From positions 98,688-162,687 of the forward strand of contig DBQK01000008.1 of assembly GCA_002305195.1 (NCBI GenBank): a stretch of DNA of 64,000 bases. The letters run 5' to 3'. The notes under the pieces were generated by a model. The model saw only the letters and a program-made list of their open reading frames with translations, was not told the DNA's origin and made no database searches. Below, piece after piece: positions 1 to 64,000 of this stretch. Positions within the stretch are counted from its first letter, which is position 1, and each line of letters begins with the position of its first letter. Both the position numbers and the translations under genes were made by a program. This stretch comes from Patescibacteria group bacterium UBA1396. GTDB taxonomy: Bacteria > Patescibacteriota > Microgenomatia > UBA1400 > UBA1396.

Positions 1-8
1 GTAGTTGG

Positions 9-587
9 TTGTGTAAATCTTGTCACTCACATTTAACCTGGATTGACTCTCAGATTGATTGGTGGAGTCTTATTAATCTTGATGCCGGTGTTGCCAAAAT
101 TTGGTCGGCAACAGAGTATGTAGATTTAGCCAAAGAGATTGTGGTTCGAGTGAAGTACCAACGGCAATTTGCCTTGTGCCAACTACAAGCAAAAATTATG
201 ATGCTTGCCTATGGCAAATATATTCAAGAGGCAGGAATTGATTGGTTGGTTCCAATTCCGATTACAACCGCTCGTCAACGCTGGCGTGGTTTTAATCAGG
301 CTGCGCTGATTGCTAAACATTTATCAAACTATACCAACATTTCATACAATCTCAAGGCACTGCGCCGCTTAGATCACGGGACAGCACATGCCAAAAAGAA
401 CCGGCAGCAAAGACAAGCTGAGTTACCGATGTTTGAGGCAAATCCTGTAGTTTGTCAAGGTAAAACGATTTGTCTAATTGATGATGTGGTCACAACAGGT
501 TCAACCTTAAAGACTGCGGCTGGCGCCTGCCGCCAGGCAGGCGCCAGCCAAATCTTTGCTGCAACTTTTGCGGCTACAATTGGGTAA
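9..587 (+). CDS. ComF-family phosphoribosyltransferase (ComFC-like competence protein); reading frame runs to window edge, probably 5'-truncated
   Basis: C-terminal PRTase motif 'LIDDVVTTGSTL', N-terminal Cys/His-rich segment 'CKSCHSH'; ORF opens with TTG at 9 and frame is open to position 1. Confidence 0.6.
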   Translation: MCKSCHSHLTWIDSQIDWWSLINLDAGVAKIWSATEYVDLAKEIVVRVKYQRQFALCQLQAKIMMLAYGKYIQEAGIDWLVPIPITTARQRWRGFNQAALIAKHLSNYTNISYNLKALRRLDHGTAHAKKNRQQRQAELPMFEANPVVCQGKTICLIDDVVTTGSTLKTAAGACRQAGASQIFAATFAATIG

Positions 588-617
588 GAGCTTTTAGGAA
601 AAATCGAAAATAGTTTT

Positions 618-938
618 TTACCGTTGAGTAGAAGTAGAACTTGTATTATGAAGCTGACTGGTATCAATGCCTAGTTCTAACAATTGTTTTTCAATATTTC
701 TCAATTTTCTATCAGCAGAGGCTATCAAACCACGATAACCATTGCATTGATGACAAGTAGTGGGTAAGACTAAAGTACCCTCAACAATATGCCACTTTTT
801 AACATGTTCATTTAAATAAGCGTTATTTCTGTCCAACATATCTTTAAAAAAGAAATATCTTTCCACAAGTTTGGCTTCAGTTGACCTATACTCAGATACA
901 TCATCATGTTTTTTAGAAAACTCACCCATTGGTAACAT
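618..938 (-). CDS. hypothetical small protein with Cys/His cluster (CHQCNGYRG), possible zinc-binding/HNH-like
   Basis: 106-aa ORF; no clear family recognised; sits at left edge of putative island. Confidence 0.3.
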   Translation of the reverse strand: MLPMGEFSKKHDDVSEYRSTEAKLVERYFFFKDMLDRNNAYLNEHVKKWHIVEGTLVLPTTCHQCNGYRGLIASADRKLRNIEKQLLELGIDTSQLHNTSSTSTQR

Positions 939-1174
939 AGTAAATAATTATATAGCAACTACTTGATAATTTATTGAGTTATAAGAAAATTTTCAAAAAA
1001 AACTTTGGTGGAGATGTCGTCCGAAAAGTGGAACCACTTGATTGAATGGATTGCGACTTGGGGGGAACAACTATCTACCTGTTGGATTTTTTCTCAGGGA
1101 GAAGCGTTTCAATATACCTAACACCACATCCCATCTTATGAACATATGAAGATAATCATATAAAATAAGAGGTA

Positions 1175-2233
1175 ATGCAAAAATTACCATTTGTATATAC
1201 AAATTATCAATCGCAAAAAGTCATCAGGCAAACAAAAACATTCTTAGAGACTGAAAATAATATTCAAGAATCGTTAACAAATATTGCTTGGGCGTATCAC
1301 AGTATTTGGAAGATCATCCCACAAACCTATGAAAATTTATTTTCTGGACATTCATTTCCATATCAGGACTCCTGGGATGAAATACAGGTATCTTATTTAC
1401 TAGCTGAGCAGGGTTTGTACAAGCAGGCCTTTGTGTCTCTGAGGTTGGCATTAGAGCTGGGTTTACTCTCAGTGTATTTCAATATTAACGATGACGGCCA
1501 TCTTGTAGTTCAAGACTGGTTGCGATCCAAAGACAGTTGGGAGGCTAATACTCCTAGGACAGATAAAATATGGGAGATTCTTAAGTCCAATGCAAACATT
1601 GCTGAGTTTGATGAACTAGTGGGTTTTAGAGATTACTATGATGAAATTACATACCTTCATAATTTTGTCCATACTAAAGGTTATAAGTTCTCAAATCGGG
1701 TGGGACTATTTAAAAGTAATTTTCAAACATTTGAAAGCTCGCAGTTGCTAAAATGGAAAAACCTTTTTTATAAAGTTGCTGTTGTTGTGATTACAGCACA
1801 TTTACTTAAGTATCCAATCGGAGCTATTAAATACAACTGGCATAGAAAGACTGGCATAGATAATCCGTTCCCAGTATTGCTTAGCTCAGAAATTGATCTT
1901 ATTTCGAAAATATTGCCTAGAAACTTTTTTGATGAAATAGAAAAAATAGCTCAGAAAGACAACTTTACTCAGGATTTGCTTAATCATGTTAAAAATATGC
2001 CAGATATTAGTGAGGAAGAAATTGAGCAACAAGCAATAGAGCTTGAAAAGTTAGATATTGAATCAGGAAAAGGTTTCTTGCAATGGGAGAAGGAGCACCG
2101 AAAATTATATGAAAGGCATGAGCTTAGTGATCCTGAAAGAGAAAACCTGGAGAAAAGAATTAGGATTCTTAGGAAATGGGCAGAAGAAAATGATTTGATG
2201 GAATCAAAGATTAAACATGCCAAAAACACTTAA
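1175..2233 (+). CDS. hypothetical protein (352 aa), island cargo, charged coiled-coil C-terminus
   Basis: Long ORF with RBS-like 'aagagg' upstream; overlaps next ORF by 17 nt (operon); no recognisable domain. Confidence 0.5.
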   Translation: MQKLPFVYTNYQSQKVIRQTKTFLETENNIQESLTNIAWAYHSIWKIIPQTYENLFSGHSFPYQDSWDEIQVSYLLAEQGLYKQAFVSLRLALELGLLSVYFNINDDGHLVVQDWLRSKDSWEANTPRTDKIWEILKSNANIAEFDELVGFRDYYDEITYLHNFVHTKGYKFSNRVGLFKSNFQTFESSQLLKWKNLFYKVAVVVITAHLLKYPIGAIKYNWHRKTGIDNPFPVLLSSEIDLISKILPRNFFDEIEKIAQKDNFTQDLLNHVKNMPDISEEEIEQQAIELEKLDIESGKGFLQWEKEHRKLYERHELSDPERENLEKRIRILRKWAEENDLMESKIKHAKNT

Positions 2234-3074
2234 ACGCTCAAAAAAATCACAAGAACTTTTAGAGATTCTTGCTGAAATGATGAACTCTAGCATTAATGCA
2301 CTTAATGATGCTGAAGTTCAAATGAGTAAACTAAACTTAAAGCAGACTTATTTACTTCTCATGTTTGGAGTTGTAAATAGTTACGCAGAAGCAGTATTCG
2401 AATTGTGCAAGCAGTACAGGCCAAGGCCTACAATGGTCTTGTTAAGATCTATTCTTGAAGTCTGGATCAACTCTGCATACTTCTTAAGTCACAATAGCGA
2501 TAATCGCCTATATGGGCTCATGATGCATGACAGTTTTTCAAAATTGGGTCTAGTTGAAGAGATGGATGTTTTTGCTAGAAAGTATCCATGGATAATTGAA
2601 GGATCTGTTATAACCCCAGAAACTATTTCTGAAATGAGAAGTAAGGTTGATGAGGAGTTAGAAATATATAGAAAACGGGGATTAATTTTTGGAAAGAAAA
2701 AGGATCTTGAAGCTTCTACCTTTTTTGAGAAAAGCCTGATTGAAAGGGCTAGAATAGCGGACAGACGCTACAGAGGATCTGATTCCAGCAAACCTGGTCA
2801 TCCATTTGAATATCAATATTTAATTGTATACAGGTATCTTTCTGACTTTAGCCACGTAAGCCTGACAGGTACAAATAATTTCATTGTAAAAACTGAGGAA
2901 GGATATGACCTCCTAGCAAGTCAATCAAATGATGGTGTTGAAATGGAACTGGTTACTTTGTATGTTTTTTATCTATCGTTTCTCAATAAATTAAAGCAGT
3001 ACAAAATCGTCTCCGTACCTGAGCTATCAAGATTCAACAAATTTTTTAATCAAAATTTAGTTAGTAAGAAGTAA
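2217..3074 (+). CDS. hypothetical protein (285 aa), translationally coupled to upstream gene
   Basis: ORF overlaps the 352-aa gene stop; stop codon abuts the stop of the convergent OLD-family gene. Confidence 0.5.
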   Translation: MPKTLKRSKKSQELLEILAEMMNSSINALNDAEVQMSKLNLKQTYLLLMFGVVNSYAEAVFELCKQYRPRPTMVLLRSILEVWINSAYFLSHNSDNRLYGLMMHDSFSKLGLVEEMDVFARKYPWIIEGSVITPETISEMRSKVDEELEIYRKRGLIFGKKKDLEASTFFEKSLIERARIADRRYRGSDSSKPGHPFEYQYLIVYRYLSDFSHVSLTGTNNFIVKTEEGYDLLASQSNDGVEMELVTLYVFYLSFLNKLKQYKIVSVPELSRFNKFFNQNLVSKK

Positions 3075-4799
3075 TTAAAAAACCAGCCCATCTTCTTCGT
3101 CTACCTCTATAGATTCTGGCTTTTTAAGTACACTTTCAACATTTTCTGTAGAAAGTAATTTAATTTTCTCAGTGATTTCCTCGACCCATTCAGGAACAGG
3201 GAGACTCTCCTCAGAATATCTTTTCTTAAACTCAATAAAAAGATCACGCCCTTTTTTGTTAGTTTGAAAACCAATGTTTTCGTTTAATGTGTATTCAAAA
3301 CCCAAGTAATTCTCAGTCACTTTACCGTCAGGATAATCTTCACTTTCATCTCTGAATAATTCCATTATCACTTTATTTTTCTTGATATTATCTATTCCCT
3401 TACCTGATCCTTCTAGATGTTTGTCGCCATCAAAAATGACATAGCAAGGTATGCCAAATTCTGTGTACAAACGATAAAACCTATCAATTTCGTCTTTGTT
3501 TCCACAACGAACAATACTAATGCCTTCTTTCAAATAGTCAAAATTTACCGCTTCAAAAAGGAATGGCAAAAGCATTGACTCAGATTGCCCTTCAACAAGA
3601 ATAATTTTGTTTGCAAAAAAAGCCTCATTAGCTCTCTGAGAATCTCCAGTCTGTTCATAGGCAGTCTGGTGATAAAGCATAATCTCTTCATTACTTGAGT
3701 TAATACCAGTTCTATATAAAAGGTCTAGTCTGAAACTGTCAGGCTTAGCAAAATATAAATGAGTACCCTTCTCCTTATTTTTTCTTACTAAGAAAATTTC
3801 GTTAAACCTGGAAGTCGAGAGAAATTTCTCTGAGTGGGTTGTGTAGAAAATTTGCGTACCTTCTCTTACTAGCTCACCACCCTCGTTATATTTGTCTTCT
3901 GAAATTTCCTGCAAAACTCTATAAAAGTTATTCTGTGCTTGTGGATGAAGAAAAAGTTCTGGCTCATCTATAAATATTGGGCTATTATTGGATAAGTTTA
4001 ATTGAGAATAAGCTTGCAAGATTGCAACACTTATAGAAGCCTGAACCCCCATTCCTAAGTCTGAGGCTTGGAATTCTAAGTCCATATCTGACTCGTTTAC
4101 AATTAACTGCAGGGTTCTGTAAAAATTCCATGGATCGTATAGGCTTAAGTCGACCTTGAAATCCGTAATTGGTCTATTTAACTGTCTAGCACTTTCTTCC
4201 TGTAATATCTGGAGAAACCTCTGCATAATGTTTTGACCACTTTGATCAGTAACACTAAATAGAAGTCTATCTCTGATAACAGACAACCATTGAATTAGCC
4301 ATTCCGTCTTAGGTCTACTTTGCCCTTTATGTGTGTATTCTTCTTCAAGAAATTGCTTATTTACTTCATGTAGAATTCTCCCAATTAGTGACCATTTATT
4401 TGAAGGAAGATAATCTAAAATCTTTCTATCAGTTCCCAAGTAAGCACACATATATAAGTCTCTTGTCTCTTGATTGCAATAATCACCCCCGTTCATGTTC
4501 AATCCAGATTTCAACCTCCCAGCGTAATCATGCCATTCTTCTGCGAGTTCTAAGCAATTACCATCATCAAAATATAGTTGAATTTTTATTTTATTATTCT
4601 CATCACCCATGAAGTGATCATTTTTTGTTACAGAATTAAATGATGGCCCAGTTGGACCAAGAAGCCAATTTATCGCATCAAAAATGTTACTTTTGCCAGT
4701 ACTGTTTGCACCAATGAAAGCATTTAGTTTAGGACTTAAAGAGACATCCAGGTGTTTAATACTCTTGTAGTTGTCAATAACTATTCTATTTATCTTCAT
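3075..4799 (-). CDS. OLD-family ATP-dependent endonuclease (ABC-ATPase N-domain + TOPRIM C-domain; GajA/P2-Old-like, class-1 architecture)
   Basis: Walker A 'GANSTGKSN', Walker B 'IFIDEPELFLHP', H-loop 'YTTHS', C-terminal TOPRIM 'KIILVEGQSE...VIFDGDK'. Confidence 0.75.
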   Translation of the reverse strand: MKINRIVIDNYKSIKHLDVSLSPKLNAFIGANSTGKSNIFDAINWLLGPTGPSFNSVTKNDHFMGDENNKIKIQLYFDDGNCLELAEEWHDYAGRLKSGLNMNGGDYCNQETRDLYMCAYLGTDRKILDYLPSNKWSLIGRILHEVNKQFLEEEYTHKGQSRPKTEWLIQWLSVIRDRLLFSVTDQSGQNIMQRFLQILQEESARQLNRPITDFKVDLSLYDPWNFYRTLQLIVNESDMDLEFQASDLGMGVQASISVAILQAYSQLNLSNNSPIFIDEPELFLHPQAQNNFYRVLQEISEDKYNEGGELVREGTQIFYTTHSEKFLSTSRFNEIFLVRKNKEKGTHLYFAKPDSFRLDLLYRTGINSSNEEIMLYHQTAYEQTGDSQRANEAFFANKIILVEGQSESMLLPFLFEAVNFDYLKEGISIVRCGNKDEIDRFYRLYTEFGIPCYVIFDGDKHLEGSGKGIDNIKKNKVIMELFRDESEDYPDGKVTENYLGFEYTLNENIGFQTNKKGRDLFIEFKKRYSEESLPVPEWVEEITEKIKLLSTENVESVLKKPESIEVDEEDGLVF

Positions 4800-4880
4800 T
4801 CAACAAGAATTATATCAAGATAAGTTATTTTTTGATTATTAGATATGTGAGATTTCTATAGATCTGATAGAATCAAATCA

Positions 4881-4970
4881 GAGTCCGCTACCAAAAGACT
4901 TTAAATATCACGTCCAACGGTCGTTAAGAGGGGCAACTCTCGTTGACGGTTGGACGTTGGTAGCGGACTT
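4881..4970. repeat. 90-nt imperfect inverted repeat / long hairpin in the divergent intergenic region between OLD-family gene and 5039 gene
   Basis: Outer arms gagtccgctaccaa (4881-4894) / ttggtagcggactt (4957-4970); inner arms cgtccaacggtcg (4911-4923) / tgacggttggacg (4944-4956) with one mismatch. Confidence 0.45.
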
Positions 4971-5038
4971 CCTGAGAGGGTTGTCCCTTTTTGTAGGTCA
5001 ATCTTCCCAGAGTACAAAATAATAAAGAAAGGCTTTTT

Positions 5039-5482
5039 ATGAAAGTCAAGAAATGGGGAGAACTAACCCTTGTTCAAAAAATTATTGGTTCAGTGGGTAC
5101 AGTGTTCTTGCTACTCATATTGCTAGGTATTTTCTTGCCAGGTGAAGCACCTCAATCTGAGGAATCCACCGAATCTATTCAAGTAGATGAGACTAACAAA
5201 AAGTATGACTTGAAAGGTCGAGCCATTAGTGAAGAGCTCAAAGTTGGCGTTGAAAACCAAAATGACTTTGATTGGAATGACTGCAGGATCACTCTAAATG
5301 ATGACTATCATTATGAAATGGATTTACCAATCCAAGCTGGTGGGACATATGATTGGGGCTATGCAGCGTTCACCAAAGATAATGGTGAGAAATTTAACCC
5401 TAGCACTCATGAAGCAAAGAGAATCTTTGTTTACTGTAAAGATCCCAATGGTGACTTTATTAGTGGTATGTGGGAGTGGTAA
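5039..5482 (+). CDS. small membrane-anchored/secreted hypothetical protein
   Basis: N-terminal hydrophobic segment 'IIGSVGTVFLLLILLGIFL'; RBS-like 'aaagaaagg' upstream. Confidence 0.45.
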   Translation: MKVKKWGELTLVQKIIGSVGTVFLLLILLGIFLPGEAPQSEESTESIQVDETNKKYDLKGRAISEELKVGVENQNDFDWNDCRITLNDDYHYEMDLPIQAGGTYDWGYAAFTKDNGEKFNPSTHEAKRIFVYCKDPNGDFISGMWEW

Positions 5483-5535
5483 TTATTTCAATTAACCATC
5501 GCCAATAAATCACTTATTGACTAAAATTTACACTC

Positions 5536-6372
5536 ATGTATATTTTAATTATGAGTGTAAATAGTCATCAGTTATCTAGCATGGCAAAGTATGTCATCAC
5601 AAGAGGTGTGGATTTTGACGAAGCTTATGTTGACTTTTGTGAAAGCGATACTCTTCATATTCTCCAGCAAAAAAGATATACAGTGAGTGAGACGGGCGTC
5701 TCATCAAGAGTAATTAACCATTGGAGTGGTTTAGGTCTTTTGCATGATTCAAATAAAAAAGAAGGTAAATGGCGTAAGCTAAGTATTACTGAAGCAATTT
5801 GGGTACGTATTATTGAAGAACTAAGATTATTTAATGTTTCATTGGATCAAGTTAAAAGTGTTCGACAATGGCTTTTCTATACATCCATCGATGGAAGAAT
5901 AAGGACTCGATACTTTGATTATTTCAATAATCTTGCGTTTCTTGGTAATAGTGTTTTTATTGTAGTTTTTGCTGACGGTTTTGCCCAATTTTGCTTAGAG
6001 AATGAGTATAGGGAATTCCAGAAAATCAGGGGTAACTACCCATCTCACATTTTGCTTAATCTTAATGAAATTATTCAGTCTATTTATCCAAATCTTAATT
6101 TGAAAACAATCGTCCCCAAATTCGAAGCAGTTTCCAAGCAAGAACTCTCTCTATTAAAGGAGATTAGAAGTGGAAGTTTTGATGCAATTCGGGTTCGATT
6201 CAATGATGGACAACCTGTACTGATTGAGCTCGAGAAAACTGAAAACATAGAAAAAAAGCTCTTTGACATTATTCAAGAAGATAAGTACCAAAAAATTGAA
6301 CTTCTTGAAATAAATGGAGGAATAAAAAGAATAAAGAGAACTATTCAAAAAAAATTGGATGATTCTCTGTAA
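5536..6372 (+). CDS. MerR/Xis-type helix-turn-helix protein (possible excisionase-like regulator); real start may be 5581
   Basis: 'YTVSETGVSSRVINHWSGLGLL' resembles MerR/excisionase HTH; rest unknown. Confidence 0.4.
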   Translation: MYILIMSVNSHQLSSMAKYVITRGVDFDEAYVDFCESDTLHILQQKRYTVSETGVSSRVINHWSGLGLLHDSNKKEGKWRKLSITEAIWVRIIEELRLFNVSLDQVKSVRQWLFYTSIDGRIRTRYFDYFNNLAFLGNSVFIVVFADGFAQFCLENEYREFQKIRGNYPSHILLNLNEIIQSIYPNLNLKTIVPKFEAVSKQELSLLKEIRSGSFDAIRVRFNDGQPVLIELEKTENIEKKLFDIIQEDKYQKIELLEINGGIKRIKRTIQKKLDDSL

Positions 6373-6577
6373 ACGGCATGACACACAGTCAGCTATATAT
6401 TGACATAAATTGAGTACTATTGCACACAGCAACGTATCTCTTAAAAGGAGATCTGGCTGTGCTGTCAGTAGAAGAGTGCAAAAAGCACTTAAAAAATAAA
6501 AACCTATCCGATGACCAAGTTGAGGCCATTAGGAACTTAATTTATAAAATTGCCGAATGCATTGTGAGGAGCGAATT

Positions 6578-7051
6578 ATGTCTACAAGAAAACAAATAAA
6601 AGCTAATAAAATCAATGGATTAAAAGGTGGAGTAAAAACTAGTGATGGGAAAAAAAGAATTCGTTTTAACGCTGTTAAGCATGGCATCCTGGGAAAATTC
6701 ATTACTGAATATGATTCTGTTGATAGCAAAGAAATACTTGCTCTTTTTCAAGGAGAATTTTCACCACAAGGTATCATTGAGCACATACTTGTTGAGCAAT
6801 TAGCTTTACTTTATTTAAGAATGTGTAGAGCGGCTAGGGCAGAAGCCGAATTCATTGAGTCACAATTTCACAATGGCTTTATTAAGCTTGATTTCTCTGA
6901 TCACGAACCAAAAATCAGTATTGATGCGATGACAAAATGCTCTGAATTATATGCTCGTTATGAAACAAATTTAGAAAACAGATTTTTTAAAACTTTAGAA
7001 AAGCTTCAAACCCCTCAAGATGGGTTTGTTTCGCAGAAAGGACAAGTATGA
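6578..7051 (+). CDS. hypothetical protein, translationally coupled to serine recombinase gene
   Basis: AGGAG RBS 7 nt before ATG at 6578; stop overlaps recombinase start (ATGA). Confidence 0.4.
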   Translation: MSTRKQIKANKINGLKGGVKTSDGKKRIRFNAVKHGILGKFITEYDSVDSKEILALFQGEFSPQGIIEHILVEQLALLYLRMCRAARAEAEFIESQFHNGFIKLDFSDHEPKISIDAMTKCSELYARYETNLENRFFKTLEKLQTPQDGFVSQKGQV

Positions 7052-8631
7052 CAAACAAACAATATGTGAAAAGTTGCTTAATATATTGTCGAGTCTCCTC
7101 CAAAAGACAGGTAGAAGAAGGTAATGGTTTAGGCAGTCAGGAGAAAAGGTGCAGAAACTATGCTTTCTCCAAAGGCTATAAGGTTGAAAAAGTATTTGAA
7201 GAAAAAGGCGTGTCAGGTGCATTGTTCGATCGTCCAGCCATGAAAGAATTGATCTCTTTTTTGGATAAGAATGCTCACAAAGAATACGTAATTATTTTTG
7301 ATGACTTGAAAAGATTTGCAAGAGATTACTCCGTGCATTTGAAATTAAAAATGGAATTAGTTGAGGCCAGAGGAGCAACCCTTGAATGTCTCAATTTTAA
7401 TTTTGAGAATACACCAGAGGGAGAATTTGTAGAGGGCATCTTAGCTCTACAAGGTGAACTAGAGAGAAAACAAAATAGAAGGCAGGTTATTCAAAAGCAA
7501 AAGGCACGATTGGAAAGAGGTTTCTGGCCTTTTTGTCCTCCTCCTCAATTCAAACATATTAAATCAAAGCAACATGGAAAGATTTTAGTATCAAGAGAAC
7601 CAATGGCTTCAATTTCTAAGGAGGCGCTAGAACGGTATGCCAAGAACTTACTAAACACACAACATGAGGTGAAAGATTTTCTGAATGAAGAATACAAAAA
7701 ACATGGTTTAGATAGGAGAATTTCTATTCATGGGGTGCAAAAGCTTCTCTCTACTCCATTAAACGCAGGTTATGTTGAGTATAAACCGTGGGAAATTTCC
7801 TTATCTGAGGGGCAACACGAGGGAATTATTAGTATAGATATTCACCACGTTATTCAGGATAAGTTGGCAGGAAGATCAAAACCTAAGTTTAACAAAAGTT
7901 GTTCGACTGATTTTCCTCTCAGGAGATTCGTTACTTGTAGCAAGTGCGGTAGTAAATTACGTGCTAGTTGGAATACAGGCAATGGAGGTAAGTACCCTAA
8001 CTATTGGTGTCAAAATAAGGATTGTGAATATAGATATAAGGTAACCAAAGCGTGGGATATACATACAAAGTTTGAGGCTGTATTAAAACACTCCAAAGCC
8101 ACTAAAGGAGCTAGAAGCCTAGCGACTGCCATTTTCAACGATGTTTGGGAAACAGAAAAACAAAGAGAGCTAAAAAATATATCTAGTTTGAAAGATAGGA
8201 TGTTGGAAATTGATAAGGAGCTAGAAACGCTGGCAAAAAGGTCATCTCAGGCTTCCAGTGAAAAAGTTGTCAGTGTGTACGAACAATTAATAGAGAAGCT
8301 CTCTAATGAGAGAGATCATATTGGCTCGGGTGATGAAAAACCAAAATTAACTGAAAATAAATTTGGAACTTGCTTAAACCGTGTCTATGACACACTAGAA
8401 AATCCGCTTTTACTCTGGCACAGTGATAATTTAGAAGACCAAAGAACGGTTCTTTATATGTATTTTGAAAATGGATTAGACTTCGATTATAAAAAAGGTT
8501 TTGGAACCTACAAATTTAGCGAAGCCATCAATCTTTTACGGGATCCAGCCAACGCTGAATTCCCAAATGTGGAGATGTCGGGCAATGAACCCGAGTCCGA
8601 AAAAGATCATCAACTAGGACTACGCGTGTAG
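7048..8631 (+). CDS. large serine recombinase/integrase (resolvase N-domain + recombinase domain + zinc ribbon + coiled coil)
   Basis: Catalytic-serine motif 'CLIYCRVSSKRQ', Cys cluster 'CSKCGSK...YWCQNKDC'. Confidence 0.8.
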   Translation: MTNKQYVKSCLIYCRVSSKRQVEEGNGLGSQEKRCRNYAFSKGYKVEKVFEEKGVSGALFDRPAMKELISFLDKNAHKEYVIIFDDLKRFARDYSVHLKLKMELVEARGATLECLNFNFENTPEGEFVEGILALQGELERKQNRRQVIQKQKARLERGFWPFCPPPQFKHIKSKQHGKILVSREPMASISKEALERYAKNLLNTQHEVKDFLNEEYKKHGLDRRISIHGVQKLLSTPLNAGYVEYKPWEISLSEGQHEGIISIDIHHVIQDKLAGRSKPKFNKSCSTDFPLRRFVTCSKCGSKLRASWNTGNGGKYPNYWCQNKDCEYRYKVTKAWDIHTKFEAVLKHSKATKGARSLATAIFNDVWETEKQRELKNISSLKDRMLEIDKELETLAKRSSQASSEKVVSVYEQLIEKLSNERDHIGSGDEKPKLTENKFGTCLNRVYDTLENPLLLWHSDNLEDQRTVLYMYFENGLDFDYKKGFGTYKFSEAINLLRDPANAEFPNVEMSGNEPESEKDHQLGLRV

Positions 8632-9053
8632 TTTCGCTTTTAGCTTAAACAGGTGGTGGAAAACGGACCAACCATTCACCTGCGCTGACGAAAAAACTTA
8701 GTTTCAGCTGGTCGCCAAGCCAGACTAAAACGCACATAAGCTGGGTTTATGCCCCACCACCTGCGCTTATGGTACAAAGCGGTGGGACACCAGTGTTGCT
8801 AATTAAGCAACGGCTGGCACCACGTTGGAGCCGCCGAACACAAAGTTGGCGAGCTTCTTCATGGCGTTGTCAAGTTTGTTGACATTTATGATTTTCACTG
8901 ATTACGTCAGTGATTCGACGCGCCCTTGTTCACGAACATTTCCCGTCAAAACGATACATCCCCATTTGACAGAAATTGTTGTTTTATCGGTTAAACTCGA
9001 TTAGCAACTCGGTAATTATAGCAATTTCTAGGCAAAATCGCTACACTTAATCT
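8632..9053. other. anomalous GC-rich (~50-55%) non-coding segment with long-range complementary 10-mers and a hairpin; possible att site remnant, ncRNA or foreign DNA fragment
   Basis: caggtggtgg (8650-8659) vs ccaccacctg (~8755-8764); direct repeat 'cacctgcgct' x2; hairpin tcactga-ttacg-tcagtga; 19-codon GC-rich mini-ORF on minus strand; TTGACA at ~8977. Confidence 0.3.
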
Positions 9054-10721
9054 ATGCTGACCAATTCACTGGCCACCAAAACTCAGTCATCGACACTTAA
9101 GAAAAAAATATCTTCACAACCCAAAAAATTTAGTTGGTCGAGAGTTTGGCACATTTGCCAAACTTGGGCTAATCAACATGAGTGGCTATTTTTATTGTGG
9201 TTATTAGTAATTATCTTGAGACTACCAAGTTTATCTGAGCCTTATTGGTATGGTGATGAAGCAATATATTTAACGATCGGCAACGCCTTAAAATTTGGGC
9301 AACGACTGTACTTAGAAATTGTGGACCATAAAACACCGCTAATCTATTACTTTGCTTCTGTCCCCAACCAATTATGGTTTCGATTATTAATGTCAGTCTG
9401 GATGTTGGCTAGTTCTTACCTTTTTTGGCGATTGGCAAATAAACTATTTCCCAGTTTAAAGGTAGCTCTATTTAGTTCAGTTTTATTTGTTTTTCTGAGC
9501 AATGTTTCATTTATGGAAGGCAATGTTCCCAATGGCGAACTGTTCGTGATTGGTTTTGTCTTAGCAGGCTTGTATTTCTTAAGCAAAACTACTTTTTTTA
9601 ATAACTGGTTACAAGCAGAAAGCCGTTCACTAACTTCCAAAGACTTATGGTTATCTTTTGTAGCGGGATTAATGTTTGGTGGTGGCGTGATGACCAAAGT
9701 GCCAGGCATATTTGACGCAATTGCCGGAGCAAGCATATTTGCATGGTTAAGTCTGCCAGGGCTTTGGTTGTTAATCAGCCCGAGGAGTTTTCGTACACCA
9801 CCACTGAAACAAACTATTTTGGGAGGCTTAATTTTTGTTGCTGGTCTTCTGTCGCCACTGATTCTATTTACTATTTATTATTGGTTTAGAGGTAGCCTGT
9901 CGGCATTCTTAGAATTTGGTCTGCTTTACAATTTTCATTACACCAGCAACTGGACTGTACCAATCGACAATATTTGGCTAGGCACACAATTTGAGCTACT
10001 TAATAAAGGTTTATGGTTAGTGTTTGGTTTACTACTGACAACCTATCTAAGTTTTATACGCTCGGCGGACAGAAAATTAATCTGGCTGTCTTGGTGGAGC
10101 TGGTTGGCTTTATTTGCTGCCTTATTGTCTAATCGCCCTTATCCGCATTACTTCTTGCAGTTAGTGCCACCATTGTCTCTGTTGGCGGCCGCCTGGTTGT
10201 TTACTAAGTCACACTGGTACTCCAAGCTTGTGGCATCCTTGCCAATTTTATTTTCGGCGGCCGCCTTAATTCTGCTGCAGTTTAAACTTTACCCTTTTGT
10301 TGATTACTATCACCAATATCTAAAGTTGGTTACGGGACAGATTTCCCAGACAGAGTATCATCAGCAATTTAATTCTCTGGTTGGTCAAAATGAGGTTATG
10401 GCTCAAACAATCATAGATAACTCATTTTCCAACGATCGATTATTTGTTTGGGGAACCAACCCAATGTTGTATGCACTGACAAAAAGAGTGCCGGCTAGTA
10501 AGTTTACGGTTGCCTTTCATATTCACGACTTGTATGCCTATCAAAATGTATTACAAGAAGTTAAGCTAGCAAAACCATCACATATAGTCGTTATGAAAAA
10601 TGAAACTAGTTGGCCTGATCTCAACGAATATCTTGGCGAGCACTATTTGAGATCGGTTGAAACTGAAGATATGATTCTCTATCGACGCAGTACTTTAACC
10701 AGCTTGATGTTGATACAATAG
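9054..10721 (+). CDS. GT-C fold integral-membrane glycosyltransferase (PMT/ArnT-like, GT39/GT83-type)
   Basis: Multi-TM N-domain with 'YWYGDEAIY' loop motif typical of polyprenyl-phosphate-sugar dependent GT-C enzymes; C-terminal soluble domain. Confidence 0.55.
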   Translation: MLTNSLATKTQSSTLKKKISSQPKKFSWSRVWHICQTWANQHEWLFLLWLLVIILRLPSLSEPYWYGDEAIYLTIGNALKFGQRLYLEIVDHKTPLIYYFASVPNQLWFRLLMSVWMLASSYLFWRLANKLFPSLKVALFSSVLFVFLSNVSFMEGNVPNGELFVIGFVLAGLYFLSKTTFFNNWLQAESRSLTSKDLWLSFVAGLMFGGGVMTKVPGIFDAIAGASIFAWLSLPGLWLLISPRSFRTPPLKQTILGGLIFVAGLLSPLILFTIYYWFRGSLSAFLEFGLLYNFHYTSNWTVPIDNIWLGTQFELLNKGLWLVFGLLLTTYLSFIRSADRKLIWLSWWSWLALFAALLSNRPYPHYFLQLVPPLSLLAAAWLFTKSHWYSKLVASLPILFSAAALILLQFKLYPFVDYYHQYLKLVTGQISQTEYHQQFNSLVGQNEVMAQTIIDNSFSNDRLFVWGTNPMLYALTKRVPASKFTVAFHIHDLYAYQNVLQEVKLAKPSHIVVMKNETSWPDLNEYLGEHYLRSVETEDMILYRRSTLTSLMLIQ

Positions 10722-10725
10722 CATT

Positions 10726-11073
10726 ATGCGCTGGCAATACTCGATTCACTCCCAAAATAAAAAGTTTCTTTTTATTTTCTTTGCTTTGCTTACTGTTAGC
10801 TTATTATTGAGTGCAATTCTGTATCTTTTTGGTCCACCGCTAATTCCTCTCTGGTATTCGTTGCCTTCTCCGGCCGAACAACTAGCTCCAAAAGTTTACT
10901 TCTGGGTTTTTCCTATTCTTAGTGTTCTGGTTGCTATCTTGGCAATTTGGCAAGGAAGAAAAAGTAATTTAGAGCACAGTTTTTATTTATCCAGATTAGC
11001 TTTTGTTAGCGGTCTGGTTTTGTTGATATTACTACTAATTGCTCAGATAAGAATAATGAAAGTGATTTTGTAA
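10726..11073 (+). CDS. small integral membrane protein
   Basis: 115 aa, three hydrophobic segments. Confidence 0.4.
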   Translation: MRWQYSIHSQNKKFLFIFFALLTVSLLLSAILYLFGPPLIPLWYSLPSPAEQLAPKVYFWVFPILSVLVAILAIWQGRKSNLEHSFYLSRLAFVSGLVLLILLLIAQIRIMKVIL

Positions 11074-11126
11074 TCTATCTGATTATTAAAATTAAATAGA
11101 ATTAAGATCAATTAGATATATTTAAT

Positions 11127-12215
11127 ATGCAACTTAATTGGGTTATTACGTGGGTTATTAGTGGCGCGGCCGCGGCCGCGGCCGCGCCACTAATAATCTC
11201 CCTCTATCAACGTCTTGGTTGGGTGGACGATCCAGCTAAACAAAAACACCCCAAGGTCGTCCATACCTATCCAGTTCCAAGAGGCGGTGGGTTGGTGGTC
11301 TCGACCGGAATTATTGCGGGCGTTGTTTTACTTAATCACTACGATCCTTCACTGAACGGCATCTTGCTGGGTGCCTTACTACTACTGATTAGTGGAACCT
11401 TGGATGATGCCTACAATTTGAGTCCGTACTTACGAATAGTGATCAATATTTTAGCCGCTGTTTGTGTAGTACTAAGCGGGATTGGGATTGACTATATCAC
11501 TAACCCTTTAGGTGAAGGCGTAATTTTCTTGAATCAGTGGCCAATTTCATTGCTGTTATTTAATCATCCTTTATCTTTTTCTTTGCCTGCCGATTTATTA
11601 GCCATTGCCTGGATAGTTTGGAATATGAACGCCGTTAACTGGGCTAAAGGTGTCGACGGCCAACTACCAGGATTTGTTAGCTTGTCGGCAATTTTTATTG
11701 CCTTGTTAGCTCTCCGTTTCATCGGCGATACTAGTCAGGTTACCGTGATTAATTTAGCCTTAAGTGTTAGCGGCGCTTATGCCGGTCTACTACTTTGGAA
11801 CAAATATCCGCAAAAAATGATGCCTGGCTATGCGGCCGGTTCGCTGGGAGGCTATTTTTTGTCGGTTTTGGCGATACTATCCGGAGCCAAGATAGCCACA
11901 GTTTTACTTTTACTGGCTATTCCCACAGCTGATGGAATTTTTACTTTGGTCAGGCGATTGGCCAAAGGCCAATCGCCTGTCTGGGGCGACCGAGCTCACC
12001 TTCATCATCGAATGCTCGACGCCGGTTGGGGGAAACGACGAATTGCTTTTTTTTATTGGGTAACAACTGCCTTGTTTGGTATTATCGCCTTACAGCTGGA
12101 TTCTAGGGCTAAACTCTATGCTATGATGGCTGCAGCAATTGTATTTACGGCAATGATTATATGGTTCAAACGCTCTATTACCTCCTCAAAACCGCCCGTC
12201 CTAGACAATGGATAA
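11127..12215 (+). CDS. MraY/WecA-family polyprenyl-phosphate N-acetylhexosamine-1-phosphate transferase (GT4 family of phosphotransferases)
   Basis: 'NMNAVNWAKGVDGQLPG' matches the NxxNxxDGxDGL motif; multi-TM. Confidence 0.7.
   Translation: MQLNWVITWVISGAAAAAAAPLIISLYQRLGWVDDPAKQKHPKVVHTYPVPRGGGLVVSTGIIAGVVLLNHYDPSLNGILLGALLLLISGTLDDAYNLSPYLRIVINILAAVCVVLSGIGIDYITNPLGEGVIFLNQWPISLLLFNHPLSFSLPADLLAIAWIVWNMNAVNWAKGVDGQLPGFVSLSAIFIALLALRFIGDTSQVTVINLALSVSGAYAGLLLWNKYPQKMMPGYAAGSLGGYFLSVLAILSGAKIATVLLLLAIPTADGIFTLVRRLAKGQSPVWGDRAHLHHRMLDAGWGKRRIAFFYWVTTALFGIIALQLDSRAKLYAMMAAAIVFTAMIIWFKRSITSSKPPVLDNG
11161..11190. repeat. perfect 30-bp GC-only palindrome (gtggcgcggccgcggccgcggccgcgccac) inside CDS, encodes poly-Ala
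   Basis: sequence equals its own reverse complement; 3x GCGGCCGC. Confidence 0.9.
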
Positions 12216-13120
12216 AAAACCTGGCAGTTTACGCCGCTTTGGTTTTTTCCGGTCTATTTTTCTTTGATTTTCCTAATTATCTATTGCAAGTAACCACAAC
12301 TTTTTTTCTTTTTTGTATTTTGTCGTCATCTCTTTACATTCTTAATGATATTGTCGATCGAAAATCAGACAAACAGCATCCGTTTAAGAAAAAAAGACCT
12401 CTCGCTTCCGGTGATCTTTCAGTGCGTACCGCTCTATTAGCTGCTTCCTCCGGAATAATTTTATCGTTAATAATATCTTTGTCTTTGTCACCGTTTTTAT
12501 TTCTAATAACTGGAAGTTATTTACTTCTTCAGCTGGCATATAACATGGTCCTGAAAAGCATTCCTATTTTAGATGTTTTAGCGATAGCTGCAGGGTTTAT
12601 GCTACGAGTTTATGCCGGTGCAATTACAGTTAACCTCCATATGAATGTTTGGTTTTTATTAACAGTAATCTCGGCATCCCTCTTTATCGCAGTGAGTAAA
12701 CGCCAAAGCGAGCGAACCTTATTAACCGGTATGGAAAATCGAGTTGGTTTTGCCACTAGAAAAACTTTAGAAAAATACAGCCAACGTTTATTAGATATTT
12801 ATACTGGGATGTTTGCTAATGCCACCTGGCTTACCTATGCCCTCTTTGCTTTTCAACTTGACAGCTCTGTAACAGCAGGCAACATTCCCACCCTTCTCGC
12901 TTACGTTCCCAGAGCTTTTGTGGCTCAAAAGTGGCTAATGTTAACCGTGCCACTCGTAATTTACATTGTGATGCGTTATTTGCAGCTGGTTTATGAAAAT
13001 AATCAAGGAGAATCACCAGAAAGAGTGTTACTGCAAGACAAACCTCTATTAGCCGCAGCCATTGTCTGGGGGACTATGGTGATGACGATTCTATACTTTC
13101 TGGAGATGATCGCAGTCTAG
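12161..13120 (+). CDS. UbiA-family prenyl-phosphate phosphoribosyltransferase (decaprenyl-phosphate 5-phosphoribosyltransferase/DPPR-synthase-like)
   Basis: N-terminal 'LKTARPRQWIKNLAVYAALVFSG' closely resembles the DPPR synthase (Rv3806c-type) signature 'RPRQWVKN'; UbiA Asp-rich 'NDIVDR'. Confidence 0.65.
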   Translation: MVQTLYYLLKTARPRQWIKNLAVYAALVFSGLFFFDFPNYLLQVTTTFFLFCILSSSLYILNDIVDRKSDKQHPFKKKRPLASGDLSVRTALLAASSGIILSLIISLSLSPFLFLITGSYLLLQLAYNMVLKSIPILDVLAIAAGFMLRVYAGAITVNLHMNVWFLLTVISASLFIAVSKRQSERTLLTGMENRVGFATRKTLEKYSQRLLDIYTGMFANATWLTYALFAFQLDSSVTAGNIPTLLAYVPRAFVAQKWLMLTVPLVIYIVMRYLQLVYENNQGESPERVLLQDKPLLAAAIVWGTMVMTILYFLEMIAV

Positions 13121-14359
13121 TCGATTAAAAAACTTTCTTATCAACCAAATCCCAAAAACAATAAGCGCTCCAATCCAAGTTGTAGCTCTCATCTGCCAAA
13201 TCACCTGATCGGTGTATTCTAAATTATTGGCCAGCCAAGGCCAATATCTTAGTAAAGAGCTAATCATCAATCCTAGCAAAATCGCCCGTAAGCTTGACCA
13301 TTTAACAAATGGCCAAAAAGCTAGCGGCCAAATTAAATACCAAGGGTGAAACCACTGCGATCGAGCCGTAAATAAGGGTAAGATCATTAGTAATGCCGCA
13401 AAATCTCCCCAGTGATTCATCAAAAAATCATTTGTTTTTCCCAGCCACTCAATTTGCCGATACTTATTAACTACAGGCTGTAAAAACATAAACAGCACAA
13501 TTGGAGCTAAAAGAATTGTACTGAGTTTAACATTCCAGGAAAATGTCCACAGCAGAACCGCCACCAACCCATATCGCCAATTAAACTTTGATCTGAGTTG
13601 TAATAATAGAATTGATAATAACGCCGGCCACATCATCCAAAAATCATTATGACCATTAAGCACAACCTCTAATACAAACAATGGATTAGAAGCTAAAAAC
13701 CACCACTTAGCTGAATTATTATTTTGAGAAAGGCGATTAAACCACCACCAAATTATCAATAGATAAATTGCGAATCCAAAAACTGACCACATCTTCATTA
13801 ACAAAAAAGCAAGCGAAAAAATGCCAGCACTTAGACCGAGAGGCAATAGCGAAACAGCCGTCCAGCCGTAGCCGTAAGGCGCTGGGGTGTGAATATTGTG
13901 CATAAACCTTACCCAGGGATCGCTGGCAAACTCCATTGCCGTAATTTGATGTGGATTTGTCTGATAAAACAGAACCATTTTGGCGTTAAATAGATAATTA
14001 AATATATCGTGAGACAAGGCATTGTATCCGAGCCATAAAGGCACCATTATAATTAACCACCATTTAATAATCTGCCAAGACGATCGGCTGGTTATTTTGG
14101 GTAAAACAGATTGATAGTTGGTTTTGCTCAACTGAAACCAGGCAATCAACCAACTTGCTATGAGCACAATATAAATTGTTGTTAATAACTCTGGTTGATT
14201 CCGCCAACTCTGCCACCAATGTTGCCAGCGCCAGGCAAAATCAAGAGGTAAAAACACTAAATTATAATCGATATAAATCTGCGACCAAAAAAAAGTAAGA
14301 ATCGATAAAAAAAAGAGAATTGCTAACCAATTGACCGATAAAATCTTGATGCTACGCAT
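13091..14359 (-). CDS. polytopic membrane protein, Trp-rich (GT-C/DUF2029-like glycosyltransferase candidate)
   Basis: 422 aa, >10 TM segments; adjacent to GT2 polyprenyl-phosphate glycosyltransferase. Confidence 0.4.
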   Translation of the reverse strand: MRSIKILSVNWLAILFFLSILTFFWSQIYIDYNLVFLPLDFAWRWQHWWQSWRNQPELLTTIYIVLIASWLIAWFQLSKTNYQSVLPKITSRSSWQIIKWWLIIMVPLWLGYNALSHDIFNYLFNAKMVLFYQTNPHQITAMEFASDPWVRFMHNIHTPAPYGYGWTAVSLLPLGLSAGIFSLAFLLMKMWSVFGFAIYLLIIWWWFNRLSQNNNSAKWWFLASNPLFVLEVVLNGHNDFWMMWPALLSILLLQLRSKFNWRYGLVAVLLWTFSWNVKLSTILLAPIVLFMFLQPVVNKYRQIEWLGKTNDFLMNHWGDFAALLMILPLFTARSQWFHPWYLIWPLAFWPFVKWSSLRAILLGLMISSLLRYWPWLANNLEYTDQVIWQMRATTWIGALIVFGIWLIRKFFNRLDCDHLQKV

Positions 14360-15107
14360 GGTATCGCCCTAGCCAGTCAGCAAGTCGTATTTTAACAATA
14401 TCCAAAAACATCCTGATAGAATCTTTGACTGGGTTGACTCGATCACTTTCATTGTGCTCCCACAAGACAGGCACTTCAGCAATATGATAGCCAAGTTTTT
14501 TAGCTAAAAAGAGCAATTCAACGTCAAAGGCGCCGGTAAAAGCATCTTGCCTCTCTTTATTGACATAAATCACTAGCCTGGGAAAAAGATCTTCGGTGGC
14601 CTGAGCACTAAAAAGTTTGAAACCACATTGGGTATCATGAATACCGGCGATTGCCACGGTTTGAACCACGAAATTAAAGCCCTTTCCCATAATGTGTCTA
14701 TACCAAGGCTCTTTATCACGTTTGGCTCCTTGTAAGGCTCTCGAGCCAATAACAATATCGGCACCATCCTCAACAAATGGCCACATTTTTTCGATCTCTG
14801 ATATAGGCGTAGATTGGTCAAAATCTGTAAAAAGTCGATATTGGCCTGTGGCTGCTAGCATCCCGGCCGCCACGGTTGGCCCTTTGCCTCGGTGAGAATT
14901 TAATTGAGTTTTCACCTGAGGGTGATTTTGAGCAAATTTAATTAATTCCTCTTTGGTTCCATCGGTAGAACCATCATCGGTCAAAATGATTTCAAAACTA
15001 TAATCCTGTTTTTTGAGATAATCTAACACTGAATTCAGTACACCTCGTCGTAGATTTTTAATTTCATTATAGGAAGGGATCACTACCGAAAGAAAAACAT
15101 TTGGCAT
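14352..15107 (-). CDS. GT2 family glycosyltransferase (dolichyl/polyprenyl-phosphate mannose/glucose synthase-like)
   Basis: 'VVIPSYNE', 'DDGSTDGT', 'DFDQST' (DXD) motifs. Confidence 0.7.
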   Translation of the reverse strand: MPNVFLSVVIPSYNEIKNLRRGVLNSVLDYLKKQDYSFEIILTDDGSTDGTKEELIKFAQNHPQVKTQLNSHRGKGPTVAAGMLAATGQYRLFTDFDQSTPISEIEKMWPFVEDGADIVIGSRALQGAKRDKEPWYRHIMGKGFNFVVQTVAIAGIHDTQCGFKLFSAQATEDLFPRLVIYVNKERQDAFTGAFDVELLFLAKKLGYHIAEVPVLWEHNESDRVNPVKDSIRMFLDIVKIRLADWLGRYHA

Positions 15108-15152
15108 AAACTATTTTATTCTAATACGCCTGCTTGTGGGTGTCACTGGGAA

Positions 15153-16742
15153 TTATGGCTGCTTAGCTATCAGATAAATCAGTGGCCCACCAGGATAGTC
15201 GACTATTTTATACTCTCCCTTAGGGAAGGAACTAATCTCGTAAACAGGTGAATTAATCACTTTGTCTGCTTCCCGAGGGTTTTCGGCAATAATCACCAGC
15301 CAGTCTGCATCAGAAACATTTTCTTGAGCCACCGGCGGATGACTTGAGTTAATCAAAAAGTATCGATAATTTAACCCGCGATAGTCTTTAATTTCGGTTA
15401 AGGCTGCCAGTGAGTAGGATTGTTCTGTTGGAATTTCTCTTAGAACTGTCTGTGCCACGGCTTCCATTTTTGAAATCGGCCAACCTAAAGTATCTAGATA
15501 TTCTAGCTGCTTTGGCTGCACCTGCAGCCAACTAATGTAAATTAGTAAGCTACTTGCTAGAAGAAGTCCAGGAAGTTTCAGGTAGGTGCGAAGCCAAACC
15601 AGTATTGCACCGGTTACTAAATAAGAAATCGGGAAAAAATACGTCAAGTAATGATGGTGAACGGTTGATCTATACCAAGCCAAACCTGAAATAGTAGTCA
15701 GACAAGCAAGTAGTAATAGCCAAAAGCCGAATTGATAATGATGTTTTTTGGACCAGTGCCAACCTAAAAATGCTGTTCCAGCATAAACGCATAGTAAAGC
15801 CGTATTTAGTGATCGATATAAACTTCCCCATTCTTGTCCCCAAATCTCAAAGAAAATATGCATTGCCCGACCATGGTGTTCTTTAACAAAGGCTATTAGA
15901 CGCTCACTTATTAGAAAATTTTCACTGCCAGTGGCAGTGGTACCTGCAAAAAAATCAGTAAAGCCTTTAGCAATCACTCCATTAAATCGTAAGTTAAAGA
16001 GAACTAGCGGCAAAAAAGACAGCAAAATTATGGCTAACCCACTTAAACTAGAAATTAAAAGAGATCGAGCACGATTTGTCTGACCGATTTTAACAACTCG
16101 ATAAGAACGAACAAAATCTGCTAATAATAGGATGCCAAATGGAGCAGCGATTAACATCGCCACGTAATGCAGTTGAATCATTACTGCCCAACCTAAAGCA
16201 ACTCCAATCCACCATTTGGGCGAACCGTGCCAAGCTTTCCAACCTGCATAAAGCATCCCTAAAGTTACTATGGGGGCCGGATTGGGATTCCAACTAAATC
16301 TGGTGTAGAGATTAACATAAGGAGCGAAAGCATATAACAAAGTAGCTAGGGTGGCGGCGGTTGGTCCGACCAACCGCCGCCCAACCATAAACAATAAAGG
16401 TACGGTTATAACACCAATAATCGCTACCGCATAAGCTGGACCCAGCGGACTACCGCTGGCTAACCACAAAAATGGCGCCATAAAATAGTAATAAATTGGA
16501 CCTAGGTACATTTCACCAACACTTGTAGACGGTCCAACTAGAGTAAAATCGCCGTGTAAAATTCCATGAGCAATTATCGCATCACGACCTTGATCGGCAA
16601 GAAACTGAAGACTGTTTGGTAAGTTAAACAAACGATAAGCGGCACCAAATAAAGTAGCTATACAAACAGCTAAGTACTGCCAACGCTGAGAGTTAGAAAG
16701 CCTCACCCACCATTGTCGATACACCGTTAGCCAGTTTCTCAT
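15153..16742 (-). CDS. GT-C fold membrane glycosyltransferase (ArnT/PMT-like)
   Basis: 529 aa polytopic membrane protein with C-terminal soluble domain; paired with GT2 donor-synthase genes. Confidence 0.5.
   Translation of the reverse strand: MRNWLTVYRQWWVRLSNSQRWQYLAVCIATLFGAAYRLFNLPNSLQFLADQGRDAIIAHGILHGDFTLVGPSTSVGEMYLGPIYYYFMAPFLWLASGSPLGPAYAVAIIGVITVPLLFMVGRRLVGPTAATLATLLYAFAPYVNLYTRFSWNPNPAPIVTLGMLYAGWKAWHGSPKWWIGVALGWAVMIQLHYVAMLIAAPFGILLLADFVRSYRVVKIGQTNRARSLLISSLSGLAIILLSFLPLVLFNLRFNGVIAKGFTDFFAGTTATGSENFLISERLIAFVKEHHGRAMHIFFEIWGQEWGSLYRSLNTALLCVYAGTAFLGWHWSKKHHYQFGFWLLLLACLTTISGLAWYRSTVHHHYLTYFFPISYLVTGAILVWLRTYLKLPGLLLASSLLIYISWLQVQPKQLEYLDTLGWPISKMEAVAQTVLREIPTEQSYSLAALTEIKDYRGLNYRYFLINSSHPPVAQENVSDADWLVIIAENPREADKVINSPVYEISSFPKGEYKIVDYPGGPLIYLIAKQP
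16353..16381. repeat. 29-bp GC-rich palindrome (ggcggcggttggtc-c-gaccaaccgccgcc) inside GT-C CDS
   Basis: 14-bp perfect arms around single-nt centre. Confidence 0.85.
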
Positions 16743-16745
16743 ATC

Positions 16746-17987
16746 TTACTTATTTTTTCGCCAGATTAATCGACTATAAATTGTAAAGTTCCAAACCATC
16801 CCCAGTAAAACACCGATTATCAGATATAAATTATCACTGGTTATATCAATGCTCCAGACTTTAAGTAGGGTGAAAACACCAAAAGTCAGCACTGAGATCT
16901 GCATCGTTAAATATTGAATCACCACCGATCCTAATGAGCCAAAATTAAATTGCAAAAACTTCTTTGCGTGATTAATAAAACCAAAAATTTGCCGGTCCTT
17001 AAATGTCCAGATATTATTCCAGAGATAATTTGACAAAATTGCCACCTCTGCCGATAAAGCGACCGCCAAACCTTCATCTGATAATAAATTGCTAAACCAA
17101 CCATTCTGACCAGCAAGTTTTAACCAAGAGCTTAAACTTGTCCATAAGCTAAGCCAACGAAATAGGTGGTAAAAAGTTAAATTAACCACAAACCCGATGC
17201 CGCCAACAATGGCAAACTTAGTGATTCGATGATTAAACAGTTCTTTAAGGCGCACTCCCACAATGTAGAGTAGTGTGTTAATTATATATTCTGGTCCCAA
17301 TTTGGACACACCAACCGTTCGATCAACAAAGTGAAAAGGCACTTCAACTACTTTGTAACCTGCTCGAAGTGATTTGTGTAAAAACCCTATCTGAAAAGTG
17401 TAGCCTGAGAAACGCTCGCTTAATAACTCCGGGTGAATTTTGTCATAAACTTCCTTGCGGATAGCACGATAACCGGTTGTCCAATCTCTGACTGCGGTCG
17501 AACCCAGAATAACTGAGGCAGTCAAGTTACCCACCACACTTAAAAATTTACGGTAAAACCCCCAATTGGCTGGAATCGAACCACCTTTTATATAGCGTGA
17601 TCCTAGAACAAGATCGGCACCAGCATCAATAGCTCGCAAAAATGAGGCAAGTATTTTTGGATCGTGAGACAGATCGGCGTCCATTTCAAACACTACCTGC
17701 GCCCCCATTTGGTTAAAAGCTTTATTCATTCCGGCTAAATAAGCACCGCCTAAACCCATTTTCTTTTTGTTAACCAACAACTCGACAAAAGAGTATTTTT
17801 TTTGCAGCTGTTTAATTTCCTCAGCTGTCCCGTCTGGTGATGAATCATCAACAAATAATAATTTGATATCCCAATCAGAAATATTTTTAATGACCTTGGC
17901 AACAATTGGCACTAATTTCTTTACATTAGGACGCTCGTTATAAGTGGGCGAAATAATGACAGCTAATTTTTGCTTACTGGCAGCCAT
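16746..17987 (-). CDS. GT2 polyprenyl-phosphate glycosyltransferase fused to C-terminal GtrA-like membrane domain
   Basis: N-term 'VIISPTYNE...VDDSSPDGT...EMDADLSH'; C-term 4 TM GtrA-like. Confidence 0.7.
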   Translation of the reverse strand: MAASKQKLAVIISPTYNERPNVKKLVPIVAKVIKNISDWDIKLLFVDDSSPDGTAEEIKQLQKKYSFVELLVNKKKMGLGGAYLAGMNKAFNQMGAQVVFEMDADLSHDPKILASFLRAIDAGADLVLGSRYIKGGSIPANWGFYRKFLSVVGNLTASVILGSTAVRDWTTGYRAIRKEVYDKIHPELLSERFSGYTFQIGFLHKSLRAGYKVVEVPFHFVDRTVGVSKLGPEYIINTLLYIVGVRLKELFNHRITKFAIVGGIGFVVNLTFYHLFRWLSLWTSLSSWLKLAGQNGWFSNLLSDEGLAVALSAEVAILSNYLWNNIWTFKDRQIFGFINHAKKFLQFNFGSLGSVVIQYLTMQISVLTFGVFTLLKVWSIDITSDNLYLIIGVLLGMVWNFTIYSRLIWRKNK

Positions 17988-18005
17988 AATCTCCTCTTAT
18001 CTAAC

Positions 18006-18980
18006 TTATTTATTTTTACTTTGCTCGGCTAAATCAGCTTCAACCATCATCTTGACCAATTCATCGAAAGATGTCTTCGGCTCCCAGCCGAGTTTTTTCT
18101 TGGCTTTGCTGGCATCACCAATAAGCAAATCTACTTCAGCCGGTCGCATGTATTGTGGATCTACCTCAACCACTTTCTGCCAGTTGTCAATACCAGCAAC
18201 CTCACATGCCTTAACTAAAAAGTCTTTAACCGAGTGTGTTTGGCCAGTGGCAATCACAAAATCCTCGGGCTTATCTTGTTGCAGCATCAACCACATAGCT
18301 TCTACATAATCACCGGCAAAACCCCAATCTCGTTTAGAATCGAGATTACCTAGGTAGACCTTATCTTGCAGGCCTAATTTTACTCTGGCAATACCGTGTG
18401 AAATCTTCCGAGTCACAAACTCTAAACCTCTTCGAGGTGACTCATGATTAAATAGTAAACCAGAGACGGCAAAAATATTAAATGACTCCCGATAATTAAC
18501 GGTTATCCAATGCCCATAAACTTTTGCAACACCATAAGGAGATCGTGGATAAAAAGGAGTTTTTTCATTCTGAGGTACTTCTTGCACTTTACCAAACATT
18601 TCAGATGATGAAGCCTGATAGAACTTAGTTTCGGGACAGGCTAATTTGACTGCTTCTAACATTCTGGTAACACCGATGGCGGTAAACTCGCCAGTTAAAA
18701 CTGGCTGTTCCCAACTGGTTTGTACAAAGGACTGAGCGGCTAAATTGTAAACTTCGTCAGGTTTAATATCTCTGAGTGCCTGAGTTAATGAGTGCTGATC
18801 AATTAAGTCGCCAGAAACAAGATGTAAATTAGGGTTATCAATTATATGATCAATACGATTAAAATTTTGGGTACTGGTGCGCCTAGTTAAACCGTGGACT
18901 TCATACCCTTTGTCAAGTAAAAATTCGGCTAAATAGGAACCATCTTGACCGGTTATACCAGTAATAAACGCTTTCTTCAT
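18006..18980 (-). CDS. gmd: GDP-mannose 4,6-dehydratase
   Basis: '[29 protein letters not shown]' and full-length similarity pattern of Gmd (SDR, YxxxK). Confidence 0.85.
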
Positions 18981-19019
18981 ATTTTTTTCTCCTTAATTTT
19001 TCAAGTCATTTTTGATTAA

Positions 19020-19988
19020 TTACTGATTCGCCTGTCTAGCTGATTCCAGAATATCACCAAGTGTTTGCTCTAAGGAAGTCTCGGGTTGCCAACCAAGCTG
19101 GTTTAACTTAGATATATCAGCTACAAAATGAGGTACATCAACCGGTCTCAGCCTTGATGGATCTGTTTCAATTTCTATCTTAACCTTAGCAAGAGCGACC
19201 ATTTTTTGAACCACCTCTTTCATAGTCACCCCAGCTCCACTACCTAAATTGTAAACTTCACCACTCACACCCTGGCGTAATAATACTTCGTAGGCTTTAG
19301 CGGCGTCTCTAACATCAGTAAAATCTCTAACTGCTTCCAGGTTGCCAACCAACAATTTATCCTGTTGCCCTTTTTCAATCTTCACGATTTGGTCAGCAAA
19401 AGAAGGTAAGGCAAAATCCGTGCTTTGTCCTGGTCCAATCTGGTTAAAAGGTCGGACATGAATAATATCCAGTTGATAACTTAGTTGATAGGCTCGAGAC
19501 AATAATTCTTGCGTAGCTTTGGAAACAGCATAAGGGTTACTTGGATAAAAAGGGGCTTCTTCATTTATTGGCTGAGCTTGATATTTAGCGGGTAAAACAC
19601 CATATGCTTGAGCCGAGCCAAGGCTAATTAATCTGGCTTGCTTGGCTGCCTCCTTGATAGCTTCCAACATTACCAGTTGTAACTTGGTGTTGGTATTCAA
19701 AACTGCCTCGGCCTGCTGATAACTTTCATTTACTGAAGCGCGAGCAGCCAAGTGAATGATCCCTCTTGGTTGAAGTGTTGCTAATAAGTTCGTAACTGCA
19801 GGCTGATTAGTTAAATCAAGTGTATGAACATTATTATTACCTAGAGTTTTAGCTAATCTGGATGCCGATTCTGGTCTGAAAGCCGTACCGTGTACGTTGG
19901 TATACTGAATATTTTGTAAGTGGTTAATTATGTGTTGACCGACGAAACCATCGGCGCCGGTGATAAGTAGCACGCTATCTTTGGTCAT
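19020..19988 (-). CDS. NAD-dependent epimerase/dehydratase (likely GDP-4-keto-6-deoxy-D-mannose reductase or GDP-fucose synthase-like)
   Basis: 'LLITGADGFVGQHI' Rossmann motif, 'YAVSK' catalytic YxxxK; immediately downstream of gmd. Confidence 0.6.
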   Translation of the reverse strand: MTKDSVLLITGADGFVGQHIINHLQNIQYTNVHGTAFRPESASRLAKTLGNNNVHTLDLTNQPAVTNLLATLQPRGIIHLAARASVNESYQQAEAVLNTNTKLQLVMLEAIKEAAKQARLISLGSAQAYGVLPAKYQAQPINEEAPFYPSNPYAVSKATQELLSRAYQLSYQLDIIHVRPFNQIGPGQSTDFALPSFADQIVKIEKGQQDKLLVGNLEAVRDFTDVRDAAKAYEVLLRQGVSGEVYNLGSGAGVTMKEVVQKMVALAKVKIEIETDPSRLRPVDVPHFVADISKLNQLGWQPETSLEQTLGDILESARQANQ

Positions 19989-21288
19989 TTTTTCTCCCGA
20001 TACTAAGGTATAACCACTGGTCAGTGGAAAATTTGGCTGGGTCTAGTTGATTACGTACATCGATGAGGGTTCGGCGCTGGCCGCCGGCCAGCGCCGGCAA
20101 TGAAGCAAAATCAAACCCTACTATTTCCGGCCATTCAATCAACAATATAATCACCTCGGCGTCGGTAACAGCCTCTGCGAGAGTATCAACCAGAGATAAG
20201 TGCGGCTTGGCGCCGACTTGTCGGCGCCAAGCCGCCATCGCCATTGGATCATAAGCTTTGACTTGCGCACCTTTGTGTAGTAACTGTGGCACAACCTTTA
20301 AGCTGGGAGCTTCGCGCAAATCATCGGTATTGGGCTTAAATGAAAGACCTAAAACAGCCACTTTTTTATCTTGCCATCCGCCGATTGATTCGGCAAAATC
20401 CTGCAACTTAAGATGTGGTCGATTTTCATTTAACTCATTAATTTTATTAAATAAATTATCGCCTTGACCGACCGAGCGCGAGTAAGCTGCTAGCTCGCGA
20501 ACATCTTTGGGAAAGCAGGATCCGCCATACCCAAACCCAGGATACCAGTAATGATCACCAATTCTTTTATCGTGACCAATAATCTTGATAACTTCCTGAA
20601 CGTCAGCACCGTTTTCTTCACATAAATCCGCAATCTGATTGATAAAGGTAATTCGCTGCGCTAAATAAGCATTGGCGGTATACTTACCCATTTGAGCACT
20701 CTCAGGATTGGCGATTACAATCGGCGCTTGAAAAGGTTCGTGCAGATGTTTTAAACGCTCAATGGCTGCCGCTTCACGGCAGCCAATCACTACTCTGTCA
20801 GGGTGTAGAGTATCCTCAACCGCCGTACCCTCTCGCAAAAACTCTGGTAGTGAAGCTAAATAAAAGTTTTTATCAGTTATGGATTTAATTTTTTTAGTAA
20901 GGATTGAGAAAATTCCAGGTGGAACCGTGCTTTTGATACCAATGACCACATCATCGGCAATATACTTGGCTGATTCTTGGCAAGCAGCCTCAACATAAGT
21001 GGTGTCCGCCGTTCCATCTGGAGCAGAGGGTGTACCCACCGCTACTAAAATAACTTGTGCATCTGGGATTGCTTCTTGATAACTACTCGTAAACCTCAAC
21101 CGACCGTTTTTTAGCTCTTGTTTAAGAAGATCTGTAAGTCCGGGTTCAAAAAATGGAACCTCACCCTCCTGCAAACTCGCAACTTTGGCTGGATCTATAT
21201 CTAAACCAGTTACCTGATTCCCAAATGAGGCTAAGGCGGCGGCGGTTACAACACCAACAAAACCGGTTCCAATAACAACTACCTGCAT
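19975..21288 (-). CDS. nucleotide-sugar 6-dehydrogenase (UDP-glucose/GDP-mannose dehydrogenase family)
   Basis: 'MQVVVIGTGFVGVVTAAALA', catalytic 'GGSCFPKD'. Confidence 0.8.
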   Translation of the reverse strand: MQVVVIGTGFVGVVTAAALASFGNQVTGLDIDPAKVASLQEGEVPFFEPGLTDLLKQELKNGRLRFTSSYQEAIPDAQVILVAVGTPSAPDGTADTTYVEAACQESAKYIADDVVIGIKSTVPPGIFSILTKKIKSITDKNFYLASLPEFLREGTAVEDTLHPDRVVIGCREAAAIERLKHLHEPFQAPIVIANPESAQMGKYTANAYLAQRITFINQIADLCEENGADVQEVIKIIGHDKRIGDHYWYPGFGYGGSCFPKDVRELAAYSRSVGQGDNLFNKINELNENRPHLKLQDFAESIGGWQDKKVAVLGLSFKPNTDDLREAPSLKVVPQLLHKGAQVKAYDPMAMAAWRRQVGAKPHLSLVDTLAEAVTDAEVIILLIEWPEIVGFDFASLPALAGGQRRTLIDVRNQLDPAKFSTDQWLYLSIGRKNDQR

Positions 21289-21344
21289 TGGCTAATCCTA
21301 TCAGAGAACGCCCCCTAGGAAAAGCGATGGATTAAGATGCAAAA

Positions 21345-21761
21345 CTATCTGTGATTCTTGAAAAAATTTAGTTCCTTTAATCCCTGAGATATTTGACGCA
21401 AAACATTAACACAATAACTAATATTTTCATTAGATGGATTGTTCGCTAAAATTGGAGCAATTTCTAAAAGTTTGGACGAGCTATCTGCGATACATGTTTG
21501 TATTTTTTTTAATATATTTTCTGGAAAGCTTAGCTCATTCAGGCCACTGTAAACCTGAAGGATAGAGACGGTACAATTTCTAATGTTTTGACTAGTAGGC
21601 TTACTCGATAAGATTGAAATTATGTTATCTACTCTAGAACTGACATTAGCAATTCTGGATTCTATTTGTTCAGGAGTGTTTGGGGTTTCAGACATATCCC
21701 CATCGGTATTTTCTCCAGAATGAACAACACTCTCATTTGCAACTGCCATACCACCTCCCAC
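21345..21761 (-). CDS. hypothetical protein with internal ~25-aa duplication
   Basis: 'NIRNCTVSILQVYSGLNELSFPENI' ~ 'NISYCVNVLRQISQGLKELNFFKN'. Confidence 0.35.
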   Translation of the reverse strand: MGGGMAVANESVVHSGENTDGDMSETPNTPEQIESRIANVSSRVDNIISILSSKPTSQNIRNCTVSILQVYSGLNELSFPENILKKIQTCIADSSSKLLEIAPILANNPSNENISYCVNVLRQISQGLKELNFFKNHR

Positions 21762-21834
21762 CCTTTTAACTATTCTATCAATTTTCCCAAGAAAAAACTA
21801 TCGATCGAAAAAAAACAACCAGCTAGTATCTCTT

Positions 21835-22203
21835 TTAGGCTACCACTGACTTATTTCTGGCGGGCTCACCAACCAACCAGGTTAAAACTAGTCGTGGATC
21901 ATTACGAGCAATTCCCTGAATGACGGTACTACAAAAGTTGGTGGATAATTGGTCTCCACCTGGCAATAGTTGAAGTTCTTGCTGGATGGCTGCCAAGCGC
22001 AACCAACAAGCTGGCGTTTCACCAGACTGATTAGGATTACTCTGTTGTATTTCTCCATTCCTGGCTTGCTGTAAAGCAACGCCCAACACTTCAATCATTA
22101 ACTCATTTCGCAAGCGATCTAATTTGCGAGAGCTTTCATCATGGATGCCAGTAATAATTTCGCTAACTGGTTTTTCTGCTCTAGCAATAATCTCCATAAA
22201 CAA
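21835..22203 (-). CDS. hypothetical protein
   Basis: 122-aa ORF, no family recognised. Confidence 0.3.
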   Translation of the reverse strand: MFMEIIARAEKPVSEIITGIHDESSRKLDRLRNELMIEVLGVALQQARNGEIQQSNPNQSGETPACWLRLAAIQQELQLLPGGDQLSTNFCSTVIQGIARNDPRLVLTWLVGEPARNKSVVA

Positions 22204-22283
22204 GATTACTGTAATGGTTGCTTCTAGCGAAAAATGTAATTAAAACAAAATAGAAACGTAAGAATTATCGAAAAATTATTGAT

Positions 22284-23348
22284 TTAACCAAACAAACTCG
22301 CCTGAACTTGATTCTCAAAAGAATCCGAAGGTAATTTTCTCTTTAATGACTCAAAACCCAACTGGGTAAACAGCTCCAAAGCTGACGTTTTGTTGTAATC
22401 ACTTAATTTGGCTTGTTCTAATGAAAAATCCAAAGGAACATCGGTGTCAATCTTGGCTAATTCTTGAGATAGCCAGGCTTCTTCCTGACTATCAACCAAC
22501 TTCTTGATTACTGCTGGGCGTAGATTTCTAACTTTAGATATTAGTTGTACTTTCTCTGATTCGGAAAATTTATTTTCAATCTCAGCTTGATCTAAATGGC
22601 TGCTGGAATTAATTTTGCTGGCAAGCATTAAAGCCTGATATAATCTCTCGATTGAACCAAACTCGGTTAAAAACTGAACGGCGGTTTTCGGACCAACTCC
22701 TTTAACACCTGGAATATTATCAGACGGATCTCCACACAAAGCTTTATAGTCAATTACTTGATCCACCTTAACCCCAAAATGATCTTCAACCGCTTGTTTG
22801 TCAATAACTCTCAGATCACCGCTACCATCGCGTTCCGGCCAGAGCACATAAACATTATCATGAATTAGCTGAAACGTGTCACGGTCGCTGGTAAAGATAG
22901 CCACTTTCAACTCTGGATTTGAATGGGATAATTTCTCGCTAAGTGTACCGATAACATCATCGGCCTCATATCCATTAATACCAATGGTGGGAATGTTTAG
23001 TACTTTAAGCACGGCATACATCAAAGGAAATTGGGCCTTAAGTTCTGGATCGGCTTCTTCACGGTTCGCTTTGTATTGAGTATAGGTTTGGTGACGAAAG
23101 GTGGGCTCTCCCATATCGGTACCGGTGACGATATATTCAGGATTAACGATCTCTAAGACTCTTAGTAGCATTCTGGTAAAACCGTAAACAGCGTTGGTTA
23201 TCTCACCATCTGGTGATTGCAAACTTAACGGAAAGGAGTGGTAAGCTCTAAACAATAATGAATAAGCATCCAAAATAACTAAATCGATATCTTGAGGCAA
23301 TACAGTTGCCTGGTTTGACTGGCTTTTGTCTGAATCTTTACTAATCAT
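22284..23348 (-). CDS. stand-alone 5'-3' exonuclease (DNA polymerase I N-terminal/FEN-like with H3TH)
   Basis: 'DLVILDAYSLLFRAYH', 'GIPGVKGVGPKTA' H3TH motif. Confidence 0.75.
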   Translation of the reverse strand: MISKDSDKSQSNQATVLPQDIDLVILDAYSLLFRAYHSFPLSLQSPDGEITNAVYGFTRMLLRVLEIVNPEYIVTGTDMGEPTFRHQTYTQYKANREEADPELKAQFPLMYAVLKVLNIPTIGINGYEADDVIGTLSEKLSHSNPELKVAIFTSDRDTFQLIHDNVYVLWPERDGSGDLRVIDKQAVEDHFGVKVDQVIDYKALCGDPSDNIPGVKGVGPKTAVQFLTEFGSIERLYQALMLASKINSSSHLDQAEIENKFSESEKVQLISKVRNLRPAVIKKLVDSQEEAWLSQELAKIDTDVPLDFSLEQAKLSDYNKTSALELFTQLGFESLKRKLPSDSFENQVQASLFG

Positions 23349-23383
23349 AAATTGCCACGGAATAATTAGTGGCTAGATTAATT

Positions 23384-25381
23384 TTAATTTTTTTTTGACT
23401 TTGATTGAAGGGTGTGATTACTCTTCAGTTTGCTTTTGGCCTTTGGTAGACCAACTGCATTCTCAAATTCATCTCCCTCTAGTGTTTCTGCCTCAAGAAG
23501 ACGTTCCACAACTCGTTTCATAGCCTCATCATTCTCTTGAATAATCTGTCGAGCTAACTTCTCTGCTTCACTAACAAATTTTTGCATTTGAGCATCCACC
23601 TGACTTTGCAACTTGTCAGAAATTCGATAAGGCTCTGGAAAACTTCGCCCATAATCACTCATTTCATACTGGGGTCCAAAGTTTAAAGGCCCCAGATCGC
23701 TCATACCAAAATCTAAAACCATAGCCCGAGCAATTCTGGTGACTTGATCAATATCACTCGCAGCACCTCCAGTTAATTCCTTAAAGTAAATATCCTCAGC
23801 AATTCTGCCACCCAACAGCACCGCCATTCTGGCCATCAGTTCTGATCTAGTTTGTTGATACTTGTCCTGTTCGGGTGGGGTCAAAGTAAAGCCCAAGGCT
23901 TGGCCGCGTGAAACAATTGAAATTCGGTGAACAGGATCGGCATAGGGCAGCAAGTGAGCCACCACTGCATGCCCAACTTCGTGATAAGCTGTCATTTCCC
24001 GCTCATATTCACTTTGCAGTTTTTTCTTGGAAGGACCAAGTTTAACCTTAAGAGCGGCTTCTTCAAGATCTTTCATATCGATCTTGGTTCGGTTTTCTCT
24101 AGCAACCAAGATGGCCGCTTCATTCAACATATTTTCCAAATCAGCACCAGAGAAACCTACGGTGCGCTTGGCAATCTTGGACCAATTCACATCATCTGTA
24201 AATGGCTTATTAGAACTGTGAATTTTTAAGATCCGTTCTCTTTCCTCAATATCAGGCAAGGTAGCGGTTATTCGTCGATCAAACCTACCAGGACGAGTTA
24301 GAGCCGGATCAAGCATGTCACCCCGGTTTGTAGCAGCCAATACAATTACGCTATCTGTAGGTGCAAAACCATCCATTTCTACTAAGATTTGGTTCAGAGT
24401 CTGTTCGCGCTCATCATGACCACCCATACCACCAGCATTTCCTCTCATCCGGCCGATGGCATCTATTTCATCAATAAAAATAATTGCTGGCGCCATTTTT
24501 TTGGCGGTTTCAAATAAATCTCTAGCTCTGGCCGCACCAACGCCAACCAGCATCTCCATAAACTCAGAGCCGGCAATCGACAAGAATGGCACGTTGGCTT
24601 CACCAGCCACCGCTCTTGCCAATAAGGTCTTGCCAGTACCGGAAGGTCCAACTAACAGGGCTCCTTTGGGAGTTCGAGCCCCTAATTTTTGGTATTTATC
24701 TGGATGTTTAAGAAAATCAACAATTTCTTGCAATTCTTGCTTTGCCTCTTTCATACCTCCGACATCAGCAAACTTAACGTCTTGTTTGCCCTTGATGAAA
24801 AACTTAGCCTTACTCTTGCCAAATCCCAACATATCTCCCTGAGCGCCTCTGGCCTGTCTGAATAAAAACAAAAAGAAAACAACCATCAAAAGTAGTGGCA
24901 CAAAATTAACAATTAATTCCCAAATAATGGCACTGGCGGTTAAATCTTTAACCTCGATTTGAACCGTGGAAGGGTCAACATCTACCTTGGTTAGCAAATC
25001 TAGAAAATCCTGACCGGCCTCTTTGCGCGATTTCTTCACTGTGCCATCAAAATACTCGATCTGAATCTCATCACCCTCGATCATAATTTGTTCAACAGTT
25101 TCTGACTTTAAATCAGCTAATAAACTGGAGATGGGCACGATATTGCTATCAGCACCAGAGAACACACTAAATAAAAATGGCAAAAATAATAAAAGAATAA
25201 TCAGCCAAACAATCAATCTATTTGGATTAAATTTAAAACCAAATATCCAAACATTACCCTTATTTTTCTTTGGTGATAAGCGCTTCAACTGGTCGCCGGG
25301 AATTCTTGAGCGTTTGTTTGATTTTCCGCCACTCTTAGAAGATGAATTTGGTGTTTGTTCATTATTCATATTATTAGCCAT
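23384..25381 (-). CDS. ftsH: ATP-dependent zinc metalloprotease FtsH
   Basis: Walker A 'GPSGTGKT', SRH, zinc motif 'HEVGHAVV'. Confidence 0.9.
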   Translation of the reverse strand: MANNMNNEQTPNSSSKSGGKSNKRSRIPGDQLKRLSPKKNKGNVWIFGFKFNPNRLIVWLIILLLFLPFLFSVFSGADSNIVPISSLLADLKSETVEQIMIEGDEIQIEYFDGTVKKSRKEAGQDFLDLLTKVDVDPSTVQIEVKDLTASAIIWELIVNFVPLLLMVVFFLFLFRQARGAQGDMLGFGKSKAKFFIKGKQDVKFADVGGMKEAKQELQEIVDFLKHPDKYQKLGARTPKGALLVGPSGTGKTLLARAVAGEANVPFLSIAGSEFMEMLVGVGAARARDLFETAKKMAPAIIFIDEIDAIGRMRGNAGGMGGHDEREQTLNQILVEMDGFAPTDSVIVLAATNRGDMLDPALTRPGRFDRRITATLPDIEERERILKIHSSNKPFTDDVNWSKIAKRTVGFSGADLENMLNEAAILVARENRTKIDMKDLEEAALKVKLGPSKKKLQSEYEREMTAYHEVGHAVVAHLLPYADPVHRISIVSRGQALGFTLTPPEQDKYQQTRSELMARMAVLLGGRIAEDIYFKELTGGAASDIDQVTRIARAMVLDFGMSDLGPLNFGPQYEMSDYGRSFPEPYRISDKLQSQVDAQMQKFVSEAEKLARQIIQENDEAMKRVVERLLEAETLEGDEFENAVGLPKAKSKLKSNHTLQSKSKKN

Positions 25382-25384
25382 ATT

Positions 25385-25774
25385 TTACCCTAATCTGGAG
25401 CCGGCTGGCGCCAAGTTGCTTTGTAATAATAATTGTGGAGTCGACTCCGGCTGATCATCCTGCGCTGCTAGAATCATTCCCTCACTCACTCCCGGACCCA
25501 TTCGGCGAGGTTCTAAGTTAACCACAAAAATCGATTGCTTGCCAATAAAATCTTCCGGCTGATACCACTTTCGCAAGCCAGCCAAAATTGTTCGCTGGCC
25601 AATCTCCTGACCAAAATCAACTTTTAACTCAATTAATTTATCTGACCAGTCCGGTAAACTAGCTTGGAGAATAGTACCCACCCTGATATCGACAGCCAAA
25701 AATTGATCAAACTTAATAGATGATGTTTTAGTTTCATTACCATCTGGTGATGAAGTAACAACTGATTCAGACAT
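25385..25774 (-). CDS. tRNA-binding domain protein (CsaA/Trbp111/MetRS C-terminal-like)
   Basis: 'AVDIRVGTIL...FVVNLEPRRMGPGVSEGMIL' matches OB-fold tRNA-binding domain. Confidence 0.6.
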   Translation of the reverse strand: MSESVVTSSPDGNETKTSSIKFDQFLAVDIRVGTILQASLPDWSDKLIELKVDFGQEIGQRTILAGLRKWYQPEDFIGKQSIFVVNLEPRRMGPGVSEGMILAAQDDQPESTPQLLLQSNLAPAGSRLG

Positions 25775-25812
25775 ACTGGCAAATTCTACCCTTTCTTTAA
25801 AAATAGAACTAG

Positions 25813-26670
25813 TTATAGTTCTCTGATCTGCACATCCTGGTGCATATCGGCTAAGTCAATTAATTGTAAATATCTCTCGGTTGTTGAGAGGCGTTTATGA
25901 CCAACAATCTTGCTGACCGTCACCAGAGGCACACCGGCGATTAACTGCTGATAAATAAAGGTATGACGCAAATCATTGACTTTGGCATCTTTAATACCGG
26001 CTAACTTGAAGTATCGATCGATAGCACTGCGAATATTCCTAACTAAAAATGGTCGGCAACTTTTAGTTAGAAAAAAAGTTCTTTCTTTAGTGCGGGGCCT
26101 AATTTGAGAATAATCCTTAATAGCTGCGACCGCGGCATTATTAAGTGGCACAACACGACTATCGTGTGAGTTTTGGGCAGCAATAAAAATCTGTTTTTTA
26201 GGTAAAGAAATATCTTCTATCTTTAGTTCCGCAAGTTCACTAATACGCATACCGGTTTGTAGTAATAGTTCGATGATGGCATACATTCGGCGATCTTTTT
26301 TAACAATGTCTCTTAAAGCTCGATATTCTACTGGTGTTAAAACTCTTGGCGGGGCATTTTTGTATCTGGGTTGAACAATTTGCTGTACTGGATTATCGCT
26401 AATGATCTTCTTGTCATGCAGATATCGAAAAAAGGATTTAAGTGAGTTGAGCTTTCGAGAAATTGATTTATCTGAATAACGCAGAACTTCTAATTCCTCT
26501 TTATAGTCGTTAAAGTCATCCGCCACCACTTGTTTAGGATCAGTCTTGTTGCGCCGGATTAAAAATTCACAGAACTGCTCTACATCTTTGCTGTAGGCCA
26601 GTAAAGTAGCTTGGGCTTTACCTGAATCTTTTAAAGCCTGAGTATAATCTTGTTGCAGCTGTTTAATCAT
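25813..26670 (-). CDS. tyrosine site-specific recombinase XerC/XerD family
   Basis: 'LRHTF...', 'VGHKRLSTTERYLQL' catalytic tyrosine region. Confidence 0.8.
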   Translation of the reverse strand: MIKQLQQDYTQALKDSGKAQATLLAYSKDVEQFCEFLIRRNKTDPKQVVADDFNDYKEELEVLRYSDKSISRKLNSLKSFFRYLHDKKIISDNPVQQIVQPRYKNAPPRVLTPVEYRALRDIVKKDRRMYAIIELLLQTGMRISELAELKIEDISLPKKQIFIAAQNSHDSRVVPLNNAAVAAIKDYSQIRPRTKERTFFLTKSCRPFLVRNIRSAIDRYFKLAGIKDAKVNDLRHTFIYQQLIAGVPLVTVSKIVGHKRLSTTERYLQLIDLADMHQDVQIREL

Positions 26671-26770
26671 AAATATATAGTTGAGTTATCGAGATATTAA
26701 ATGTGTCTTAAAGGATAAGGTCACATTTTAACGTCCGATAATATTATAGCAAGAGCTAAAAGATACTTCT

Positions 26771-27103
26771 ATGCTTGATTATCAAAATTCTAAGATACGT
26801 AGATCAGGTGAGTGGCCATCAAATCAGTCACGAGGTGGATTCAAACTACATCGTTTGGTGGTTTCTGTCATTATCTTGGTGTTGATATTTTCTTTTCTAC
26901 GTAGTGTTTGGTTAACTAGACAAGCTAAAAAAAACTTTGCCGAGCAAGCTTTGCGAGTAGAAAAACTTAGAAATGATATTTCAAAACTGGAAGATGAGGT
27001 TAAGACAGCCACTTCAAGTTTTGAGTTGGAGAAGCGAATTAGAGAAGAATTAAAACTTCAAAAACCTGGTGAGATTATTTTAGAAGTTGAGACAAATAAT
27101 TAA
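26771..27103 (+). CDS. FtsB/DivIC-like septum-formation initiator (candidate)
   Basis: single TM + coiled coil + C-terminal 'EKRIREELKLQKPGEII'. Confidence 0.45.
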   Translation: MLDYQNSKIRRSGEWPSNQSRGGFKLHRLVVSVIILVLIFSFLRSVWLTRQAKKNFAEQALRVEKLRNDISKLEDEVKTATSSFELEKRIREELKLQKPGEIILEVETNN

Positions 27104-27149
27104 TGCTTGATTTAATAAGCTAAATTGTAAGTTTTTTGTAAGAATTTTT

Positions 27150-27158
27150 GTTATAATG
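27150..27158 (+). promoter_or_regulatory. extended -10 promoter element (TGtTATAAT) upstream of response regulator gene
   Basis: 'tgttataat' 20 nt upstream of ATG at 27179. Confidence 0.3.
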
Positions 27159-27178
27159 TCTTTTTTAGTGCAGGAGAT

Positions 27179-27871
27179 TTGATGGAAAAGTTGTCCTTGT
27201 TAATTGTCGAAGATAACGTGGTTTTAAACAATGCCATTCGTTCTTATTTACGAAAGTATTTTACAATCCATCAAACACCTACCTTTAACGGAGCCTTATC
27301 GCTGTTAGATAAATTAACACAACTTGATGTAGTTATTTTAGATAGATTTCTACCTGATGGTGATGGCCTTGAGTTACTGCCCATTTTAAACCGCTATTAT
27401 CCTCAGACTAGGATTTGTGTCTTAAGCAATGGACAATGCTTGACTGATAAACTTAGAGGTTTGGACAGCGGAGCAGATGTTTACCTGCCCAAACCCATTA
27501 GCCTCCCAGAAATAAAATCACAAATTATTGCTCTATTAAGACGAACTAGACTGCTTGATCATCAACTCATTAAACAGGGTAACATTGCTTTAAATTTACA
27601 TACCAGAAAAATTAGTAATAATGATGAGACTGTTACCCTAACTAAACGTCAAACAGAAATAATGACTTATTTTTTGCAAAATCCTTTCGGTTTTGTCTCT
27701 AAAGACCAATTGTTTGATGTCTTTTGGCGGTTAAATTCTGAGCCAAGTGATAGCGCTATTCATGTAAATATCCAGCGATTGCGAAAAAAACTAATGCTCA
27801 TTGGCATTAATCTCATTTCTAAATATGGGTCAGGATATCAGCTTGCCCTGGCTGAGAGCTCCTCTGCTTAA
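27179..27871 (+). CDS. OmpR-family response regulator (receiver + winged-helix), no cognate kinase adjacent
   Basis: 'LLIVEDNVV...VVILDRFLPDGDG', C-terminal wHTH. Confidence 0.75.
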   Translation: MMEKLSLLIVEDNVVLNNAIRSYLRKYFTIHQTPTFNGALSLLDKLTQLDVVILDRFLPDGDGLELLPILNRYYPQTRICVLSNGQCLTDKLRGLDSGADVYLPKPISLPEIKSQIIALLRRTRLLDHQLIKQGNIALNLHTRKISNNDETVTLTKRQTEIMTYFLQNPFGFVSKDQLFDVFWRLNSEPSDSAIHVNIQRLRKKLMLIGINLISKYGSGYQLALAESSSA

Positions 27872-27958
27872 TTACTATGTTCGGCAAGGTAAATTCTACT
27901 TGATCTAGATCATTTATTGTTTTAATTCCAAATAGCAGATTTAGATTCATAAGTTAAA

Positions 27959-29143
27959 ATGTCCTGTATGCCTAACTACTATATTCACACCTTTGGCTGT
28001 CAAGCTAACAAATCAGATAGTGAGCGTATTGCTGGCGATTATGAAGCCAGAGGATATATAGCAGCCAAGTCTTGGAAAAATTGTGATGAGTTAGTGGTTA
28101 ACACCTGCGCCGTTCGACAACGAGCTGAAGATCGGGCAAAGGGGTTTTTAATTAACGTGGTTAATTATTATCAAGAAAACAACTTACCTAAGCCAAAAAT
28201 TATCCTAACCGGATGTATGACTCATCATGGTGATAAAAAATTGTATGAGCTACTACCTGAAATAGATGAGATCTTACCTATCAATGAAGTTGGTTTTAAC
28301 CAAGCAGCTATCAGAAAAAATAATATTAATACGCAAACTGGCCGTCGTCACGCTTGGGTACCTATCTCAAGTGGCTGTAACTCTTTTTGTACTTATTGTA
28401 TTGTGCCTTATTCGCGCGGCCGCGAGGCCTCGCGGCCGCGCGACGCTATCATCGAGGAAGTTCAACAATTACTTAAAGAAGGATACGAAGAAATTACCCT
28501 ACTTGGACAAAATGTTAATTCGTGGGGTTTGGAAAAAGTGGGAATTGGATTGCGCAAAATGTTGATGCAGACCGATAAACCGCTTGCCAGAGATGATATC
28601 CCAGACAATGCAAGTCAATACTTTGATTCTGACGGAACACCGCCGTTTGTTTCTTTACTACAAGAACTGTCACAGCTTGAAAAACTACAAACCATCCGTT
28701 TTATGACCAGCAACCCCTGGGATTTTCCGGATGAGTTAATAGCCGAGATTGCCAATAACCCTAAACTTGATAAGTTTATTCATTTGCCGGTTCAATCAGG
28801 TAGTAACTCTGTTTTGCACCGTATGAACCGTGGCTATACCAGAGAGAAATATCTCGACGTGGTTAATAAACTTAAAAAACAAGTCCCTGACGTACAAATA
28901 GGCACCGACATAATTGTTGGTTTTTGTGGTGAGACCGAAGCCGAGTTCCAAGAAACTATTGATTTAGCCAAAGAGGTGGGTTGGGCCGTCGCCTTTATTG
29001 CTCAATATTCACCTCGACCAGGCACAGCAGCCTGGAGGCTTTATGAGGATGACGTTCCTGCCGCTACAAAGAAACATCGCTTTCAACTCTTAGACAAATT
29101 GATAAATACTAGTCACATGGAAAAACGCCCTCTTATTCTGTAA
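27959..29143 (+). CDS. radical-SAM methylthiotransferase (MiaB/RimO family)
   Basis: N-terminal MTTase Cys triad, radical SAM 'CNSFCTYC', 'VPYSRGREASRP' motif; precedes miaA. Confidence 0.75.
   Translation: MSCMPNYYIHTFGCQANKSDSERIAGDYEARGYIAAKSWKNCDELVVNTCAVRQRAEDRAKGFLINVVNYYQENNLPKPKIILTGCMTHHGDKKLYELLPEIDEILPINEVGFNQAAIRKNNINTQTGRRHAWVPISSGCNSFCTYCIVPYSRGREASRPRDAIIEEVQQLLKEGYEEITLLGQNVNSWGLEKVGIGLRKMLMQTDKPLARDDIPDNASQYFDSDGTPPFVSLLQELSQLEKLQTIRFMTSNPWDFPDELIAEIANNPKLDKFIHLPVQSGSNSVLHRMNRGYTREKYLDVVNKLKKQVPDVQIGTDIIVGFCGETEAEFQETIDLAKEVGWAVAFIAQYSPRPGTAAWRLYEDDVPAATKKHRFQLLDKLINTSHMEKRPLIL
28413..28442. repeat. perfect 30-bp GC-rich palindrome (cgcgcggccgcgaggcctcgcggccgcgcg) inside MiaB-like CDS
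   Basis: self-complementary; encodes conserved 'SRGREASRPRD' motif. Confidence 0.9.
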
Positions 29144-29146
29144 TTT

Positions 29147-30076
29147 ATGACTAAGAATTCACCCACTAATTATCCAGTCACTTTTAGTTCAACTCAACAA
29201 GCTTGGCAACATTTATCTTCTCAAAAATCACTACCTGCTTTTACAATTATTTTTGGGCCAACAGCCAGTGGCAAATCTAGCTTAGCCTACCAACTGGCTG
29301 AATACTTCGACGCCAACATTTTATCCTTTGATTCACGGCACGTTTACCGAAAAATGAATGTGGTCACCGGCAAAGACAGACCAACTGAAACAAAAAAATG
29401 GCAGTTATTTGGCCTTGATTTGGCTGATCCTGATCAAGATTTTTCGGTTCGACACTATTACGAATATGCCAAAAAAGTAATTGAAAAACAGCGACAAAAA
29501 CAACAACCGCTCATCTTGGTTGGCGGATCCTGGCTTTACGCCAAGACGTTGCTTCAACCGCCGGACACTTTGTTTGCACCTACCAATCTAAAACTTCGCC
29601 AACAACTAAAAAAATTCAGTACTATAGAGTTGCAAACCAAGGTTCAAGCAGACAATCCAGTCGCTTGGCAAAGATTTAACAATTCCGATCGACATAATCC
29701 TAGACGATTAATTAGAGCAATCGAGACCGCTCAGCAAATCAATAAAAAATTAATCACTAAGGTAAAACCATTAATTTTTCCTAATGAATACCAATTATTT
29801 ATCATCAATCCACCTCTTGAAAAAATTGCCACAAATATTGCTGACCGGATTAAGACTAGGTTAAAGGCAGGAGCTTTAGCAGAAACAGAAAAATTATTGC
29901 AAGATTACCACGATTGGTCTAAACCTGCTTTTCAATCAACTGGTTATGCTTTGATAAAAAAATATCTTCAGCAAAACCTATCATTGGCGGAATTACAAGC
30001 AAAATGGCTTATTCAAGAGAAAAACTACGCCAAAAGGCAGCAAACTTGGATAAATAAATTGCTAGAGCAAGATTAA
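29147..30076 (+). CDS. miaA: tRNA dimethylallyltransferase
   Basis: P-loop 'GPTASGKSSLA', overall MiaA layout. Confidence 0.8.
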   Translation: MTKNSPTNYPVTFSSTQQAWQHLSSQKSLPAFTIIFGPTASGKSSLAYQLAEYFDANILSFDSRHVYRKMNVVTGKDRPTETKKWQLFGLDLADPDQDFSVRHYYEYAKKVIEKQRQKQQPLILVGGSWLYAKTLLQPPDTLFAPTNLKLRQQLKKFSTIELQTKVQADNPVAWQRFNNSDRHNPRRLIRAIETAQQINKKLITKVKPLIFPNEYQLFIINPPLEKIATNIADRIKTRLKAGALAETEKLLQDYHDWSKPAFQSTGYALIKKYLQQNLSLAELQAKWLIQEKNYAKRQQTWINKLLEQD

Positions 30077-30435
30077 CAACTCAATAATTGTTACCAATGC
30101 CAAGGTTCGAATCAAGATCAATGCCCTGGAATAACGTTCTAGACACAGTGAAAAATGGTAGTCTTCTAAGCTTTTTTGACCAATTTTTAAAGGTCGGCGA
30201 CGAACTCTTAGTAATTGAGATTTTCTCTTATTTAAGTAGATATCAAAGTGGGTTTTTGGAATTAAGGAAGCTAGTTCTAACGAACTGTTTTGAGACCTTT
30301 GCCGGTTAGTTAACCTGTCACCTGACAGGACCCCACCTTTCTAAACTATGGCCATTATAGCAATATACGTTTATATGTCAACACTTTTAAAATTACAAAA
30401 TAATTGAAAATTAACAGCTGACAGTGAGCAACCTT

Positions 30436-31056
30436 TTAATGACCAAATCGTCTAATCAAGCCAACGCATCTACCTTGAACTCTAACGTTGGTAGCATAAA
30501 TAGGAGTCATATTTGAGTTAGCTGGTTCTAATCTGATTCTGGTGGCTTCTTTAAAATATCGCTTGAGTGTGGCCAGCCCATTTTCAAGCAAAGCAACCAC
30601 AATATCACCATCGCGCACATCCTCTTGTTCCTCTATTACTACATAATCCCCGTCCAGAATGCCATCCTCAATCATTGACTCGCCCTTAACGTGCAAAACA
30701 TATGCTCGACGTTTGCCAGAAATTAATTGCGGCGATACTTTAAAGGTTGCGTTGGGATCTGGATACGGATCGATTGGTCTGCCAGCAGCAATATAGCCCA
30801 TCAGGGGTAAATCAATACCTTCTGAAATCTTTAAAAAGGTTCTATCAAGTAGCTCAATTCCTCTCACTGCACCTTCTGACCTTCGAATAACATTTTTTTT
30901 CTCAAGAGCGCCCAAGTGTTCGTGGACCGTGGCTAGTGAGGAAACACCTATGGCATCGGCAATTTCCTGTAAAGTTGGTGAGTAATTGTTAAGCTGAATA
31001 TATTGAGCTATGAAGTCAACAATTTGTCTCTGTCGTCGATACAGCGTGATGGCCAT
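30436..31056 (-). CDS. lexA: LexA repressor (wHTH + S24 peptidase)
   Basis: N-terminal LexA HTH 'PTLQEIADAIGVSSLATVHEHL', cleavage site 'AAG', 'GESMIEDGI...DGDYVV' serine-lysine dyad region. Confidence 0.85.
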   Translation of the reverse strand: MAITLYRRQRQIVDFIAQYIQLNNYSPTLQEIADAIGVSSLATVHEHLGALEKKNVIRRSEGAVRGIELLDRTFLKISEGIDLPLMGYIAAGRPIDPYPDPNATFKVSPQLISGKRRAYVLHVKGESMIEDGILDGDYVVIEEQEDVRDGDIVVALLENGLATLKRYFKEATRIRLEPANSNMTPIYATNVRVQGRCVGLIRRFGH

Positions 31057-31084
31057 GGCAGGTCTCCTTTTATGTTTGTTTGGG

Positions 31085-31097
31085 CGAACATATGCCG
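31085..31097. promoter_or_regulatory. candidate LexA operator half-match (CGAACATATGccg) in lexA-uvrB divergent intergenic region
   Basis: Matches CGAAC-N4 of the Gram-positive SOS box CGAACRNRYGTTCG; second half deviates. Confidence 0.25.
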
Positions 31098-31255
31098 AAT
31101 ACCCTTAGAATACCCAGAAAACTAACGCCCTGTAAAGCTGATCTTTATATGTCTTTTTATATCAATTACAACTATTGCTGATTTGGTTTTGTTTTGGGTG
31201 TATTTTTAACCATTTCCATACCAGTGCTTACTAATGCGCCCTGTATAATAGTGGC

Positions 31256-33421
31256 GTGTTTCAACTAGAATCTAATTATCAGGCGGCCGGCGACCAGCCG
31301 GCCGCCATCACTAATCTACTCAAAGGTTTTCAAACCGGTAGTGATAACCAAGTTTTACTTGGTGTAACCGGATCAGGCAAAACCTTCACCATGGCTAATG
31401 TGATTGCTCAACTAAAACGACCAACTTTAGTAATCGCCCATAACAAAACCCTTGCCGCCCAACTTTACCAAGAGTTCCGAGATTATTTTCCCGATAATGC
31501 AGTTAGTTATTTCGTCAGCTACTATGATTTTTATCAGCCTGAAGCATATTTAGTGTCAACCGATACTTACATCGAGAAAGAAGCCGAAATTAATGAAGAA
31601 ATCGATAAACTTAGACTAGCGGCTACGGCCAATCTGTTATCACGTCCCGATTGTATTGTCATTGCTTCGGTATCTTGTATTTATAACCTGGGTCGACCTG
31701 AGGATTTTGCCGACTTATCCTTTGAACTGGTTGAAGGCGAAGTAATCTCAAGGTTAACTATCCAGCGCCGCCTAACTCAGATGCAGTATCAGAGATCAAC
31801 AACCGATTTAAGTCGGGGCACTTGGCGACAGAGAGGTGAAACCATCCAACTCTGGCCGGCAAATGAAGAGTGGGCGCTTAATATTGTTCTTCCAGGAGAT
31901 CAAATTACCAAACTGGAAAAAATTCATCCCTTAACTGGCGAGCTTTGGCCAATTCAAGCTCAACCATTAACACCTTTTGAAAGCACTCGACATCGAATCA
32001 CAATCTATCCGGCCAAACACTACATTATCGAAGAAGATAAAACGACCGCCTTTGCTCAGATTGAAGCAGATTTACAAAAACAACTTGTTAGATTACGAGA
32101 ACAAAATAAGCTCTTAGAGGCCTATCGTCTTGAACAACGCACCTTACATGATCTGGATATGCTTAAAGAAGTTGGTTATGTTAACGGCATTGAAAATTAC
32201 TCGCGCTACTTTGACGGTCGAAAGCCCGGTGACCCTCCCTTCTCCTTAATCAATTATCTTAATTACAACGCCAAAAAATTCGGTGATGGTCGCTGGCTAA
32301 CCATCGTTGATGAAAGTCATATGACCATCCCCCAAATCAGAGGTATGTACCACGGAGATTTTAGTCGTAAGCAAACTCTGGTAGATTATGGCTTCAGATT
32401 GCCCGCTGCTCTAGACAATCGACCATTGCGCTTTGACGAATTTATCAGCAAGATCGATCAGGCATTATTTGTTTCGGCTACTCCCTCCGAGTGGGAAATT
32501 GATTACTCAAAAAATCAGGTTATTGAACAGATTGTCAGACCAACTGGGTTGATCGATCCACCAGTTGAGGTTCGACCAACCCAAAAGCAAATCCCTGATT
32601 TAGTTAATGAAATTGTGATGAGACAAAAACGAGGACAGCGAACCTTGGTAACTACTTTAACCAAAAAAATGGCCGAAGTACTAACGGACTATCTGAATAG
32701 CCAAGAAAAAGTAAATCGATTATTGAAAAAACACGGCTATCAACCTGTGGAAACACTACCTAAAGCACAATATCTACATTCAGACGTTGAAACTCTGGAA
32801 CGCAGTGATATTCTTGATGATCTACGATTAGGCACTTATGACGTTGTGATCGGAGTTAACCTACTACGTGAAGGCTTAGATTTACCAGAAGTAACTCTGG
32901 TTGCTATCTTGGATGCTGATCAGGAAGGTTTCCTACGCTCACAGCAGGCACTAATTCAAACAATGGGGCGCGCCGCGCGACACCTGGACGGCCAGGTCAT
33001 TATGTACGCCGACAAAATAACCAAATCAATGAAAGCGGCTATGGATGAAGTCGCGCGGCGGCGCCAAATCCAACAAGACTTTAACCAAAAACATAATATT
33101 AACCCAACTACCATCGCCAAACCGGTAAGAAAAAAGCTTATTCAGATTGAAAGAAAAACCGAGCTGCCAGGCGTTAAAAATCGATCCAATAATCTGGATA
33201 AATTAAAATCAAGTAGACCAACAAAGCATCAAACGATCGTGGCTCTCAACAAAAAAACGAGCGTAGTCTTGGAAGAGCTTGAGCCAAATTCTCTCACTCC
33301 CCAAGATAAACAAAAACTAATCAAACAGCTTAATCGCTCAATGCTAAGCGCTGCTAAAGAATGGAATTTTGAACTGGCGGCTCAAATAAGAGATACTGTA
33401 ACCGAACTAGAAAATAAATAA
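31256..33421 (+). CDS. uvrB: excinuclease ABC subunit B (GTG start)
   Basis: 'GSGKTFTMANVI', helicase motifs, 'MGRAARH', C-terminal UvrB/UvrC interaction helix. Confidence 0.9.
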   Translation: MFQLESNYQAAGDQPAAITNLLKGFQTGSDNQVLLGVTGSGKTFTMANVIAQLKRPTLVIAHNKTLAAQLYQEFRDYFPDNAVSYFVSYYDFYQPEAYLVSTDTYIEKEAEINEEIDKLRLAATANLLSRPDCIVIASVSCIYNLGRPEDFADLSFELVEGEVISRLTIQRRLTQMQYQRSTTDLSRGTWRQRGETIQLWPANEEWALNIVLPGDQITKLEKIHPLTGELWPIQAQPLTPFESTRHRITIYPAKHYIIEEDKTTAFAQIEADLQKQLVRLREQNKLLEAYRLEQRTLHDLDMLKEVGYVNGIENYSRYFDGRKPGDPPFSLINYLNYNAKKFGDGRWLTIVDESHMTIPQIRGMYHGDFSRKQTLVDYGFRLPAALDNRPLRFDEFISKIDQALFVSATPSEWEIDYSKNQVIEQIVRPTGLIDPPVEVRPTQKQIPDLVNEIVMRQKRGQRTLVTTLTKKMAEVLTDYLNSQEKVNRLLKKHGYQPVETLPKAQYLHSDVETLERSDILDDLRLGTYDVVIGVNLLREGLDLPEVTLVAILDADQEGFLRSQQALIQTMGRAARHLDGQVIMYADKITKSMKAAMDEVARRRQIQQDFNQKHNINPTTIAKPVRKKLIQIERKTELPGVKNRSNNLDKLKSSRPTKHQTIVALNKKTSVVLEELEPNSLTPQDKQKLIKQLNRSMLSAAKEWNFELAAQIRDTVTELENK
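31282..31306. repeat. GC-rich inverted repeat (ggcggccgg-N7-ccggccgcc) in uvrB codons for 'AAGDQPAAI'
   Basis: 9-bp perfect arms. Confidence 0.8.
32967..33065. repeat. imperfect GC-rich inverted repeat (ggcgcgccgcgcgac ... gtcgcgcggcggcgcc) plus inner hairpin acctgg-acggc-ccaggt, inside uvrB
   Basis: 15/16-nt arms differ by one indel. Confidence 0.6.
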
Positions 33422-33426
33422 TCTAT

Positions 33427-33744
33427 CTAACGATGCTGATATCTTCTGAATCTTGCCGATTTTTTAAACTCAAATTTACCAGTAAACATATTGAAACTAA
33501 CCATCCAATCCTCTTGATGATATCTAGATATTATCAATTCTACAATTTTTAACCAATATTTATCCCTCTCGTCTGGAGACATTTTTTTAAAATATGAAGA
33601 AAAATCTAATTCTATGGTCTGAGAATCACGTCTCGGCAGTGCTTTTCTTACTAATTCTTGATCAATAAAATCTTCAATTTCTTTGAGAATGGACTTTGCC
33701 TCCTCGGGACATGTATTCTCTGCTTCATCACGACTTATTACCAT
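33427..33744 (-). CDS. small acidic hypothetical protein, paralog A of tandem pair
   Basis: Shares 'RDEAENTCPEEAK..IEDFIDQ' and 'ISRYHQEDWMVSF' blocks with upstream paralog. Confidence 0.5.
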   Translation of the reverse strand: MVISRDEAENTCPEEAKSILKEIEDFIDQELVRKALPRRDSQTIELDFSSYFKKMSPDERDKYWLKIVELIISRYHQEDWMVSFNMFTGKFEFKKSARFRRYQHR

Positions 33745-33792
33745 CTTAATCCTCTCTAAAATACTTGGTATGATTGGTGATAAGTAACATTA

Positions 33793-34098
33793 TTAACGTA
33801 TCCGTGAGCTATCATCAAATGAACTTTTAACAAAAATAAACGTTTTATCGTGATAGGTGACACTCCATCCTTCTGTATTATATCTATCAATAAGCAATGC
33901 AATAACTTTTAAACGGGACTGGGGTCTTATTTCCATAATTATTTCCGAAATATCAATAAGAATATGCTGATCATCAACATCCGGTAATTTTTCTTCTATT
34001 AATGTTTGATCGATCATTGCTTCAATACGACTCAGAGTTGGTTCCGCGTCCATCGGACATCTACTTTCTGCATCTGCAGGACCTATTACCATTTTCAA
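33793..34098 (-). CDS. small acidic hypothetical protein, paralog B of tandem pair
   Basis: 'ADAESRCPMDAEP..IEAMIDQ', 'LIDRYNTEGWSVTY'. Confidence 0.5.
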   Translation of the reverse strand: MKMVIGPADAESRCPMDAEPTLSRIEAMIDQTLIEEKLPDVDDQHILIDISEIIMEIRPQSRLKVIALLIDRYNTEGWSVTYHDKTFIFVKSSFDDSSRIR

Positions 34099-34145
34099 TC
34101 CTCTCTAAAAAATATAAAAAAGATTATAACACTAACAATAAGAAT

Positions 34146-34337
34146 CTACTTCAGCTTTTCAACTTCTTTGTGTAAAACGTGCTTGCGAACAATTGGATCG
34201 TACTTCATTAGCTCTAACTTACCCTTGCCCTTTTCACGCTGGTTGCGCTTATTACGACTAGTATAGTGAGTGATATGACCAGAAACAGTCGACTTTAATG
34301 CCACTGGTTGTCGAGGTCCTTTTTTTGCTTTTCCCAT
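34146..34337 (-). CDS. rpmG: 50S ribosomal protein L33
   Basis: 'GHITHYTSRNKRNQ...KLELMKYDPIVRKHVLHKE' matches L33 'HFYTTTKNKR...LELKKFDPVVRQHV'. Confidence 0.7.
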   Translation of the reverse strand: MGKAKKGPRQPVALKSTVSGHITHYTSRNKRNQREKGKGKLELMKYDPIVRKHVLHKEVEKLK

Positions 34338-34429
34338 AGTTATCTTTCAGAAAATCAGATTATAACACAATGTTGAACACAAATCCCTGGTTATAAAAGG
34401 TTAAAAAGGTCAAAAGCTAGCTTCATTTA

Positions 34430-34933
34430 TTATCTTGTTTTGGCTTTCGGATTTTTCATTAGTGCCTGAAGTCTTTCAGCCACGTATCTTCCAACAATAA
34501 TTTCCCTATATCTTGAGGCCAAATATTCAGCGGGGTGTGGCTGCTCCTTATTTCCATCCTCCCATTGCTTAACTAATAAATTAAAATGAAAAATTTCACT
34601 CTCTGGAACTCGGTACTCCACGAGCATCTCCTCACCATTTACCAGGGCTTTAAAACAATAACAATATTTAAGTGAGTCTCCACCTCTATTTTCTTGATTG
34701 GAAAGTGGGATGGTCAAAACTCTGACGTCTTTTTGTCTTTTGGATTTTTTAAATTCGTCTGGGGTTATTATTTGTATAGTAGTAGCAAGTTCGTCTACTT
34801 CCGCTCTATTCAAATTTTGAAGATGTAAACGTTTTGGTCTGTGGACGACACTCTCAGCAGTTTCCTGAATTCTTGCTGCAACACCTTTAAACATATTTAT
34901 ACCCTCTGTTAGTATTTGATCTAATTTTATCAC
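34430..34933 (-). CDS. hypothetical protein
   Basis: 167-aa ORF, no family recognised. Confidence 0.35.
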   Translation of the reverse strand: MIKLDQILTEGINMFKGVAARIQETAESVVHRPKRLHLQNLNRAEVDELATTIQIITPDEFKKSKRQKDVRVLTIPLSNQENRGGDSLKYCYCFKALVNGEEMLVEYRVPESEIFHFNLLVKQWEDGNKEQPHPAEYLASRYREIIVGRYVAERLQALMKNPKAKTR

Positions 34934-35035
34934 GTTAAATTTAATAATGATTCATTAATCAAAAAAAATTAAAGTTCAAAAATAAAAAACAAAACAAACT
35001 GAGCGAGACCGTTTGATTTTGGGCGAAACAAACTG

Positions 35036-35108
35036 AGCCGCCAGGGGGACTCGAACCCTCGACCTATGCTTTACAAAAGCACCGCTCTACCAACTGAGCT
35101 ATGGCGGC
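35036..35108 (-). tRNA. tRNA-Thr (anticodon UGU)
   Basis: Reverse complement reads GCCGCCATAGCTCAGTTGGTAGAGCGGTGCTTTTGTAAAGCA...GGTTCGAGTCCCCCTGGCGGCT; anticodon loop TTTGTAA; no encoded CCA. Confidence 0.8.
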
Positions 35109-35173
35109 AACTGTTTAGAACAGAAAAATTATATCAGTAAAATCGGCCAACAATAGACAAATACTTATATTCA

Positions 35174-36139
35174 CTATTCGAGCTTTTCAACTCGAATTAC
35201 TTCTAAATTAAGCTTAACCGGCTTACCGAACTGATTTGTTAGCTCTGTTTCTAGATTTGACAGTGTGGGTAACTCTGCCAGCTGAGGCACCTTAACCACT
35301 ACCTGCATAACCAACTCCGGCTCATCTGTCACTACCTCTAATTGTTGAACATCTGATTTACTGCTAAGTGATAATTGCTGTACCAGGCCCTGTTTAGCCA
35401 CTTCTTGCCAGTGAGTTGCTTGGTATGACTGCCAGAAAGCTACTGATAGCAAAACCGCCAACACAAGCACAAATAAGGCTGATAAAACACCGCCCCACAA
35501 AGCAACATTTTTCTTTTCTTCCTGATGACTAAATCTTTGATAAAACCAAAGAACAATCAGGCCAGAAAAAATAATCGCAGCCATATTTGCAAAAAACAAA
35601 ACCGTGGCTCCTAGTGCGATGGGCCACCAACCAAGTGAAACTGACAAACCGGCTACGCACAAAGGGGGCAATAAGGCTACTGCCACGGCCACACCAGCAA
35701 GTCCCTCCGGCACGTCTTTATTTAGATAGGCAAACATTGCTGCAAAGCCTGCTATTAACGCAATAATTAAATCAACCACGGTTGGTTGGGCACGAGCGAT
35801 GATTTCATCAGGTAAACCAACTACCGGCACTAACCTGCCTAAAATAGAACTGGTAATAAAAATCAGCAAAATACTCATCGAGAGATTGCTGGTAGAACGA
35901 CCTATTGCCCGCAAATCACCTCTTGCTATCCCAACCGATAATGATGATAAAGGAATCATTAACGGGGCTAAAATCATTGCCCCAATGATAACGTTGGCGT
36001 TGTCAATCAAAAGCCCTAACGTCGCCAAAGCAGTTGAAAAAAATAGAATCCAGTAGTAACTGGCCGAACCCTTATCCTGTTCGATCAAATCAGTTTCATC
36101 TCGCTGATTCAAGTGCCACCAACGATTAATCCAACCCAT
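35174..36139 (-). CDS. integral membrane protein (DUF389-like)
   Basis: 'IGAMILAPLMIPL' motif, ~8 TM. Confidence 0.45.
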   Translation of the reverse strand: MGWINRWWHLNQRDETDLIEQDKGSASYYWILFFSTALATLGLLIDNANVIIGAMILAPLMIPLSSLSVGIARGDLRAIGRSTSNLSMSILLIFITSSILGRLVPVVGLPDEIIARAQPTVVDLIIALIAGFAAMFAYLNKDVPEGLAGVAVAVALLPPLCVAGLSVSLGWWPIALGATVLFFANMAAIIFSGLIVLWFYQRFSHQEEKKNVALWGGVLSALFVLVLAVLLSVAFWQSYQATHWQEVAKQGLVQQLSLSSKSDVQQLEVVTDEPELVMQVVVKVPQLAELPTLSNLETELTNQFGKPVKLNLEVIRVEKLE

Positions 36140-36182
36140 AATTTTTCTTGTTTTTTAGTAAGTCGTTTGTCATCAGGTACTT

Positions 36183-37028
36183 CTATTCTTCTGTTCCACT
36201 AGTGGTTGAATTAGCAGCTGGTTCTGTTTCTGCTGCCACGTAGGCTAGATACCAAGGTCCTTGAGCAGTGGCTACTTTCTCAGAAACTTCTGTCTCCAGC
36301 TTGACCCATTGCTCGCCGTCCCAACCGAAAATGCTGGCGGCAGATGAATCTGCATTTAATCTGATAGCAACCTCAACCTGGTTAATCGAGGTAGTAGTGC
36401 CCTCAACGCTGGGCGCATATGGAGCTGACAGTAATTCATACGCCAGCTCTTCCGGCAACCCTGGAGATTGCAAAATAATGCCATACTTAATTCTAGCCAA
36501 ACCAGCTGATTCTAGGGAAAATTTACCATCTCGAGAACTGAAAAGAGTTTCCTGATCGGTATTGTCTATAAATGCCCAATCATTTTTCAGAACATATTTT
36601 TCCTCGCCCAAAAAGCGCAATAACAAACTGCCACCTTTGACATCTTCGTGATAACTGCATTTTCCACCGGCACTACAACTACCGAGTAGAATATCGGTTC
36701 TTTCAGGTAATTTTTGCAACTTAAAGATTCCTATTGCGCCTTGTAATAAAGAGCCTGATTGATATTCAAGTTCAATTTCGGCTTCATCGGCTGGTTTTTT
36801 TAAATCATAAAGGGTAATGGTAAGATTCCTGCCCTGTTGACTAGGTGTCAAAGTTACAAACGGACGCTGATTAATGGGAATGGTGTTAACTTCTTCAGGA
36901 GGTAAAAAGACTTGTTCATCTTCAATTTCTGAGCTGCGATTGTGCCAGTTAAACCACACCAAACCGACAACAACTGCCAAAACAAGTAGTAAACCTGCGC
37001 CAACCAAAAACCAACGATTTTTTTTCAT
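36183..37028 (-). CDS. membrane-anchored extracytoplasmic hypothetical protein
   Basis: N-terminal TM 'WFLVGAGLLLVLAVVVGLVWF'. Confidence 0.45.
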   Translation of the reverse strand: MKKNRWFLVGAGLLLVLAVVVGLVWFNWHNRSSEIEDEQVFLPPEEVNTIPINQRPFVTLTPSQQGRNLTITLYDLKKPADEAEIELEYQSGSLLQGAIGIFKLQKLPERTDILLGSCSAGGKCSYHEDVKGGSLLLRFLGEEKYVLKNDWAFIDNTDQETLFSSRDGKFSLESAGLARIKYGIILQSPGLPEELAYELLSAPYAPSVEGTTTSINQVEVAIRLNADSSAASIFGWDGEQWVKLETEVSEKVATAQGPWYLAYVAAETEPAANSTTSGTEE

Positions 37029-37082
37029 TAGTTAATGATACTGGAGGATAGTTGGCTGGACAAGAGTTTTGCCGACAAAAAG

Positions 37083-37493
37083 TTAACTACCATTTAATTG
37101 TGGTTCAAAGTCTTGTAAAAATTGGGTTAAGCCTTCTCTAATTAGCCTAACTTCATTTTTATCAAAGGAGTCCATAGAAACATGATTGGAAACTAGATAA
37201 ATATGAACACATTTCTTTGAGCGACTAGCTGCTATCTCTATTCTAAGCGGTAAGGCTGAGTTTGGCGTTTTAACATCAAATACCGCTCGCGGATCTCCAA
37301 GAAAACTAGACCTAGCTTCAATCTTCAGCTCTTGAGATCTTTCAGATAAAGCCTCTCTTAACTGCCTAACCATTTCCTCTGGAGAGATACCATATGTTTC
37401 ACAATCTATTTTGTACTTTTGATCAGGAGATCTGCCTATATGACGAGCGTCAATTTCTACTACAGATGGATCTAGTGTTGTATATTCAACCAT
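37083..37493 (-). CDS. hypothetical protein
   Basis: 136-aa ORF. Confidence 0.35.
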   Translation of the reverse strand: MVEYTTLDPSVVEIDARHIGRSPDQKYKIDCETYGISPEEMVRQLREALSERSQELKIEARSSFLGDPRAVFDVKTPNSALPLRIEIAASRSKKCVHIYLVSNHVSMDSFDKNEVRLIREGLTQFLQDFEPQLNGS

Positions 37494-37503
37494 TTCGCTA
37501 CTT

Positions 37504-38904
37504 CTAGGCAGCTAATTCTGCCAACAAATCATGAATTTTAACTCTAGCTTGCTTGGTGGTATCACGCTGGCGGATAGTCACTGTATCGTCCTCAAGGGTT
37601 TGAAAATCAACGGTTACGCCATAAGGTGTGCCGATTTCGTCCTGACTTAGATAGCGTTTACCGATATTGCCTCGGTCATCCCAAGTGGTGGGCATCGCTG
37701 ACTGAACTAATTTAAACACAGATTCGGCTTTAGCGACTAGTTCAGGTCTATTGCGAAGCAAGGGAAAAACAGCCGCTTTATAAGGAGCTAGATGATATGG
37801 TAATTTCAAAACTAAGCGATCATTAGCCTCATCCTGCCATAGAAACTCCAGCAAAACCATTAAAAGTAGACGGTTTATACCCACAGCTGGCTCGATAACA
37901 TGGGGAATATATTTGCGACCATCACTTGAGTCGGTTACTCGCAGGTCCTGACCAGAATACTCCATATGTTGCTTAAGATCATAATCAGTGCGATAAGCCA
38001 ATCCCCAGAGTTCTTTAAACCCAAACGGGAAATTATACTCTAAATCAACGGTTCGTAAGCTATAGTGTGATCTTTCCTCATCTGTATGCTCTCGCCAGCG
38101 AAGATTATTCTTGCCGATGCCCAACTGGATAGTAACAAACTGCCACATTGCCTCCTGCCAATTATCAAAAAGTTCTTCCCAATTACTATTTTGTGGATCA
38201 AAAAAATATTCAATCTCGGCTTGTTCGAATTCCAAAGTTCGAAAAATAAAGTTTCCTAGTGTAATTTCATTGCGAAAACTCTTGCCTATTTGGCCGATTC
38301 CAAAAGGCAACTTAACTCGAGTAGAATCGAGAATATTTTTAAAACTTAAAAAGATCCCCTGGGCCGTTTCACCTCGCAAATAAGCCTTAGATTCTGACTC
38401 AGGCACAATCCCAATACTAGTTTCAAATAATAAGTTAAATTTTCTAACCGGGGTCCATTGAAACTCACCACAGGAGGGACAAGCAATTTGCTCTTTTTCA
38501 ATAATTTTTTGAAGCTCCTCGATGGGCAAACCCTCAACTAATTTTGGTTCTTGCTTTTGAGCGTAGTAGTTTTCGATCAAGTGATCGGCTCTGGTTCGAC
38601 GTTGGCAATTTTTGCAATCAACTAGAGGATCGCTAAAACTATTGATATGACCGGAGGCTTCCCAGGTTTTGGGGTGAACAATAATTGAACTATCTAGACC
38701 CAACATATCAATTCGATCGTGAATAAAGGTTTTCCACCAGAGATTTTTAATGTTGCGCTTTAACTCAACCCCTAAGGGACCATATTCATACGCATTAGCT
38801 AATCCCCCATAAATCTCTGAGGAGGGAAAAATAAAACCACGCCGCTTGCAAAGAGCCACCACCTGAGTCATTAAATCATTTTCGTTCATACACTTGGCTT
38901 CCAA
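37504..38904 (-). CDS. glyS: glycine--tRNA ligase (class II, alpha2 archaeal/eukaryote-like type)
   Basis: 'RRGFIFPSSEIYGGLANAYEYGPLGVELKRNI', class II motifs, C-terminal anticodon-binding domain. Confidence 0.85.
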   Translation of the reverse strand: MEAKCMNENDLMTQVVALCKRRGFIFPSSEIYGGLANAYEYGPLGVELKRNIKNLWWKTFIHDRIDMLGLDSSIIVHPKTWEASGHINSFSDPLVDCKNCQRRTRADHLIENYYAQKQEPKLVEGLPIEELQKIIEKEQIACPSCGEFQWTPVRKFNLLFETSIGIVPESESKAYLRGETAQGIFLSFKNILDSTRVKLPFGIGQIGKSFRNEITLGNFIFRTLEFEQAEIEYFFDPQNSNWEELFDNWQEAMWQFVTIQLGIGKNNLRWREHTDEERSHYSLRTVDLEYNFPFGFKELWGLAYRTDYDLKQHMEYSGQDLRVTDSSDGRKYIPHVIEPAVGINRLLLMVLLEFLWQDEANDRLVLKLPYHLAPYKAAVFPLLRNRPELVAKAESVFKLVQSAMPTTWDDRGNIGKRYLSQDEIGTPYGVTVDFQTLEDDTVTIRQRDTTKQARVKIHDLLAELAA

Positions 38905-38925
38905 TCTTGGTAAAGAATTGTTAAA

Positions 38926-39114
38926 TTACGATTTTTGTCCTAATAATTTAATTTCCACCTGATCCCATTCCTTAGTTTCGTAACGAAGCTTGGTTTCAAT
39001 TGTTTTTTCCAGAGCTTCCCAACGACTAGGTGCTTCCACCTGATAATCACTAACAAAGCTGCCCTGATTTTTCCAAATTATCTGGTATCGATAAATCTGC
39101 ATTTTTGTCCTCAA
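38926..39114 (-). CDS. small hypothetical protein
   Basis: 62-aa ORF tightly packed between glyS and recO-like gene. Confidence 0.3.
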   Translation of the reverse strand: MRTKMQIYRYQIIWKNQGSFVSDYQVEAPSRWEALEKTIETKLRYETKEWDQVEIKLLGQKS

Positions 39115-39134
39115 TGTTTTTTGTAGTCAGGTCA

Positions 39135-39680
39135 TTATAACCGAAGATAGGCAAAGCTGCGGATCGGTCGTTGCGTCACTGACTCCACCAGTTCCGAGAC
39201 AGAATCTGCCGGTGAAGTATATGGTAATTGAATTCCTTGACTAGCTAATAATTTTTGTAACTCACTGCGAATTAAACCCCGTGGGTAAGTCTGTGGTTTA
39301 GTTTTCATAATCTCTAAAATACTAATTGTTCCATCATACAAATCCATTTGCTCAATATTTTCCAGGCTGATATACGAAATAATTTCTAAAATTGCCAAAA
39401 AATCACGCAAAACCGCCAACTGCGGGTTAATTGGTGATAACTGAGATTTTAAGCTGACTTCGGTAATTAATCTGGTTTCACCATACTCAAGCCAGCTAAA
39501 GACAATGATGGAACCCGGCTGCAATGCTGAGATGCGCTTAGATTTTAGCTGCCTAACTCCCTTGGCTAAAAAGGAAAGCTTGCCATAACTTGGCGTTAAA
39601 ACATCAATCCAACGATCCAGCTCTTGATAATCTCGAGCCTGCAAAACTAGTCCGATAGCACTACGGGATGGTCCAGCCAC
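39135..39680 (-). CDS. RecO-like DNA repair protein (short form)
   Basis: N-terminal OB fold 'AIGLVLQARDYQELDRWIDVLTPSYGKLSFLAKGVRQLKSKR' resembles RecO N-domain. Confidence 0.5.
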   Translation of the reverse strand: MAGPSRSAIGLVLQARDYQELDRWIDVLTPSYGKLSFLAKGVRQLKSKRISALQPGSIIVFSWLEYGETRLITEVSLKSQLSPINPQLAVLRDFLAILEIISYISLENIEQMDLYDGTISILEIMKTKPQTYPRGLIRSELQKLLASQGIQLPYTSPADSVSELVESVTQRPIRSFAYLRL

Positions 39681-39685
39681 AAGCT

Positions 39686-41842
39686 TTATGGTACGCGGAT
39701 GGTGATGTCTTTATCAAGTGTAAACTCAGTTTGACCGAAGGGCGTCGCAATCTCAAATGGAATTGGGTCGGTACCGCCTTGTTTTTGCATCGACAAAACA
39801 TATTCTTTGTTATCTAAGTTGTAAGGAACACTTAGAGTTGCCCGAATTTTGGCCTGACTCATGGGGTTAAGTTTGAAAAACCCTTCAATTACATCATAAT
39901 CTTGATTTGAGGTATCGATAACCGGTTCATTCTCAAAACCAACTAGTTGCTCAACTTGAGTACCTTTAGGCACATACCATCTTGTCCAGTTATTAAGCGT
40001 GGCATTGAGACAAAGTAGTCCAGCTTCCAAATTGCAATTTGAGGCAGCGTGAGTATTGCGATAGGTTAACTCAACTTCCTTGCGCAAACGACCATTAGCA
40101 ATCTCTTGAACAGTCTGAGATCCGCTCACTTCAGTGAATAAATTAGATTTCGCCCCACCCAGATTAGCGTCTATAATCGTTAAATAATCGCCTTCCTGAG
40201 ACAGTTTTGGAATAATACCGGCCGCGTTAATAGACTGAGCGGCTAACTGCTTGTCTTCATCAAAAAAATACATCTGCGTGTGTCGACCCTCAATGCTTTG
40301 CCAAACAAGCTGCGCTAACAATGGCCATTTATCTCTGGATGTAGCGTAGGTTTTTTGAATGATTGCCTGCATCATCGGCGCTAAAATTCCCTTGCGGTCT
40401 TCTCTAATATAAGGAGTTGGCCGGTCGATAATTTCACTCAAGGCGTAAATAATCTGGGGACAACCACCGCATTGTGGATCAGGTTCGGCTGAAAAAGTTC
40501 CATAGCCAGGGACCTCAACCGGTCCCAAAACTTCAACAACATTGGCTAAAAGTACGGTGTCAACCGCAATAATGCCGTCAATGTCCTTTGGTTCGCCTCT
40601 AATTTGTTGATAATTCTCATAGAAATCAGCCATAGAATTTGCAAAATTAGGATCGATGTTCATATCGCGTAAATTCCAATAGCGCTCGGTGGTTAAATAT
40701 TTTCCCAAAGTCTCTGGAATTGGTGGCTTATTACTAAATTTCTTGTCAAGCTCATAAATATCATCAGATTTTTCCGGAGTTACTTTGCCATCTTCCACAA
40801 AAACCACGGCGTAGGCTGTCATAAAGCCACCGGTAGGACGTAATTCGTTATCATTTTGGAAAATGACTAGGTATTTTTGGCGTTCTCCGGCCCCAGCAAT
40901 GGCTGGTAATTGCTCAATAGCTGGTCTGGCGTCGGTCAAAATAGTGGCGGCTGCTTGAGCACCATCGTGGAGAGCTTTTACATAACTTCTAACCGGGTGT
41001 CCAGCAATATTTTCTGGATATTTCTGTGGGTCAATCTGTTTAGCATAATCATTCATTTCCTCGACTTTGGCGGAGATCGAGTCAAGCTGGGGTGTAATTT
41101 GAGCTAATGTTTCCAACATTAAACCGATTCTGTCCTCGGTTGTGCCTCCCTCAAAAGTGCCCTCACCACTAAAACCTAGTAAGTCGGCGTGAGGCTTAAT
41201 GGCCTCAAGGGCAAGTTGGCCGGCCTCTAGGCCGGCTAGTCCGGCCTGAAGGCCGGCCTCACCATCAAAATAATAACCCCGCACAACAGGAATGAATTTC
41301 AAATAACCCATCTTCTGGAAAGAAGTTTGCGACTTTACAAGTTGTTCTTTAGCACGACTTAAGTGTAAATCTGTTTCTGGTAAATTCTGCCTCTTAAATG
41401 AGTCATAAGCCAATCTACCCTCGGTGGCTACCTGTTGAATATCGCCCTGCACATTCCTGGCTTGAGCATAAACTGTAAATGCAGCTAAAAATAAAACAGT
41501 AATCCCGACCAATAATACACCACCGGTGATACCTACTGCTTTAAACCAACGCCTTTTTTTGGGAGAAACTCCCCGCCACCAATTCGGCAAGTTTTTCAAA
41601 CTGAATTTATCTTTGTTTTTTTCAACTGCACCTGAATTGGAAGGCAGATCATTATTTATTCTAGACACCTGATTTTTAATTCCTGATTCTGCTGAATCTT
41701 GAGTTTTTTTCGATCGCCTGGCGGTAATTGGGCTGGCAAAAACATCGTCGCCCTGATCTAGATTGCGCTCAGCAGATCGCTCAGTCTTCTTCCAATTAGA
41801 TAATAGTGTTTGATCACTCATAATGGTAGCTCCCATCACCAA
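39686..41842 (-). CDS. large membrane-anchored extracytoplasmic protein of unknown function
   Basis: 718 aa, TM 'VGITGGVLLVGITVLFLAAFTV', Ala/Gly/Leu-rich repeat region. Confidence 0.5.
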   Translation of the reverse strand: MVMGATIMSDQTLLSNWKKTERSAERNLDQGDDVFASPITARRSKKTQDSAESGIKNQVSRINNDLPSNSGAVEKNKDKFSLKNLPNWWRGVSPKKRRWFKAVGITGGVLLVGITVLFLAAFTVYAQARNVQGDIQQVATEGRLAYDSFKRQNLPETDLHLSRAKEQLVKSQTSFQKMGYLKFIPVVRGYYFDGEAGLQAGLAGLEAGQLALEAIKPHADLLGFSGEGTFEGGTTEDRIGLMLETLAQITPQLDSISAKVEEMNDYAKQIDPQKYPENIAGHPVRSYVKALHDGAQAAATILTDARPAIEQLPAIAGAGERQKYLVIFQNDNELRPTGGFMTAYAVVFVEDGKVTPEKSDDIYELDKKFSNKPPIPETLGKYLTTERYWNLRDMNIDPNFANSMADFYENYQQIRGEPKDIDGIIAVDTVLLANVVEVLGPVEVPGYGTFSAEPDPQCGGCPQIIYALSEIIDRPTPYIREDRKGILAPMMQAIIQKTYATSRDKWPLLAQLVWQSIEGRHTQMYFFDEDKQLAAQSINAAGIIPKLSQEGDYLTIIDANLGGAKSNLFTEVSGSQTVQEIANGRLRKEVELTYRNTHAASNCNLEAGLLCLNATLNNWTRWYVPKGTQVEQLVGFENEPVIDTSNQDYDVIEGFFKLNPMSQAKIRATLSVPYNLDNKEYVLSMQKQGGTDPIPFEIATPFGQTEFTLDKDITIRVP
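41218..41260. repeat. cluster of GGCCGGCC/AGGCCGGCCT palindromes inside 718-aa gene
   Basis: ggccggcctctaggccggctagtccggcctgaaggccggcctc. Confidence 0.7.
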
Positions 41843-42456
41843 CGGCTAATCATCGCCTTTGGTGTTTTGGCAAGGATTACGATATCAGTCCATAGGCTCT
41901 TTTGTCGAGCATATTGAGCATCCATTTTTGCCCGCTGAACAAAAGGAACATCATTCCTCCCTGAAACTTGCCAAGGACCGGTAATTCCTGGCTTCACGGT
42001 CAAGATGTCGCGAACGTAATCTCTAGTTTCAGGATAACGCATCGTTTGCTCTTTAAGCTCCGCCTCGACATACGCGCGGGGACCAACCATGCTCATATCT
42101 CCTTGAATAACATTGAGTAATTGGGGGAATTCATCAATTGTTAAGGCTCGTAAAACTTTTCCTAATCGTGTAATACGAGGGTCGTTTTCTAGTTTCCAAT
42201 CACTTTTCTTGAATTTGGCCAAAAGTTGACGATTCTTTTTGTGCAGTATTTCATCGGCGTCACGTACCATTGATCTGAACTTATAGAGCTTAATGCTCTT
42301 TCCTCCCTGCCCAACTCTGGTATGAGAAAAAAAGACCGGCCAACCAGAATCGAAAAAAATTAGGATCGGCACAATAATCCAAAAAGGGAGAAAGCAAATC
42401 AACAAAATTGTAGCCACAATAATATCTAGAATTCGTTTAGCTACTTGATAGTTCAT
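41836..42456 (-). CDS. small polyprenyl-phosphate glycosylphosphotransferase (PglC/WbaP C-terminal-like 'bacterial sugar transferase')
   Basis: 'YKFRSM', 'DEFPQLLNVIQGDMSMVGPRA' signature. Confidence 0.8.
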   Translation of the reverse strand: MNYQVAKRILDIIVATILLICFLPFWIIVPILIFFDSGWPVFFSHTRVGQGGKSIKLYKFRSMVRDADEILHKKNRQLLAKFKKSDWKLENDPRITRLGKVLRALTIDEFPQLLNVIQGDMSMVGPRAYVEAELKEQTMRYPETRDYVRDILTVKPGITGPWQVSGRNDVPFVQRAKMDAQYARQKSLWTDIVILAKTPKAMISRW

Positions 42457-42564
42457 ATTTGTGAAACCAACTTATTTTATATTTTCTTTAATCAAATAGT
42501 CTAATTGGATATTATAAACATTTAGTTTGCTCAAGAATATCTTCTTCCCTGATAGCTAGTGGTC

Positions 42565-43683
42565 TTATAGATACTCGTCTAAGTTTTCTGCCTTTAATTT
42601 TTCAACCATTTTCTTAATATCGGCCGATCGACTGCGAGGTGCAATCATAATAACGTCCTGACTATCCACCACCACTAAATCTTCCACGCCAATTAGGGCA
42701 ATTAGTCTCTCATCTGGACTTACTAAGTTGTTATGACCATCTAAACTCACCACCGGTGCTTGTTCACCAGCAGCTCTGACGATTACCGTACCCGAACCAT
42801 CTTTCTCTCCCAACTCATAAACTGTACTCCACAGTCCCACATCATCCCAACCAAAATCGCCGGGAATTAATAAAAGGTTGTCTGCTTTTTCAGAAATGGC
42901 AAAGTCAATCGAGATTTTTGGCGAAGCTTCATACACGTCCTGTAAAACAGGATTGAATCTGGGCGTCTGAATAGCTTCAGAAATTTGAGCTAGCTTGTCA
43001 TCCGCTTCAGGAAAATAACGATGAAAGGCCTCAAGAATAGCACTAACTTTCCAAGTGTACATATTAGCGTTCCAGAAGTAATTACCCTCGGCTAAAAAGG
43101 TTTCGGCAGTTGGTAAATCAGGTTTTTCTTTAAAACTATTGACCTGGTACACTTGATTATTCTCAGCATCACCTGACTGAGATACCAAGTTATCGACCTT
43201 TATGTAACCGAAATTAACATTTGGACCAGTAGGAGTAACTCCCACTGTAATTAGATGTTCTCCAGAATTAGCCAGTTCTAAAGAGCGATTAATAACTCTT
43301 AAATATTCGGCTTCATCCTTTAAAACATGATCTGAAGCAATGTTGGTAACCACCGCTTCAGGGTCTGCCTTTTGAGCTACCAAGGCACCAACAGCCATAG
43401 CAAGAGCTGTATCTCTTTTCATTGGTTCGGCAATAATATTATTGGGATTTATATCTGGCAGCTGTTGTTGAACGGTTTCCACATACTCTCGGTTGGTCAC
43501 CACAATAATTTTTTCCCACTCAATCAGCTGGCTAATTCTTTTGGCTGCCTGTTGTAGTAAGGTTTCGTCTCCGCCTAACTTTAAAAACTGTTTAGGTTTA
43601 TTATCCCTCGACATTGGCCACAACCTAGTACCGCTTCCTCCGGCCAAAATGACGGCAAAGGCGTGTTCAGTGTGATTGCTCAT
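42565..43683 (-). CDS. mannose-1-phosphate guanylyltransferase (start adjusted to internal Met; ORF extends to 43794)
   Basis: 'AVILAGGSGTRLWPMSRDNKPKQFL' ManC signature. Confidence 0.75.
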   Translation of the reverse strand: MSNHTEHAFAVILAGGSGTRLWPMSRDNKPKQFLKLGGDETLLQQAAKRISQLIEWEKIIVVTNREYVETVQQQLPDINPNNIIAEPMKRDTALAMAVGALVAQKADPEAVVTNIASDHVLKDEAEYLRVINRSLELANSGEHLITVGVTPTGPNVNFGYIKVDNLVSQSGDAENNQVYQVNSFKEKPDLPTAETFLAEGNYFWNANMYTWKVSAILEAFHRYFPEADDKLAQISEAIQTPRFNPVLQDVYEASPKISIDFAISEKADNLLLIPGDFGWDDVGLWSTVYELGEKDGSGTVIVRAAGEQAPVVSLDGHNNLVSPDERLIALIGVEDLVVVDSQDVIMIAPRSRSADIKKMVEKLKAENLDEYL

Positions 43684-43687
43684 ACTC

Positions 43688-44842
43688 TTACCGCATCCCT
43701 TTCCGATGTTTTTGCCACTCTGATTCAACAAATTTGATAAATTGTTTTTGCCAGGCGACCTCTGCATATTGGCTTGCTTGACGCTTAATGTCAAGTTTAT
43801 GCCAGCGCACCTGACTTGCCAAAGACATTATTTGTCTTATGGTTGCGGTTTTTTGGTCTTCAAAAAAAAGTCCATCAATGTTGGGTCTAGCAATCTCTGC
43901 TGCCCCACTAGATTTGTTAACAATTACTGGACAACCCTGGGACATAGCCTCTAAAACCACCAGACCAAAATCTTCAACTTGAGGAAAAACAGCGGCCTGA
44001 GCATTTTGCAAATACCAAGCTAGGCTGGCTTGATCAATCCAGCCTACAAACTTAATTAGTCTTCCCTGCGGATCAAGCTGGTTGGCTAGTTGGCGGAGGC
44101 GGCCTGCCAGGGGGCCGTCACCAGCAATAACTAAATTAAACTTGCCCTGGCAGGCCGCCTTAATCAATAAATCAAATCTTTTATATGCCACCAACCTCCC
44201 CCAAGTGAAAAAAAATGGTTGAGTTGGTTTATACCTTGGTTCTTGACTAACTGGTAGAGACACTAGAGGGGGATAAATTACCTTGTCAGACTGGCGACCA
44301 TAATATTTTAAACAACGTCGAGCAACCAAGTTGGATATCGCAATTATTTTATCTGGTCTTTGAGCTAACAAATAATCCCACGTTTGCAGATATTTAAAAA
44401 TTGGCTTAGCCAACCAACGAATAAAATTTGGTATCTGCTGCAAATAAAAATTTCGATGCGACCACAAATACCTAGTTGGAGTTAGTAAGTAACACAAATG
44501 CAGTTGTTCCGGCTTGGTGATAACCCCCTTAGCCGCCTCTGAGGTAACACTAATAACTAAATCATATTTTTCAAGCTCAACACTTTCAAAAATCCAGGGC
44601 ATTAACCAACCCAACCAACGATGTTTACTAGCTAAAAAAGAATTGTTCACAACTGCGTTAACTGACCATGACTTTGCCCAAGGAGCCCCTACCGGATCAT
44701 AAACCGAGGTTACTAACTCGGCTTGAGGTAATAGTTTCTTAATCTGCTTAAGAATTTGCTCGGCTCCGCCTCGACTATTTACTCGATCATAAATAACCGC
44801 TATTTTCAGATCAGCTAACTTGGCTGGAAATTGATACTGCAT
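43688..44842 (-). CDS. GT4 family glycosyltransferase
   Basis: C-terminal GT-B 'VFPQVEDFGLVVLEAMSQGCPVI' EX7E-like motif. Confidence 0.65.
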   Translation of the reverse strand: MQYQFPAKLADLKIAVIYDRVNSRGGAEQILKQIKKLLPQAELVTSVYDPVGAPWAKSWSVNAVVNNSFLASKHRWLGWLMPWIFESVELEKYDLVISVTSEAAKGVITKPEQLHLCYLLTPTRYLWSHRNFYLQQIPNFIRWLAKPIFKYLQTWDYLLAQRPDKIIAISNLVARRCLKYYGRQSDKVIYPPLVSLPVSQEPRYKPTQPFFFTWGRLVAYKRFDLLIKAACQGKFNLVIAGDGPLAGRLRQLANQLDPQGRLIKFVGWIDQASLAWYLQNAQAAVFPQVEDFGLVVLEAMSQGCPVIVNKSSGAAEIARPNIDGLFFEDQKTATIRQIMSLASQVRWHKLDIKRQASQYAEVAWQKQFIKFVESEWQKHRKGMR

Positions 44843-44854
44843 AACAACTTAAAC

Positions 44855-46009
44855 TTAATTAGTGTTTTTGTGGTTCAACACTGTTTCATATGCTTGCCAG
44901 GTTTTAGCCGCCGCCTTTTTCCAAGTAAAGCTTCGTGCCCACTGCTGAGCAAGTTTTAACTGCTTAATTGAGGGTGGATTTTGTTCCAAAGTTTGAAGCT
45001 TTTGCACCAAATCTTCCGGTTGATAAGGGTTAAAAAAATCAGCTTTGTCTTGATAAACTTCTCTAAAAACAGGAATGTCGGATACAACTACCGGCAAACC
45101 AACCGCTAGGGCCTCCAGTCCAGTTAAACCAAATCCTTCTGCTAAAGATGGTTGAATTAAGGCGAGAGCATTTTGGTAAATAGCCATTAGTCGTTGATCA
45201 TTTTGCCCAATTAAAATTTTTACCCTATCTGCTAATCCATTCTGCTTAACCATTTTTTTGAATTCCTGGGTGAAAACCGATCGACTGGTAGCGACAATCA
45301 GATGCAACCACTCCATTTTGGTTAGTGCTTCCAAAACAACATCGACATTCTTATGCGGGTACAAGCTGCCTGTATAAACAACGTATGGCGCCCTTTCTTT
45401 AGTTTTTGCCGCTCGTTTTTGCTCTCCCACTGATGGTGCGCTCAAAAACACCTGACTAATCCCTTCTGATGTGACCAATACCTGATTTTTACGACCAACG
45501 ATTTGCTTAATTTGTTTTTTAACCTCCTGCGTAGGAACTAAAACAACCTCAGCACTTTTAATAGCGCTTCGACTTACGAAACGATAGGCCAAGTATTTTA
45601 AACGATATTGCCAGGGAGCTAAGGTTGTGGCTCGAGGGTCACGCTGTTGATGCCAAAGCAAATCATGAATCGTAACAATGGTATCTTTTCGGTAAAGCCA
45701 AGGTACGTTAAAGTGTGGTATATGCAAGCAATCTAAATTGGCGTGGTAAAAATACCATGGTAGAACTAATTGCTCAGCTAGGCTGTAATGTTTAATCGGC
45801 ACCACCACGATCTCACACTGAGGTATATCTTTTAACCAAGGTAGTTGATTCTTGTCAGCAAGAAAAATAACCCACTTAATCTTGATTGGTAACTTATTAG
45901 TGAAATTAATGAGTTCGCGGAGAATCTCTTCACTGTATCGTCCTATACCAGCGTGCTCTATGCCGGCCAAACGAGCATCAAAACCTAATCTGAATTGTTT
46001 GGCCGGCAT
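44855..46009 (-). CDS. GT4 family glycosyltransferase
   Basis: 'LIQPSLAEGFGLTGLEALAVGLPVVVSD'. Confidence 0.7.
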   Translation of the reverse strand: MPAKQFRLGFDARLAGIEHAGIGRYSEEILRELINFTNKLPIKIKWVIFLADKNQLPWLKDIPQCEIVVVPIKHYSLAEQLVLPWYFYHANLDCLHIPHFNVPWLYRKDTIVTIHDLLWHQQRDPRATTLAPWQYRLKYLAYRFVSRSAIKSAEVVLVPTQEVKKQIKQIVGRKNQVLVTSEGISQVFLSAPSVGEQKRAAKTKERAPYVVYTGSLYPHKNVDVVLEALTKMEWLHLIVATSRSVFTQEFKKMVKQNGLADRVKILIGQNDQRLMAIYQNALALIQPSLAEGFGLTGLEALAVGLPVVVSDIPVFREVYQDKADFFNPYQPEDLVQKLQTLEQNPPSIKQLKLAQQWARSFTWKKAAAKTWQAYETVLNHKNTN

Positions 46010-46090
46010 AACATCTCCTTGAATTGGCTAAATCAATTTAGCTACCAATTACTGTCATTATGCCATTTTTAATTGGCAGTTAGCGACTGA

Positions 46091-46573
46091 TTATTTTTTG
46101 CTCGATCGGCGAGAGCTACTTTTCTTTGCAGTCGATTTCTTAGCAGTACTTTTACTAGCTGAAGCGGTTTTTTTACTTGTTGAGGTAGCTTTCTTTTTGC
46201 CAGTTTGACTCGATTTTGATTCAGGTGCAGATTCTGATTCTAGCTGGCTTAAATCGGCTTCGTCAAAAGCATATTGCATTAACTCAATATCACGTCTGAG
46301 TTGGCGAATCTTTCGTCCACGCAAATAATTGCCAATCAAAGCATAAACAAAGAAAAAGGCGGCAATAGCATACGCGCCGGTGGGAATGTTAGCTAAAAAC
46401 TCTGACTGTGCCTGAGTAAATTCACCATTTTGCATAAAATAATCAAAAATGATTTGAGGCAAAAGAATAGCGGTAATAATTGCCATAAAGCTAATCAAGA
46501 ATGCCTCCACTGCGGCAGTTAAACGGTTCTGTTGTTCGTTTTGAATCTCGAACTGAAGATTACTTAGATGCAT
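46091..46573 (-). CDS. membrane protein with Lys/Ser/Thr-rich C-terminal tail
   Basis: two TM segments then 'KKATSTSKKTASASKSTAKKSTAKKSSSRRSSKK'. Confidence 0.4.
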   Translation of the reverse strand: MHLSNLQFEIQNEQQNRLTAAVEAFLISFMAIITAILLPQIIFDYFMQNGEFTQAQSEFLANIPTGAYAIAAFFFVYALIGNYLRGRKIRQLRRDIELMQYAFDEADLSQLESESAPESKSSQTGKKKATSTSKKTASASKSTAKKSTAKKSSSRRSSKK

Positions 46574-46577
46574 ACTT

Positions 46578-47501
46578 TTAGTTCCTTTCTTGTTGCAACT
46601 TCACTTTCTTAAGTGTCTTAATCATAACAAATGATAACAAAAGTACCAGTCTCGAATATTTACTAGCATAATGCTTCTGCATAAACTGCCACATCGTGTC
46701 ATAAAAGGCAGCTATTGTTCGGCGACGTGTAGCTAAATCAGACTGCTTTTGGCCCGATTTATGCTTGTGATGCAAAATCTCGATACTGGGGTCATAAATT
46801 ATTCTCCAACCAGCTTCTTTAAATCGATAGCACCAATCAATATCTTCAGCGTACATAAAAAATTGTTCGTCTAATAAGCCAACCTCTTTGATTGCTGACA
46901 GTCGAACCAACATTGCCGCCCCACTGCAGGCCTCAATATCATGTTTGGTATCAAGATCTAGATAACTTAGTCTGTAACCCGCAACCGGCTTAAATTTTGG
47001 CAACCATTTAGCAATACCGCTGTAATACATTAAGGCGTTCCAGGGTGTAGGAAAACCGCGGTGACAAGCGTGATCAACCTTACCACTTGGAAGAATGACC
47101 TTGGGCGTAACCACCCCAACCGACTGATCATTAAAATTCTCAAGTAGTGAAAGTAAATTGGTATTAGGCAAAAACTCTGTATCGGAATTAAGCAACATGG
47201 CATAATCTGTCTTTACCTGGGACAAACCCAAGTTATTGCCGCCAGCAAAACCTAGATTTTCGTTGCTTCTAATCCATTCTAACCAAGGAAATTTCTTTTT
47301 AAACTGAATTGACTTGTCTTGTTTGGAACCATTATCGACCACAATAACCTTGATTGATTTGGGACCTTGTTGATCATCAATCCAATTTGACAAATCTTGA
47401 AAAGACAATAAACACTTCCGTAGCCAACCCCAGCCGTTATAGTTGACCAAAATAATCGTAAGCTGATAATCAGATTGTGGTTGATGTTGCTGTTTCTTCA
47501 T
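46578..47501 (-). CDS. GT2 family glycosyltransferase
   Basis: 'LTIILVNYNGW', 'VVDNGS', DXD-like 'NSDTE'. Confidence 0.65.
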   Translation of the reverse strand: MKKQQHQPQSDYQLTIILVNYNGWGWLRKCLLSFQDLSNWIDDQQGPKSIKVIVVDNGSKQDKSIQFKKKFPWLEWIRSNENLGFAGGNNLGLSQVKTDYAMLLNSDTEFLPNTNLLSLLENFNDQSVGVVTPKVILPSGKVDHACHRGFPTPWNALMYYSGIAKWLPKFKPVAGYRLSYLDLDTKHDIEACSGAAMLVRLSAIKEVGLLDEQFFMYAEDIDWCYRFKEAGWRIIYDPSIEILHHKHKSGQKQSDLATRRRTIAAFYDTMWQFMQKHYASKYSRLVLLLSFVMIKTLKKVKLQQERN

Positions 47502-48681
47502 ATACCTTCAATAAACTGCTGGCAATATTTTCCCAGCTAAAGCGTTTTTCAACAAACTCTTGGCTGGCTCGGCCCATTTTTGTCTGGAGCTGAGGATTTT
47601 GTAATAATTTTATAGCTGCTGCCGCCAGTTCATTAGCTGTATCGGCTTCAAAATAATGAAGATTTGGCTCAGCCTTTATACCTTCAAAAGCAATTGTAGT
47701 TCCAACTACTGGAGTTTGAGAAACCATTGCCTCAAGTACTTTGTATCTAGTGCCTTTGCCACTAAAAACAGGAGCTATCAATAGGTTTGCCCGTGCGTAT
47801 TCATGACGAATATCAGCAACTCGGCCAGTAATTTCAATGCTCTCATCTATACTGCCATAGCTAATAATTTTTTTGGTAGGTGATGAACCCACAATTCTTA
47901 ATCTTGCTTTTGGCACTGCTTGTTTAACCAGTGGCCAAACCTTTTCGACTAAAAACTCAACTGCCTCGACATTTGGTAACCAGTGAAAAGTTCCTACGAA
48001 AAGAACTGTGGGAGTTTTGTCCAATTTCTTTTTTACTTGATTAAAAAATCTAACATCAACCCCATTGCTAACTACGTCAATTTTGGTCAAGGATGGCTCA
48101 ACCTGTTTAATAAACTCACGATCATTTTCCGAAACTGTCACTAATCTGTGACATCGACGCCAGTAATGCTTTTCCCAAAACCTTATCTTGGCAATATCTA
48201 GGTTAAAAATTGGACGCAGCCAAGCCTGACGCTGACATATCTTGGCGGCAAAATCTTCATAACCTAAATACTCAATAGTCTGTTCCACCAAAATAGTTGG
48301 CAAATTGGTACGAGGAATGTTGGGCATCATATAAAAAGTTTCAACGTGGATAAGATCATAATTCGAGTTGGCAAGTTCTTGAGCGATCTCCTTTTTTAAA
48401 GACAAAACTAGATTGCGGGTCACTACGAAAGGAAAAGGTGTTAGAGCTGCTAATAAAATATTGCGTGGGTGCCAAGGATTTTTGGTTCGTTTAAAAACCT
48501 TGATTTTGTCACAGAATGGCTCCAGTTCTTTGATATATTCTTTTTCTTCTTCATCCTTAATAAGAGCAAACAAAGTTACCTGATGTTTTTTGGAGATTTG
48601 TTTTAGCAAGTTGTAGGTCCGCACCTGACCGCCACTTAAAAGTGGATACGGCAAATATGGCGTCAGCATAAAAATCCGCAT
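47470..48681 (-). CDS. GT4 family glycosyltransferase
   Basis: 'GGQVRTYNLLKQIS', C-terminal 'SGKGTRYKVLEAMVSQTPVV'. Confidence 0.7.
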   Translation of the reverse strand: MRIFMLTPYLPYPLLSGGQVRTYNLLKQISKKHQVTLFALIKDEEEKEYIKELEPFCDKIKVFKRTKNPWHPRNILLAALTPFPFVVTRNLVLSLKKEIAQELANSNYDLIHVETFYMMPNIPRTNLPTILVEQTIEYLGYEDFAAKICQRQAWLRPIFNLDIAKIRFWEKHYWRRCHRLVTVSENDREFIKQVEPSLTKIDVVSNGVDVRFFNQVKKKLDKTPTVLFVGTFHWLPNVEAVEFLVEKVWPLVKQAVPKARLRIVGSSPTKKIISYGSIDESIEITGRVADIRHEYARANLLIAPVFSGKGTRYKVLEAMVSQTPVVGTTIAFEGIKAEPNLHYFEADTANELAAAAIKLLQNPQLQTKMGRASQEFVEKRFSWENIASSLLKVYEETATSTTI

Positions 48682-48682
48682 T

Positions 48683-50233
48683 TTAAATTTCCTCTCTTAA
48701 ATCAAAAATAATATATTCATCTGTCTCGGCTAAAACTGAATATCGGTCTCTAAGTTCATTGACCTCATCATCTTTGGTAGTTGAAACATAAAACTGTGCC
48801 CCAAGTTTAATTTTTTCTTCAATTTCAAAGCCGATTGGCCAGCCGCGTCGATTAGTTTGCCAGAGAAAAGCGGTATCACCCTGATAAGGAGCAATTACCA
48901 AAGCATCTGATGGCGTCAATTGGTCAACTGCTTTACCAGCCGAAACAATGGCTGGATTATTGATGTGAAAAAAATCACCAACGTGATACCAAGCAAAAAG
49001 CCAAGAAAAAATAATGATGGTGGATAGGGCGGCGAGCATCGCGAGCCGCCGGAAAGTAGAGGTCATACTATTAACAAGACCAACCACACCTTCGGCAAAC
49101 AGCCACACAATAATCGGCAGGAGAATAATTTGATAGTAGTCGTGCTGAACATTACCGGTGGCAAATACAATTAAATAGGCCAAAATTCCTAGCACACCAA
49201 AAATTAAGGCACCAGATTTCTCAAACCAGGTTAAAAAGAAAGAAATTATCAAATTAATCTGTTTTGGCCAGAGTGCTAAATAACGTTTAGCCACTATCTT
49301 TTCCGGAATCGAAAATACTAGACCAAAAATCAATAGCGCTGCTCCCCAATACCCAAACATCAATCTACCAATCCTATCGGCCATTAACCAACGCCACCAC
49401 GCTGGTTTTAGTCTTATGTGGTTGCCATTAAATAGCCAGTCGGAAGCGGGTATTCCAGTGGGAAAGTTTAAGATCCAGCGTCGCCAAAGCAATAAAGGAA
49501 TAACTGCAAGAATAAATGTTAAGGCTATCAAAAGTAAATTGCGGACAATGTGGCTGGCTTTGCCAACAAATCGACGTGGTCGTTCAAAAATTAACCCCAC
49601 CATTAGTGGCATCAAAAATGTCGCCATTGGTTTAACCAATAATGCTAAAGCTAACAAAAGTCCAGAAACCAATAGCCAGACAAATTTATTTCGCCTATTT
49701 GTAAGCCATTTATACCAACAAACCCAGGCCAAACTCATAAACAAGATCACAAATGGTTCGGGCAAAATTACTCGACCATAATAGATGGCATATGGCATTA
49801 AAGCCCAGGCTAGCGCGGCGGCGAGCGCCACTGATGTTCCCCGTAATTGCTTTAACAACCAATAAAAAGCACCAATGCTAACGGCGCTCGCCGCCGCGCT
49901 AGCTAAACGACTCACTACGACTAAATCCCAACCAGGATTTAACCTTAAAATAAGCGCAATAACAGCGTTAATAATCGGAAACTCCACCATTCGCCAGCCT
50001 TCTAAATTGTCTTCACCAGACTGGATATTGGATAAGTCGTGATATTTTGGTCGGAGCAAATCAATACCATTCTTAACATACTCGCGAGTAACCGAAGCAG
50101 TATCGGCTTGCCTAAAAGAGTGCCAATCAGCTAATGGAGCGTTAATTTGATACAACCTAACTACAAAAGCACCAGCAATAATAATCCAAGGCAGCCAACT
50201 ATGTAATTGTTTCTGCCACCAGGCTTTAGTCAT
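48683..50233 (-). CDS. GT-C fold membrane glycosyltransferase (ArnT/PMT-like)
   Basis: 516 aa polytopic; third paralogous GT-C type protein in window. Confidence 0.5.
   Translation of the reverse strand: MTKAWWQKQLHSWLPWIIIAGAFVVRLYQINAPLADWHSFRQADTASVTREYVKNGIDLLRPKYHDLSNIQSGEDNLEGWRMVEFPIINAVIALILRLNPGWDLVVVSRLASAAASAVSIGAFYWLLKQLRGTSVALAAALAWALMPYAIYYGRVILPEPFVILFMSLAWVCWYKWLTNRRNKFVWLLVSGLLLALALLVKPMATFLMPLMVGLIFERPRRFVGKASHIVRNLLLIALTFILAVIPLLLWRRWILNFPTGIPASDWLFNGNHIRLKPAWWRWLMADRIGRLMFGYWGAALLIFGLVFSIPEKIVAKRYLALWPKQINLIISFFLTWFEKSGALIFGVLGILAYLIVFATGNVQHDYYQIILLPIIVWLFAEGVVGLVNSMTSTFRRLAMLAALSTIIIFSWLFAWYHVGDFFHINNPAIVSAGKAVDQLTPSDALVIAPYQGDTAFLWQTNRRGWPIGFEIEEKIKLGAQFYVSTTKDDEVNELRDRYSVLAETDEYIIFDLREEI
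49809..49903. repeat. 21-bp GC-rich inverted repeat pair (gctagcgcggcggcgagcgcc ... ggcgctcgccgccgcgctagc) separated by 53 bp inside GT-C gene
   Basis: arms are exact reverse complements. Confidence 0.85.
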
Positions 50234-50234
50234 A

Positions 50235-52127
50235 TTATTTTGTACGCCTGATTATTTTTCTTTTTTTATCTTTGAAACTTTTCCGTCGTCGTTTACTACT
50301 TGATAAGTATTTACTGCCAGATAATTTTTGATTCGTGTTGGATTCAACTGCTTGCAAAAGTGTTTTCAACCGCTGCGTGTCAGATTTTTGGCGCTGTCCT
50401 TGAAAGTTAAACTGTGATGCCACTATGCCTTCTTTAACAAAAATTGCTAGGAAAATTCCTTGTAATAACCAAAATGTGTATGCTACTTTTGAGGCTACAA
50501 AAACATCGATATAAACCGCGTTCAGCAACAAGCCGATCGTACCAGCAAAGTTAGCTACGGCTAAACCAGTTAACCACCTATCTTGACTTTGGCGATACAC
50601 CAACCAACTGTACCAAAGCGAAAGACCAATAGTACCGTAAAAGAAGAAAAAGCCGATACTACCGTTTTCTCCTAGCGTTCGTAAGAAATTGTTGTCCGTA
50701 CTTTCTGCTTCGGTAAACTGTTCAACTGATGATTTGGTCAAAGTGGCGTAACCTGAACCAAATAGCGGATTAGCTAGCCAACCTTGAAAAGCCTGTGGCC
50801 ATAAAGTTTCCAAGCGAATACACACCGATAAACTGTGTTTCAAGGCACAATCTGAAAAAACTCTGTCTTGAACTAATTTGTCCCCAACCTGTCGCAGTTC
50901 ACCTGCCAGCGTGGCAGCGGGATCAGCAAGTTCAAACTCTTTTTCGGGAACATCAACGTAAACATCTTTTGGTTTGGAGGTTGATGGTTGTGTGTCGGAT
51001 CTAGTCATTCCTTGCTTTTTAAGCTCTTCTTCTAACTGATCGGTTGAAATGCTGTTTTCTGGTGGTCGAGAAACTTGACCAATAAACTTAAGCGGATCTT
51101 CTTTTAAGTTTTCGGCTATTTCAAAAACCTGTCCTGCTAATGGATAGCGCTCGGTATCGATAACTTGAGAAAAACGAGAGGATAGATCGCCCACAAAAAT
51201 CATCATCAAACCACTGATCAAAAAAACTACTGCACCACGAGAAATACTAAACCACCAACCTTTAATCTTAATAAATAGCAAAAACACTAAACCGATCGCC
51301 AATAAATAACCACCATATGAGGTGCGAGAGGCGGATAAAACGAGAAGCCATAAACCACCGAACCACGCAAACCAACTACCGGCAATTAAAACTTGCCTAA
51401 CTATTTTCCCCAATTTTGTCTGAAAAAAAACAGACTTGAGAGAATCTTTTTGTGATAAAACTAAAGCACTAACAAGGGCAAGAGGCAAAATAACAACCAA
51501 ATAGGCTCCCAAATCATAATGGCCGGCAAAAGTTGACTGCACTCTAGCATGCTCACTCAGGTAGAGTTTAACTCCCTTACTAAACTCACGATTCATGGTG
51601 GAGTAAACTGGCCAGTAATGATATTTCTGGCCATAGCCATAAATCACTACTCCAACTAAAGTTCCCAAAGTAACCAAGAGTAAAAATAGTCCTTGCTTGC
51701 GATTCTTAACAGCATTGTAAGCAATAAAAAAGAGAGACAAATACTGAATGTGCCGAAGCCAATGCAGCATTGATTTAGCAATGTGAATACTTTCAGTAGG
51801 AATGGTTTTGGTTAGAACCACACCAAGTAGATTGGACACTAAACCAGTGGCCAAGTAAGCCAAAATAAAAATAGATAATGGTGTTTTCCAAGTTACTTTT
51901 TTGCGCAGTAATTGAATTACCCACCAACCAATAACTGTTGCGATAACAATATCCTCCAACCGCAAACGAACAATATAGCCGGGAATAATATCGGCTAACG
52001 GTATTTTTGGATAAAGAGGAACAATAATTAGCAAAAGTGCCGTAGCCAATAAAAGAAAGTAGTTATCAAACCAAGTCCAAAGCTTCCTGATAAGCCCGTT
52101 GTCTGCCATATCGTGCCAGTATACCAA
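50235..52127 (-). CDS. polytopic membrane protein, O-antigen ligase/polymerase-like (putative), with soluble insert
   Basis: ~12 TM segments, central hydrophilic loop; located in glycan cluster. Confidence 0.4.
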   Translation of the reverse strand: MVYWHDMADNGLIRKLWTWFDNYFLLLATALLLIIVPLYPKIPLADIIPGYIVRLRLEDIVIATVIGWWVIQLLRKKVTWKTPLSIFILAYLATGLVSNLLGVVLTKTIPTESIHIAKSMLHWLRHIQYLSLFFIAYNAVKNRKQGLFLLLVTLGTLVGVVIYGYGQKYHYWPVYSTMNREFSKGVKLYLSEHARVQSTFAGHYDLGAYLVVILPLALVSALVLSQKDSLKSVFFQTKLGKIVRQVLIAGSWFAWFGGLWLLVLSASRTSYGGYLLAIGLVFLLFIKIKGWWFSISRGAVVFLISGLMMIFVGDLSSRFSQVIDTERYPLAGQVFEIAENLKEDPLKFIGQVSRPPENSISTDQLEEELKKQGMTRSDTQPSTSKPKDVYVDVPEKEFELADPAATLAGELRQVGDKLVQDRVFSDCALKHSLSVCIRLETLWPQAFQGWLANPLFGSGYATLTKSSVEQFTEAESTDNNFLRTLGENGSIGFFFFYGTIGLSLWYSWLVYRQSQDRWLTGLAVANFAGTIGLLLNAVYIDVFVASKVAYTFWLLQGIFLAIFVKEGIVASQFNFQGQRQKSDTQRLKTLLQAVESNTNQKLSGSKYLSSSKRRRKSFKDKKRKIIRRTK

Positions 52128-53211
52128 AAATAATAATCCTTAGTCTGATACCAAATAAAAGAATCTGACGGAAAAACCAAAAATCAGTCTGTGAGGTATG
52201 TTTCGACCAAAGGTACTTTAATCCTTTAATCTCCCCTACGATTGCCTGATGGCTATCGCTACTAGCTGAGCCGAGGTGAACCACTTTACCCGCCTCCACT
52301 AGAACTACGTCCCAATGACGTCTGGTTGCTCGCCAACACAGTTCAATGTCCTCGCCATACATAAAAATACGAGGGTCAAAACCACCAATTTCTTCTAGGC
52401 AGGAGCGGGAAATCATCATTGACGTGCCACCAACCCAACCTACCTTAGCAATTTTTTTTCTCTTTAATGACCTCATATCAGCCAGGTGATGCTGGTAAGA
52501 ATTCCAAACTTTGTTAATAAAGGGAATGTCATCTAAAAAAGTTATCCAGAGGAAAATGTTGAGTAAGTTTGGTAGCGAACCGCCTTGAACCTGAATGGTT
52601 TTATCTTGATTGTAGAGCTGAGCGGCCGCGATACCAACATTATCAATCTGTTGACGAAAACGGCCTAAAACCGCTTGCGATTTCACACCGGCGTTGGTTT
52701 TAAACGATTTAACCAGATTTAATATGGTGTGTGGCTTAACGAAGGCATCGGAGTTGAGAAATAAGTAGTGGCTGGCTGGCACCAGTGCCATGCCCAAATT
52801 GTTTGCCCGACCGAAACCAATATTATGGTGTAACTCCACTAAATGAAGCTGGTGCCGACCAAGTTTGCCAGTACGAATGTTGACGACCTCTTGGTAATCG
52901 AAGGGCAGGTTTTCCCAGATTTCAGTTTTGGTCTTATTTTGTGCTTCACCCACTCTGTTAAGTAAAGCATGGTTTTTTCGTAAACGATATTTTCTAGCCA
53001 GGGATACCGCCGATCTATCGGTGGAGGCGTTATCAACAACCACGATATTAAGCTCAACACCTCTGGAACTTGATACTGCTTCCAAACAACGTCTAGTGAT
53101 ATCGGCGGTGTTAAAACTTAGAATCACTACCGTGACAGATGGTCGAGAAGTCTGACGTTTTTTCCAGGCCGAACTAGTTACATTGGAGTTGGATTTAGTT
53201 AAACTAGACAT
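52066..53211 (-). CDS. GT2 family glycosyltransferase
   Basis: 'VTVVILSFNTADIT', 'VVVDNASTD', 'LNSDAF'. Confidence 0.65.
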   Translation of the reverse strand: MSSLTKSNSNVTSSAWKKRQTSRPSVTVVILSFNTADITRRCLEAVSSSRGVELNIVVVDNASTDRSAVSLARKYRLRKNHALLNRVGEAQNKTKTEIWENLPFDYQEVVNIRTGKLGRHQLHLVELHHNIGFGRANNLGMALVPASHYLFLNSDAFVKPHTILNLVKSFKTNAGVKSQAVLGRFRQQIDNVGIAAAQLYNQDKTIQVQGGSLPNLLNIFLWITFLDDIPFINKVWNSYQHHLADMRSLKRKKIAKVGWVGGTSMMISRSCLEEIGGFDPRIFMYGEDIELCWRATRRHWDVVLVEAGKVVHLGSASSDSHQAIVGEIKGLKYLWSKHTSQTDFWFFRQILLFGIRLRIIIFGILARYGRQRAYQEALDLV

Positions 53212-53442
53212 ATGCGAACATTATCGGTTAGTGTTAAGCCGGCCAGCAAGCGAAGTGAAGTTATTGAAACCGCGCCTAACACTTTCAAAGTATATGTTAC
53301 CGCGCCAGCTCAAAAAGGCAAAGCCAATCTGCTTATGATCAAACAACTGGCAGAGTTTTTACAAATACCCCCATCACGCTTGCTAATTAAACGCGGTGAT
53401 CGTGCCAGATCTAAAACCGTGATAGTATTGGAGCAGGATTAA
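53212..53442 (+). CDS. DUF167/YggU-family small protein
   Basis: 'LSVSVKPASKRSEV...KVYVTAPAQKGKANLLMIKQLAEFL' typical of UPF0235. Confidence 0.5.
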   Translation: MRTLSVSVKPASKRSEVIETAPNTFKVYVTAPAQKGKANLLMIKQLAEFLQIPPSRLLIKRGDRARSKTVIVLEQD

Positions 53443-53444
53443 GT

Positions 53445-54470
53445 ATGAAAGTATTAATAACCGGTGGAGCAGGTTTTATTGGCTCGCATTTTGTTAGATA
53501 TTGGCTAAAGAATCATCCAGACGATGAAGTGGTCAATCTGGATTTACTCACATATGCAGGAAATCTTGAGAATTTATTAGATATTGAGAAGAACCCTCAT
53601 TACACCTTTATACAAGGTGATATTCGCGATCCACAGGCTGTGGATAAAGCAATGGCAGGAGTTAATCTGGTGGTACACTTTGCCGCCGAAACCCACGTGG
53701 ACCGATCTATCATGGAACCAGCCAATTTTGTTACTACCAATGTTGTTGGTACGCAAGTTCTTCTAGAAAGCGCTTTAAAACACCAGGTTGACCACTTTCA
53801 CCATATATCAACCGATGAAGTTTTTGGCTCACTCGAGCTCAACACACCTGAAAAATTTAATGAAACAACACCTTATGATCCGCGTAGCCCTTACTCAGCT
53901 GCAAAAGCTGGCTCAGATCATTTAGTAAGAGCTTATGGAGAAACCTTTGGATTGCCCTATACCATTTCTAATTGTTCAAACAACTATGGTCCTTATCACT
54001 TTCCTGAAAAATTTATTCCTTTAGCTATTACCAATCTCCTTGAGGGTAAAAAAATCCCCATTTATGGCGATGGTCTTAACGTTCGTGACTGGTTATTTGT
54101 TACCGATCACTGCCGAGCAATTGATTTAATCATTCTGAGTAAAAAAACAATGACTACCTATTGTGTGGGCGGTTTACAAAAGGATCATTCTAATCTTGAG
54201 ATAGCCAAAATGATTCTCCAAATTATGAATTTGCCAGAAGACAGAATTGAATTTGTTACTGACCGTCTAGGTCACGACCGACGTTACTCGGTTGACTGGA
54301 GTAAAATTAATCAGGATCTTGGTTGGTCTCCAAGTGTAACTTTAGAGGAAGGCTTGAAACTAACGATTAAGTGGTATCAGCAAAATACCGTTTGGTGGAA
54401 AAGAGTAAAAAGTGGTCAATATCAAGAATATTATCAAAAACAATATCTGGATCGCAAAAATAATGAGTAA
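53445..54470 (+). CDS. rfbB: dTDP-glucose 4,6-dehydratase
   Basis: 'MKVLITGGAGFIGSHFVRYWL', 'YSAAKAGSDHLVRAY'. Confidence 0.9.
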   Translation: MKVLITGGAGFIGSHFVRYWLKNHPDDEVVNLDLLTYAGNLENLLDIEKNPHYTFIQGDIRDPQAVDKAMAGVNLVVHFAAETHVDRSIMEPANFVTTNVVGTQVLLESALKHQVDHFHHISTDEVFGSLELNTPEKFNETTPYDPRSPYSAAKAGSDHLVRAYGETFGLPYTISNCSNNYGPYHFPEKFIPLAITNLLEGKKIPIYGDGLNVRDWLFVTDHCRAIDLIILSKKTMTTYCVGGLQKDHSNLEIAKMILQIMNLPEDRIEFVTDRLGHDRRYSVDWSKINQDLGWSPSVTLEEGLKLTIKWYQQNTVWWKRVKSGQYQEYYQKQYLDRKNNE

Positions 54471-54480
54471 AAGGAGTTTT

Positions 54481-55014
54481 ATGAAGCTAGACCCAAAATT
54501 TGAATCAGCTTTGACGGTACAACAATACCAAACTAAAGAAAGTATTGAGGGAGTACAGATTATTGACCAGCCGTTTCATCGCGATGACACCGGTAATTTT
54601 ACCGAACTAGGCAGAATTAATGATCAAGGTGAGCTGGAAGCCTTCGAAGGTTTTAAACCTCAACAAGTTAGCTTGTCAATTATGCTACCAAAAGTGGTTA
54701 AGGCCTTTCATGTTCATAAAAAACAAGATGATGTTTGGTATGTTTCTCCAGATAATCGCTTATTGGCCATATTAGTTGACCTCAGAGAAAATTCACCAAC
54801 CAAGGGCAATATGATGCGAGTTATTTTGGGAGGTGGTAGTAATAGCTTACTCAGGATACCGGCAGGCGTGGCTCATGGAGCCGGCAATCCCTGGCACACC
54901 TCAACCAAATTAATCTACTTCACCACTCAGCAGTTTTCACCAGAATCTCCAGATGAATATCGCTTACCTTGGGATTATTTTGGCGCCGATATTTGGCGCA
55001 AAAGTCGAGGTTAA
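54481..55014 (+). CDS. rfbC: dTDP-4-dehydrorhamnose 3,5-epimerase (start at ATG 54481 after AAAGGAG RBS)
   Basis: cupin fold with 'FHVHKKQDDVWYV' and RmlC-like layout. Confidence 0.8.
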   Translation: MKLDPKFESALTVQQYQTKESIEGVQIIDQPFHRDDTGNFTELGRINDQGELEAFEGFKPQQVSLSIMLPKVVKAFHVHKKQDDVWYVSPDNRLLAILVDLRENSPTKGNMMRVILGGGSNSLLRIPAGVAHGAGNPWHTSTKLIYFTTQQFSPESPDEYRLPWDYFGADIWRKSRG

Positions 55015-55062
55015 CCTTAAAATGGCACTATAAATGCCAAATAGTAAAAATTAGACGATAAT

Positions 55063-55923
55063 ATGGAAAAAGAAAAAGCCATTGTTTTTGGAACCGGTTT
55101 ATCTGGTTTGGTTGGTTCGGCAATTATTGCTGGGCTAAGCAATAAATATGAGTTCGTCAATTTAGATCTTAGTCGCGGTGTGGATATTCTTGACCCCAGT
55201 AGTATTGAAAAAGTTTTGTCCTCATACCAAGGAAAAGTTTTGATTCATTTGGCGGCGTTCACGGATGTGAACGCCGCCCAACAACAAGATGGGGATAAAT
55301 CTGGAAGCTGTTGGCGAGTAAACGTTGAAGGAACAGCCAACATTGTTAAAGCTTGCCAGCAACATCAGTTGCACCTTATACATTTCAGTACAGCCTATGT
55401 TTTTGACGGTCAACAAAAAACTCCTTACCTGGAGTCTGATCCAGTTAATCCCGTAGACTGGTATAGTAAGACCAAGGCCGAGGCCGAAAAAATTGTTTCC
55501 ACCCAACTGCCTAAAGCAAGTATTTTGCGTATCAGCTTTCCATATAGTCAGCAACTATCTAGTCGTCTAGACGTATGGGATAAAATTGCACAAACTCTAA
55601 AAGATGGTCGGACTGGACCGTTTTTTAAAGATCATTTCTTTACCATGACTCCGCTTGAGTGGTTAGTTCCGGTAGTTGATTGGGCAATCGAAACTCAACC
55701 CGCTGGTATTTGGCATACCACAACCGATAAAGTTTTTTCTGATCTAAGTTTGGCCAAACTTATTGCTAACGAGCTAAACTTGCCAACATCATCGTTGCAA
55801 AGTAGTTCAGTAAGAGAATATAACCAAAAGGCAGAACGTCCCTATCAACCATACCTTGTTCTTGATAACCAAAAATTAAAAAAGGCTATGGGTCCGCGCT
55901 TCCCTCAAGAAAATGTTACGTAA
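55063..55923 (+). CDS. rfbD: dTDP-4-dehydrorhamnose reductase
   Basis: 'IVFGTGLSGLVGSAI', 'YSKTKAEAE' YxxxK; follows rfbBC. Confidence 0.7.
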   Translation: MEKEKAIVFGTGLSGLVGSAIIAGLSNKYEFVNLDLSRGVDILDPSSIEKVLSSYQGKVLIHLAAFTDVNAAQQQDGDKSGSCWRVNVEGTANIVKACQQHQLHLIHFSTAYVFDGQQKTPYLESDPVNPVDWYSKTKAEAEKIVSTQLPKASILRISFPYSQQLSSRLDVWDKIAQTLKDGRTGPFFKDHFFTMTPLEWLVPVVDWAIETQPAGIWHTTTDKVFSDLSLAKLIANELNLPTSSLQSSSVREYNQKAERPYQPYLVLDNQKLKKAMGPRFPQENVT

Positions 55924-56944
55924 TTTGATAACAAATCTAGTTTCTCGCTGGCGATTAATAATTACCGTGTTAGTGCTATTTTTTCTAGCCTATTATATTG
56001 AACTTCATCCTGATTCAATCAAATTGCCACCAGGATTATCGACACCCATACACAAACTGACACAGAGGTTGGGATTAAGCTCGGATAAAATATCAAACTC
56101 AGATTCAGTTTCTCAAAATATTTCTGCTGAACAAATCATCAGCTTTGTTGCTTCACAAAGACAGACGGCTGAACTGGCGGTACCACAAACTAATACCACG
56201 CTTGAAAAAGCAGCACGCCTTGTAGCTTTAGCAGTCGAAGATCAGCAGCAACTTACTACTGATTTATCTTTACCAGAATTACTCAAAGCAATTGGAACTA
56301 AACAGCCACCAGAATTAGAAAATTTAACCATTTTTGTTTCGGGTTTTGGTGACTTTCAACAAGCCATGATCAACCCAGAAAAACCTAGTAAACTAATTAC
56401 TCAAGCAGACTATCAACAAATTGGTGTGGCGGTTCGTCCGGCTGAATTTCAAGGGGAAATTGGTAATATTATCGTCATTTTAAGCTCACCAGATTTTGTC
56501 AATGAGGCAGAGGAAAAAGAAATGTCTAGGGATGAGGCGCCGGCCGCGGTGCGGCCGGCGCCTCCTGCCACCACTCCTACCTTCACTGGTCAAGATCTTT
56601 GGCAAGCAGTTCAGAACTATCGCCGGGCCCATCGCCTGCCAGAATTTGTACAAGCTAACGAGTTGTGCACCGTAGCCAGCATTAGACTGAATGAGCTTTT
56701 AGAACTAGGCAAACTTGACAACCACGATGGTTTTGGTCCACGAGCCGAAGAGTTTTTTGAACGTCACCCTGATTGGGACAGTATTAATGAAAATTTAGCT
56801 GCTGGGTATGAAACAGCAGTTCAAACCGTAGAATGGGGCTGGGACCAAAGTCTTGGTCATCAAGCCTTGATAAAAAGCCTTGATTACCCCAAAGCGTGCG
56901 CGGCCGCACAAAGAGGCTTTGCTGTTTTAATAACCGGCAAATAA
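55913..56944 (+). CDS. membrane-anchored CAP/SCP (PR-1-like) domain protein
   Basis: C-terminal 'YRRAHRLPEF...ENLAAG' CAP motifs; N-terminal TM. Confidence 0.5.
   Translation: MLRNLITNLVSRWRLIITVLVLFFLAYYIELHPDSIKLPPGLSTPIHKLTQRLGLSSDKISNSDSVSQNISAEQIISFVASQRQTAELAVPQTNTTLEKAARLVALAVEDQQQLTTDLSLPELLKAIGTKQPPELENLTIFVSGFGDFQQAMINPEKPSKLITQADYQQIGVAVRPAEFQGEIGNIIVILSSPDFVNEAEEKEMSRDEAPAAVRPAPPATTPTFTGQDLWQAVQNYRRAHRLPEFVQANELCTVASIRLNELLELGKLDNHDGFGPRAEEFFERHPDWDSINENLAAGYETAVQTVEWGWDQSLGHQALIKSLDYPKACAAAQRGFAVLITGK
56534..56564. repeat. GC-rich hairpin (gaggcgccggccgc-ggt-gcggccggcgcctc) inside CAP-domain gene
   Basis: 14-bp perfect arms, 3-nt loop. Confidence 0.85.
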
Positions 56945-57004
56945 TAGAATCTTGGCTAATAAAATCTTAGTTTTGGCTATGTTTATTTGAACTGATATTA
57001 GATA

Positions 57005-57391
57005 TTAAGCCACCAAGCGTCGGTTGGGAACTTGCCTCATTTTTCTAAGATTATTAATCATAGTCTGTAGCATTGCCGCCCTAACCTTTAATTCATCCTC
57101 AGCAAGACCAAGTTTATTAGCCGGTCGATCAGACTTAGGGTGAAGTAAGTCGATCACAACTCGCTCAATATCAGCGGCTTCCCGCTCGATATCGGTTGCG
57201 TAAAATGCCCCGTTATTTCCTTGGCTTGGCTGTCTTGCCAGTGTCCTGGCAGTTTGCATGGCTTCATTAACTAATTTTCTTATCACTTTGAGTGTGTGGT
57301 CATGATCTGTTTTTATACTTTCCCGACGAACCAATGGTTCGCCAATCTTGTTTTTTCTATCTACAGCCACCTTAGCTTCTCTTGCGATCAT
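57005..57391 (-). CDS. hypothetical protein
   Basis: 128-aa ORF. Confidence 0.35.
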   Translation of the reverse strand: MIAREAKVAVDRKNKIGEPLVRRESIKTDHDHTLKVIRKLVNEAMQTARTLARQPSQGNNGAFYATDIEREAADIERVVIDLLHPKSDRPANKLGLAEDELKVRAAMLQTMINNLRKMRQVPNRRLVA

Positions 57392-57631
57392 AGCTCCCTC
57401 CTACCTAATTAAATTCAGTATCAATGCTTTGGGTTTGGCAAAATCCCAACTAAGTGCTCTTCCTTTCTAACCTGTTAGACTAAATTTAAAAATTAAAGGT
57501 TTTGGCAAAATTTGGTAATAGTCACTTAAGAATTTAAGCAAGTGATCGCTAAGAAGCATGCCGTAGAAAAAAGATTGGAATCGTTGAAAAGGTAATCTCA
57601 GAGAACTAAAAACAACACACAACCTTAGTAA

Positions 57632-58513
57632 CTACAAAATGGTACTGGTCTCACCTGAATCTGCTTGTTTGTCTCTTGGAGGTAAAACGTAGACATCACT
57701 GCCATACTCACTCTCGCCAACCAACCTGGCCTTCCCCTGTAAAACCATTTCATAAGGTTTGCAGGCAGGACAGCCTTGTTCGCCGTTGGGACAAGGAAAG
57801 TGTTCCAACTTGCGAGCGGTTTTAATTTTTTGTGCAATTTGAAGTACTCTTTGTTTGGCCTCATCTAAGTCAGGCAAAACTTGTGGTGTTAAATCATCGT
57901 TCGATTCTAAATACCAATAGCTGGCCTTGGCAACCTCTCGGTGTTGGCAGTGATGAACTAATAAATAATAAATTGGTAATTGTAGAGAATCTTCCTTTTC
58001 TATATTTTTACCGGTTTTAAAATCGATAATGTGAACTTGATCCGATTCTGGTATGTATTCCAACCAGTCAATCTTGCCGCAAAGAATTAATCCCTCTGGT
58101 TCCGATAACCAAAACCACGGAAGTTTCTCTGTTATCTTGACGGCTTTATTGGCTAACGGACCAGGATTGTTGATGACGCGGCGCAGCATCGCTGCGCCGC
58201 GTTCCTTATACTCCCTCTCTGTTTCAGCTCTGAAGAAACCACCCTGTAAACCACTGACCCTACCCCACACTCGCTCATATTTCTTGATAAGTGATTCCTT
58301 AAAACGCTCGGCCGTCGGTAAAACCGAAAGTGCCTCTAGAACTTCGTGAACAGCCGAGCCCAAAGCCAGAGGTGGAGCCATTAGTTGAATTTTGTGTTTG
58401 GTTTTGGGATCGCGATAAATGTTTTTTAAATAATATGCCCGAGGGCATTGTAAATAATCTTGAATTGAGGAATGGGAAACCCACACCGCACTATATTTGT
58501 CAGCCATACCCAC
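57632..58513 (-). CDS. PD-(D/E)XK nuclease, Cas4/AddB-nuclease-like with 1+3 Cys (Fe-S) arrangement
   Basis: 'YLQCPRAYYL' N-Cys, 'ILCGKIDWLEY', 'IIDFKTGK' motif III, C-terminal 'CPNGEQGCPAC'. Confidence 0.6.
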   Translation of the reverse strand: MGMADKYSAVWVSHSSIQDYLQCPRAYYLKNIYRDPKTKHKIQLMAPPLALGSAVHEVLEALSVLPTAERFKESLIKKYERVWGRVSGLQGGFFRAETEREYKERGAAMLRRVINNPGPLANKAVKITEKLPWFWLSEPEGLILCGKIDWLEYIPESDQVHIIDFKTGKNIEKEDSLQLPIYYLLVHHCQHREVAKASYWYLESNDDLTPQVLPDLDEAKQRVLQIAQKIKTARKLEHFPCPNGEQGCPACKPYEMVLQGKARLVGESEYGSDVYVLPPRDKQADSGETSTIL

Positions 58514-59026
58514 TTATCCTAGCACACCAGATTTACATAATTTGAGAAAATTTTCCACCTCTATCGTCGATTTAAACACTATTAGTCTTTGATCATGATT
58601 CAGATTTGATGTAACAAGTTTAAAAATCTTTTTTCTTGGATAAAACAAAATTTGCATCGCCAAACGCCGACTAAATCTGGGCGGATTACCAAACTTGCTC
58701 GAGTCTTGTGAAAAAAAGGCTTTAAGATATCTTTTTATTGCCCGATAAAAACACAACCCTCGAGGGTAATCAAAAAAAATTACTGCGTCAGATTTTTTAA
58801 GTCTTCTAACCAAAGATCTCTCATAGTTACCATCAATAATCCAAGCTTCTCTTTGTAAAATGGCACTTAATTTTTTATCGAAGACTTTTTTACTTACTCG
58901 AGTGTAATTTGGCAACCAAAAAATTGAGTCTAAATGAATTACTGGCAAATCAACACAATTGGCCAATTGTTTAGCAAAAACTGACTTCCCAGCACCACAA
59001 TTACCGATAATTATTATTTTTTTCAC
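58514..59026 (-). CDS. P-loop NMP-kinase-like protein (topology-modulation/adenylate-kinase-like)
   Basis: 'IIIIGNCGAGKSVFAKQLA'. Confidence 0.55.
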   Translation of the reverse strand: MKKIIIIGNCGAGKSVFAKQLANCVDLPVIHLDSIFWLPNYTRVSKKVFDKKLSAILQREAWIIDGNYERSLVRRLKKSDAVIFFDYPRGLCFYRAIKRYLKAFFSQDSSKFGNPPRFSRRLAMQILFYPRKKIFKLVTSNLNHDQRLIVFKSTIEVENFLKLCKSGVLG

Positions 59027-59104
59027 ACTAATGCTTTAGCCTAAATATTAGTATACTATTAAAACAAATTACTATAAACTCCACAGTCATATCTTGTCTA
59101 AGTT

Positions 59105-59572
59105 ATGTCAGTCCAACCAAATAACCGCAGCACTCCACTAAATCCGGTCGGTCGCTTTATGGTGGCTGTGGGTGCCATCATTCAGTTGAAATCAAGTAAC
59201 AAAATTCTGTTGATTCACAGATCAAACAATCAGGACTGGCAGCCAAGTCATTGGGAAATTATTTATGGACGAATTGATCAGCACGAAGACTTAACCACAG
59301 GCTTAAGAAGAGAGGTGCAAGAAGAAGCTGGAATCACAGATTTGGAAATTGGCCCCTTACTTACACACTGGCATATTTACCGAGGTGCCAAATCTCCCGA
59401 AAATGAAGTTATTGGTGTAACTTTCCAAGCTAAAACCTCTCAAGAAAAAATTAAATTATCGGATGAGCACGATGGCTATCAATGGGTTGAGCCTCAACAA
59501 GCTGTCGATATGATCATGGTTGATGGTATTAAAAGAGACGTGTTGGCTTACATCAAAAATTTATCAAAGTAG
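59105..59572 (+). CDS. NUDIX hydrolase
   Basis: Nudix box 'GRIDQHEDLTTGLRREVQEEAGI'. Confidence 0.8.
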   Translation: MSVQPNNRSTPLNPVGRFMVAVGAIIQLKSSNKILLIHRSNNQDWQPSHWEIIYGRIDQHEDLTTGLRREVQEEAGITDLEIGPLLTHWHIYRGAKSPENEVIGVTFQAKTSQEKIKLSDEHDGYQWVEPQQAVDMIMVDGIKRDVLAYIKNLSK

Positions 59573-59580
59573 TAACAATT

Positions 59581-59964
59581 TTAGTGATGATCCTCTTCGT
59601 CAGCTAAAGCTTCACTTTTTGTCTGATGAATCACACCATCTTTGTGGTGAGGTGGTGCATAAAGTGTGTACAATTTCAAAGGCTTGTCTGGTGAAGTATT
59701 AATTATATTATGTTCCGCTCCGGCCGGAATAATAATCGCTGAGCCATCCTCAATTTTACCTTCTTGCCCATCGATAATTACTTTTCCTTCACCAGCCTCA
59801 ACACGCAAAAATTGATCGTTCTGACTATGAATTTCCAAGCCAATATCTTCATTTGGATCAATCGACATTACCACCAATTGCATATTCTGACCGGTAAATA
59901 ACACTTTACGAAAATACTGATTGTTCAGGGTAATTTCTTCGATGTTGTCTAGATAGCCCTTCAT
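59581..59964 (-). CDS. cupin-domain protein
   Basis: 'EIHSQNDQFLRVEAGEG...IIPAGAEHNI' cupin motifs. Confidence 0.55.
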   Translation of the reverse strand: MKGYLDNIEEITLNNQYFRKVLFTGQNMQLVVMSIDPNEDIGLEIHSQNDQFLRVEAGEGKVIIDGQEGKIEDGSAIIIPAGAEHNIINTSPDKPLKLYTLYAPPHHKDGVIHQTKSEALADEEDHH

Positions 59965-59977
59965 ATTTCTCCTTTCC

Positions 59978-60448
59978 TTAATTTAAAACCCAAATTGCTA
60001 GATTAAGAGCTGATGCCAAACTAACCCAGACCAAATATAGAATAAGTAGATAAGCAGCCCACTTTGACAATGGATAAAATTTCTTAATAGTTAAGGCAAT
60101 CATTGCCCACAGCGGCAAAATAACCAACAAACCCAACGCTGGTGATCGCAAGCCAAAAAATACCGGTGACCAAAGAAAGTTAAGACCTAATTGGATTAAA
60201 AATAATTTACCAGCTGTTCTAACAGATTTTTTCTGCCAACCAAGCTGCCAAATTAAATAAAAAGAAACTCCCATTAAAAAATATAAAAGCGTCCAAACCG
60301 GTGCAAAAAGCCAACCCGGAGGAGTAAAAAATGGTTTATTTAAAGAAGTATACCAACTGGGTATCGCCGAGACAGTAAAAGGTGCTCCTAAAATGCCCAC
60401 CAACTCACAACCTACTACCGAAACAGCTAATTTTATTGTGTTTTTCAC
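59978..60448 (-). CDS. tspO: TspO/MBR tryptophan-rich sensory protein
   Basis: 'WYTSLNKPFFTPPGWLFAPVWTLLY'. Confidence 0.75.
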   Translation of the reverse strand: MKNTIKLAVSVVGCELVGILGAPFTVSAIPSWYTSLNKPFFTPPGWLFAPVWTLLYFLMGVSFYLIWQLGWQKKSVRTAGKLFLIQLGLNFLWSPVFFGLRSPALGLLVILPLWAMIALTIKKFYPLSKWAAYLLILYLVWVSLASALNLAIWVLN

Positions 60449-60489
60449 TAGAAATAGTATGGCCTAAATGAAAAAAAAGAGCAAATAAT

Positions 60490-60810
60490 TTACTTACCCT
60501 TCTTATCCAACTTATCAAAGCCGAAACCCTTAACCAAGTAATAAACCACTAAGGCAATAATCATAAAGTCAATCAGAACAGACAAGAAATTGCCCCACAT
60601 AATATTTACCGGACCAATCGCGGTTGATTTTGCAGATAAATCACCTGCTGCTCCCAAAACAATTCCTAAGATGGGATTTATTATGTCTTGAACCAGTGAA
60701 GAAACCACCTTTGAAACTGAACCACCTAAAATAAAACCCACCGCTAAACCAACGACTCCTTGTTCTCGCACAAACTCGATGAATCCCTTCATACCCAACC
60801 TTTCTCTCAT
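60490..60810 (-). CDS. mscL: large-conductance mechanosensitive channel
   Basis: 'MKGFIEFVREQGVVGLAVGFILGG'. Confidence 0.85.
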   Translation of the reverse strand: MRERLGMKGFIEFVREQGVVGLAVGFILGGSVSKVVSSLVQDIINPILGIVLGAAGDLSAKSTAIGPVNIMWGNFLSVLIDFMIIALVVYYLVKGFGFDKLDKKGK

Positions 60811-60926
60811 ATTTAAATCATTTTACTTGGTTTTCGACAAATATGATATTTTCATTTTGCCTTTTGATAAAAGTTGTGTCATATTAAATGAATATATATT
60901 CACTTCAACACGATATTTAAATAACT

Positions 60927-61298
60927 ATGCCAAGAAATAAAACACCACGTACCATTCTTTCTGAACCTGAAGCGGTTTTTTATAAGCCCCAGGGTGTGTG
61001 TCTAAAAGACCTGCAAGTGGTGGAGTTACAAGACGATGAATTTGAAGCCATCAAGCTTCACGATTTTGATCAACTTTCTCAGGTTGAGGCTGCCCTGGCT
61101 ATGAAAATTTCTCAACCAACTTTTGGTCGCATTTTACACTCGGCTTATCACAAAATTAGTCTGGCCTTGTTTAAAGGCAAAGCCATCGCTATTACCAAAA
61201 AGAAAGGACAAAGCTATGAAAACGGCCAACCTCAAGAGTATTTTGATAATCGTACTGTTTTTTGTGATGTTTGTGGTCGGCATTGCCTGGCTGAATAA
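60927..61298 (+). CDS. DUF134/UPF0251-family predicted DNA-binding protein
   Basis: 'PRNKTPRTI..PEAVFYKPQG..ELQDDEFEAIKLHDFDQLSQVEAALAMKISQPTFGRIL'. Confidence 0.6.
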   Translation: MPRNKTPRTILSEPEAVFYKPQGVCLKDLQVVELQDDEFEAIKLHDFDQLSQVEAALAMKISQPTFGRILHSAYHKISLALFKGKAIAITKKKGQSYENGQPQEYFDNRTVFCDVCGRHCLAE

Positions 61299-62406
61299 AT
61301 TACCAGGTTTTTCCGGCTGGAGATTTAAAAACGATCAGCCAATCAATGGCTTAATAATGCTCATTGAATTCGAAAAAATCGACGGTATTTTGCAGTGGGA
61401 AAAAGAGCTAGATAAACGCAACTTAACAGCAATGGTCAAGGTTCAAAATAATATTTTGAAGGATTACCCTGAGGTTTTCAAACGACTGGCTAGTAAGGGC
61501 TACGAAATCGCTGGTGGTTATGATGAAGAACCGTTCTGGGATATGCCTTATGAAAAACAATATCAGTATCTTAAGGAAGCTAAAGACTTAGTTGAATCAA
61601 CAACTGGATTGCCGATGCGTGTGTTCGGTAGTCGATACTTTGCTTATGATGAAAACACTCTTAAAGCTGCCGATGACCTAGGTATCGAGTATATCCTGGC
61701 ACGCGGAACTCAAGACGTTGCAGCTGTCATTTATGATCCGGCAGAATATGATGTCAAGGTTATTTCGGTAACCAACGTTGAAAATGGCGAAATGGGTCGA
61801 GGTTCGCTGTGTGACTACAGTTTATGGGCGCGCGGCGCCGATGCTCAGGAGTTTGCCACCATCTTGGAGGAAAGCTTGGCAAAAAAACCAAAAAATATGA
61901 TTTTAGTTTCACACTCGTACTTGGGCGGAACGCGTCAAGAATGGTGGGAGGAATATCGAAAAGTTCTGAAGAATGACAAGGTGAGTTGGGTTGGGTTTGA
62001 CACCTGGCTTGAAAAACAAGAGTTGCTAACAATGCCCAATAGCGAAATTCCAATCAATCGCGAGGTTAAGTACGTTCAACCGAAGCCTGCCAAACCAATG
62101 GAGAATTACACTCCAGTGCCTAATCTTGAAAGTGCCGAAGTTATTATGTTTCATAATAATTTAGGTGAGATGTGCCTTGAAGCCATTGAGTTTTTTAAAA
62201 CTCATCAAATTGAATACAAAGAATATCTAAACACCGATTCAGAATTTAGGCAGATGCTAACACAATATCAACAAGAACATCCTACTAGCATGGGTGAATC
62301 GGAAAACTATCAGTACTTACCCATCATTTTTTATGAGGGAAAAGCATACTCAGGATTCAACGAACAAGTAGCTCAAAGCATCTTGTCAGATTGGGAAAGT
62401 AGGTAA
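61216..62406 (+). CDS. membrane-anchored hypothetical protein (ORF opens at 61123; likely start ATG 61216; overlaps upstream gene end)
   Basis: RBS 'aaaggacaaagct' before ATG 61216; N-terminal TM 'ILIIVLFFVMFVVGIAWL'. Confidence 0.4.
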   Translation: MKTANLKSILIIVLFFVMFVVGIAWLNKLPGFSGWRFKNDQPINGLIMLIEFEKIDGILQWEKELDKRNLTAMVKVQNNILKDYPEVFKRLASKGYEIAGGYDEEPFWDMPYEKQYQYLKEAKDLVESTTGLPMRVFGSRYFAYDENTLKAADDLGIEYILARGTQDVAAVIYDPAEYDVKVISVTNVENGEMGRGSLCDYSLWARGADAQEFATILEESLAKKPKNMILVSHSYLGGTRQEWWEEYRKVLKNDKVSWVGFDTWLEKQELLTMPNSEIPINREVKYVQPKPAKPMENYTPVPNLESAEVIMFHNNLGEMCLEAIEFFKTHQIEYKEYLNTDSEFRQMLTQYQQEHPTSMGESENYQYLPIIFYEGKAYSGFNEQVAQSILSDWESR

Positions 62407-62491
62407 AGGAACAAAAAATAGAAAAATAGAAAAATAATTACTGTAATCGGGTAAAACTACAATTACAACAGTTCACTAGATTTTGGATAGC

Positions 62492-62519
62492 TTGACAGCC
62501 CAAAAAAAAGAGATATGAT
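62492..62519 (+). promoter_or_regulatory. sigma70-like promoter (TTGACA-16 nt-TATGAT) driving the T-box-like leader
   Basis: ttgaca 62492-62497, tatgat 62514-62519. Confidence 0.4.
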
Positions 62520-62574
62520 ATCTCCTACTTAACAAGTGAATAAAAACGTTGACCTAAGGAATCAGTAGAGATTC

Positions 62575-62891
62575 ATGAGTGACAAGAGAGAGTTGGTGGT
62601 CGCTGAAAACCAACCGTATCATGCTGATCGAAATACCCTTGGAGAGTTGCAAAGCTGAAAATTATAGTAAGCCACGCCGGGAGCGCCCGTATACAGCGCT
62701 AGAGCATGTCACACCAGAAACAGAGTGCTTGAAAAATAAGATTTATCTTTTAGTTTTCAAGTCCCGTACATGCGGGATTTTTTAATGCCAAAGATAAATA
62801 AAGTGAGGTGGTACCGCCTTTAGCAATAAAGACCCTCACATATTCATCGGTCATAACCGGTGAATGTGTGAGGGTTTTTTTGTAAAAAATA
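62575..62891 (+). ncRNA. candidate T-box riboswitch leader (T-box sequence GGUGGUACCGCC at 62807-62818; mutually exclusive antiterminator/terminator)
   Basis: 'aaagtgaGGTGGTACCGCCttt' near-matches T-box consensus AGGGUGGNACCGCG; 5' flank 'gtgagg' pairs with 'cctcac' (62833-62838), which is also the 5' arm of terminator; AGAGAGAG at 62585-62592. Confidence 0.5.
62833..62891 (+). terminator. intrinsic terminator (18-bp near-perfect stem + U7)
   Basis: ccctcacatattcatcgg...ccggtgaatgtgtgaggg followed by ttttttt. Confidence 0.7.
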
Positions 62892-62902
62892 GAAAGGACT
62901 AT

Positions 62903-63874
62903 ATGTCAATACATAAAGATCGTCTCTTGCCTCCGTTTAGTCAGGAGGCTTTGGGTCTAAGCGAAAACAAGCGACAAGCAGAAATAACTTGGATTAGCTT
63001 GCATAATTGGTTGCATAGCATTTTGAGAGACAGAATTACTGTCTCGCCTGAGCTGGAAAAGCTTGGGTTTATTGGCGGTATTAACAGGACTAATACCGGA
63101 GCACTAACAACCGCTATCGGTCGAGCCCCAACTGAACAACCAATAACTCGTCACATCCAGCCAATTAAAGCTATTGCCAGAAGGCTTGTTTTAGAACAAC
63201 TTGAGCTAGCTCCTTCTACACCACTTACTTTTCTAAAAAACGAGCTTGAATTAGGTTCCGGAGTCCATCTGGTAAAAGAAACTATTGGTCCGGATGTTAA
63301 TAACCCAGGAGAATGGATGGAATCAATGCAGCTTCTCTTGGAAGCGGGCGTATCGCCAGAAAAAATGTTCTTCATTCCCACTTTTAGAGACCCTCTAGAT
63401 GTTGTGGCAAGTTGGAAAAGGATGTGGGGCTGGGAAATCAGTAATTTTCCTTTTGAAAGCTTTAACTTTAGTTTTCAAAAGGTCGAACAAATGGTTCAAG
63501 AAGCCAAGGAAAGAAATATTTTGGTCATACCATACATCCATGAGTTTTTGCGTGACTTTGGCTCGGCTAAAACACTAGCCAGAATCCTAAATATTGTTGG
63601 CTTGCCTTTTAATGAAAACATTATTAACTGGGGAGACGATGATGACCCCTACTGGCAAGGAAACATTGTTAAATACGACGTACCTCCTAACGCTTGGATT
63701 CAAGGTAGCTTAAGTCCAAAACATGGAGGCAGAGGTGGTTTGGAATGGAGACCAATTAAATCAGAGCACAGGCTCACATCGGCAGAGGAAATTATTGTAA
63801 AACAAAAAATTAAAACTGCACTCGATGTCTACAAAAGAATGGAGATTTTAGCCGGACAAATTCTTGCTAAATAA
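62903..63874 (+). CDS. hypothetical protein downstream of T-box-like leader (ORF opens at 62864; likely start ATG 62903 after AAGGA RBS)
   Basis: 324-aa ORF, no family recognised. Confidence 0.5.
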   Translation: MSIHKDRLLPPFSQEALGLSENKRQAEITWISLHNWLHSILRDRITVSPELEKLGFIGGINRTNTGALTTAIGRAPTEQPITRHIQPIKAIARRLVLEQLELAPSTPLTFLKNELELGSGVHLVKETIGPDVNNPGEWMESMQLLLEAGVSPEKMFFIPTFRDPLDVVASWKRMWGWEISNFPFESFNFSFQKVEQMVQEAKERNILVIPYIHEFLRDFGSAKTLARILNIVGLPFNENIINWGDDDDPYWQGNIVKYDVPPNAWIQGSLSPKHGGRGGLEWRPIKSEHRLTSAEEIIVKQKIKTALDVYKRMEILAGQILAK

Positions 63875-64000
63875 ATTACTATGCAAAATTTTCAAGCTAC
63901 ATACAGTTCAAAAATCGGCTCAGCTGCTTTCTCAATAAAAAAGGCAGTCGTGGCTGGATCAAAACTAAATTGCAGCCTCACCTACACCGTGGGTGAGGCT

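Follow-up and report, generated by a model that had tools for sequence, protein, structure and literature searches.

Ordinary genes of an ultra-small bacterial species (Patescibacteria, Microgenomates group) have been recoded, mostly by synonymous changes, into perfect and very stable GC-rich hairpins. We analyzed a 64-kb stretch of DNA (the window; 39.8% GC and about 92% coding) and found about 18 GC-rich inverted repeats within genes, or approximately one site per 3 to 4 kb. All 18 sit in open reading frames (ORFs) that remain intact, and both arms are translated (the repeat at 45959-46010 is a partial exception). The arms span 9 to 21 nucleotides (nt) and the loops 0 to 68 nt, and the predicted RNA stabilities range from -17 to -54 kcal/mol. 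An earlier note on this DNA had claimed recurrent GC-only palindromes in unrelated genes. Their recurrence is real and stronger than was stated, and each site listed there is present, with small corrections; the stems, however, are GC-rich (about 67 to 100% GC) and not always GC-only. The hairpins are the bacterial equivalent of the "coding palindromes" that had until now been reported from the mitochondria of hairworms.

Hairpins within genes of the window

A membrane-protein gene (9054-10721, +) contains GGCGGCCGCC twice, 62 nt apart (10184..10265); the copies are self-complementary and complementary to each other, and each encodes Ala-Ala-Ala. The site previously placed at 11161-11190 is only the core of a 42-nt perfect palindrome with 21-bp arms and no loop (11155..11196), which encodes VISGAAAAAAAPLII close to the N terminus of a family-4 glycosyltransferase (11127-12215, +). 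One PMT_2 glycosyltransferase gene (15153-16742, -) carries a perfect 14-bp stem with a 1-nt loop (16353..16381), and another PMT_2 gene (48683-50233, -) carries perfect 21-bp arms with a 53-nt loop (49809..49903). The latter arms lie on two transmembrane segments (LASAAASA and VALAAALA), where homologues carry Val, Ile, Met, or Thr and show no insertion.

As the earlier note had pointed out, hairpins also sit on conserved protein motifs. In a MiaB-like gene (27959-29143, +), the conserved radical-SAM motif PYSRGREASRP carries a perfect palindrome that extends over 32 nt (28412..28443) rather than 28413-28442. In UvrB, the N-terminal motif AAGDQPAAI holds a GC-only stem of 10 perfectly matched base pairs around a 5-nt loop (31282..31306), and the site formerly outlined as 32967-33065 consists of perfect 11-bp arms (CGCCGCGCGAC/GTCGCGCGGCG; 32971-32981 and 33050-33060) on the motifs GRAARH and EVARRR, separated by a 68-nt loop. 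A cluster of GGCCGGCC-type complementary segments in a DUF4012 gene (39686-41842, -) encodes EAGLQAGLAGLEAG (41218..41259); its 18-nt arms have two mismatches in the window and one in other strains. A gene of unknown function (55913-56944, +) contains a perfect 14-bp stem of 93% GC with a 3-nt loop (56534..56564), and other assemblies have contig breaks, deletions, or Ns in this region. The listed site at 52622 exists but is merely an 8-nt NotI site. That at 56896-56903 was offset: the NotI site is at 56900-56907, in a short GC patch, GCGTGCGCGGCCGCAC (56893..56908).

Further hairpins had been missed. A phosphoribosyltransferase-like gene (9-587, +) has a perfect 14-bp stem (GGCTGGCGCCTGCC/GGCAGGCGCCAGCC) with a 4-nt loop at 518-549, and the family-4 glycosyltransferase gene at 11127-12215 also holds a perfect 13-bp stem (69% GC, 3-nt loop) at 11951-11979, in which strain L126 has one mismatch. 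Three perfect stems lie in the UDP-glucose dehydrogenase gene (Ugd; 19975-21288, -): 12 bp with a 1-nt loop in the variable C-terminal region (20072-20096), 16 bp with a 2-nt loop (20202-20235), and 9 bp with a 5-nt loop (20763-20785). A contig of another assembly (L126) begins inside the hairpin at 20202-20235. Two GT4 glycosyltransferase genes carry perfect 16-bp arms with a 32-nt loop (44097-44160; gene 43688-44842, -) and perfect 14-bp arms of 57% GC with a 24-nt loop (45959-46010; gene 44855-46009, -). The latter repeat lies over the start codon, with its outermost base 1 nt upstream, and its arms have one or two mismatches in other strains. Perfect 12-bp stems are also found in an epimerase gene (55063-55923, +; 4-nt loop, 55251-55278) and in a PD-(D/E)XK (Cas4-like) nuclease gene (57632-58513, -; 3-nt loop, 58176-58202).

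Excess of perfect GC-rich inverted repeats

The palindromes are statistically unexpected, as had been proposed. Using a 12-nt seed, we counted 13 perfect GC-rich inverted repeats, compared with 0.40 +/- 0.57 in 200 synonymous-codon shuffles that preserved protein sequence and codon usage; the codon-shuffle check suggested in the earlier note thus fails to reproduce them. The excess is restricted to GC-rich stems: the number of AT-rich inverted repeats matched the shuffle expectation, with no enrichment. Direct, mirror, and complement repeats were not enriched in the 64-kb window. At k = 12, the symmetry classes comprised 10 inverted, 4 mirror, 1 direct, and 1 complement loci, and by our estimate inverted symmetry outnumbers the direct, mirror, and complement types 8- to 10-fold.

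When arms had to be 12 nt or longer with a GC fraction of 0.7 or more, 10 inverted repeats were perfect, none had one mismatch, and one had two mismatches, versus approximately zero expected in shuffles. Of the palindromes with a GC-only hexamer core, 19% were extended by 2 bp or more, compared with 5 to 6% of those with AT-rich cores. Palindrome sizes form a continuum, and no G·U-type extension was seen at the stem ends.

Origin in place and restriction to one species

The hairpins formed where they now lie, within resident genes, through coordinated codon changes that were mostly synonymous. When UvrB (two sites), MiaB, PMT_2, Ugd (three sites), and DUF4012 were aligned with relatives, zero residues were added at the hairpins; the orthologues are of equal length at these tested sites, and hence there are no empty sites. 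The earlier assertion that the palindromes are not insertions therefore holds, because relatives share the residues but spell them with different codons. In MiaB, relatives write PYSRGREASRP with mixed codons and without a palindrome; in the window, each of the nine SRGREASRP codons has G or C in third position. At the UvrB N-terminal motif, all four sister lineages read P[AT]GDQP[QKA]AI, again in mixed codons. Third-position GC is 84% in stems versus 35% elsewhere. These data support the view that the palindromes are built by synonymous codon choice where Ala, Gly, Arg, and Pro permit GC, but synonymy is not the whole of it: amino acid replacements have also been accepted (e.g., Pro to Ala in UvrB), and the tolerated replacements run toward Ala, Gly, Arg, and Pro. 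Judged from sequence, the genes with hairpins keep their reading frames open and their motifs intact, and they are conserved from strain to strain.

All strains of the species retain the hairpins (nucleotide identity of 92 to 99%, with local divergence of up to 5 to 8%), which predate strain divergence. In four syntenic sister lineages (UvrB 69 to 71% identical), no hairpins were found in 71 kb, and there were almost none among about 120 other loci. The comparison with relatives that had been proposed as a check thus yields a patterned absence, with hairpins throughout the species and in none of the sister lineages.

Translated arms, conserved noninserted positions, and all-or-none identity place the hairpins with coding palindromes in the sense of Mikhailov et al. 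(2019, NAR, PMC6649704), described from nematomorph (hairworm) mitochondria. In nematomorphs, as in our window, perfect inverted repeats lie inside protein-coding genes with nothing inserted, both arms encode conserved protein sequence, codon degeneracy is used for pairing, gain and loss are lineage specific, and template switching or conversion is suspected. The setting differs, a bacterial chromosome here versus an organelle, as do the arms, which reach 284 bp in nematomorphs (loops here reach 68 nt). In the parts of the paper considered, no GC restriction is reported, and the nematomorph repeats show unequal pairing phases, whereas our stems are strongly GC-rich against a genome background of 40% GC and use the phases equally.

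Maintenance of the stems and candidate mechanisms

Conservation of synonymous sites in stems among strains was an observation beyond the earlier note. Polymorphism affected 3 of 133 synonymous G/C third positions in stems versus 126 of 1,165 in flanks (P = 6e-4). Because stem sites are about five times less polymorphic, the stems are actively maintained. At the UvrB repeat 32971..33060, the loop is polymorphic at five sites among strains and the arms at none. One-mismatch variants of a few hairpins segregate in other strains.

As a mechanism, we tentatively prefer a hairpin-templated, GC-biased, self-sustaining correction at the DNA level, of which we infer the correction step and the GC bias. 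Codons for Ala, Gly, Arg, and Pro would be where short GC palindromes (e.g., CGGCCG, GGCGCC, and GCCGGC) first appear, and in single-stranded DNA these would fold into stable hairpins. Intrastrand template switching or hairpin-directed mismatch correction could then copy one arm onto the other, with a bias toward G:C pairs. Such copying would lengthen the stem and erase new mismatches, and protein-level selection would only decide where a stem survives. The near all-or-none identity of the arms supports a conversion-type mechanism, as Mikhailov et al. also argue (PMC6649704). Loops and arms vary, we found no consensus shared among the arms (their sequences differ, and only generic GC words are common), and the three codon phases of pairing are used equally (6/6/5), which a nonspecific process fits better than a defined functional element. 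The species-specific presence is what altered DNA maintenance would produce. With unbiased copying, stem GC should lie near 40% instead of 75 to 100%; the GC bias is an assumption. We saw no compensatory double changes in 27 third-position pairs, where about three would be expected under unbiased conversion, so either GC bias or selection must be added to conversion. A clear template-switch signature was not seen among strains, which yielded four candidate clusters (short, AT-containing palindromes) versus three in a mirror-repeat control; the comparison covered strains only, and the hairpins are older than the strain split.

Correction of quasipalindromes by template switching was reportedly described by Ripley in 1982 and by the Lovett laboratory. 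This process turns imperfect inverted repeats into perfect, extended ones. In bacteria, it is documented both as a source of perfect inverted repeats and as a means by which they persist (Lavi et al. 2018, PMC5941160; Monttinen and Loytynoja 2022, PMC8794818), and it explains their genome-wide excess and conservation. In Escherichia coli, the effect is a modest genome-wide excess studied mainly in noncoding DNA, unlike the lineage-specific burst seen here of long stems, GC-only at the extreme, inside conserved genes.

The hairpins could instead be selected structural elements, a reading that we consider possible, if somewhat doubtful. They might act in RNA, through mRNA stabilization or processing or through pausing of ribosomes or RNA polymerase, or in DNA, as cruciforms serving gyrase or nucleoid proteins, a role proposed for REP elements and HIP1. 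Their place in coding sequence would follow from the scarcity of intergenic space in a genome that is 92% coding. The reduced stem polymorphism is equally expected under purifying selection on a functional structure, and the retention of every hairpin by every strain and the very high predicted stabilities point the same way. GC-rich stems throughout are what stability selection predicts, and the conservation of HIP1 between genomes has been taken as evidence of selection and a nucleoid role (PMC5861425). The nonuniform architecture argues against such elements, as does the lack, by inspection, of any position preference within genes or regular spacing. No U-tract or T-run was seen by inspection in the sequence 3' of the stems, so the hairpins do not look like intrinsic terminators, which we rejected (their positions are also spread along genes). 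Selection at the RNA level normally leaves fixed G·U pairs or tolerated mismatches, which are missing here. Six of the seven segregating stem variants keep a G·U pair in the sense mRNA (the other is A·C), while background C/T and A/G polymorphisms are about 1:1, a hint of RNA-level constraint; however, all seven put G·T on the same absolute strand (-), so a C to T mutation bias between the strands accounts for the asymmetry just as well. The close sister lineages, syntenic and equally compact, manage without hairpins.

It is unlikely that the hairpins are a by-product of motif drive, be it a CGGCCG/GCGGCCGC methyltransferase coupled to short-patch repair or a bias in DNA uptake and recombination of the kind seen with uptake sequences. 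Among hexamers, CGGCCG shows the strongest over-representation (21 observed versus 5.8 expected), and CGCGGCCG (14 copies versus 0.4) and GCGGCCGC (9 copies versus about 0.65-0.75) are also in excess. In the window strain only, five synonymous differences within seven codons of the patch at 56893..56908 create GCGCGGCCGC. An acquired island at 1175-8631 is free of hairpins, as expected of uptake sequences and HIP1. But 13 of the 21 CGGCCG copies lie within hairpins, the other 8 approximate the expected number, and about half of the hairpins lack the word (518, 16353, 20202, 44097, 49809, 55251, and 58176). A HIP1-like single word was rejected on these grounds, the excess of CGGCCG and GCGGCCGC being confined to hairpins. 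Word bias would also leave the perfect complementarity of arms 53 to 68 nt apart unexplained. The restriction-modification or methyltransferase site suggested earlier likewise finds no support: the hairpins have no common motif, and Pfam, PADLOC, and NCBIfam scans revealed no methyltransferase or restriction gene in the window ORFs that they covered. HIP1 of cyanobacteria (GCGATCGC; Xu, Lawrence and Durand 2018, PMC5861425) and the present hairpins are both GC-rich palindromes, which we class as hyper-abundant inside and outside genes, imposed via codon choice, lineage specific, and conserved between genomes beyond neutral expectation (here, the stem-versus-flank difference). HIP1 is a single invariant 8-nt word occurring at more than one copy per gene (PMC5861425), whereas the hairpins are longer, sparser, and defined by structure, with no fixed word.

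In-frame insertion of mobile palindromic elements (Rickettsia palindromic elements [RPEs], MITEs, REPs, or mitochondrial GC clusters) is very improbable. The likeness, frame-keeping GC-rich palindromes inside ORFs of a lower-GC genome, is superficial; REP/BIME sequences and RPEs are likewise GC-rich, hairpin-forming, and scattered through bacterial genomes, RPEs lying in frame inside genes. REPs and RPEs are family-consensus repeats that spread by insertion (through RAYT transposases for REPs), adding sequence or residues. The present hairpins share no element sequence and owe nothing to insertion: orthologues have the same residues and length, no aligned site has extra residues, arms coincide with conserved catalytic motifs, and the scans of window ORFs revealed no RAYT or IS200-type transposase. 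REP/RPE/MITE-type elements are already contradicted and were rejected, and the "REP-like element family" of the earlier note survives only as a functional analogy. Finally, it is extremely unlikely that the hairpins are an assembly artifact or that Ala/Gly-rich, low-complexity coding sequence produced them by chance (Ala accounts for 42% of the stem codons, and GC-only codons narrow the possible sequences). This reading is already contradicted by the shuffles, the predominance of inverted symmetry, the relatives that have the same amino acids and no palindrome, and the recurrence of the same hairpins in over 10 assemblies obtained independently from different samples.

Perfect GC-rich inverted repeats within genes

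The GC-only palindromes listed in the earlier note are all present in the window, with slightly corrected coordinates: the site at 11161 is the center of a longer perfect palindrome of 42 nt (11155-11196), and the one at 28413 measures 32 nt. Scanning the window systematically added 9 further hairpins, for a total of about 18. As a null model, we used 200 shuffles that left every protein and the total codon usage unchanged, and these did not reproduce the palindromes. Perfect GC-rich inverted repeats (12-nt seed) numbered 13 compared with 0.40 ± 0.57 in the shuffles, and GC-only runs ≥10 nt long (19 versus 5.8 expected) and NotI sites (9 versus 0.75 expected) were also in excess. When mismatches were permitted, the repeats with arms ≥12 nt long and a GC content of ≥70% comprised 10 perfect, 0 one-mismatch, and 1 two-mismatch case, against an expectation of about 0. 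Repeats with less than 50% GC agreed with the shuffles (perfect, 1 versus 0.83; one-mismatch, 10 versus 8.3); the stems are perfect, and the excess is restricted to GC-rich ones. The symmetry is specifically inverted, with 10 inverted loci at k = 12 compared with 1 direct, 4 mirror, and 1 complement. The synonymous shuffles and the direct, mirror, and complement controls rule out alanine-rich or low-complexity coding as the cause. Coding sequence ordinarily contains few inverted repeats, as both arms are under protein constraint.

Strong perfect hairpins occur about once per 3 to 4 kb in conserved genes, and every one lies within an ORF. The host genes are found on both strands, and positions are scattered along the genes. 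The arms span 9 to 21 nt and the loops 0 to 68 nt, with no preference in codon phase (the three possible pairings are used 6, 6, and 5 times). G or C is the final base of 84% of stem codons versus 35% of codons elsewhere, and alanine accounts for 42% of stem codons versus 6.8% elsewhere, followed by arginine, glycine, and proline. Predicted stabilities range from -17 to -54 kcal/mol as RNA and from -12 to -35 kcal/mol as DNA. Of the palindromes with GC-only hexamer cores, 19% extend by ≥2 bp, versus 5 to 6% for AT-rich cores, and palindrome sizes therefore form a continuum. Inspection revealed no T-tracts 3' of the stems. The stems end abruptly, and G.U-type pairs are not in excess next to them, so G.U extension as a mark of RNA-level selection was not seen.

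Origin and conservation of the hairpins

The hairpins arose in place by recoding. Protein and codon alignments with relatives agree with the earlier view that they are not insertions and rule out inserted mobile palindromic elements; insertion and artifact readings are effectively excluded. In the MiaB-like gene (hairpin 28412), sister lineages have the same PYSRGREASRP, written in codons such as TCA CGA GGT CGC GAA GCT TCC CGG CCA, whereas the window has TCG CGC GGC CGC GAG GCC TCG CGG CCG, with G or C at every codon end and a 32-nt palindrome. The UvrB gene carries two hairpins (31282 and 32971). At its N terminus, all 4 sister lineages have YQP[AT]GDQP[QKA]AI with mixed codons, versus YQAAGDQPAAI in the window, encoded by CAG GCG GCC GGC GAC CAG CCG GCC GCC; in the C-terminal region, the arms fall on GRAARH and EV(D/K to A)RRR, separated by 68 nt. 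The 21-nt arms in PMT_2 (hairpin 49809) lie on two transmembrane stretches where the window has alanine versus valine, isoleucine, methionine, or threonine in homologues, and protein length is the same as in the homologues. An apparent 3-residue insertion at the Ugd hairpin (20072), seen against distant homologues, vanishes against the nearest relative (L133). Across four genes, 29 of 71 stem codons differed from all outgroups, versus 27% elsewhere (P = 0.016). This excess stems from variable regions, and the UvrB and MiaB motifs contribute none of it.

The hairpins are confined to one lineage. All contigs of the window species contain 0.16 to 0.59 such repeats per kb, whereas four syntenic sister lineages (L001, L132, L133, and L134; UvrB, 69 to 71% identical; GC, 42 to 49%) have no repeats with arms ≥10 nt long in 71 kb combined. 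Comparison with relatives thus gives a patterned contrast, present throughout the species and absent from its syntenic sisters. Of about 120 other loci with similar GC content, most have roughly 0 to 0.05 repeats per kb, the level expected from terminators. PMT_2 and UvrB protein searches, a Ugd metagenome scan, and a UvrB genome scan recovered no intermediate lineages (73% to 96% protein identity) in the collections searched; matches were either strains at ≥96% or relatives at ≤73%. Several public MAG records titled "uncultured Pseudomonadales" or "Gammaproteobacteria" (L001 to L004 and others) have Patescibacteria-like UvrB and gene order and are probably mislabeled.

Within the species, the hairpins are kept. 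More than 10 contigs from independent samples, 92 to 99% identical to the window, carry the same hairpins, and no strain-private hairpins were found among the compared strains. Among third positions ending in G or C, 3 of 133 were polymorphic in stems versus 691 of 5413 elsewhere (stratified expectation, 14.4 in stems). The result was similar against flanks of ≤300 nt (126 of 1165; expectation, 14.3; Fisher P = 6e-4). In the UvrB hairpin with the 68-nt loop, the loop has 5 variable sites and the arms have 0. The lower polymorphism in stems and the invariant UvrB arms therefore indicate that the stems are actively maintained.

Seven transitions segregate in stems; 6 of them leave G.U in the sense mRNA and all 7 put G.T on the minus strand, with background polymorphism at about 1:1 (C/T versus A/G). 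Tolerance at the RNA level cannot be told apart here from strand-biased mutation of C to T, because 6 of 7 give G.U yet 7 of 7 give minus-strand G.T. Compensatory double changes were not seen in stems among the strains. A search among strains for clusters of changes that make an inverted repeat perfect yielded no signal (4 matches versus 3 in the mirror control), and the 4 matches were all short palindromes, none of them GC rich. We dropped a Val/Ala difference in the 49809 stem (outgroups, Val or Ile) as a stem-perfecting change, as the local strain tree fits recent Ala to Val decay equally well or better. A patch at 56893-56908, found in the window strain only, has 5 synonymous differences in a run of 7 codons (P K A C A A A), which create GCGCGGCCGC; its flanks are otherwise identical between the window and other strains, and it resembles a very short stretch of recoding or conversion.

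Some contigs from other short-read assemblies of the species end inside hairpins or have 6- to 10-nt deletions or Ns at them. One contig (L126) starts within a hairpin, at window position 20231, and the hairpin at 56534-56564 is affected in three others (the end of L086, L083, and L085). It appears that the hairpins interfere with sequencing or assembly, the practical effect being that short-read assemblies of this organism are apparently broken or corrupted at them; the sites may also be genuinely deletion prone.

Candidate explanations and known systems

Two explanations remain. A DNA-level drive that builds and keeps the hairpins is the one that we slightly prefer, although we hold it tentatively. 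Stable GC hairpins would fold on single-stranded DNA, where template switching or hairpin-directed, GC-biased mismatch correction could act on them. Such correction would lengthen stems and hold them perfect, and protein selection would filter where stems can sit. The all-or-none identity, mixed architecture, size continuum, and absence in close relatives fit a drive of this kind; the GC bias that it requires is assumed and unproven. For the nematomorph coding palindromes, a template-switch or conversion-type drive at the DNA level is the favored cause (PMC6649704), and the same kind of drive is favored to explain why proteobacteria conserve perfect inverted repeats (PMC5941160).

Selection acting on the structure, either as RNA or as DNA, is possible but somewhat doubtful. 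It agrees with the conservation of stems among strains and with their GC-richness, whereas the hairpins have no uniform design, no preferred position within genes, and no fixed G.U pairs. We consider it rather unlikely that this bacterium has evolved and maintains elements defined by structure and not by sequence, namely, perfect GC-rich hairpins in housekeeping reading frames with REP- or HIP1-like roles, where structure selection overrides codon usage and sometimes amino acids. If so, genome-wide codon usage, and sometimes amino acid identity, would be overridden in conserved enzymes, and hairpins would assume roles in mRNA stability, pausing, or nucleoid and supercoil organization, within genes because the ultracompact CPR genome has no intergenic space. 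CPR genomes may in this way offset their scarcity of intergenic DNA. A motif-based drive on the words CGGCCG/GCGGCCGC is very improbable, since k-mer analysis places the excess of CGGCCG, the most enriched hexamer (21 versus 5.8 expected), inside hairpins (13 of 21 copies), about half of which lack it. The hairpins have no common sequence, and the window ORFs scanned include no methyltransferase or restriction genes; together with the hairpin-internal CGGCCG excess, this speaks against a sequence motif and against the restriction-modification or methyltransferase site proposed earlier.

Among known systems, the coding palindromes in the mitochondria of hairworms come nearest. Like these, the window repeats are intragenic, with arms on homologous positions and all-or-none identity; unlike them, they are bacterial, short, and GC rich and use all pairing phases. 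Like HIP1, the hairpins are imposed on genes and conserved, but they have no fixed word. Unlike REP, RPE, and MITE elements, they show neither a consensus nor insertion, and the REP-like family suggested in the earlier note holds only as an analogy of function. The literature searched contained no reports of such hairpins, either for CPR or for other bacteria. This is a free-living-style bacterial chromosome with strong perfect hairpins in conserved genes, and the clean contrast between species-wide presence and absence in sisters makes a repair or replication quirk acting as molecular drive testable against selection on structure. Synonymous sites under strong noncoding constraint can mislead dS-based tests.

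Gene content and other features of the window

The window is 39.75% GC and about 92% coding over its 64 kb. It encodes UvrB, a MiaB-like radical-SAM enzyme, MiaA, LexA, FtsH, GlyRS, RecO, a DUF4012 protein, and numerous glycosyltransferases and PMT_2 proteins. The neighbors of its UvrB are Microgenomates-group Patescibacteria (e.g., Woesebacteria, Levybacteria, and Roizmanbacteria), with a top match in the genome collection of just 71% identity. Rfam and tRNA scans of the window detected tmRNA and tRNA-Thr alone, and none of the hairpins matched a known RNA.

A low-GC island (33 to 38%; 1175-8963) reaches the tmRNA gene (8567-8963, minus strand) at its edge. It holds a DUF5677 protein (2217-3074), an OLD/GajA-like ATPase-TOPRIM nuclease (3075-4799, minus strand), a large serine recombinase (7048-8631), the 3' end of which runs into the tmRNA gene, and several ORFs without any family match. 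The island looks like a defense island integrated at ssrA. The systematic window scan found no GC hairpins inside the acquired part (1175-8631). An intergenic perfect inverted repeat at 4882-4969 (13-bp arms, 62-nt spacer, 54% GC, no Rfam match) lies in the gap between the gene for the OLD-like nuclease and the ORF after it.

The strains are mosaics, with pairwise identity ranging from 93% to 100% by region (38683-60408 versus L081 to L089 and L130) and a divergent tract at about 40190-40260 common to some of them, which indicates frequent within-species recombination. A 339-nt segment directly downstream of uvrB (33421-33758), containing an ORF of 105 amino acids with no family match (33427-33744), is missing from three strains (L129 to L131) and is thus a strain-specific indel. 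The octamer AACCGTGG/CCACGGTT, unrelated to the hairpins, is present 8 times (about 1 expected; none of 100 shuffles had as many), at 7784, 14654, 14870, 18890, 24962, 28826, 35600, and 35776.

What the first reader, a model, noticed from the sequence alone, without database searches (positions are those of the whole stretch)
62492..62891. T-box-like riboswitch leader controlling a gene of unknown function
The 3' part of the leader has 'AAAGUGAGGUGGUACCGCCUUU', close to the T-box consensus (AAUUAGGGUGGNACCGCG). The UGGU bulge could pair with tRNA 3'-ACCA. The adjacent 'GUGAGG' can pair with 'CCUCAC', which is also the 5' arm of a strong terminator (18-bp stem + U7, 62833-62891). That is exactly the antiterminator/terminator competition of T-box RNAs. 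An AGAGAGAG element lies in the 5' portion (62585-62592), and a small hairpin (62761-62778) precedes the T-box sequence like Stem III. A TTGACA-16-TATGAT promoter sits at 62492-62519. The downstream gene (62903-63874) has no recognisable family, so a tRNA-sensing switch here would point to an unannotated amino-acid-related function.
Basis: seen in the sequence. Interest (0 to 1): 0.65.

Follow-up and report, generated by a model that had tools for sequence, protein, structure and literature searches.

The report
Tyrosine T-box leader in a CPR bacterium
The flagged leader is a genuine tRNA-sensing T-box switch, specific for tyrosine tRNA, in a candidate-phyla-radiation (CPR) bacterium; it scores below the standard annotation cut-off and controls two uncharacterised enzymes that comparative evidence ties to tyrosine and tRNA-Tyr.

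Summary
Window 62540-62840 matches Rfam T-box RF00230 over the whole model (78.9 bits, E 2e-15), but below the curated cut-off of 93, so the default scan misses it. All canonical parts are present: promoter, K-turn, specifier loop, AG bulge and distal loop, Stem II, IIA/B pseudoknot, Stem III, UGGUACC bulge, and competing antiterminator and terminator.

Eleven further distinct leaders upstream of orthologues share this architecture with strong covariation. All score below the cut-off.

The specifier is UAC (Tyr). It is the only triplet invariant in all 12 leaders. In relatives the gene sits with tyrS, D-aminoacyl-tRNA deacylase and tRNA-Tyr genes, or behind Tyr-rich leader-peptide attenuators (YYYY).

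The controlled operon is X (62903-63874, sulfotransferase fold, weakly closest to tyrosylprotein sulfotransferases) plus Y (from 63881, DUF3604 metallohydrolase). The host is a Microgenomates-like CPR bacterium.

Unusual features:
- An extra conserved hairpin in the linker.
- A terminator-like hairpin plus U6 nested inside Stem III, in 11 of 12 leaders.
- A pyrimidine after the codon.

Verdict: a new variant of a known kind. What X and Y do is unknown.

The parts
62492..62519 (+). Sigma-70-type promoter: TTGACA (62492-62497), 16-nt spacer, TATGAT (62514-62519).
   Evidence: 11 of 12 consensus matches. TTGACA-N16/17-TAnAnT boxes sit at the same distance upstream of Stem I in the related leaders (read).
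62545..62648 (+). Stem I. K-turn/GA motif (GUUGA 62548-62552 with AGA 62643-62645; C-stem AAC/GUU). Lower stem 62553-62559 / 62637-62642. Specifier loop (5' AAUCAGUAGA 62560-62569; 3' GAAAUAC 62630-62636). AG bulge AAGAGAGAG 62584-62592. Distal helix and loop 62593-62613.
   Evidence: Rfam alignment. RNAalifold on 8 full-length leaders: 15 of 18 pairs show compensatory changes. Coordinates.
62634..62636 (+). Specifier codon UAC (Tyr), followed by C62637.
   Evidence: UAC is the only triplet invariant in the specifier loops of all 12 leaders; the base before it varies (A/U/G) and so does the base after it (C/A/G). It pairs with the GUA anticodon of the tRNA-Tyr genes adjacent to X in L003, L017, L018 and L020.
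62649..62677 (+). Stem II with S-turn-type GAA (62657-62659) and AGUA (62666-62669). The lower part is poorly paired in the window copy.
   Evidence: Rfam alignment (three non-canonical pairs flagged). Better-paired homologous Stem II in L007, L011, L016 and L019.
62678..62700 (+). Stem IIA/B pseudoknot: IIA is CGGG/CCCG; the loop AGCG pairs with CGCU at 62697-62700.
   Evidence: IIA 97.7% paired. IIB has double compensatory changes: C-G to U-A and G-C to U-A (one sequence each; from my own reading of the alignment, both fall in L016). Absent only in L020.
62702..62730 (+). Extra linker hairpin not in the Rfam model: GAGCAU / GUGCUU closing a conserved purine-rich interior (GUCACACCAGAAACAGA).
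   Evidence: It is an insertion relative to RF00230. It is present in all 12 leaders, including L020, which lacks Stem II and IIA/B. Among the 11 aligned leaders, 4 of 6 pairs have changes on both sides and 93.9% of cells are paired.
62741..62799 (+). Extended Stem III. Outer helix AUUUAUCUUU / AAAGAUAAAU (62741-62750 / 62790-62799). It encloses a GC hairpin UCCCG-UACAUG-CGGGA (62762-62777) followed directly by U6 (62778-62783), which looks like an intrinsic terminator or pause signal.
   Evidence: Outer helix: 9 of 10 pairs have changes on both sides. An inner hairpin (dG -7 to -11 kcal/mol) followed by U5-U8 is present in 11 of 12 leaders. AA immediately 3' of Stem III is invariant.
62803..62839 (+). 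Antiterminator (T-box discriminator core): A1 GUGAGG/CCUCAC; 7-nt bulge UGGUACC (62809-62815); A2 GCCUUU/AAAGAC.
   Evidence: Composite alignment of 12 leaders: 83% of cells paired versus 37-58% with slid partners, and 8 of 13 pairs changed on both sides. UGGU matches the discriminator A73 of the neighbouring tRNA-Tyr genes.
62831..62881 (+). Intrinsic terminator. The stem 62831-62876 has a 5' arm that contains the A1 and A2 3' strands; U7 follows at 62875-62881.
   Evidence: dG -37.7. Equivalent terminators of dG -30 to -42 occur in all 12 leaders. 96% of cells are paired and 15 of 19 pairs are changed on both sides (the register was fitted per sequence).
62893..63874 (+). RBS AAAGGA (62893-62898) and gene X (ATG 62903, stop 63872-63874; 323 aa). 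X has a sulfotransferase-like fold and belongs to a rare family of unknown function.
   Evidence: No Pfam or NCBIfam family. About 31 clusters among 5.8 billion proteins. AlphaFold model pLDDT 88.5. Top Foldseek hits are TPST2, tick TPST and TPST1 (E 2.4e-4, TM 0.37-0.42).
63881..64000 (+). Start of gene Y (DUF3604 / PHP-like metallohydrolase), 6 nt after the X stop codon. It runs off the end of the window.
   Evidence: The 98%-identical locus L004 continues the ORF for at least 583 aa; Pfam DUF3604 scores 50.5 bits against a cut-off of 20.4. The X-Y pair is also conserved in L009, L010, L015, L016 and L020.

Best explanation
The leader is a transcriptional T-box riboswitch specific for tRNA-Tyr.

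Proposed mechanism:
1. Transcription starts just downstream of the promoter at 62492-62519.
2. Stem I presents the codon UAC (62634-62636) to the GUA anticodon of tRNA-Tyr. Its AG bulge and distal loop form the platform for the tRNA elbow.
3. If the bound tRNA is uncharged, its 3' ACCA pairs with UGGU in the bulge (62809-62812). This stabilises the antiterminator (62803-62839).
4. RNA polymerase then reads through into a two-gene operon: X (a sulfotransferase-fold protein) and Y (a DUF3604 metallohydrolase).
5. If the tRNA is charged, the strands CCUCAC and AAAGAC are captured by the much more stable terminator (62831-62881) and transcription stops.

Shown here: the anatomy, its statistical significance, its conservation and covariation, and the tyrosine link.

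Inferred: the actual tRNA response, and the role of the nested hairpin plus U6 inside Stem III. I interpret that element as a programmed pause, or partial termination checkpoint, that gives tRNA time to dock before the discriminator is transcribed.

X and Y are inferred to serve tyrosine supply or tRNA-Tyr handling. Their chemistry is unknown.
For: T-box identity:
- Full-length RF00230 match, E 2.1e-15 in the whole window (alignment).
- All 12 distinct homologous leaders hit RF00230 at 50-91 bits.
- Covariation: Stem I has 15 of 18 pairs compensated. For IIA/B, the linker hairpin and Stem III together, 84.8% of cells pair versus 32-50% with slid partners, and 0 of 500 shuffles reach the observed value. 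Antiterminator and terminator are supported.

Tyrosine specificity:
- UAC is invariant in the specifier loops, while the flanking bases vary.
- tyrS (TIGR00234, above its cut-off) lies in the same gene string in L009, L014 and L015. L016 carries split tRNA-synt_1b / SYY_C-terminal ORFs.
- A D-aminoacyl-tRNA deacylase and an amino-acid racemase lie in L016.
- tRNA-Tyr(GUA) genes lie between the T-box terminator and X in L003 and L017, directly upstream of X in L018, and upstream of the promoter in L020.
- Relatives carry Tyr-rich leader peptides with attenuator folds. In L009 and L010 these replace the T-box (SYYYYL). In L011, L012 and L007 they follow it in tandem (YYY, YYF).
- The discriminator base A of these tRNAs matches UGGU.

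Pause precedent: transcription of the B. subtilis glyQS leader pauses at position 138 in the Stem III loop (PMC5570125; PMC13001445).
Against: - The score is below Rfam's gathering threshold (78.9 versus 93 bits).
- The base after the codon is C in the window, where canonical T-boxes have a conserved purine.
- Counted from the S-turn GAA, the canonical register would read AUA rather than UAC.
- Stem II is poorly paired in the window copy.
- There is no experimental evidence of tRNA binding.
- The host's own tRNA-Tyr and tyrS are not in the window.
- If the hairpin plus U6 inside Stem III terminated efficiently, it would make the downstream switch pointless, so its role is uncertain.
Confidence: 0.88

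Rival explanations
1. It is a T-box, but for another amino acid. In the register counted straight after the S-turn GAA the specifier is AUA (Ile); shifted one base the other way it is AAU (Asn).
For: In canonical T-boxes such as O. iheyensis glyQ the codon follows GAA directly (my recollection of the published Stem I sequence, not tested here). In the window the 3' side of the loop reads GAA-AUA-C. AAU would be followed by a purine (A).
Against: In the same register the relatives would read UUA (Leu), GUA (Val) or AUA, which is inconsistent for orthologous leaders. UAC is invariant in all 12. Counting from the 3' end of the loop gives UAC plus a purine in L003, L013, L015, L016 and L020. All genomic context is tyrosine: tyrS, tRNA-Tyr genes and Tyr leader peptides. 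No Ile or Asn gene is linked.
Confidence: 0.05
2. It is a decayed or non-functional T-box remnant. Under this reading the downstream hairpin is simply a constitutive attenuator, or the terminator of the upstream deacetylase-like gene.
For: The score is below the Rfam cut-off. Stem II is weak in the window copy. A terminator-like hairpin lies inside Stem III.
Against: A dedicated promoter precedes Stem I. Twelve leaders whose X proteins are only 44-60% identical keep every helix through compensatory changes. The T-box bulge UGGUA and the codon are invariant. Relics do not covary.
Confidence: 0.04
3. Regulation is mainly translational, by sequestration of the ribosome-binding site as in actinobacterial ileS T-boxes, rather than transcriptional.
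For: Relatives L007, L011, L016 and L015 have ultrashort or truncated Stem I. Published work associates that trait with translational T-boxes (PMC7583486).
Against: All 12 leaders end in a long GC-rich hairpin followed by a run of at least four to five U (interrupted, UUAUUU, in L015), with dG -30 to -42. The window RBS (62893-62898) lies 12 nt beyond the U-tract and is not part of any alternative helix.
Confidence: 0.03

Closest known systems
Bacillus subtilis tyrS T-box leader (founding member of RF00230; UAC specifier)
   Same: Same modular order: K-turn, specifier loop with S-turn, AG bulge and distal loop, Stem II, IIA/B pseudoknot, Stem III, UGGNACC bulge, and competing antiterminator and terminator. 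Same codon (UAC) and the same UGGU-A73 logic.
   Different: It occurs in a CPR/Patescibacteria genome. It scores below the Rfam cut-off. It has an extra conserved linker hairpin (62702-62730). Stem III is extended and encloses a terminator-like hairpin plus U6. A pyrimidine follows the codon, and one extra base lies between GAA and the codon. In the window it controls a sulfotransferase-fold gene and a DUF3604 gene, not tyrS.
Actinobacterial ileS T-boxes with ultrashort or intermediate Stem I (Sherwood et al. 2015, as summarised in PMC7583486)
   Same: Related leaders L007/L002, L011 and L016/L008 reduce Stem I to a K-turn plus a 4-bp hairpin, with the codon in a 7-nt terminal loop (AAAUACC, AGAUACG), and they keep Stem II and IIA/B. 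L015 has an intermediate Stem I.
   Different: The CPR leaders end in strong intrinsic terminators, so they are transcriptional. The review states that the elbow-binding platform is essential in transcriptional T-boxes. The window copy itself has a full-length Stem I.
glyQS-type T-boxes lacking Stem II and IIA/B, and the glyQS pause at position 138 in the Stem III loop (PMC5570125, PMC13001445)
   Same: Leader L020 lacks Stem II and IIA/B, like glyQS. The idea that Stem III acts as a pause site matches the hairpin plus U-run nested in Stem III here.
   Different: L020 is a Tyr leader, not a Gly leader, and it keeps the extra linker hairpin. The pause element here is a full terminator-like signal conserved in 11 of 12 leaders, not merely a loop position.
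Leader-peptide transcription attenuators (trp, phe, his operons of Proteobacteria)
   Same: Relatives L009, L010, L011, L012 and L007 have a 13-23-codon ORF with 2-4 consecutive Tyr codons (YYF in L007). The ORF overlaps the first arm of alternative 1:2 / 2:3 / 3:4 hairpins and is followed by a terminator.
   Different: The window has none. In L007, L011 and L012 the attenuator is placed in tandem after a T-box that senses the same amino acid. I found no description of that combination in the searched literature.
Tyrosylprotein sulfotransferases (human TPST2, PDB 3ap3) and other PAPS-dependent sulfotransferases, as relatives of protein X
   Same: Best structural matches to the X model. X has invariant R62-T-N-T-G66 and R162...S170 motifs, which resemble the 5'-PSB and 3'-PB PAPS-binding motifs. 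That comparison rests on my own knowledge and was not tested.
   Different: The matches are weak (E 2.4e-4, TM about 0.4; 12-17% identity). Pfam Sulfotransfer_3 reaches only E 0.12. There is no PDB hit by sequence. Substrate and cofactor are unknown.

Membership tests
T-box leader (Rfam RF00230) | Significant full-length match to the family covariance model | tested here: met
   78.9 bits, E 2.1e-15 for the whole window, model positions 1-219 of 219. The score is below the curated gathering score of 93, so a default scan is silent. That score is an annotation threshold, not a biological feature.
T-box leader (Rfam RF00230) | Stem I with a K-turn/GA motif and a specifier loop carrying an S-turn (AGUA/GAA) and a codon | tested here: met
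   GUUGA...AGA K-turn; AGUA at 62564-62567 and GAA at 62630-62632; UAC at 62634-62636. Stem I helices covary.
T-box leader (Rfam RF00230) | Conserved purine immediately 3' of the specifier codon | tested here: not met
   The window has C62637. Seven of 12 leaders have C, three have A and two have G. This is a deviation in a conserved position, not in the architecture.
T-box leader (Rfam RF00230) | Distal AG bulge and distal loop (the tRNA elbow platform) | tested here: met
   AAGAGAGAG at 62584-62592 and GGUCGCUGAAA at 62598-62608 align to the model's AGAGA and GGUUGGUGAAA. Conserved in the 8 full-length leaders.
T-box leader (Rfam RF00230) | Stem II and the Stem IIA/B pseudoknot | tested here: met
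   IIA 97.7% paired. IIB has two compensated pairs. Stem II in the window has three non-canonical pairs.
T-box leader (Rfam RF00230) | Stem III flanked by purines (RRRxG-Stem III-AA; PMC7583486) | tested here: met
   Of the outer helix's 10 pairs, 9 show changes on both sides. ...UAAG precedes Stem III and an invariant AA follows it. Stem III is atypically long, with a nested hairpin plus U-run.
T-box leader (Rfam RF00230) | T-box sequence with the 7-nt bulge UGGNACC between helices A1 and A2 | tested here: met
   GUGAGG-UGGUACC-GCCUUU at 62803-62821. GGUGGUA is invariant in 12 leaders.
T-box leader (Rfam RF00230) | Mutually exclusive antiterminator and intrinsic terminator | tested here: met
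   The A1 and A2 3' strands (62828-62839) lie in the 5' arm of the terminator; dG -9.3 versus -37.7. Conserved with covariation.
T-box leader (Rfam RF00230) | Codon matches the anticodon, and UGGN matches the discriminator base, of one tRNA | tested here: met
   UAC pairs with GUA, and UGGU pairs with A73-CCA, of the tRNA-Tyr genes next to X in L003 and L017. The window's own tRNA-Tyr is not available.
T-box leader (Rfam RF00230) | Readthrough induced by uncharged cognate tRNA | not testable with these tools
   This needs in vitro transcription or reporter assays.
Sulfotransferase superfamily (protein X) | Sequence-family membership and a PAPS-binding fold | tested here: inconclusive
   Pfam Sulfotransfer_3 E 0.12, 13.1 bits against a cut-off of 27. 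Foldseek top hits are sulfotransferases (TPST2 E 2.4e-4, TM 0.37-0.42). Remote homologues also hit Sulfotransfer_3 only weakly. No sequence hit in the PDB.
DUF3604 (protein Y) | Pfam PF12228 above its gathering score | tested here: met
   The L004 copy (98% identical locus) scores 50.5 bits against a cut-off of 20.4. Orthologues score 38-52 bits. There is also a weak CehA/McbA metallohydrolase domain match.
Leader-peptide attenuator | A short ORF with a run of regulatory codons overlapping alternative hairpins upstream of a terminator | tested here: not met
   Absent from the window: X starts 22 nt after the T-box terminator's U-tract. Present in relatives L007, L009, L010, L011 and L012.

The most novel reading that the evidence does not exclude
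X and Y form a previously unrecognised tyrosine / tRNA-Tyr-linked pathway that is confined to Microgenomates-type CPR bacteria.

In its boldest form, the sulfotransferase-fold protein X acts directly on tRNA-Tyr or Tyr-tRNA, with its PAP(S)-type pocket holding the 3'-terminal adenosine. This would explain why tRNA-Tyr genes are inserted between the T-box and X in three lineages, and why tyrS and D-aminoacyl-tRNA deacylase share the operon.

A second novel element is the terminator-like hairpin nested in Stem III. It could be an obligatory kinetic checkpoint that lets transcriptional T-boxes work even with an ultrashort Stem I.
Probability: 0.12. Interest if true: 0.85.

Novelty: new variant of a known kind. 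Interest (0 to 1): 0.62.

Why it matters
1. It shows a whole clade of T-box leaders in CPR/Patescibacteria that the standard Rfam threshold misses: 12 of 12 score below the cut-off. I found no paper in the searched library that links T-boxes with this radiation. tRNA-sensing regulation in these reduced genomes may therefore be under-counted.

2. The switch acts as a functional label. X (about 31 clusters among 5.8 billion proteins) and Y (DUF3604) have no known role. Two independent tyrosine-sensing devices, a T-box and a Tyr leader peptide, together with tyrS, DTD and tRNA-Tyr neighbours, say that they belong to tyrosine or tRNA-Tyr metabolism. This makes them directly testable.

3. The clade contains natural transcriptional T-boxes with an ultrashort Stem I, a Tyr T-box without Stem II, T-box-plus-attenuator tandems, and a conserved pause- or terminator-like module inside Stem III. 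These are natural experiments on how much of the T-box is needed and on the role of pausing.

Tried and rejected
- The Rfam gathering-threshold scans of the window and of 16 loci returned no T-box. Only evalue mode shows them.
- PDB sequence searches gave nothing useful for Y or for the X profile.
- The only paper that mentions DUF3604 is uninformative.
- RNAalifold proposed a long-range helix between the IIA region and the T-box sequence (columns 48-57 with 189-198). I rejected it because all of those columns are invariant, so there is no covariation, and it conflicts with IIA/B and the antiterminator.
- The MAFFT alignment of the terminator region (A4) put L016 and L020 in a different register. 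I replaced it with a fixed-width composite (A5). This fits the register to each sequence's own fold and so favours the terminator count.
- I looked for an upstream anti-terminator for the nested Stem III hairpin. In the window, IIA (CGGGA) is complementary to its 5' arm (UCCCG), but this is not conserved in L007 or L012, so I treat it as coincidence.
- An automatic search for the A1 3' strand matched the U-tract in five leaders. I corrected it by hand.
- The 68-aa ORF inside the leader (62579-62785) and the ATG at 62864 are not conserved and were disregarded.
- The MAG labels 'Pseudomonadales' and 'Gammaproteobacteria' for L001 and L003 conflict with the marker-gene evidence. I regard them as likely mis-binning, but did not test this.
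Full report
OBSERVATION. I read 62200-64000 and verified every coordinate by script.
- Promoter: TTGACA (62492-62497), 16-nt spacer, TATGAT (62514-62519). It matches 11 of 12 consensus positions.
- AGAGAGAG lies at 62585-62592.
- The small hairpin UCCCG-UACAUG-CGGGA lies at 62762-62777.
- The T-box sequence AAAGUGAGGUGGUACCGCCUUU lies at 62800-62821.
- CCUCAC lies at 62834-62839.
- The terminator spans 62831-62876 and is followed by U7 (62875-62881). It has at least 20 bp and dG -37.7 kcal/mol.

The default Rfam scan at gathering thresholds reports only a tmRNA and a tRNA in the window. In evalue mode RF00230 matches 62540-62840 over the whole model: positions 1-219, 78.9 bits against a curated cut-off of 93, E 1.9e-17 for the region and 2.1e-15 for the whole window. 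No other T-box appears in the 64 kb. The score is lost to two long insertions, one in the linker and one inside Stem III, and to a weak Stem II.

ANATOMY.
- K-turn: GUUGA at 62548-62552 with AGA at 62643-62645.
- Lower stem: 62553-62559 / 62637-62642.
- Specifier loop: AGUA on the 5' side and GAAAUAC on the 3' side.
- AG bulge at 62584-62592; distal helix and loop at 62593-62613.
- Stem II: 62649-62677, with GAA and AGUA.
- IIA/B pseudoknot: 62678-62700 (CGGG-AGCG-CCCG ... CGCU).
- Extra hairpin: 62702-62730.
- Stem III: outer helix 62741-62750 / 62790-62799, enclosing the GC hairpin 62762-62777 and U6 at 62778-62783.
- An AA spacer follows, then A1 GUGAGG, the bulge UGGUACC, A2 GCCUUU/AAAGAC, and the A1 3' strand CCUCAC.
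- The terminator's 5' arm contains the 3' strands of both A2 and A1.
- The RBS AAAGGA (62893-62898) and the ATG at 62903 lie beyond the U-tract.

RELATED LEADERS. Protein X (62903-63874) has only 28 relatives by single-sequence search and 31 by profile search, among 5.8 billion proteins. One is from Candidatus Roizmanbacteria.

I fetched the DNA around relatives. Eleven further distinct leaders lie upstream of X orthologues whose proteins are 44-60% identical to the window's: L019, L012, L007 (same as L002), L011, L014, L017, L013, L003, L015, L016 (same as L008) and L020. All hit RF00230 full length at 50-91 bits (E 2e-18 to 6e-8), and every one is below the cut-off. Promoter boxes of the form TTGACA-N16/17-TAnAnT precede Stem I in each.

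COVARIATION.
- Stem I, 8 full-length leaders: 15 of 18 predicted pairs show compensatory changes.
- I named a structure covering IIA, the IIB pseudoknot, the linker hairpin, and outer and inner Stem III, and counted it on 11 leaders. 84.8% of cells pair, against 32-50% when partners are slid by 1-3 columns. 20 of 29 pairs change on both sides. 0 of 500 shuffles reach the observed pairing or covariation score.
- Antiterminator: 83% paired against 37-58% slid.
- Terminator: 96% against 33-60%. The register of this composite was fitted to each sequence's own fold, which favours it.
- All 12 terminators have dG between -30 and -42 kcal/mol and overlap the A1 3' strand.

WHICH AMINO ACID. The 3' sides of the specifier loops read as follows:
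- GAAAUACC: window, L019, L012, L007, L011
- GAAUUACC: L014, L017
- GAAUUACA: L013, L003, L015
- AGAUACG: L016
- GAAGUACG: L020

UAC is the only invariant triplet. The register directly after GAA would give AUA, UUA or GUA, which are different amino acids in orthologous leaders.

The genomic context agrees with tyrosine.
- tyrS (TIGR00234, above its cut-off) follows X or X-Y in L014 and L015, and precedes X in L009.
- L016 has X, Y, an amino-acid racemase, a D-aminoacyl-tRNA deacylase, and then split TyrRS ORFs.
- tRNA-Tyr(GUA) genes lie between the T-box terminator and X in L003 and L017, directly upstream of X in L018 (truncated by the contig end), and just upstream of the T-box promoter in L020.
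- Their discriminator base is A, matching UGGU.
- L009 and L010 have no T-box. Instead they have short ORFs, MSKFVLSYASYYYYLTKKVEVGL and MKKFVLSCASYYYYLTEKVEVGF, followed by a terminator.
- L011 (…VSVYYYELLYCGG), L012 (…VSFYYYELLYRGG) and L007 (…RNYYFP) carry such ORFs in tandem after the T-box terminator.
- The folds show the Tyr codons in the first arm of a hairpin. The second arm of that hairpin can alternatively pair with the 5' arm of the terminator. This is the classical leader-peptide attenuator.

Two unrelated tyrosine sensors on the same gene family make the Tyr assignment secure.

WHAT IS CONTROLLED. X has no sequence family: Sulfotransfer_3 reaches only E 0.12. Its AlphaFold model (pLDDT 88.5) matches sulfotransferases. 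Human TPST2, tick TPST and TPST1 rank first, but weakly (E 2.4e-4, TM 0.37-0.42). An exhaustive profile search finds 165 representatives, only 11 of them below 1e-30. The distant ones again touch Sulfotransfer_3 only weakly.

Six bases after the X stop codon, at 63881, gene Y begins and runs off the window. The 98%-identical locus L004 shows that it is a DUF3604 protein, with a weak CehA/McbA metallohydrolase signature in orthologues. The X-Y pair recurs in L009, L010, L015, L016 and L020.

HOST. The nearest named relatives of the window's UvrB are Woesebacteria, Cerribacteria, Pacebacteria and 'Patescibacteria group' (58-65% identity). The window is therefore from a Microgenomates-like CPR bacterium.

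UNUSUAL FEATURES.
(a) The linker hairpin (62702-62730) is present in all 12 leaders, including L020, which has lost Stem II and IIA/B. It covaries in the 11 leaders aligned (L020 was not in that alignment).
(b) In 11 of 12 leaders Stem III is an outer helix of 7-13 bp enclosing a GC hairpin (dG -7 to -11 kcal/mol) followed at once by U5-U8. That is the signature of an intrinsic terminator or hairpin pause. The outer 3' strand is transcribed only afterwards. Published work places a pause at position 138 in the Stem III loop of B. subtilis glyQS and proposes that it buys time for tRNA docking (PMC5570125, PMC13001445). I take the nested element to be a strengthened version of that pause. This is inference.
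(c) The post-codon base is a pyrimidine in 7 of 12 leaders.
(d) Relatives L007, L011 and L016 have an ultrashort Stem I (GGAG-AAAUACC-CUCC) and L015 an intermediate one, yet all end in strong terminators. The review PMC7583486 states that the elbow platform is essential in transcriptional T-boxes and that short Stem I forms are typical of translational ones.

COMPARISON AND NOVELTY. By every structural criterion except the post-codon purine, the element is a T-box, and the mechanism is the known one. What is new:
- the host radiation; no paper in the searched library combines T-box with CPR or Patescibacteria;
- the invisibility of the clade to the standard threshold;
- the two added modules;
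- the regulon.

What X and Y do chemically remains unknown. My best guess is tyrosine supply or salvage, or handling of tRNA-Tyr. The evidence for that is contextual only.

Noticed in passing
L003 3250-3336; L017 3995-4080; L018 1-74: A tRNA-Tyr(GUA) gene sits between the Tyr T-box terminator and gene X, 2-35 nt from the X start. A T-box therefore appears to control transcription of its own ligand's gene. I know of no precedent for this.
   Followed up: partly
L007 4866-4907; L011 3865-3936; L012 3925-3996; L009 2213-2284; L010 3845-3916: Tyr-rich leader peptides (YYYY, YYY, YYF) with attenuator-type alternative hairpins lie upstream of X. In L007, L011 and L012 they stand in tandem behind a Tyr T-box. 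In L009 and L010 they replace it.
   Followed up: partly
L007 4596-4625; L011 3587-3616; L016 3718-3747; L015 1103-1160: These are transcriptional T-boxes with an ultrashort Stem I (codon in a 7-nt terminal loop) or an intermediate Stem I, lacking the tRNA-elbow platform. This goes against the published generalisation that the platform is essential in transcriptional T-boxes.
   Followed up: partly
L020 283-565 and 53-124: A Tyr T-box that lacks Stem II and the IIA/B pseudoknot, an architecture known from glycine T-boxes, but keeps the extra linker hairpin. A 72-nt tRNA-Tyr(GUA) without the long variable arm lies just upstream.
   Followed up: no
window 3075-4799 (-), 7048-8631 (+), 8567-8963 (-): An OLD-family ATPase/TOPRIM nuclease gene and a 527-aa serine-recombinase gene lie next to the tmRNA gene, and the recombinase ORF overlaps its 3' end. 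This may be a mobile element integrated at ssrA. The tmRNA tag peptide is VNKLDNAMKKLANFVFGGSNVVPAVA.
   Followed up: no
window 37504-38904 (-): A glycine-tRNA ligase gene (dimeric type) with no detectable T-box upstream. The Tyr leader is the only T-box in the 64 kb.
   Followed up: partly
window 63973-63997: A perfect 9-bp inverted repeat, GCCUCACCUACACCGUGGGUGAGGC, lies inside the 5' end of the Y coding region. Its significance is unknown.
   Followed up: no
L001 and L003 (record titles): The MAGs carrying X orthologues are labelled 'uncultured Pseudomonadales' and 'Gammaproteobacteria', although all marker evidence points to CPR. This is probably mis-binning or mis-classification.
   Followed up: no
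L009 511-2166 and 7191-8618; L010 1292-3448: Group II PLP-dependent decarboxylase genes, whose best sub-threshold matches include tyrosine decarboxylases, flank the tyrS-X-Y string in L009. Two M20 peptidase/amidohydrolase genes precede X in L010. These may be hints to the substrate of X and Y.
   Followed up: no
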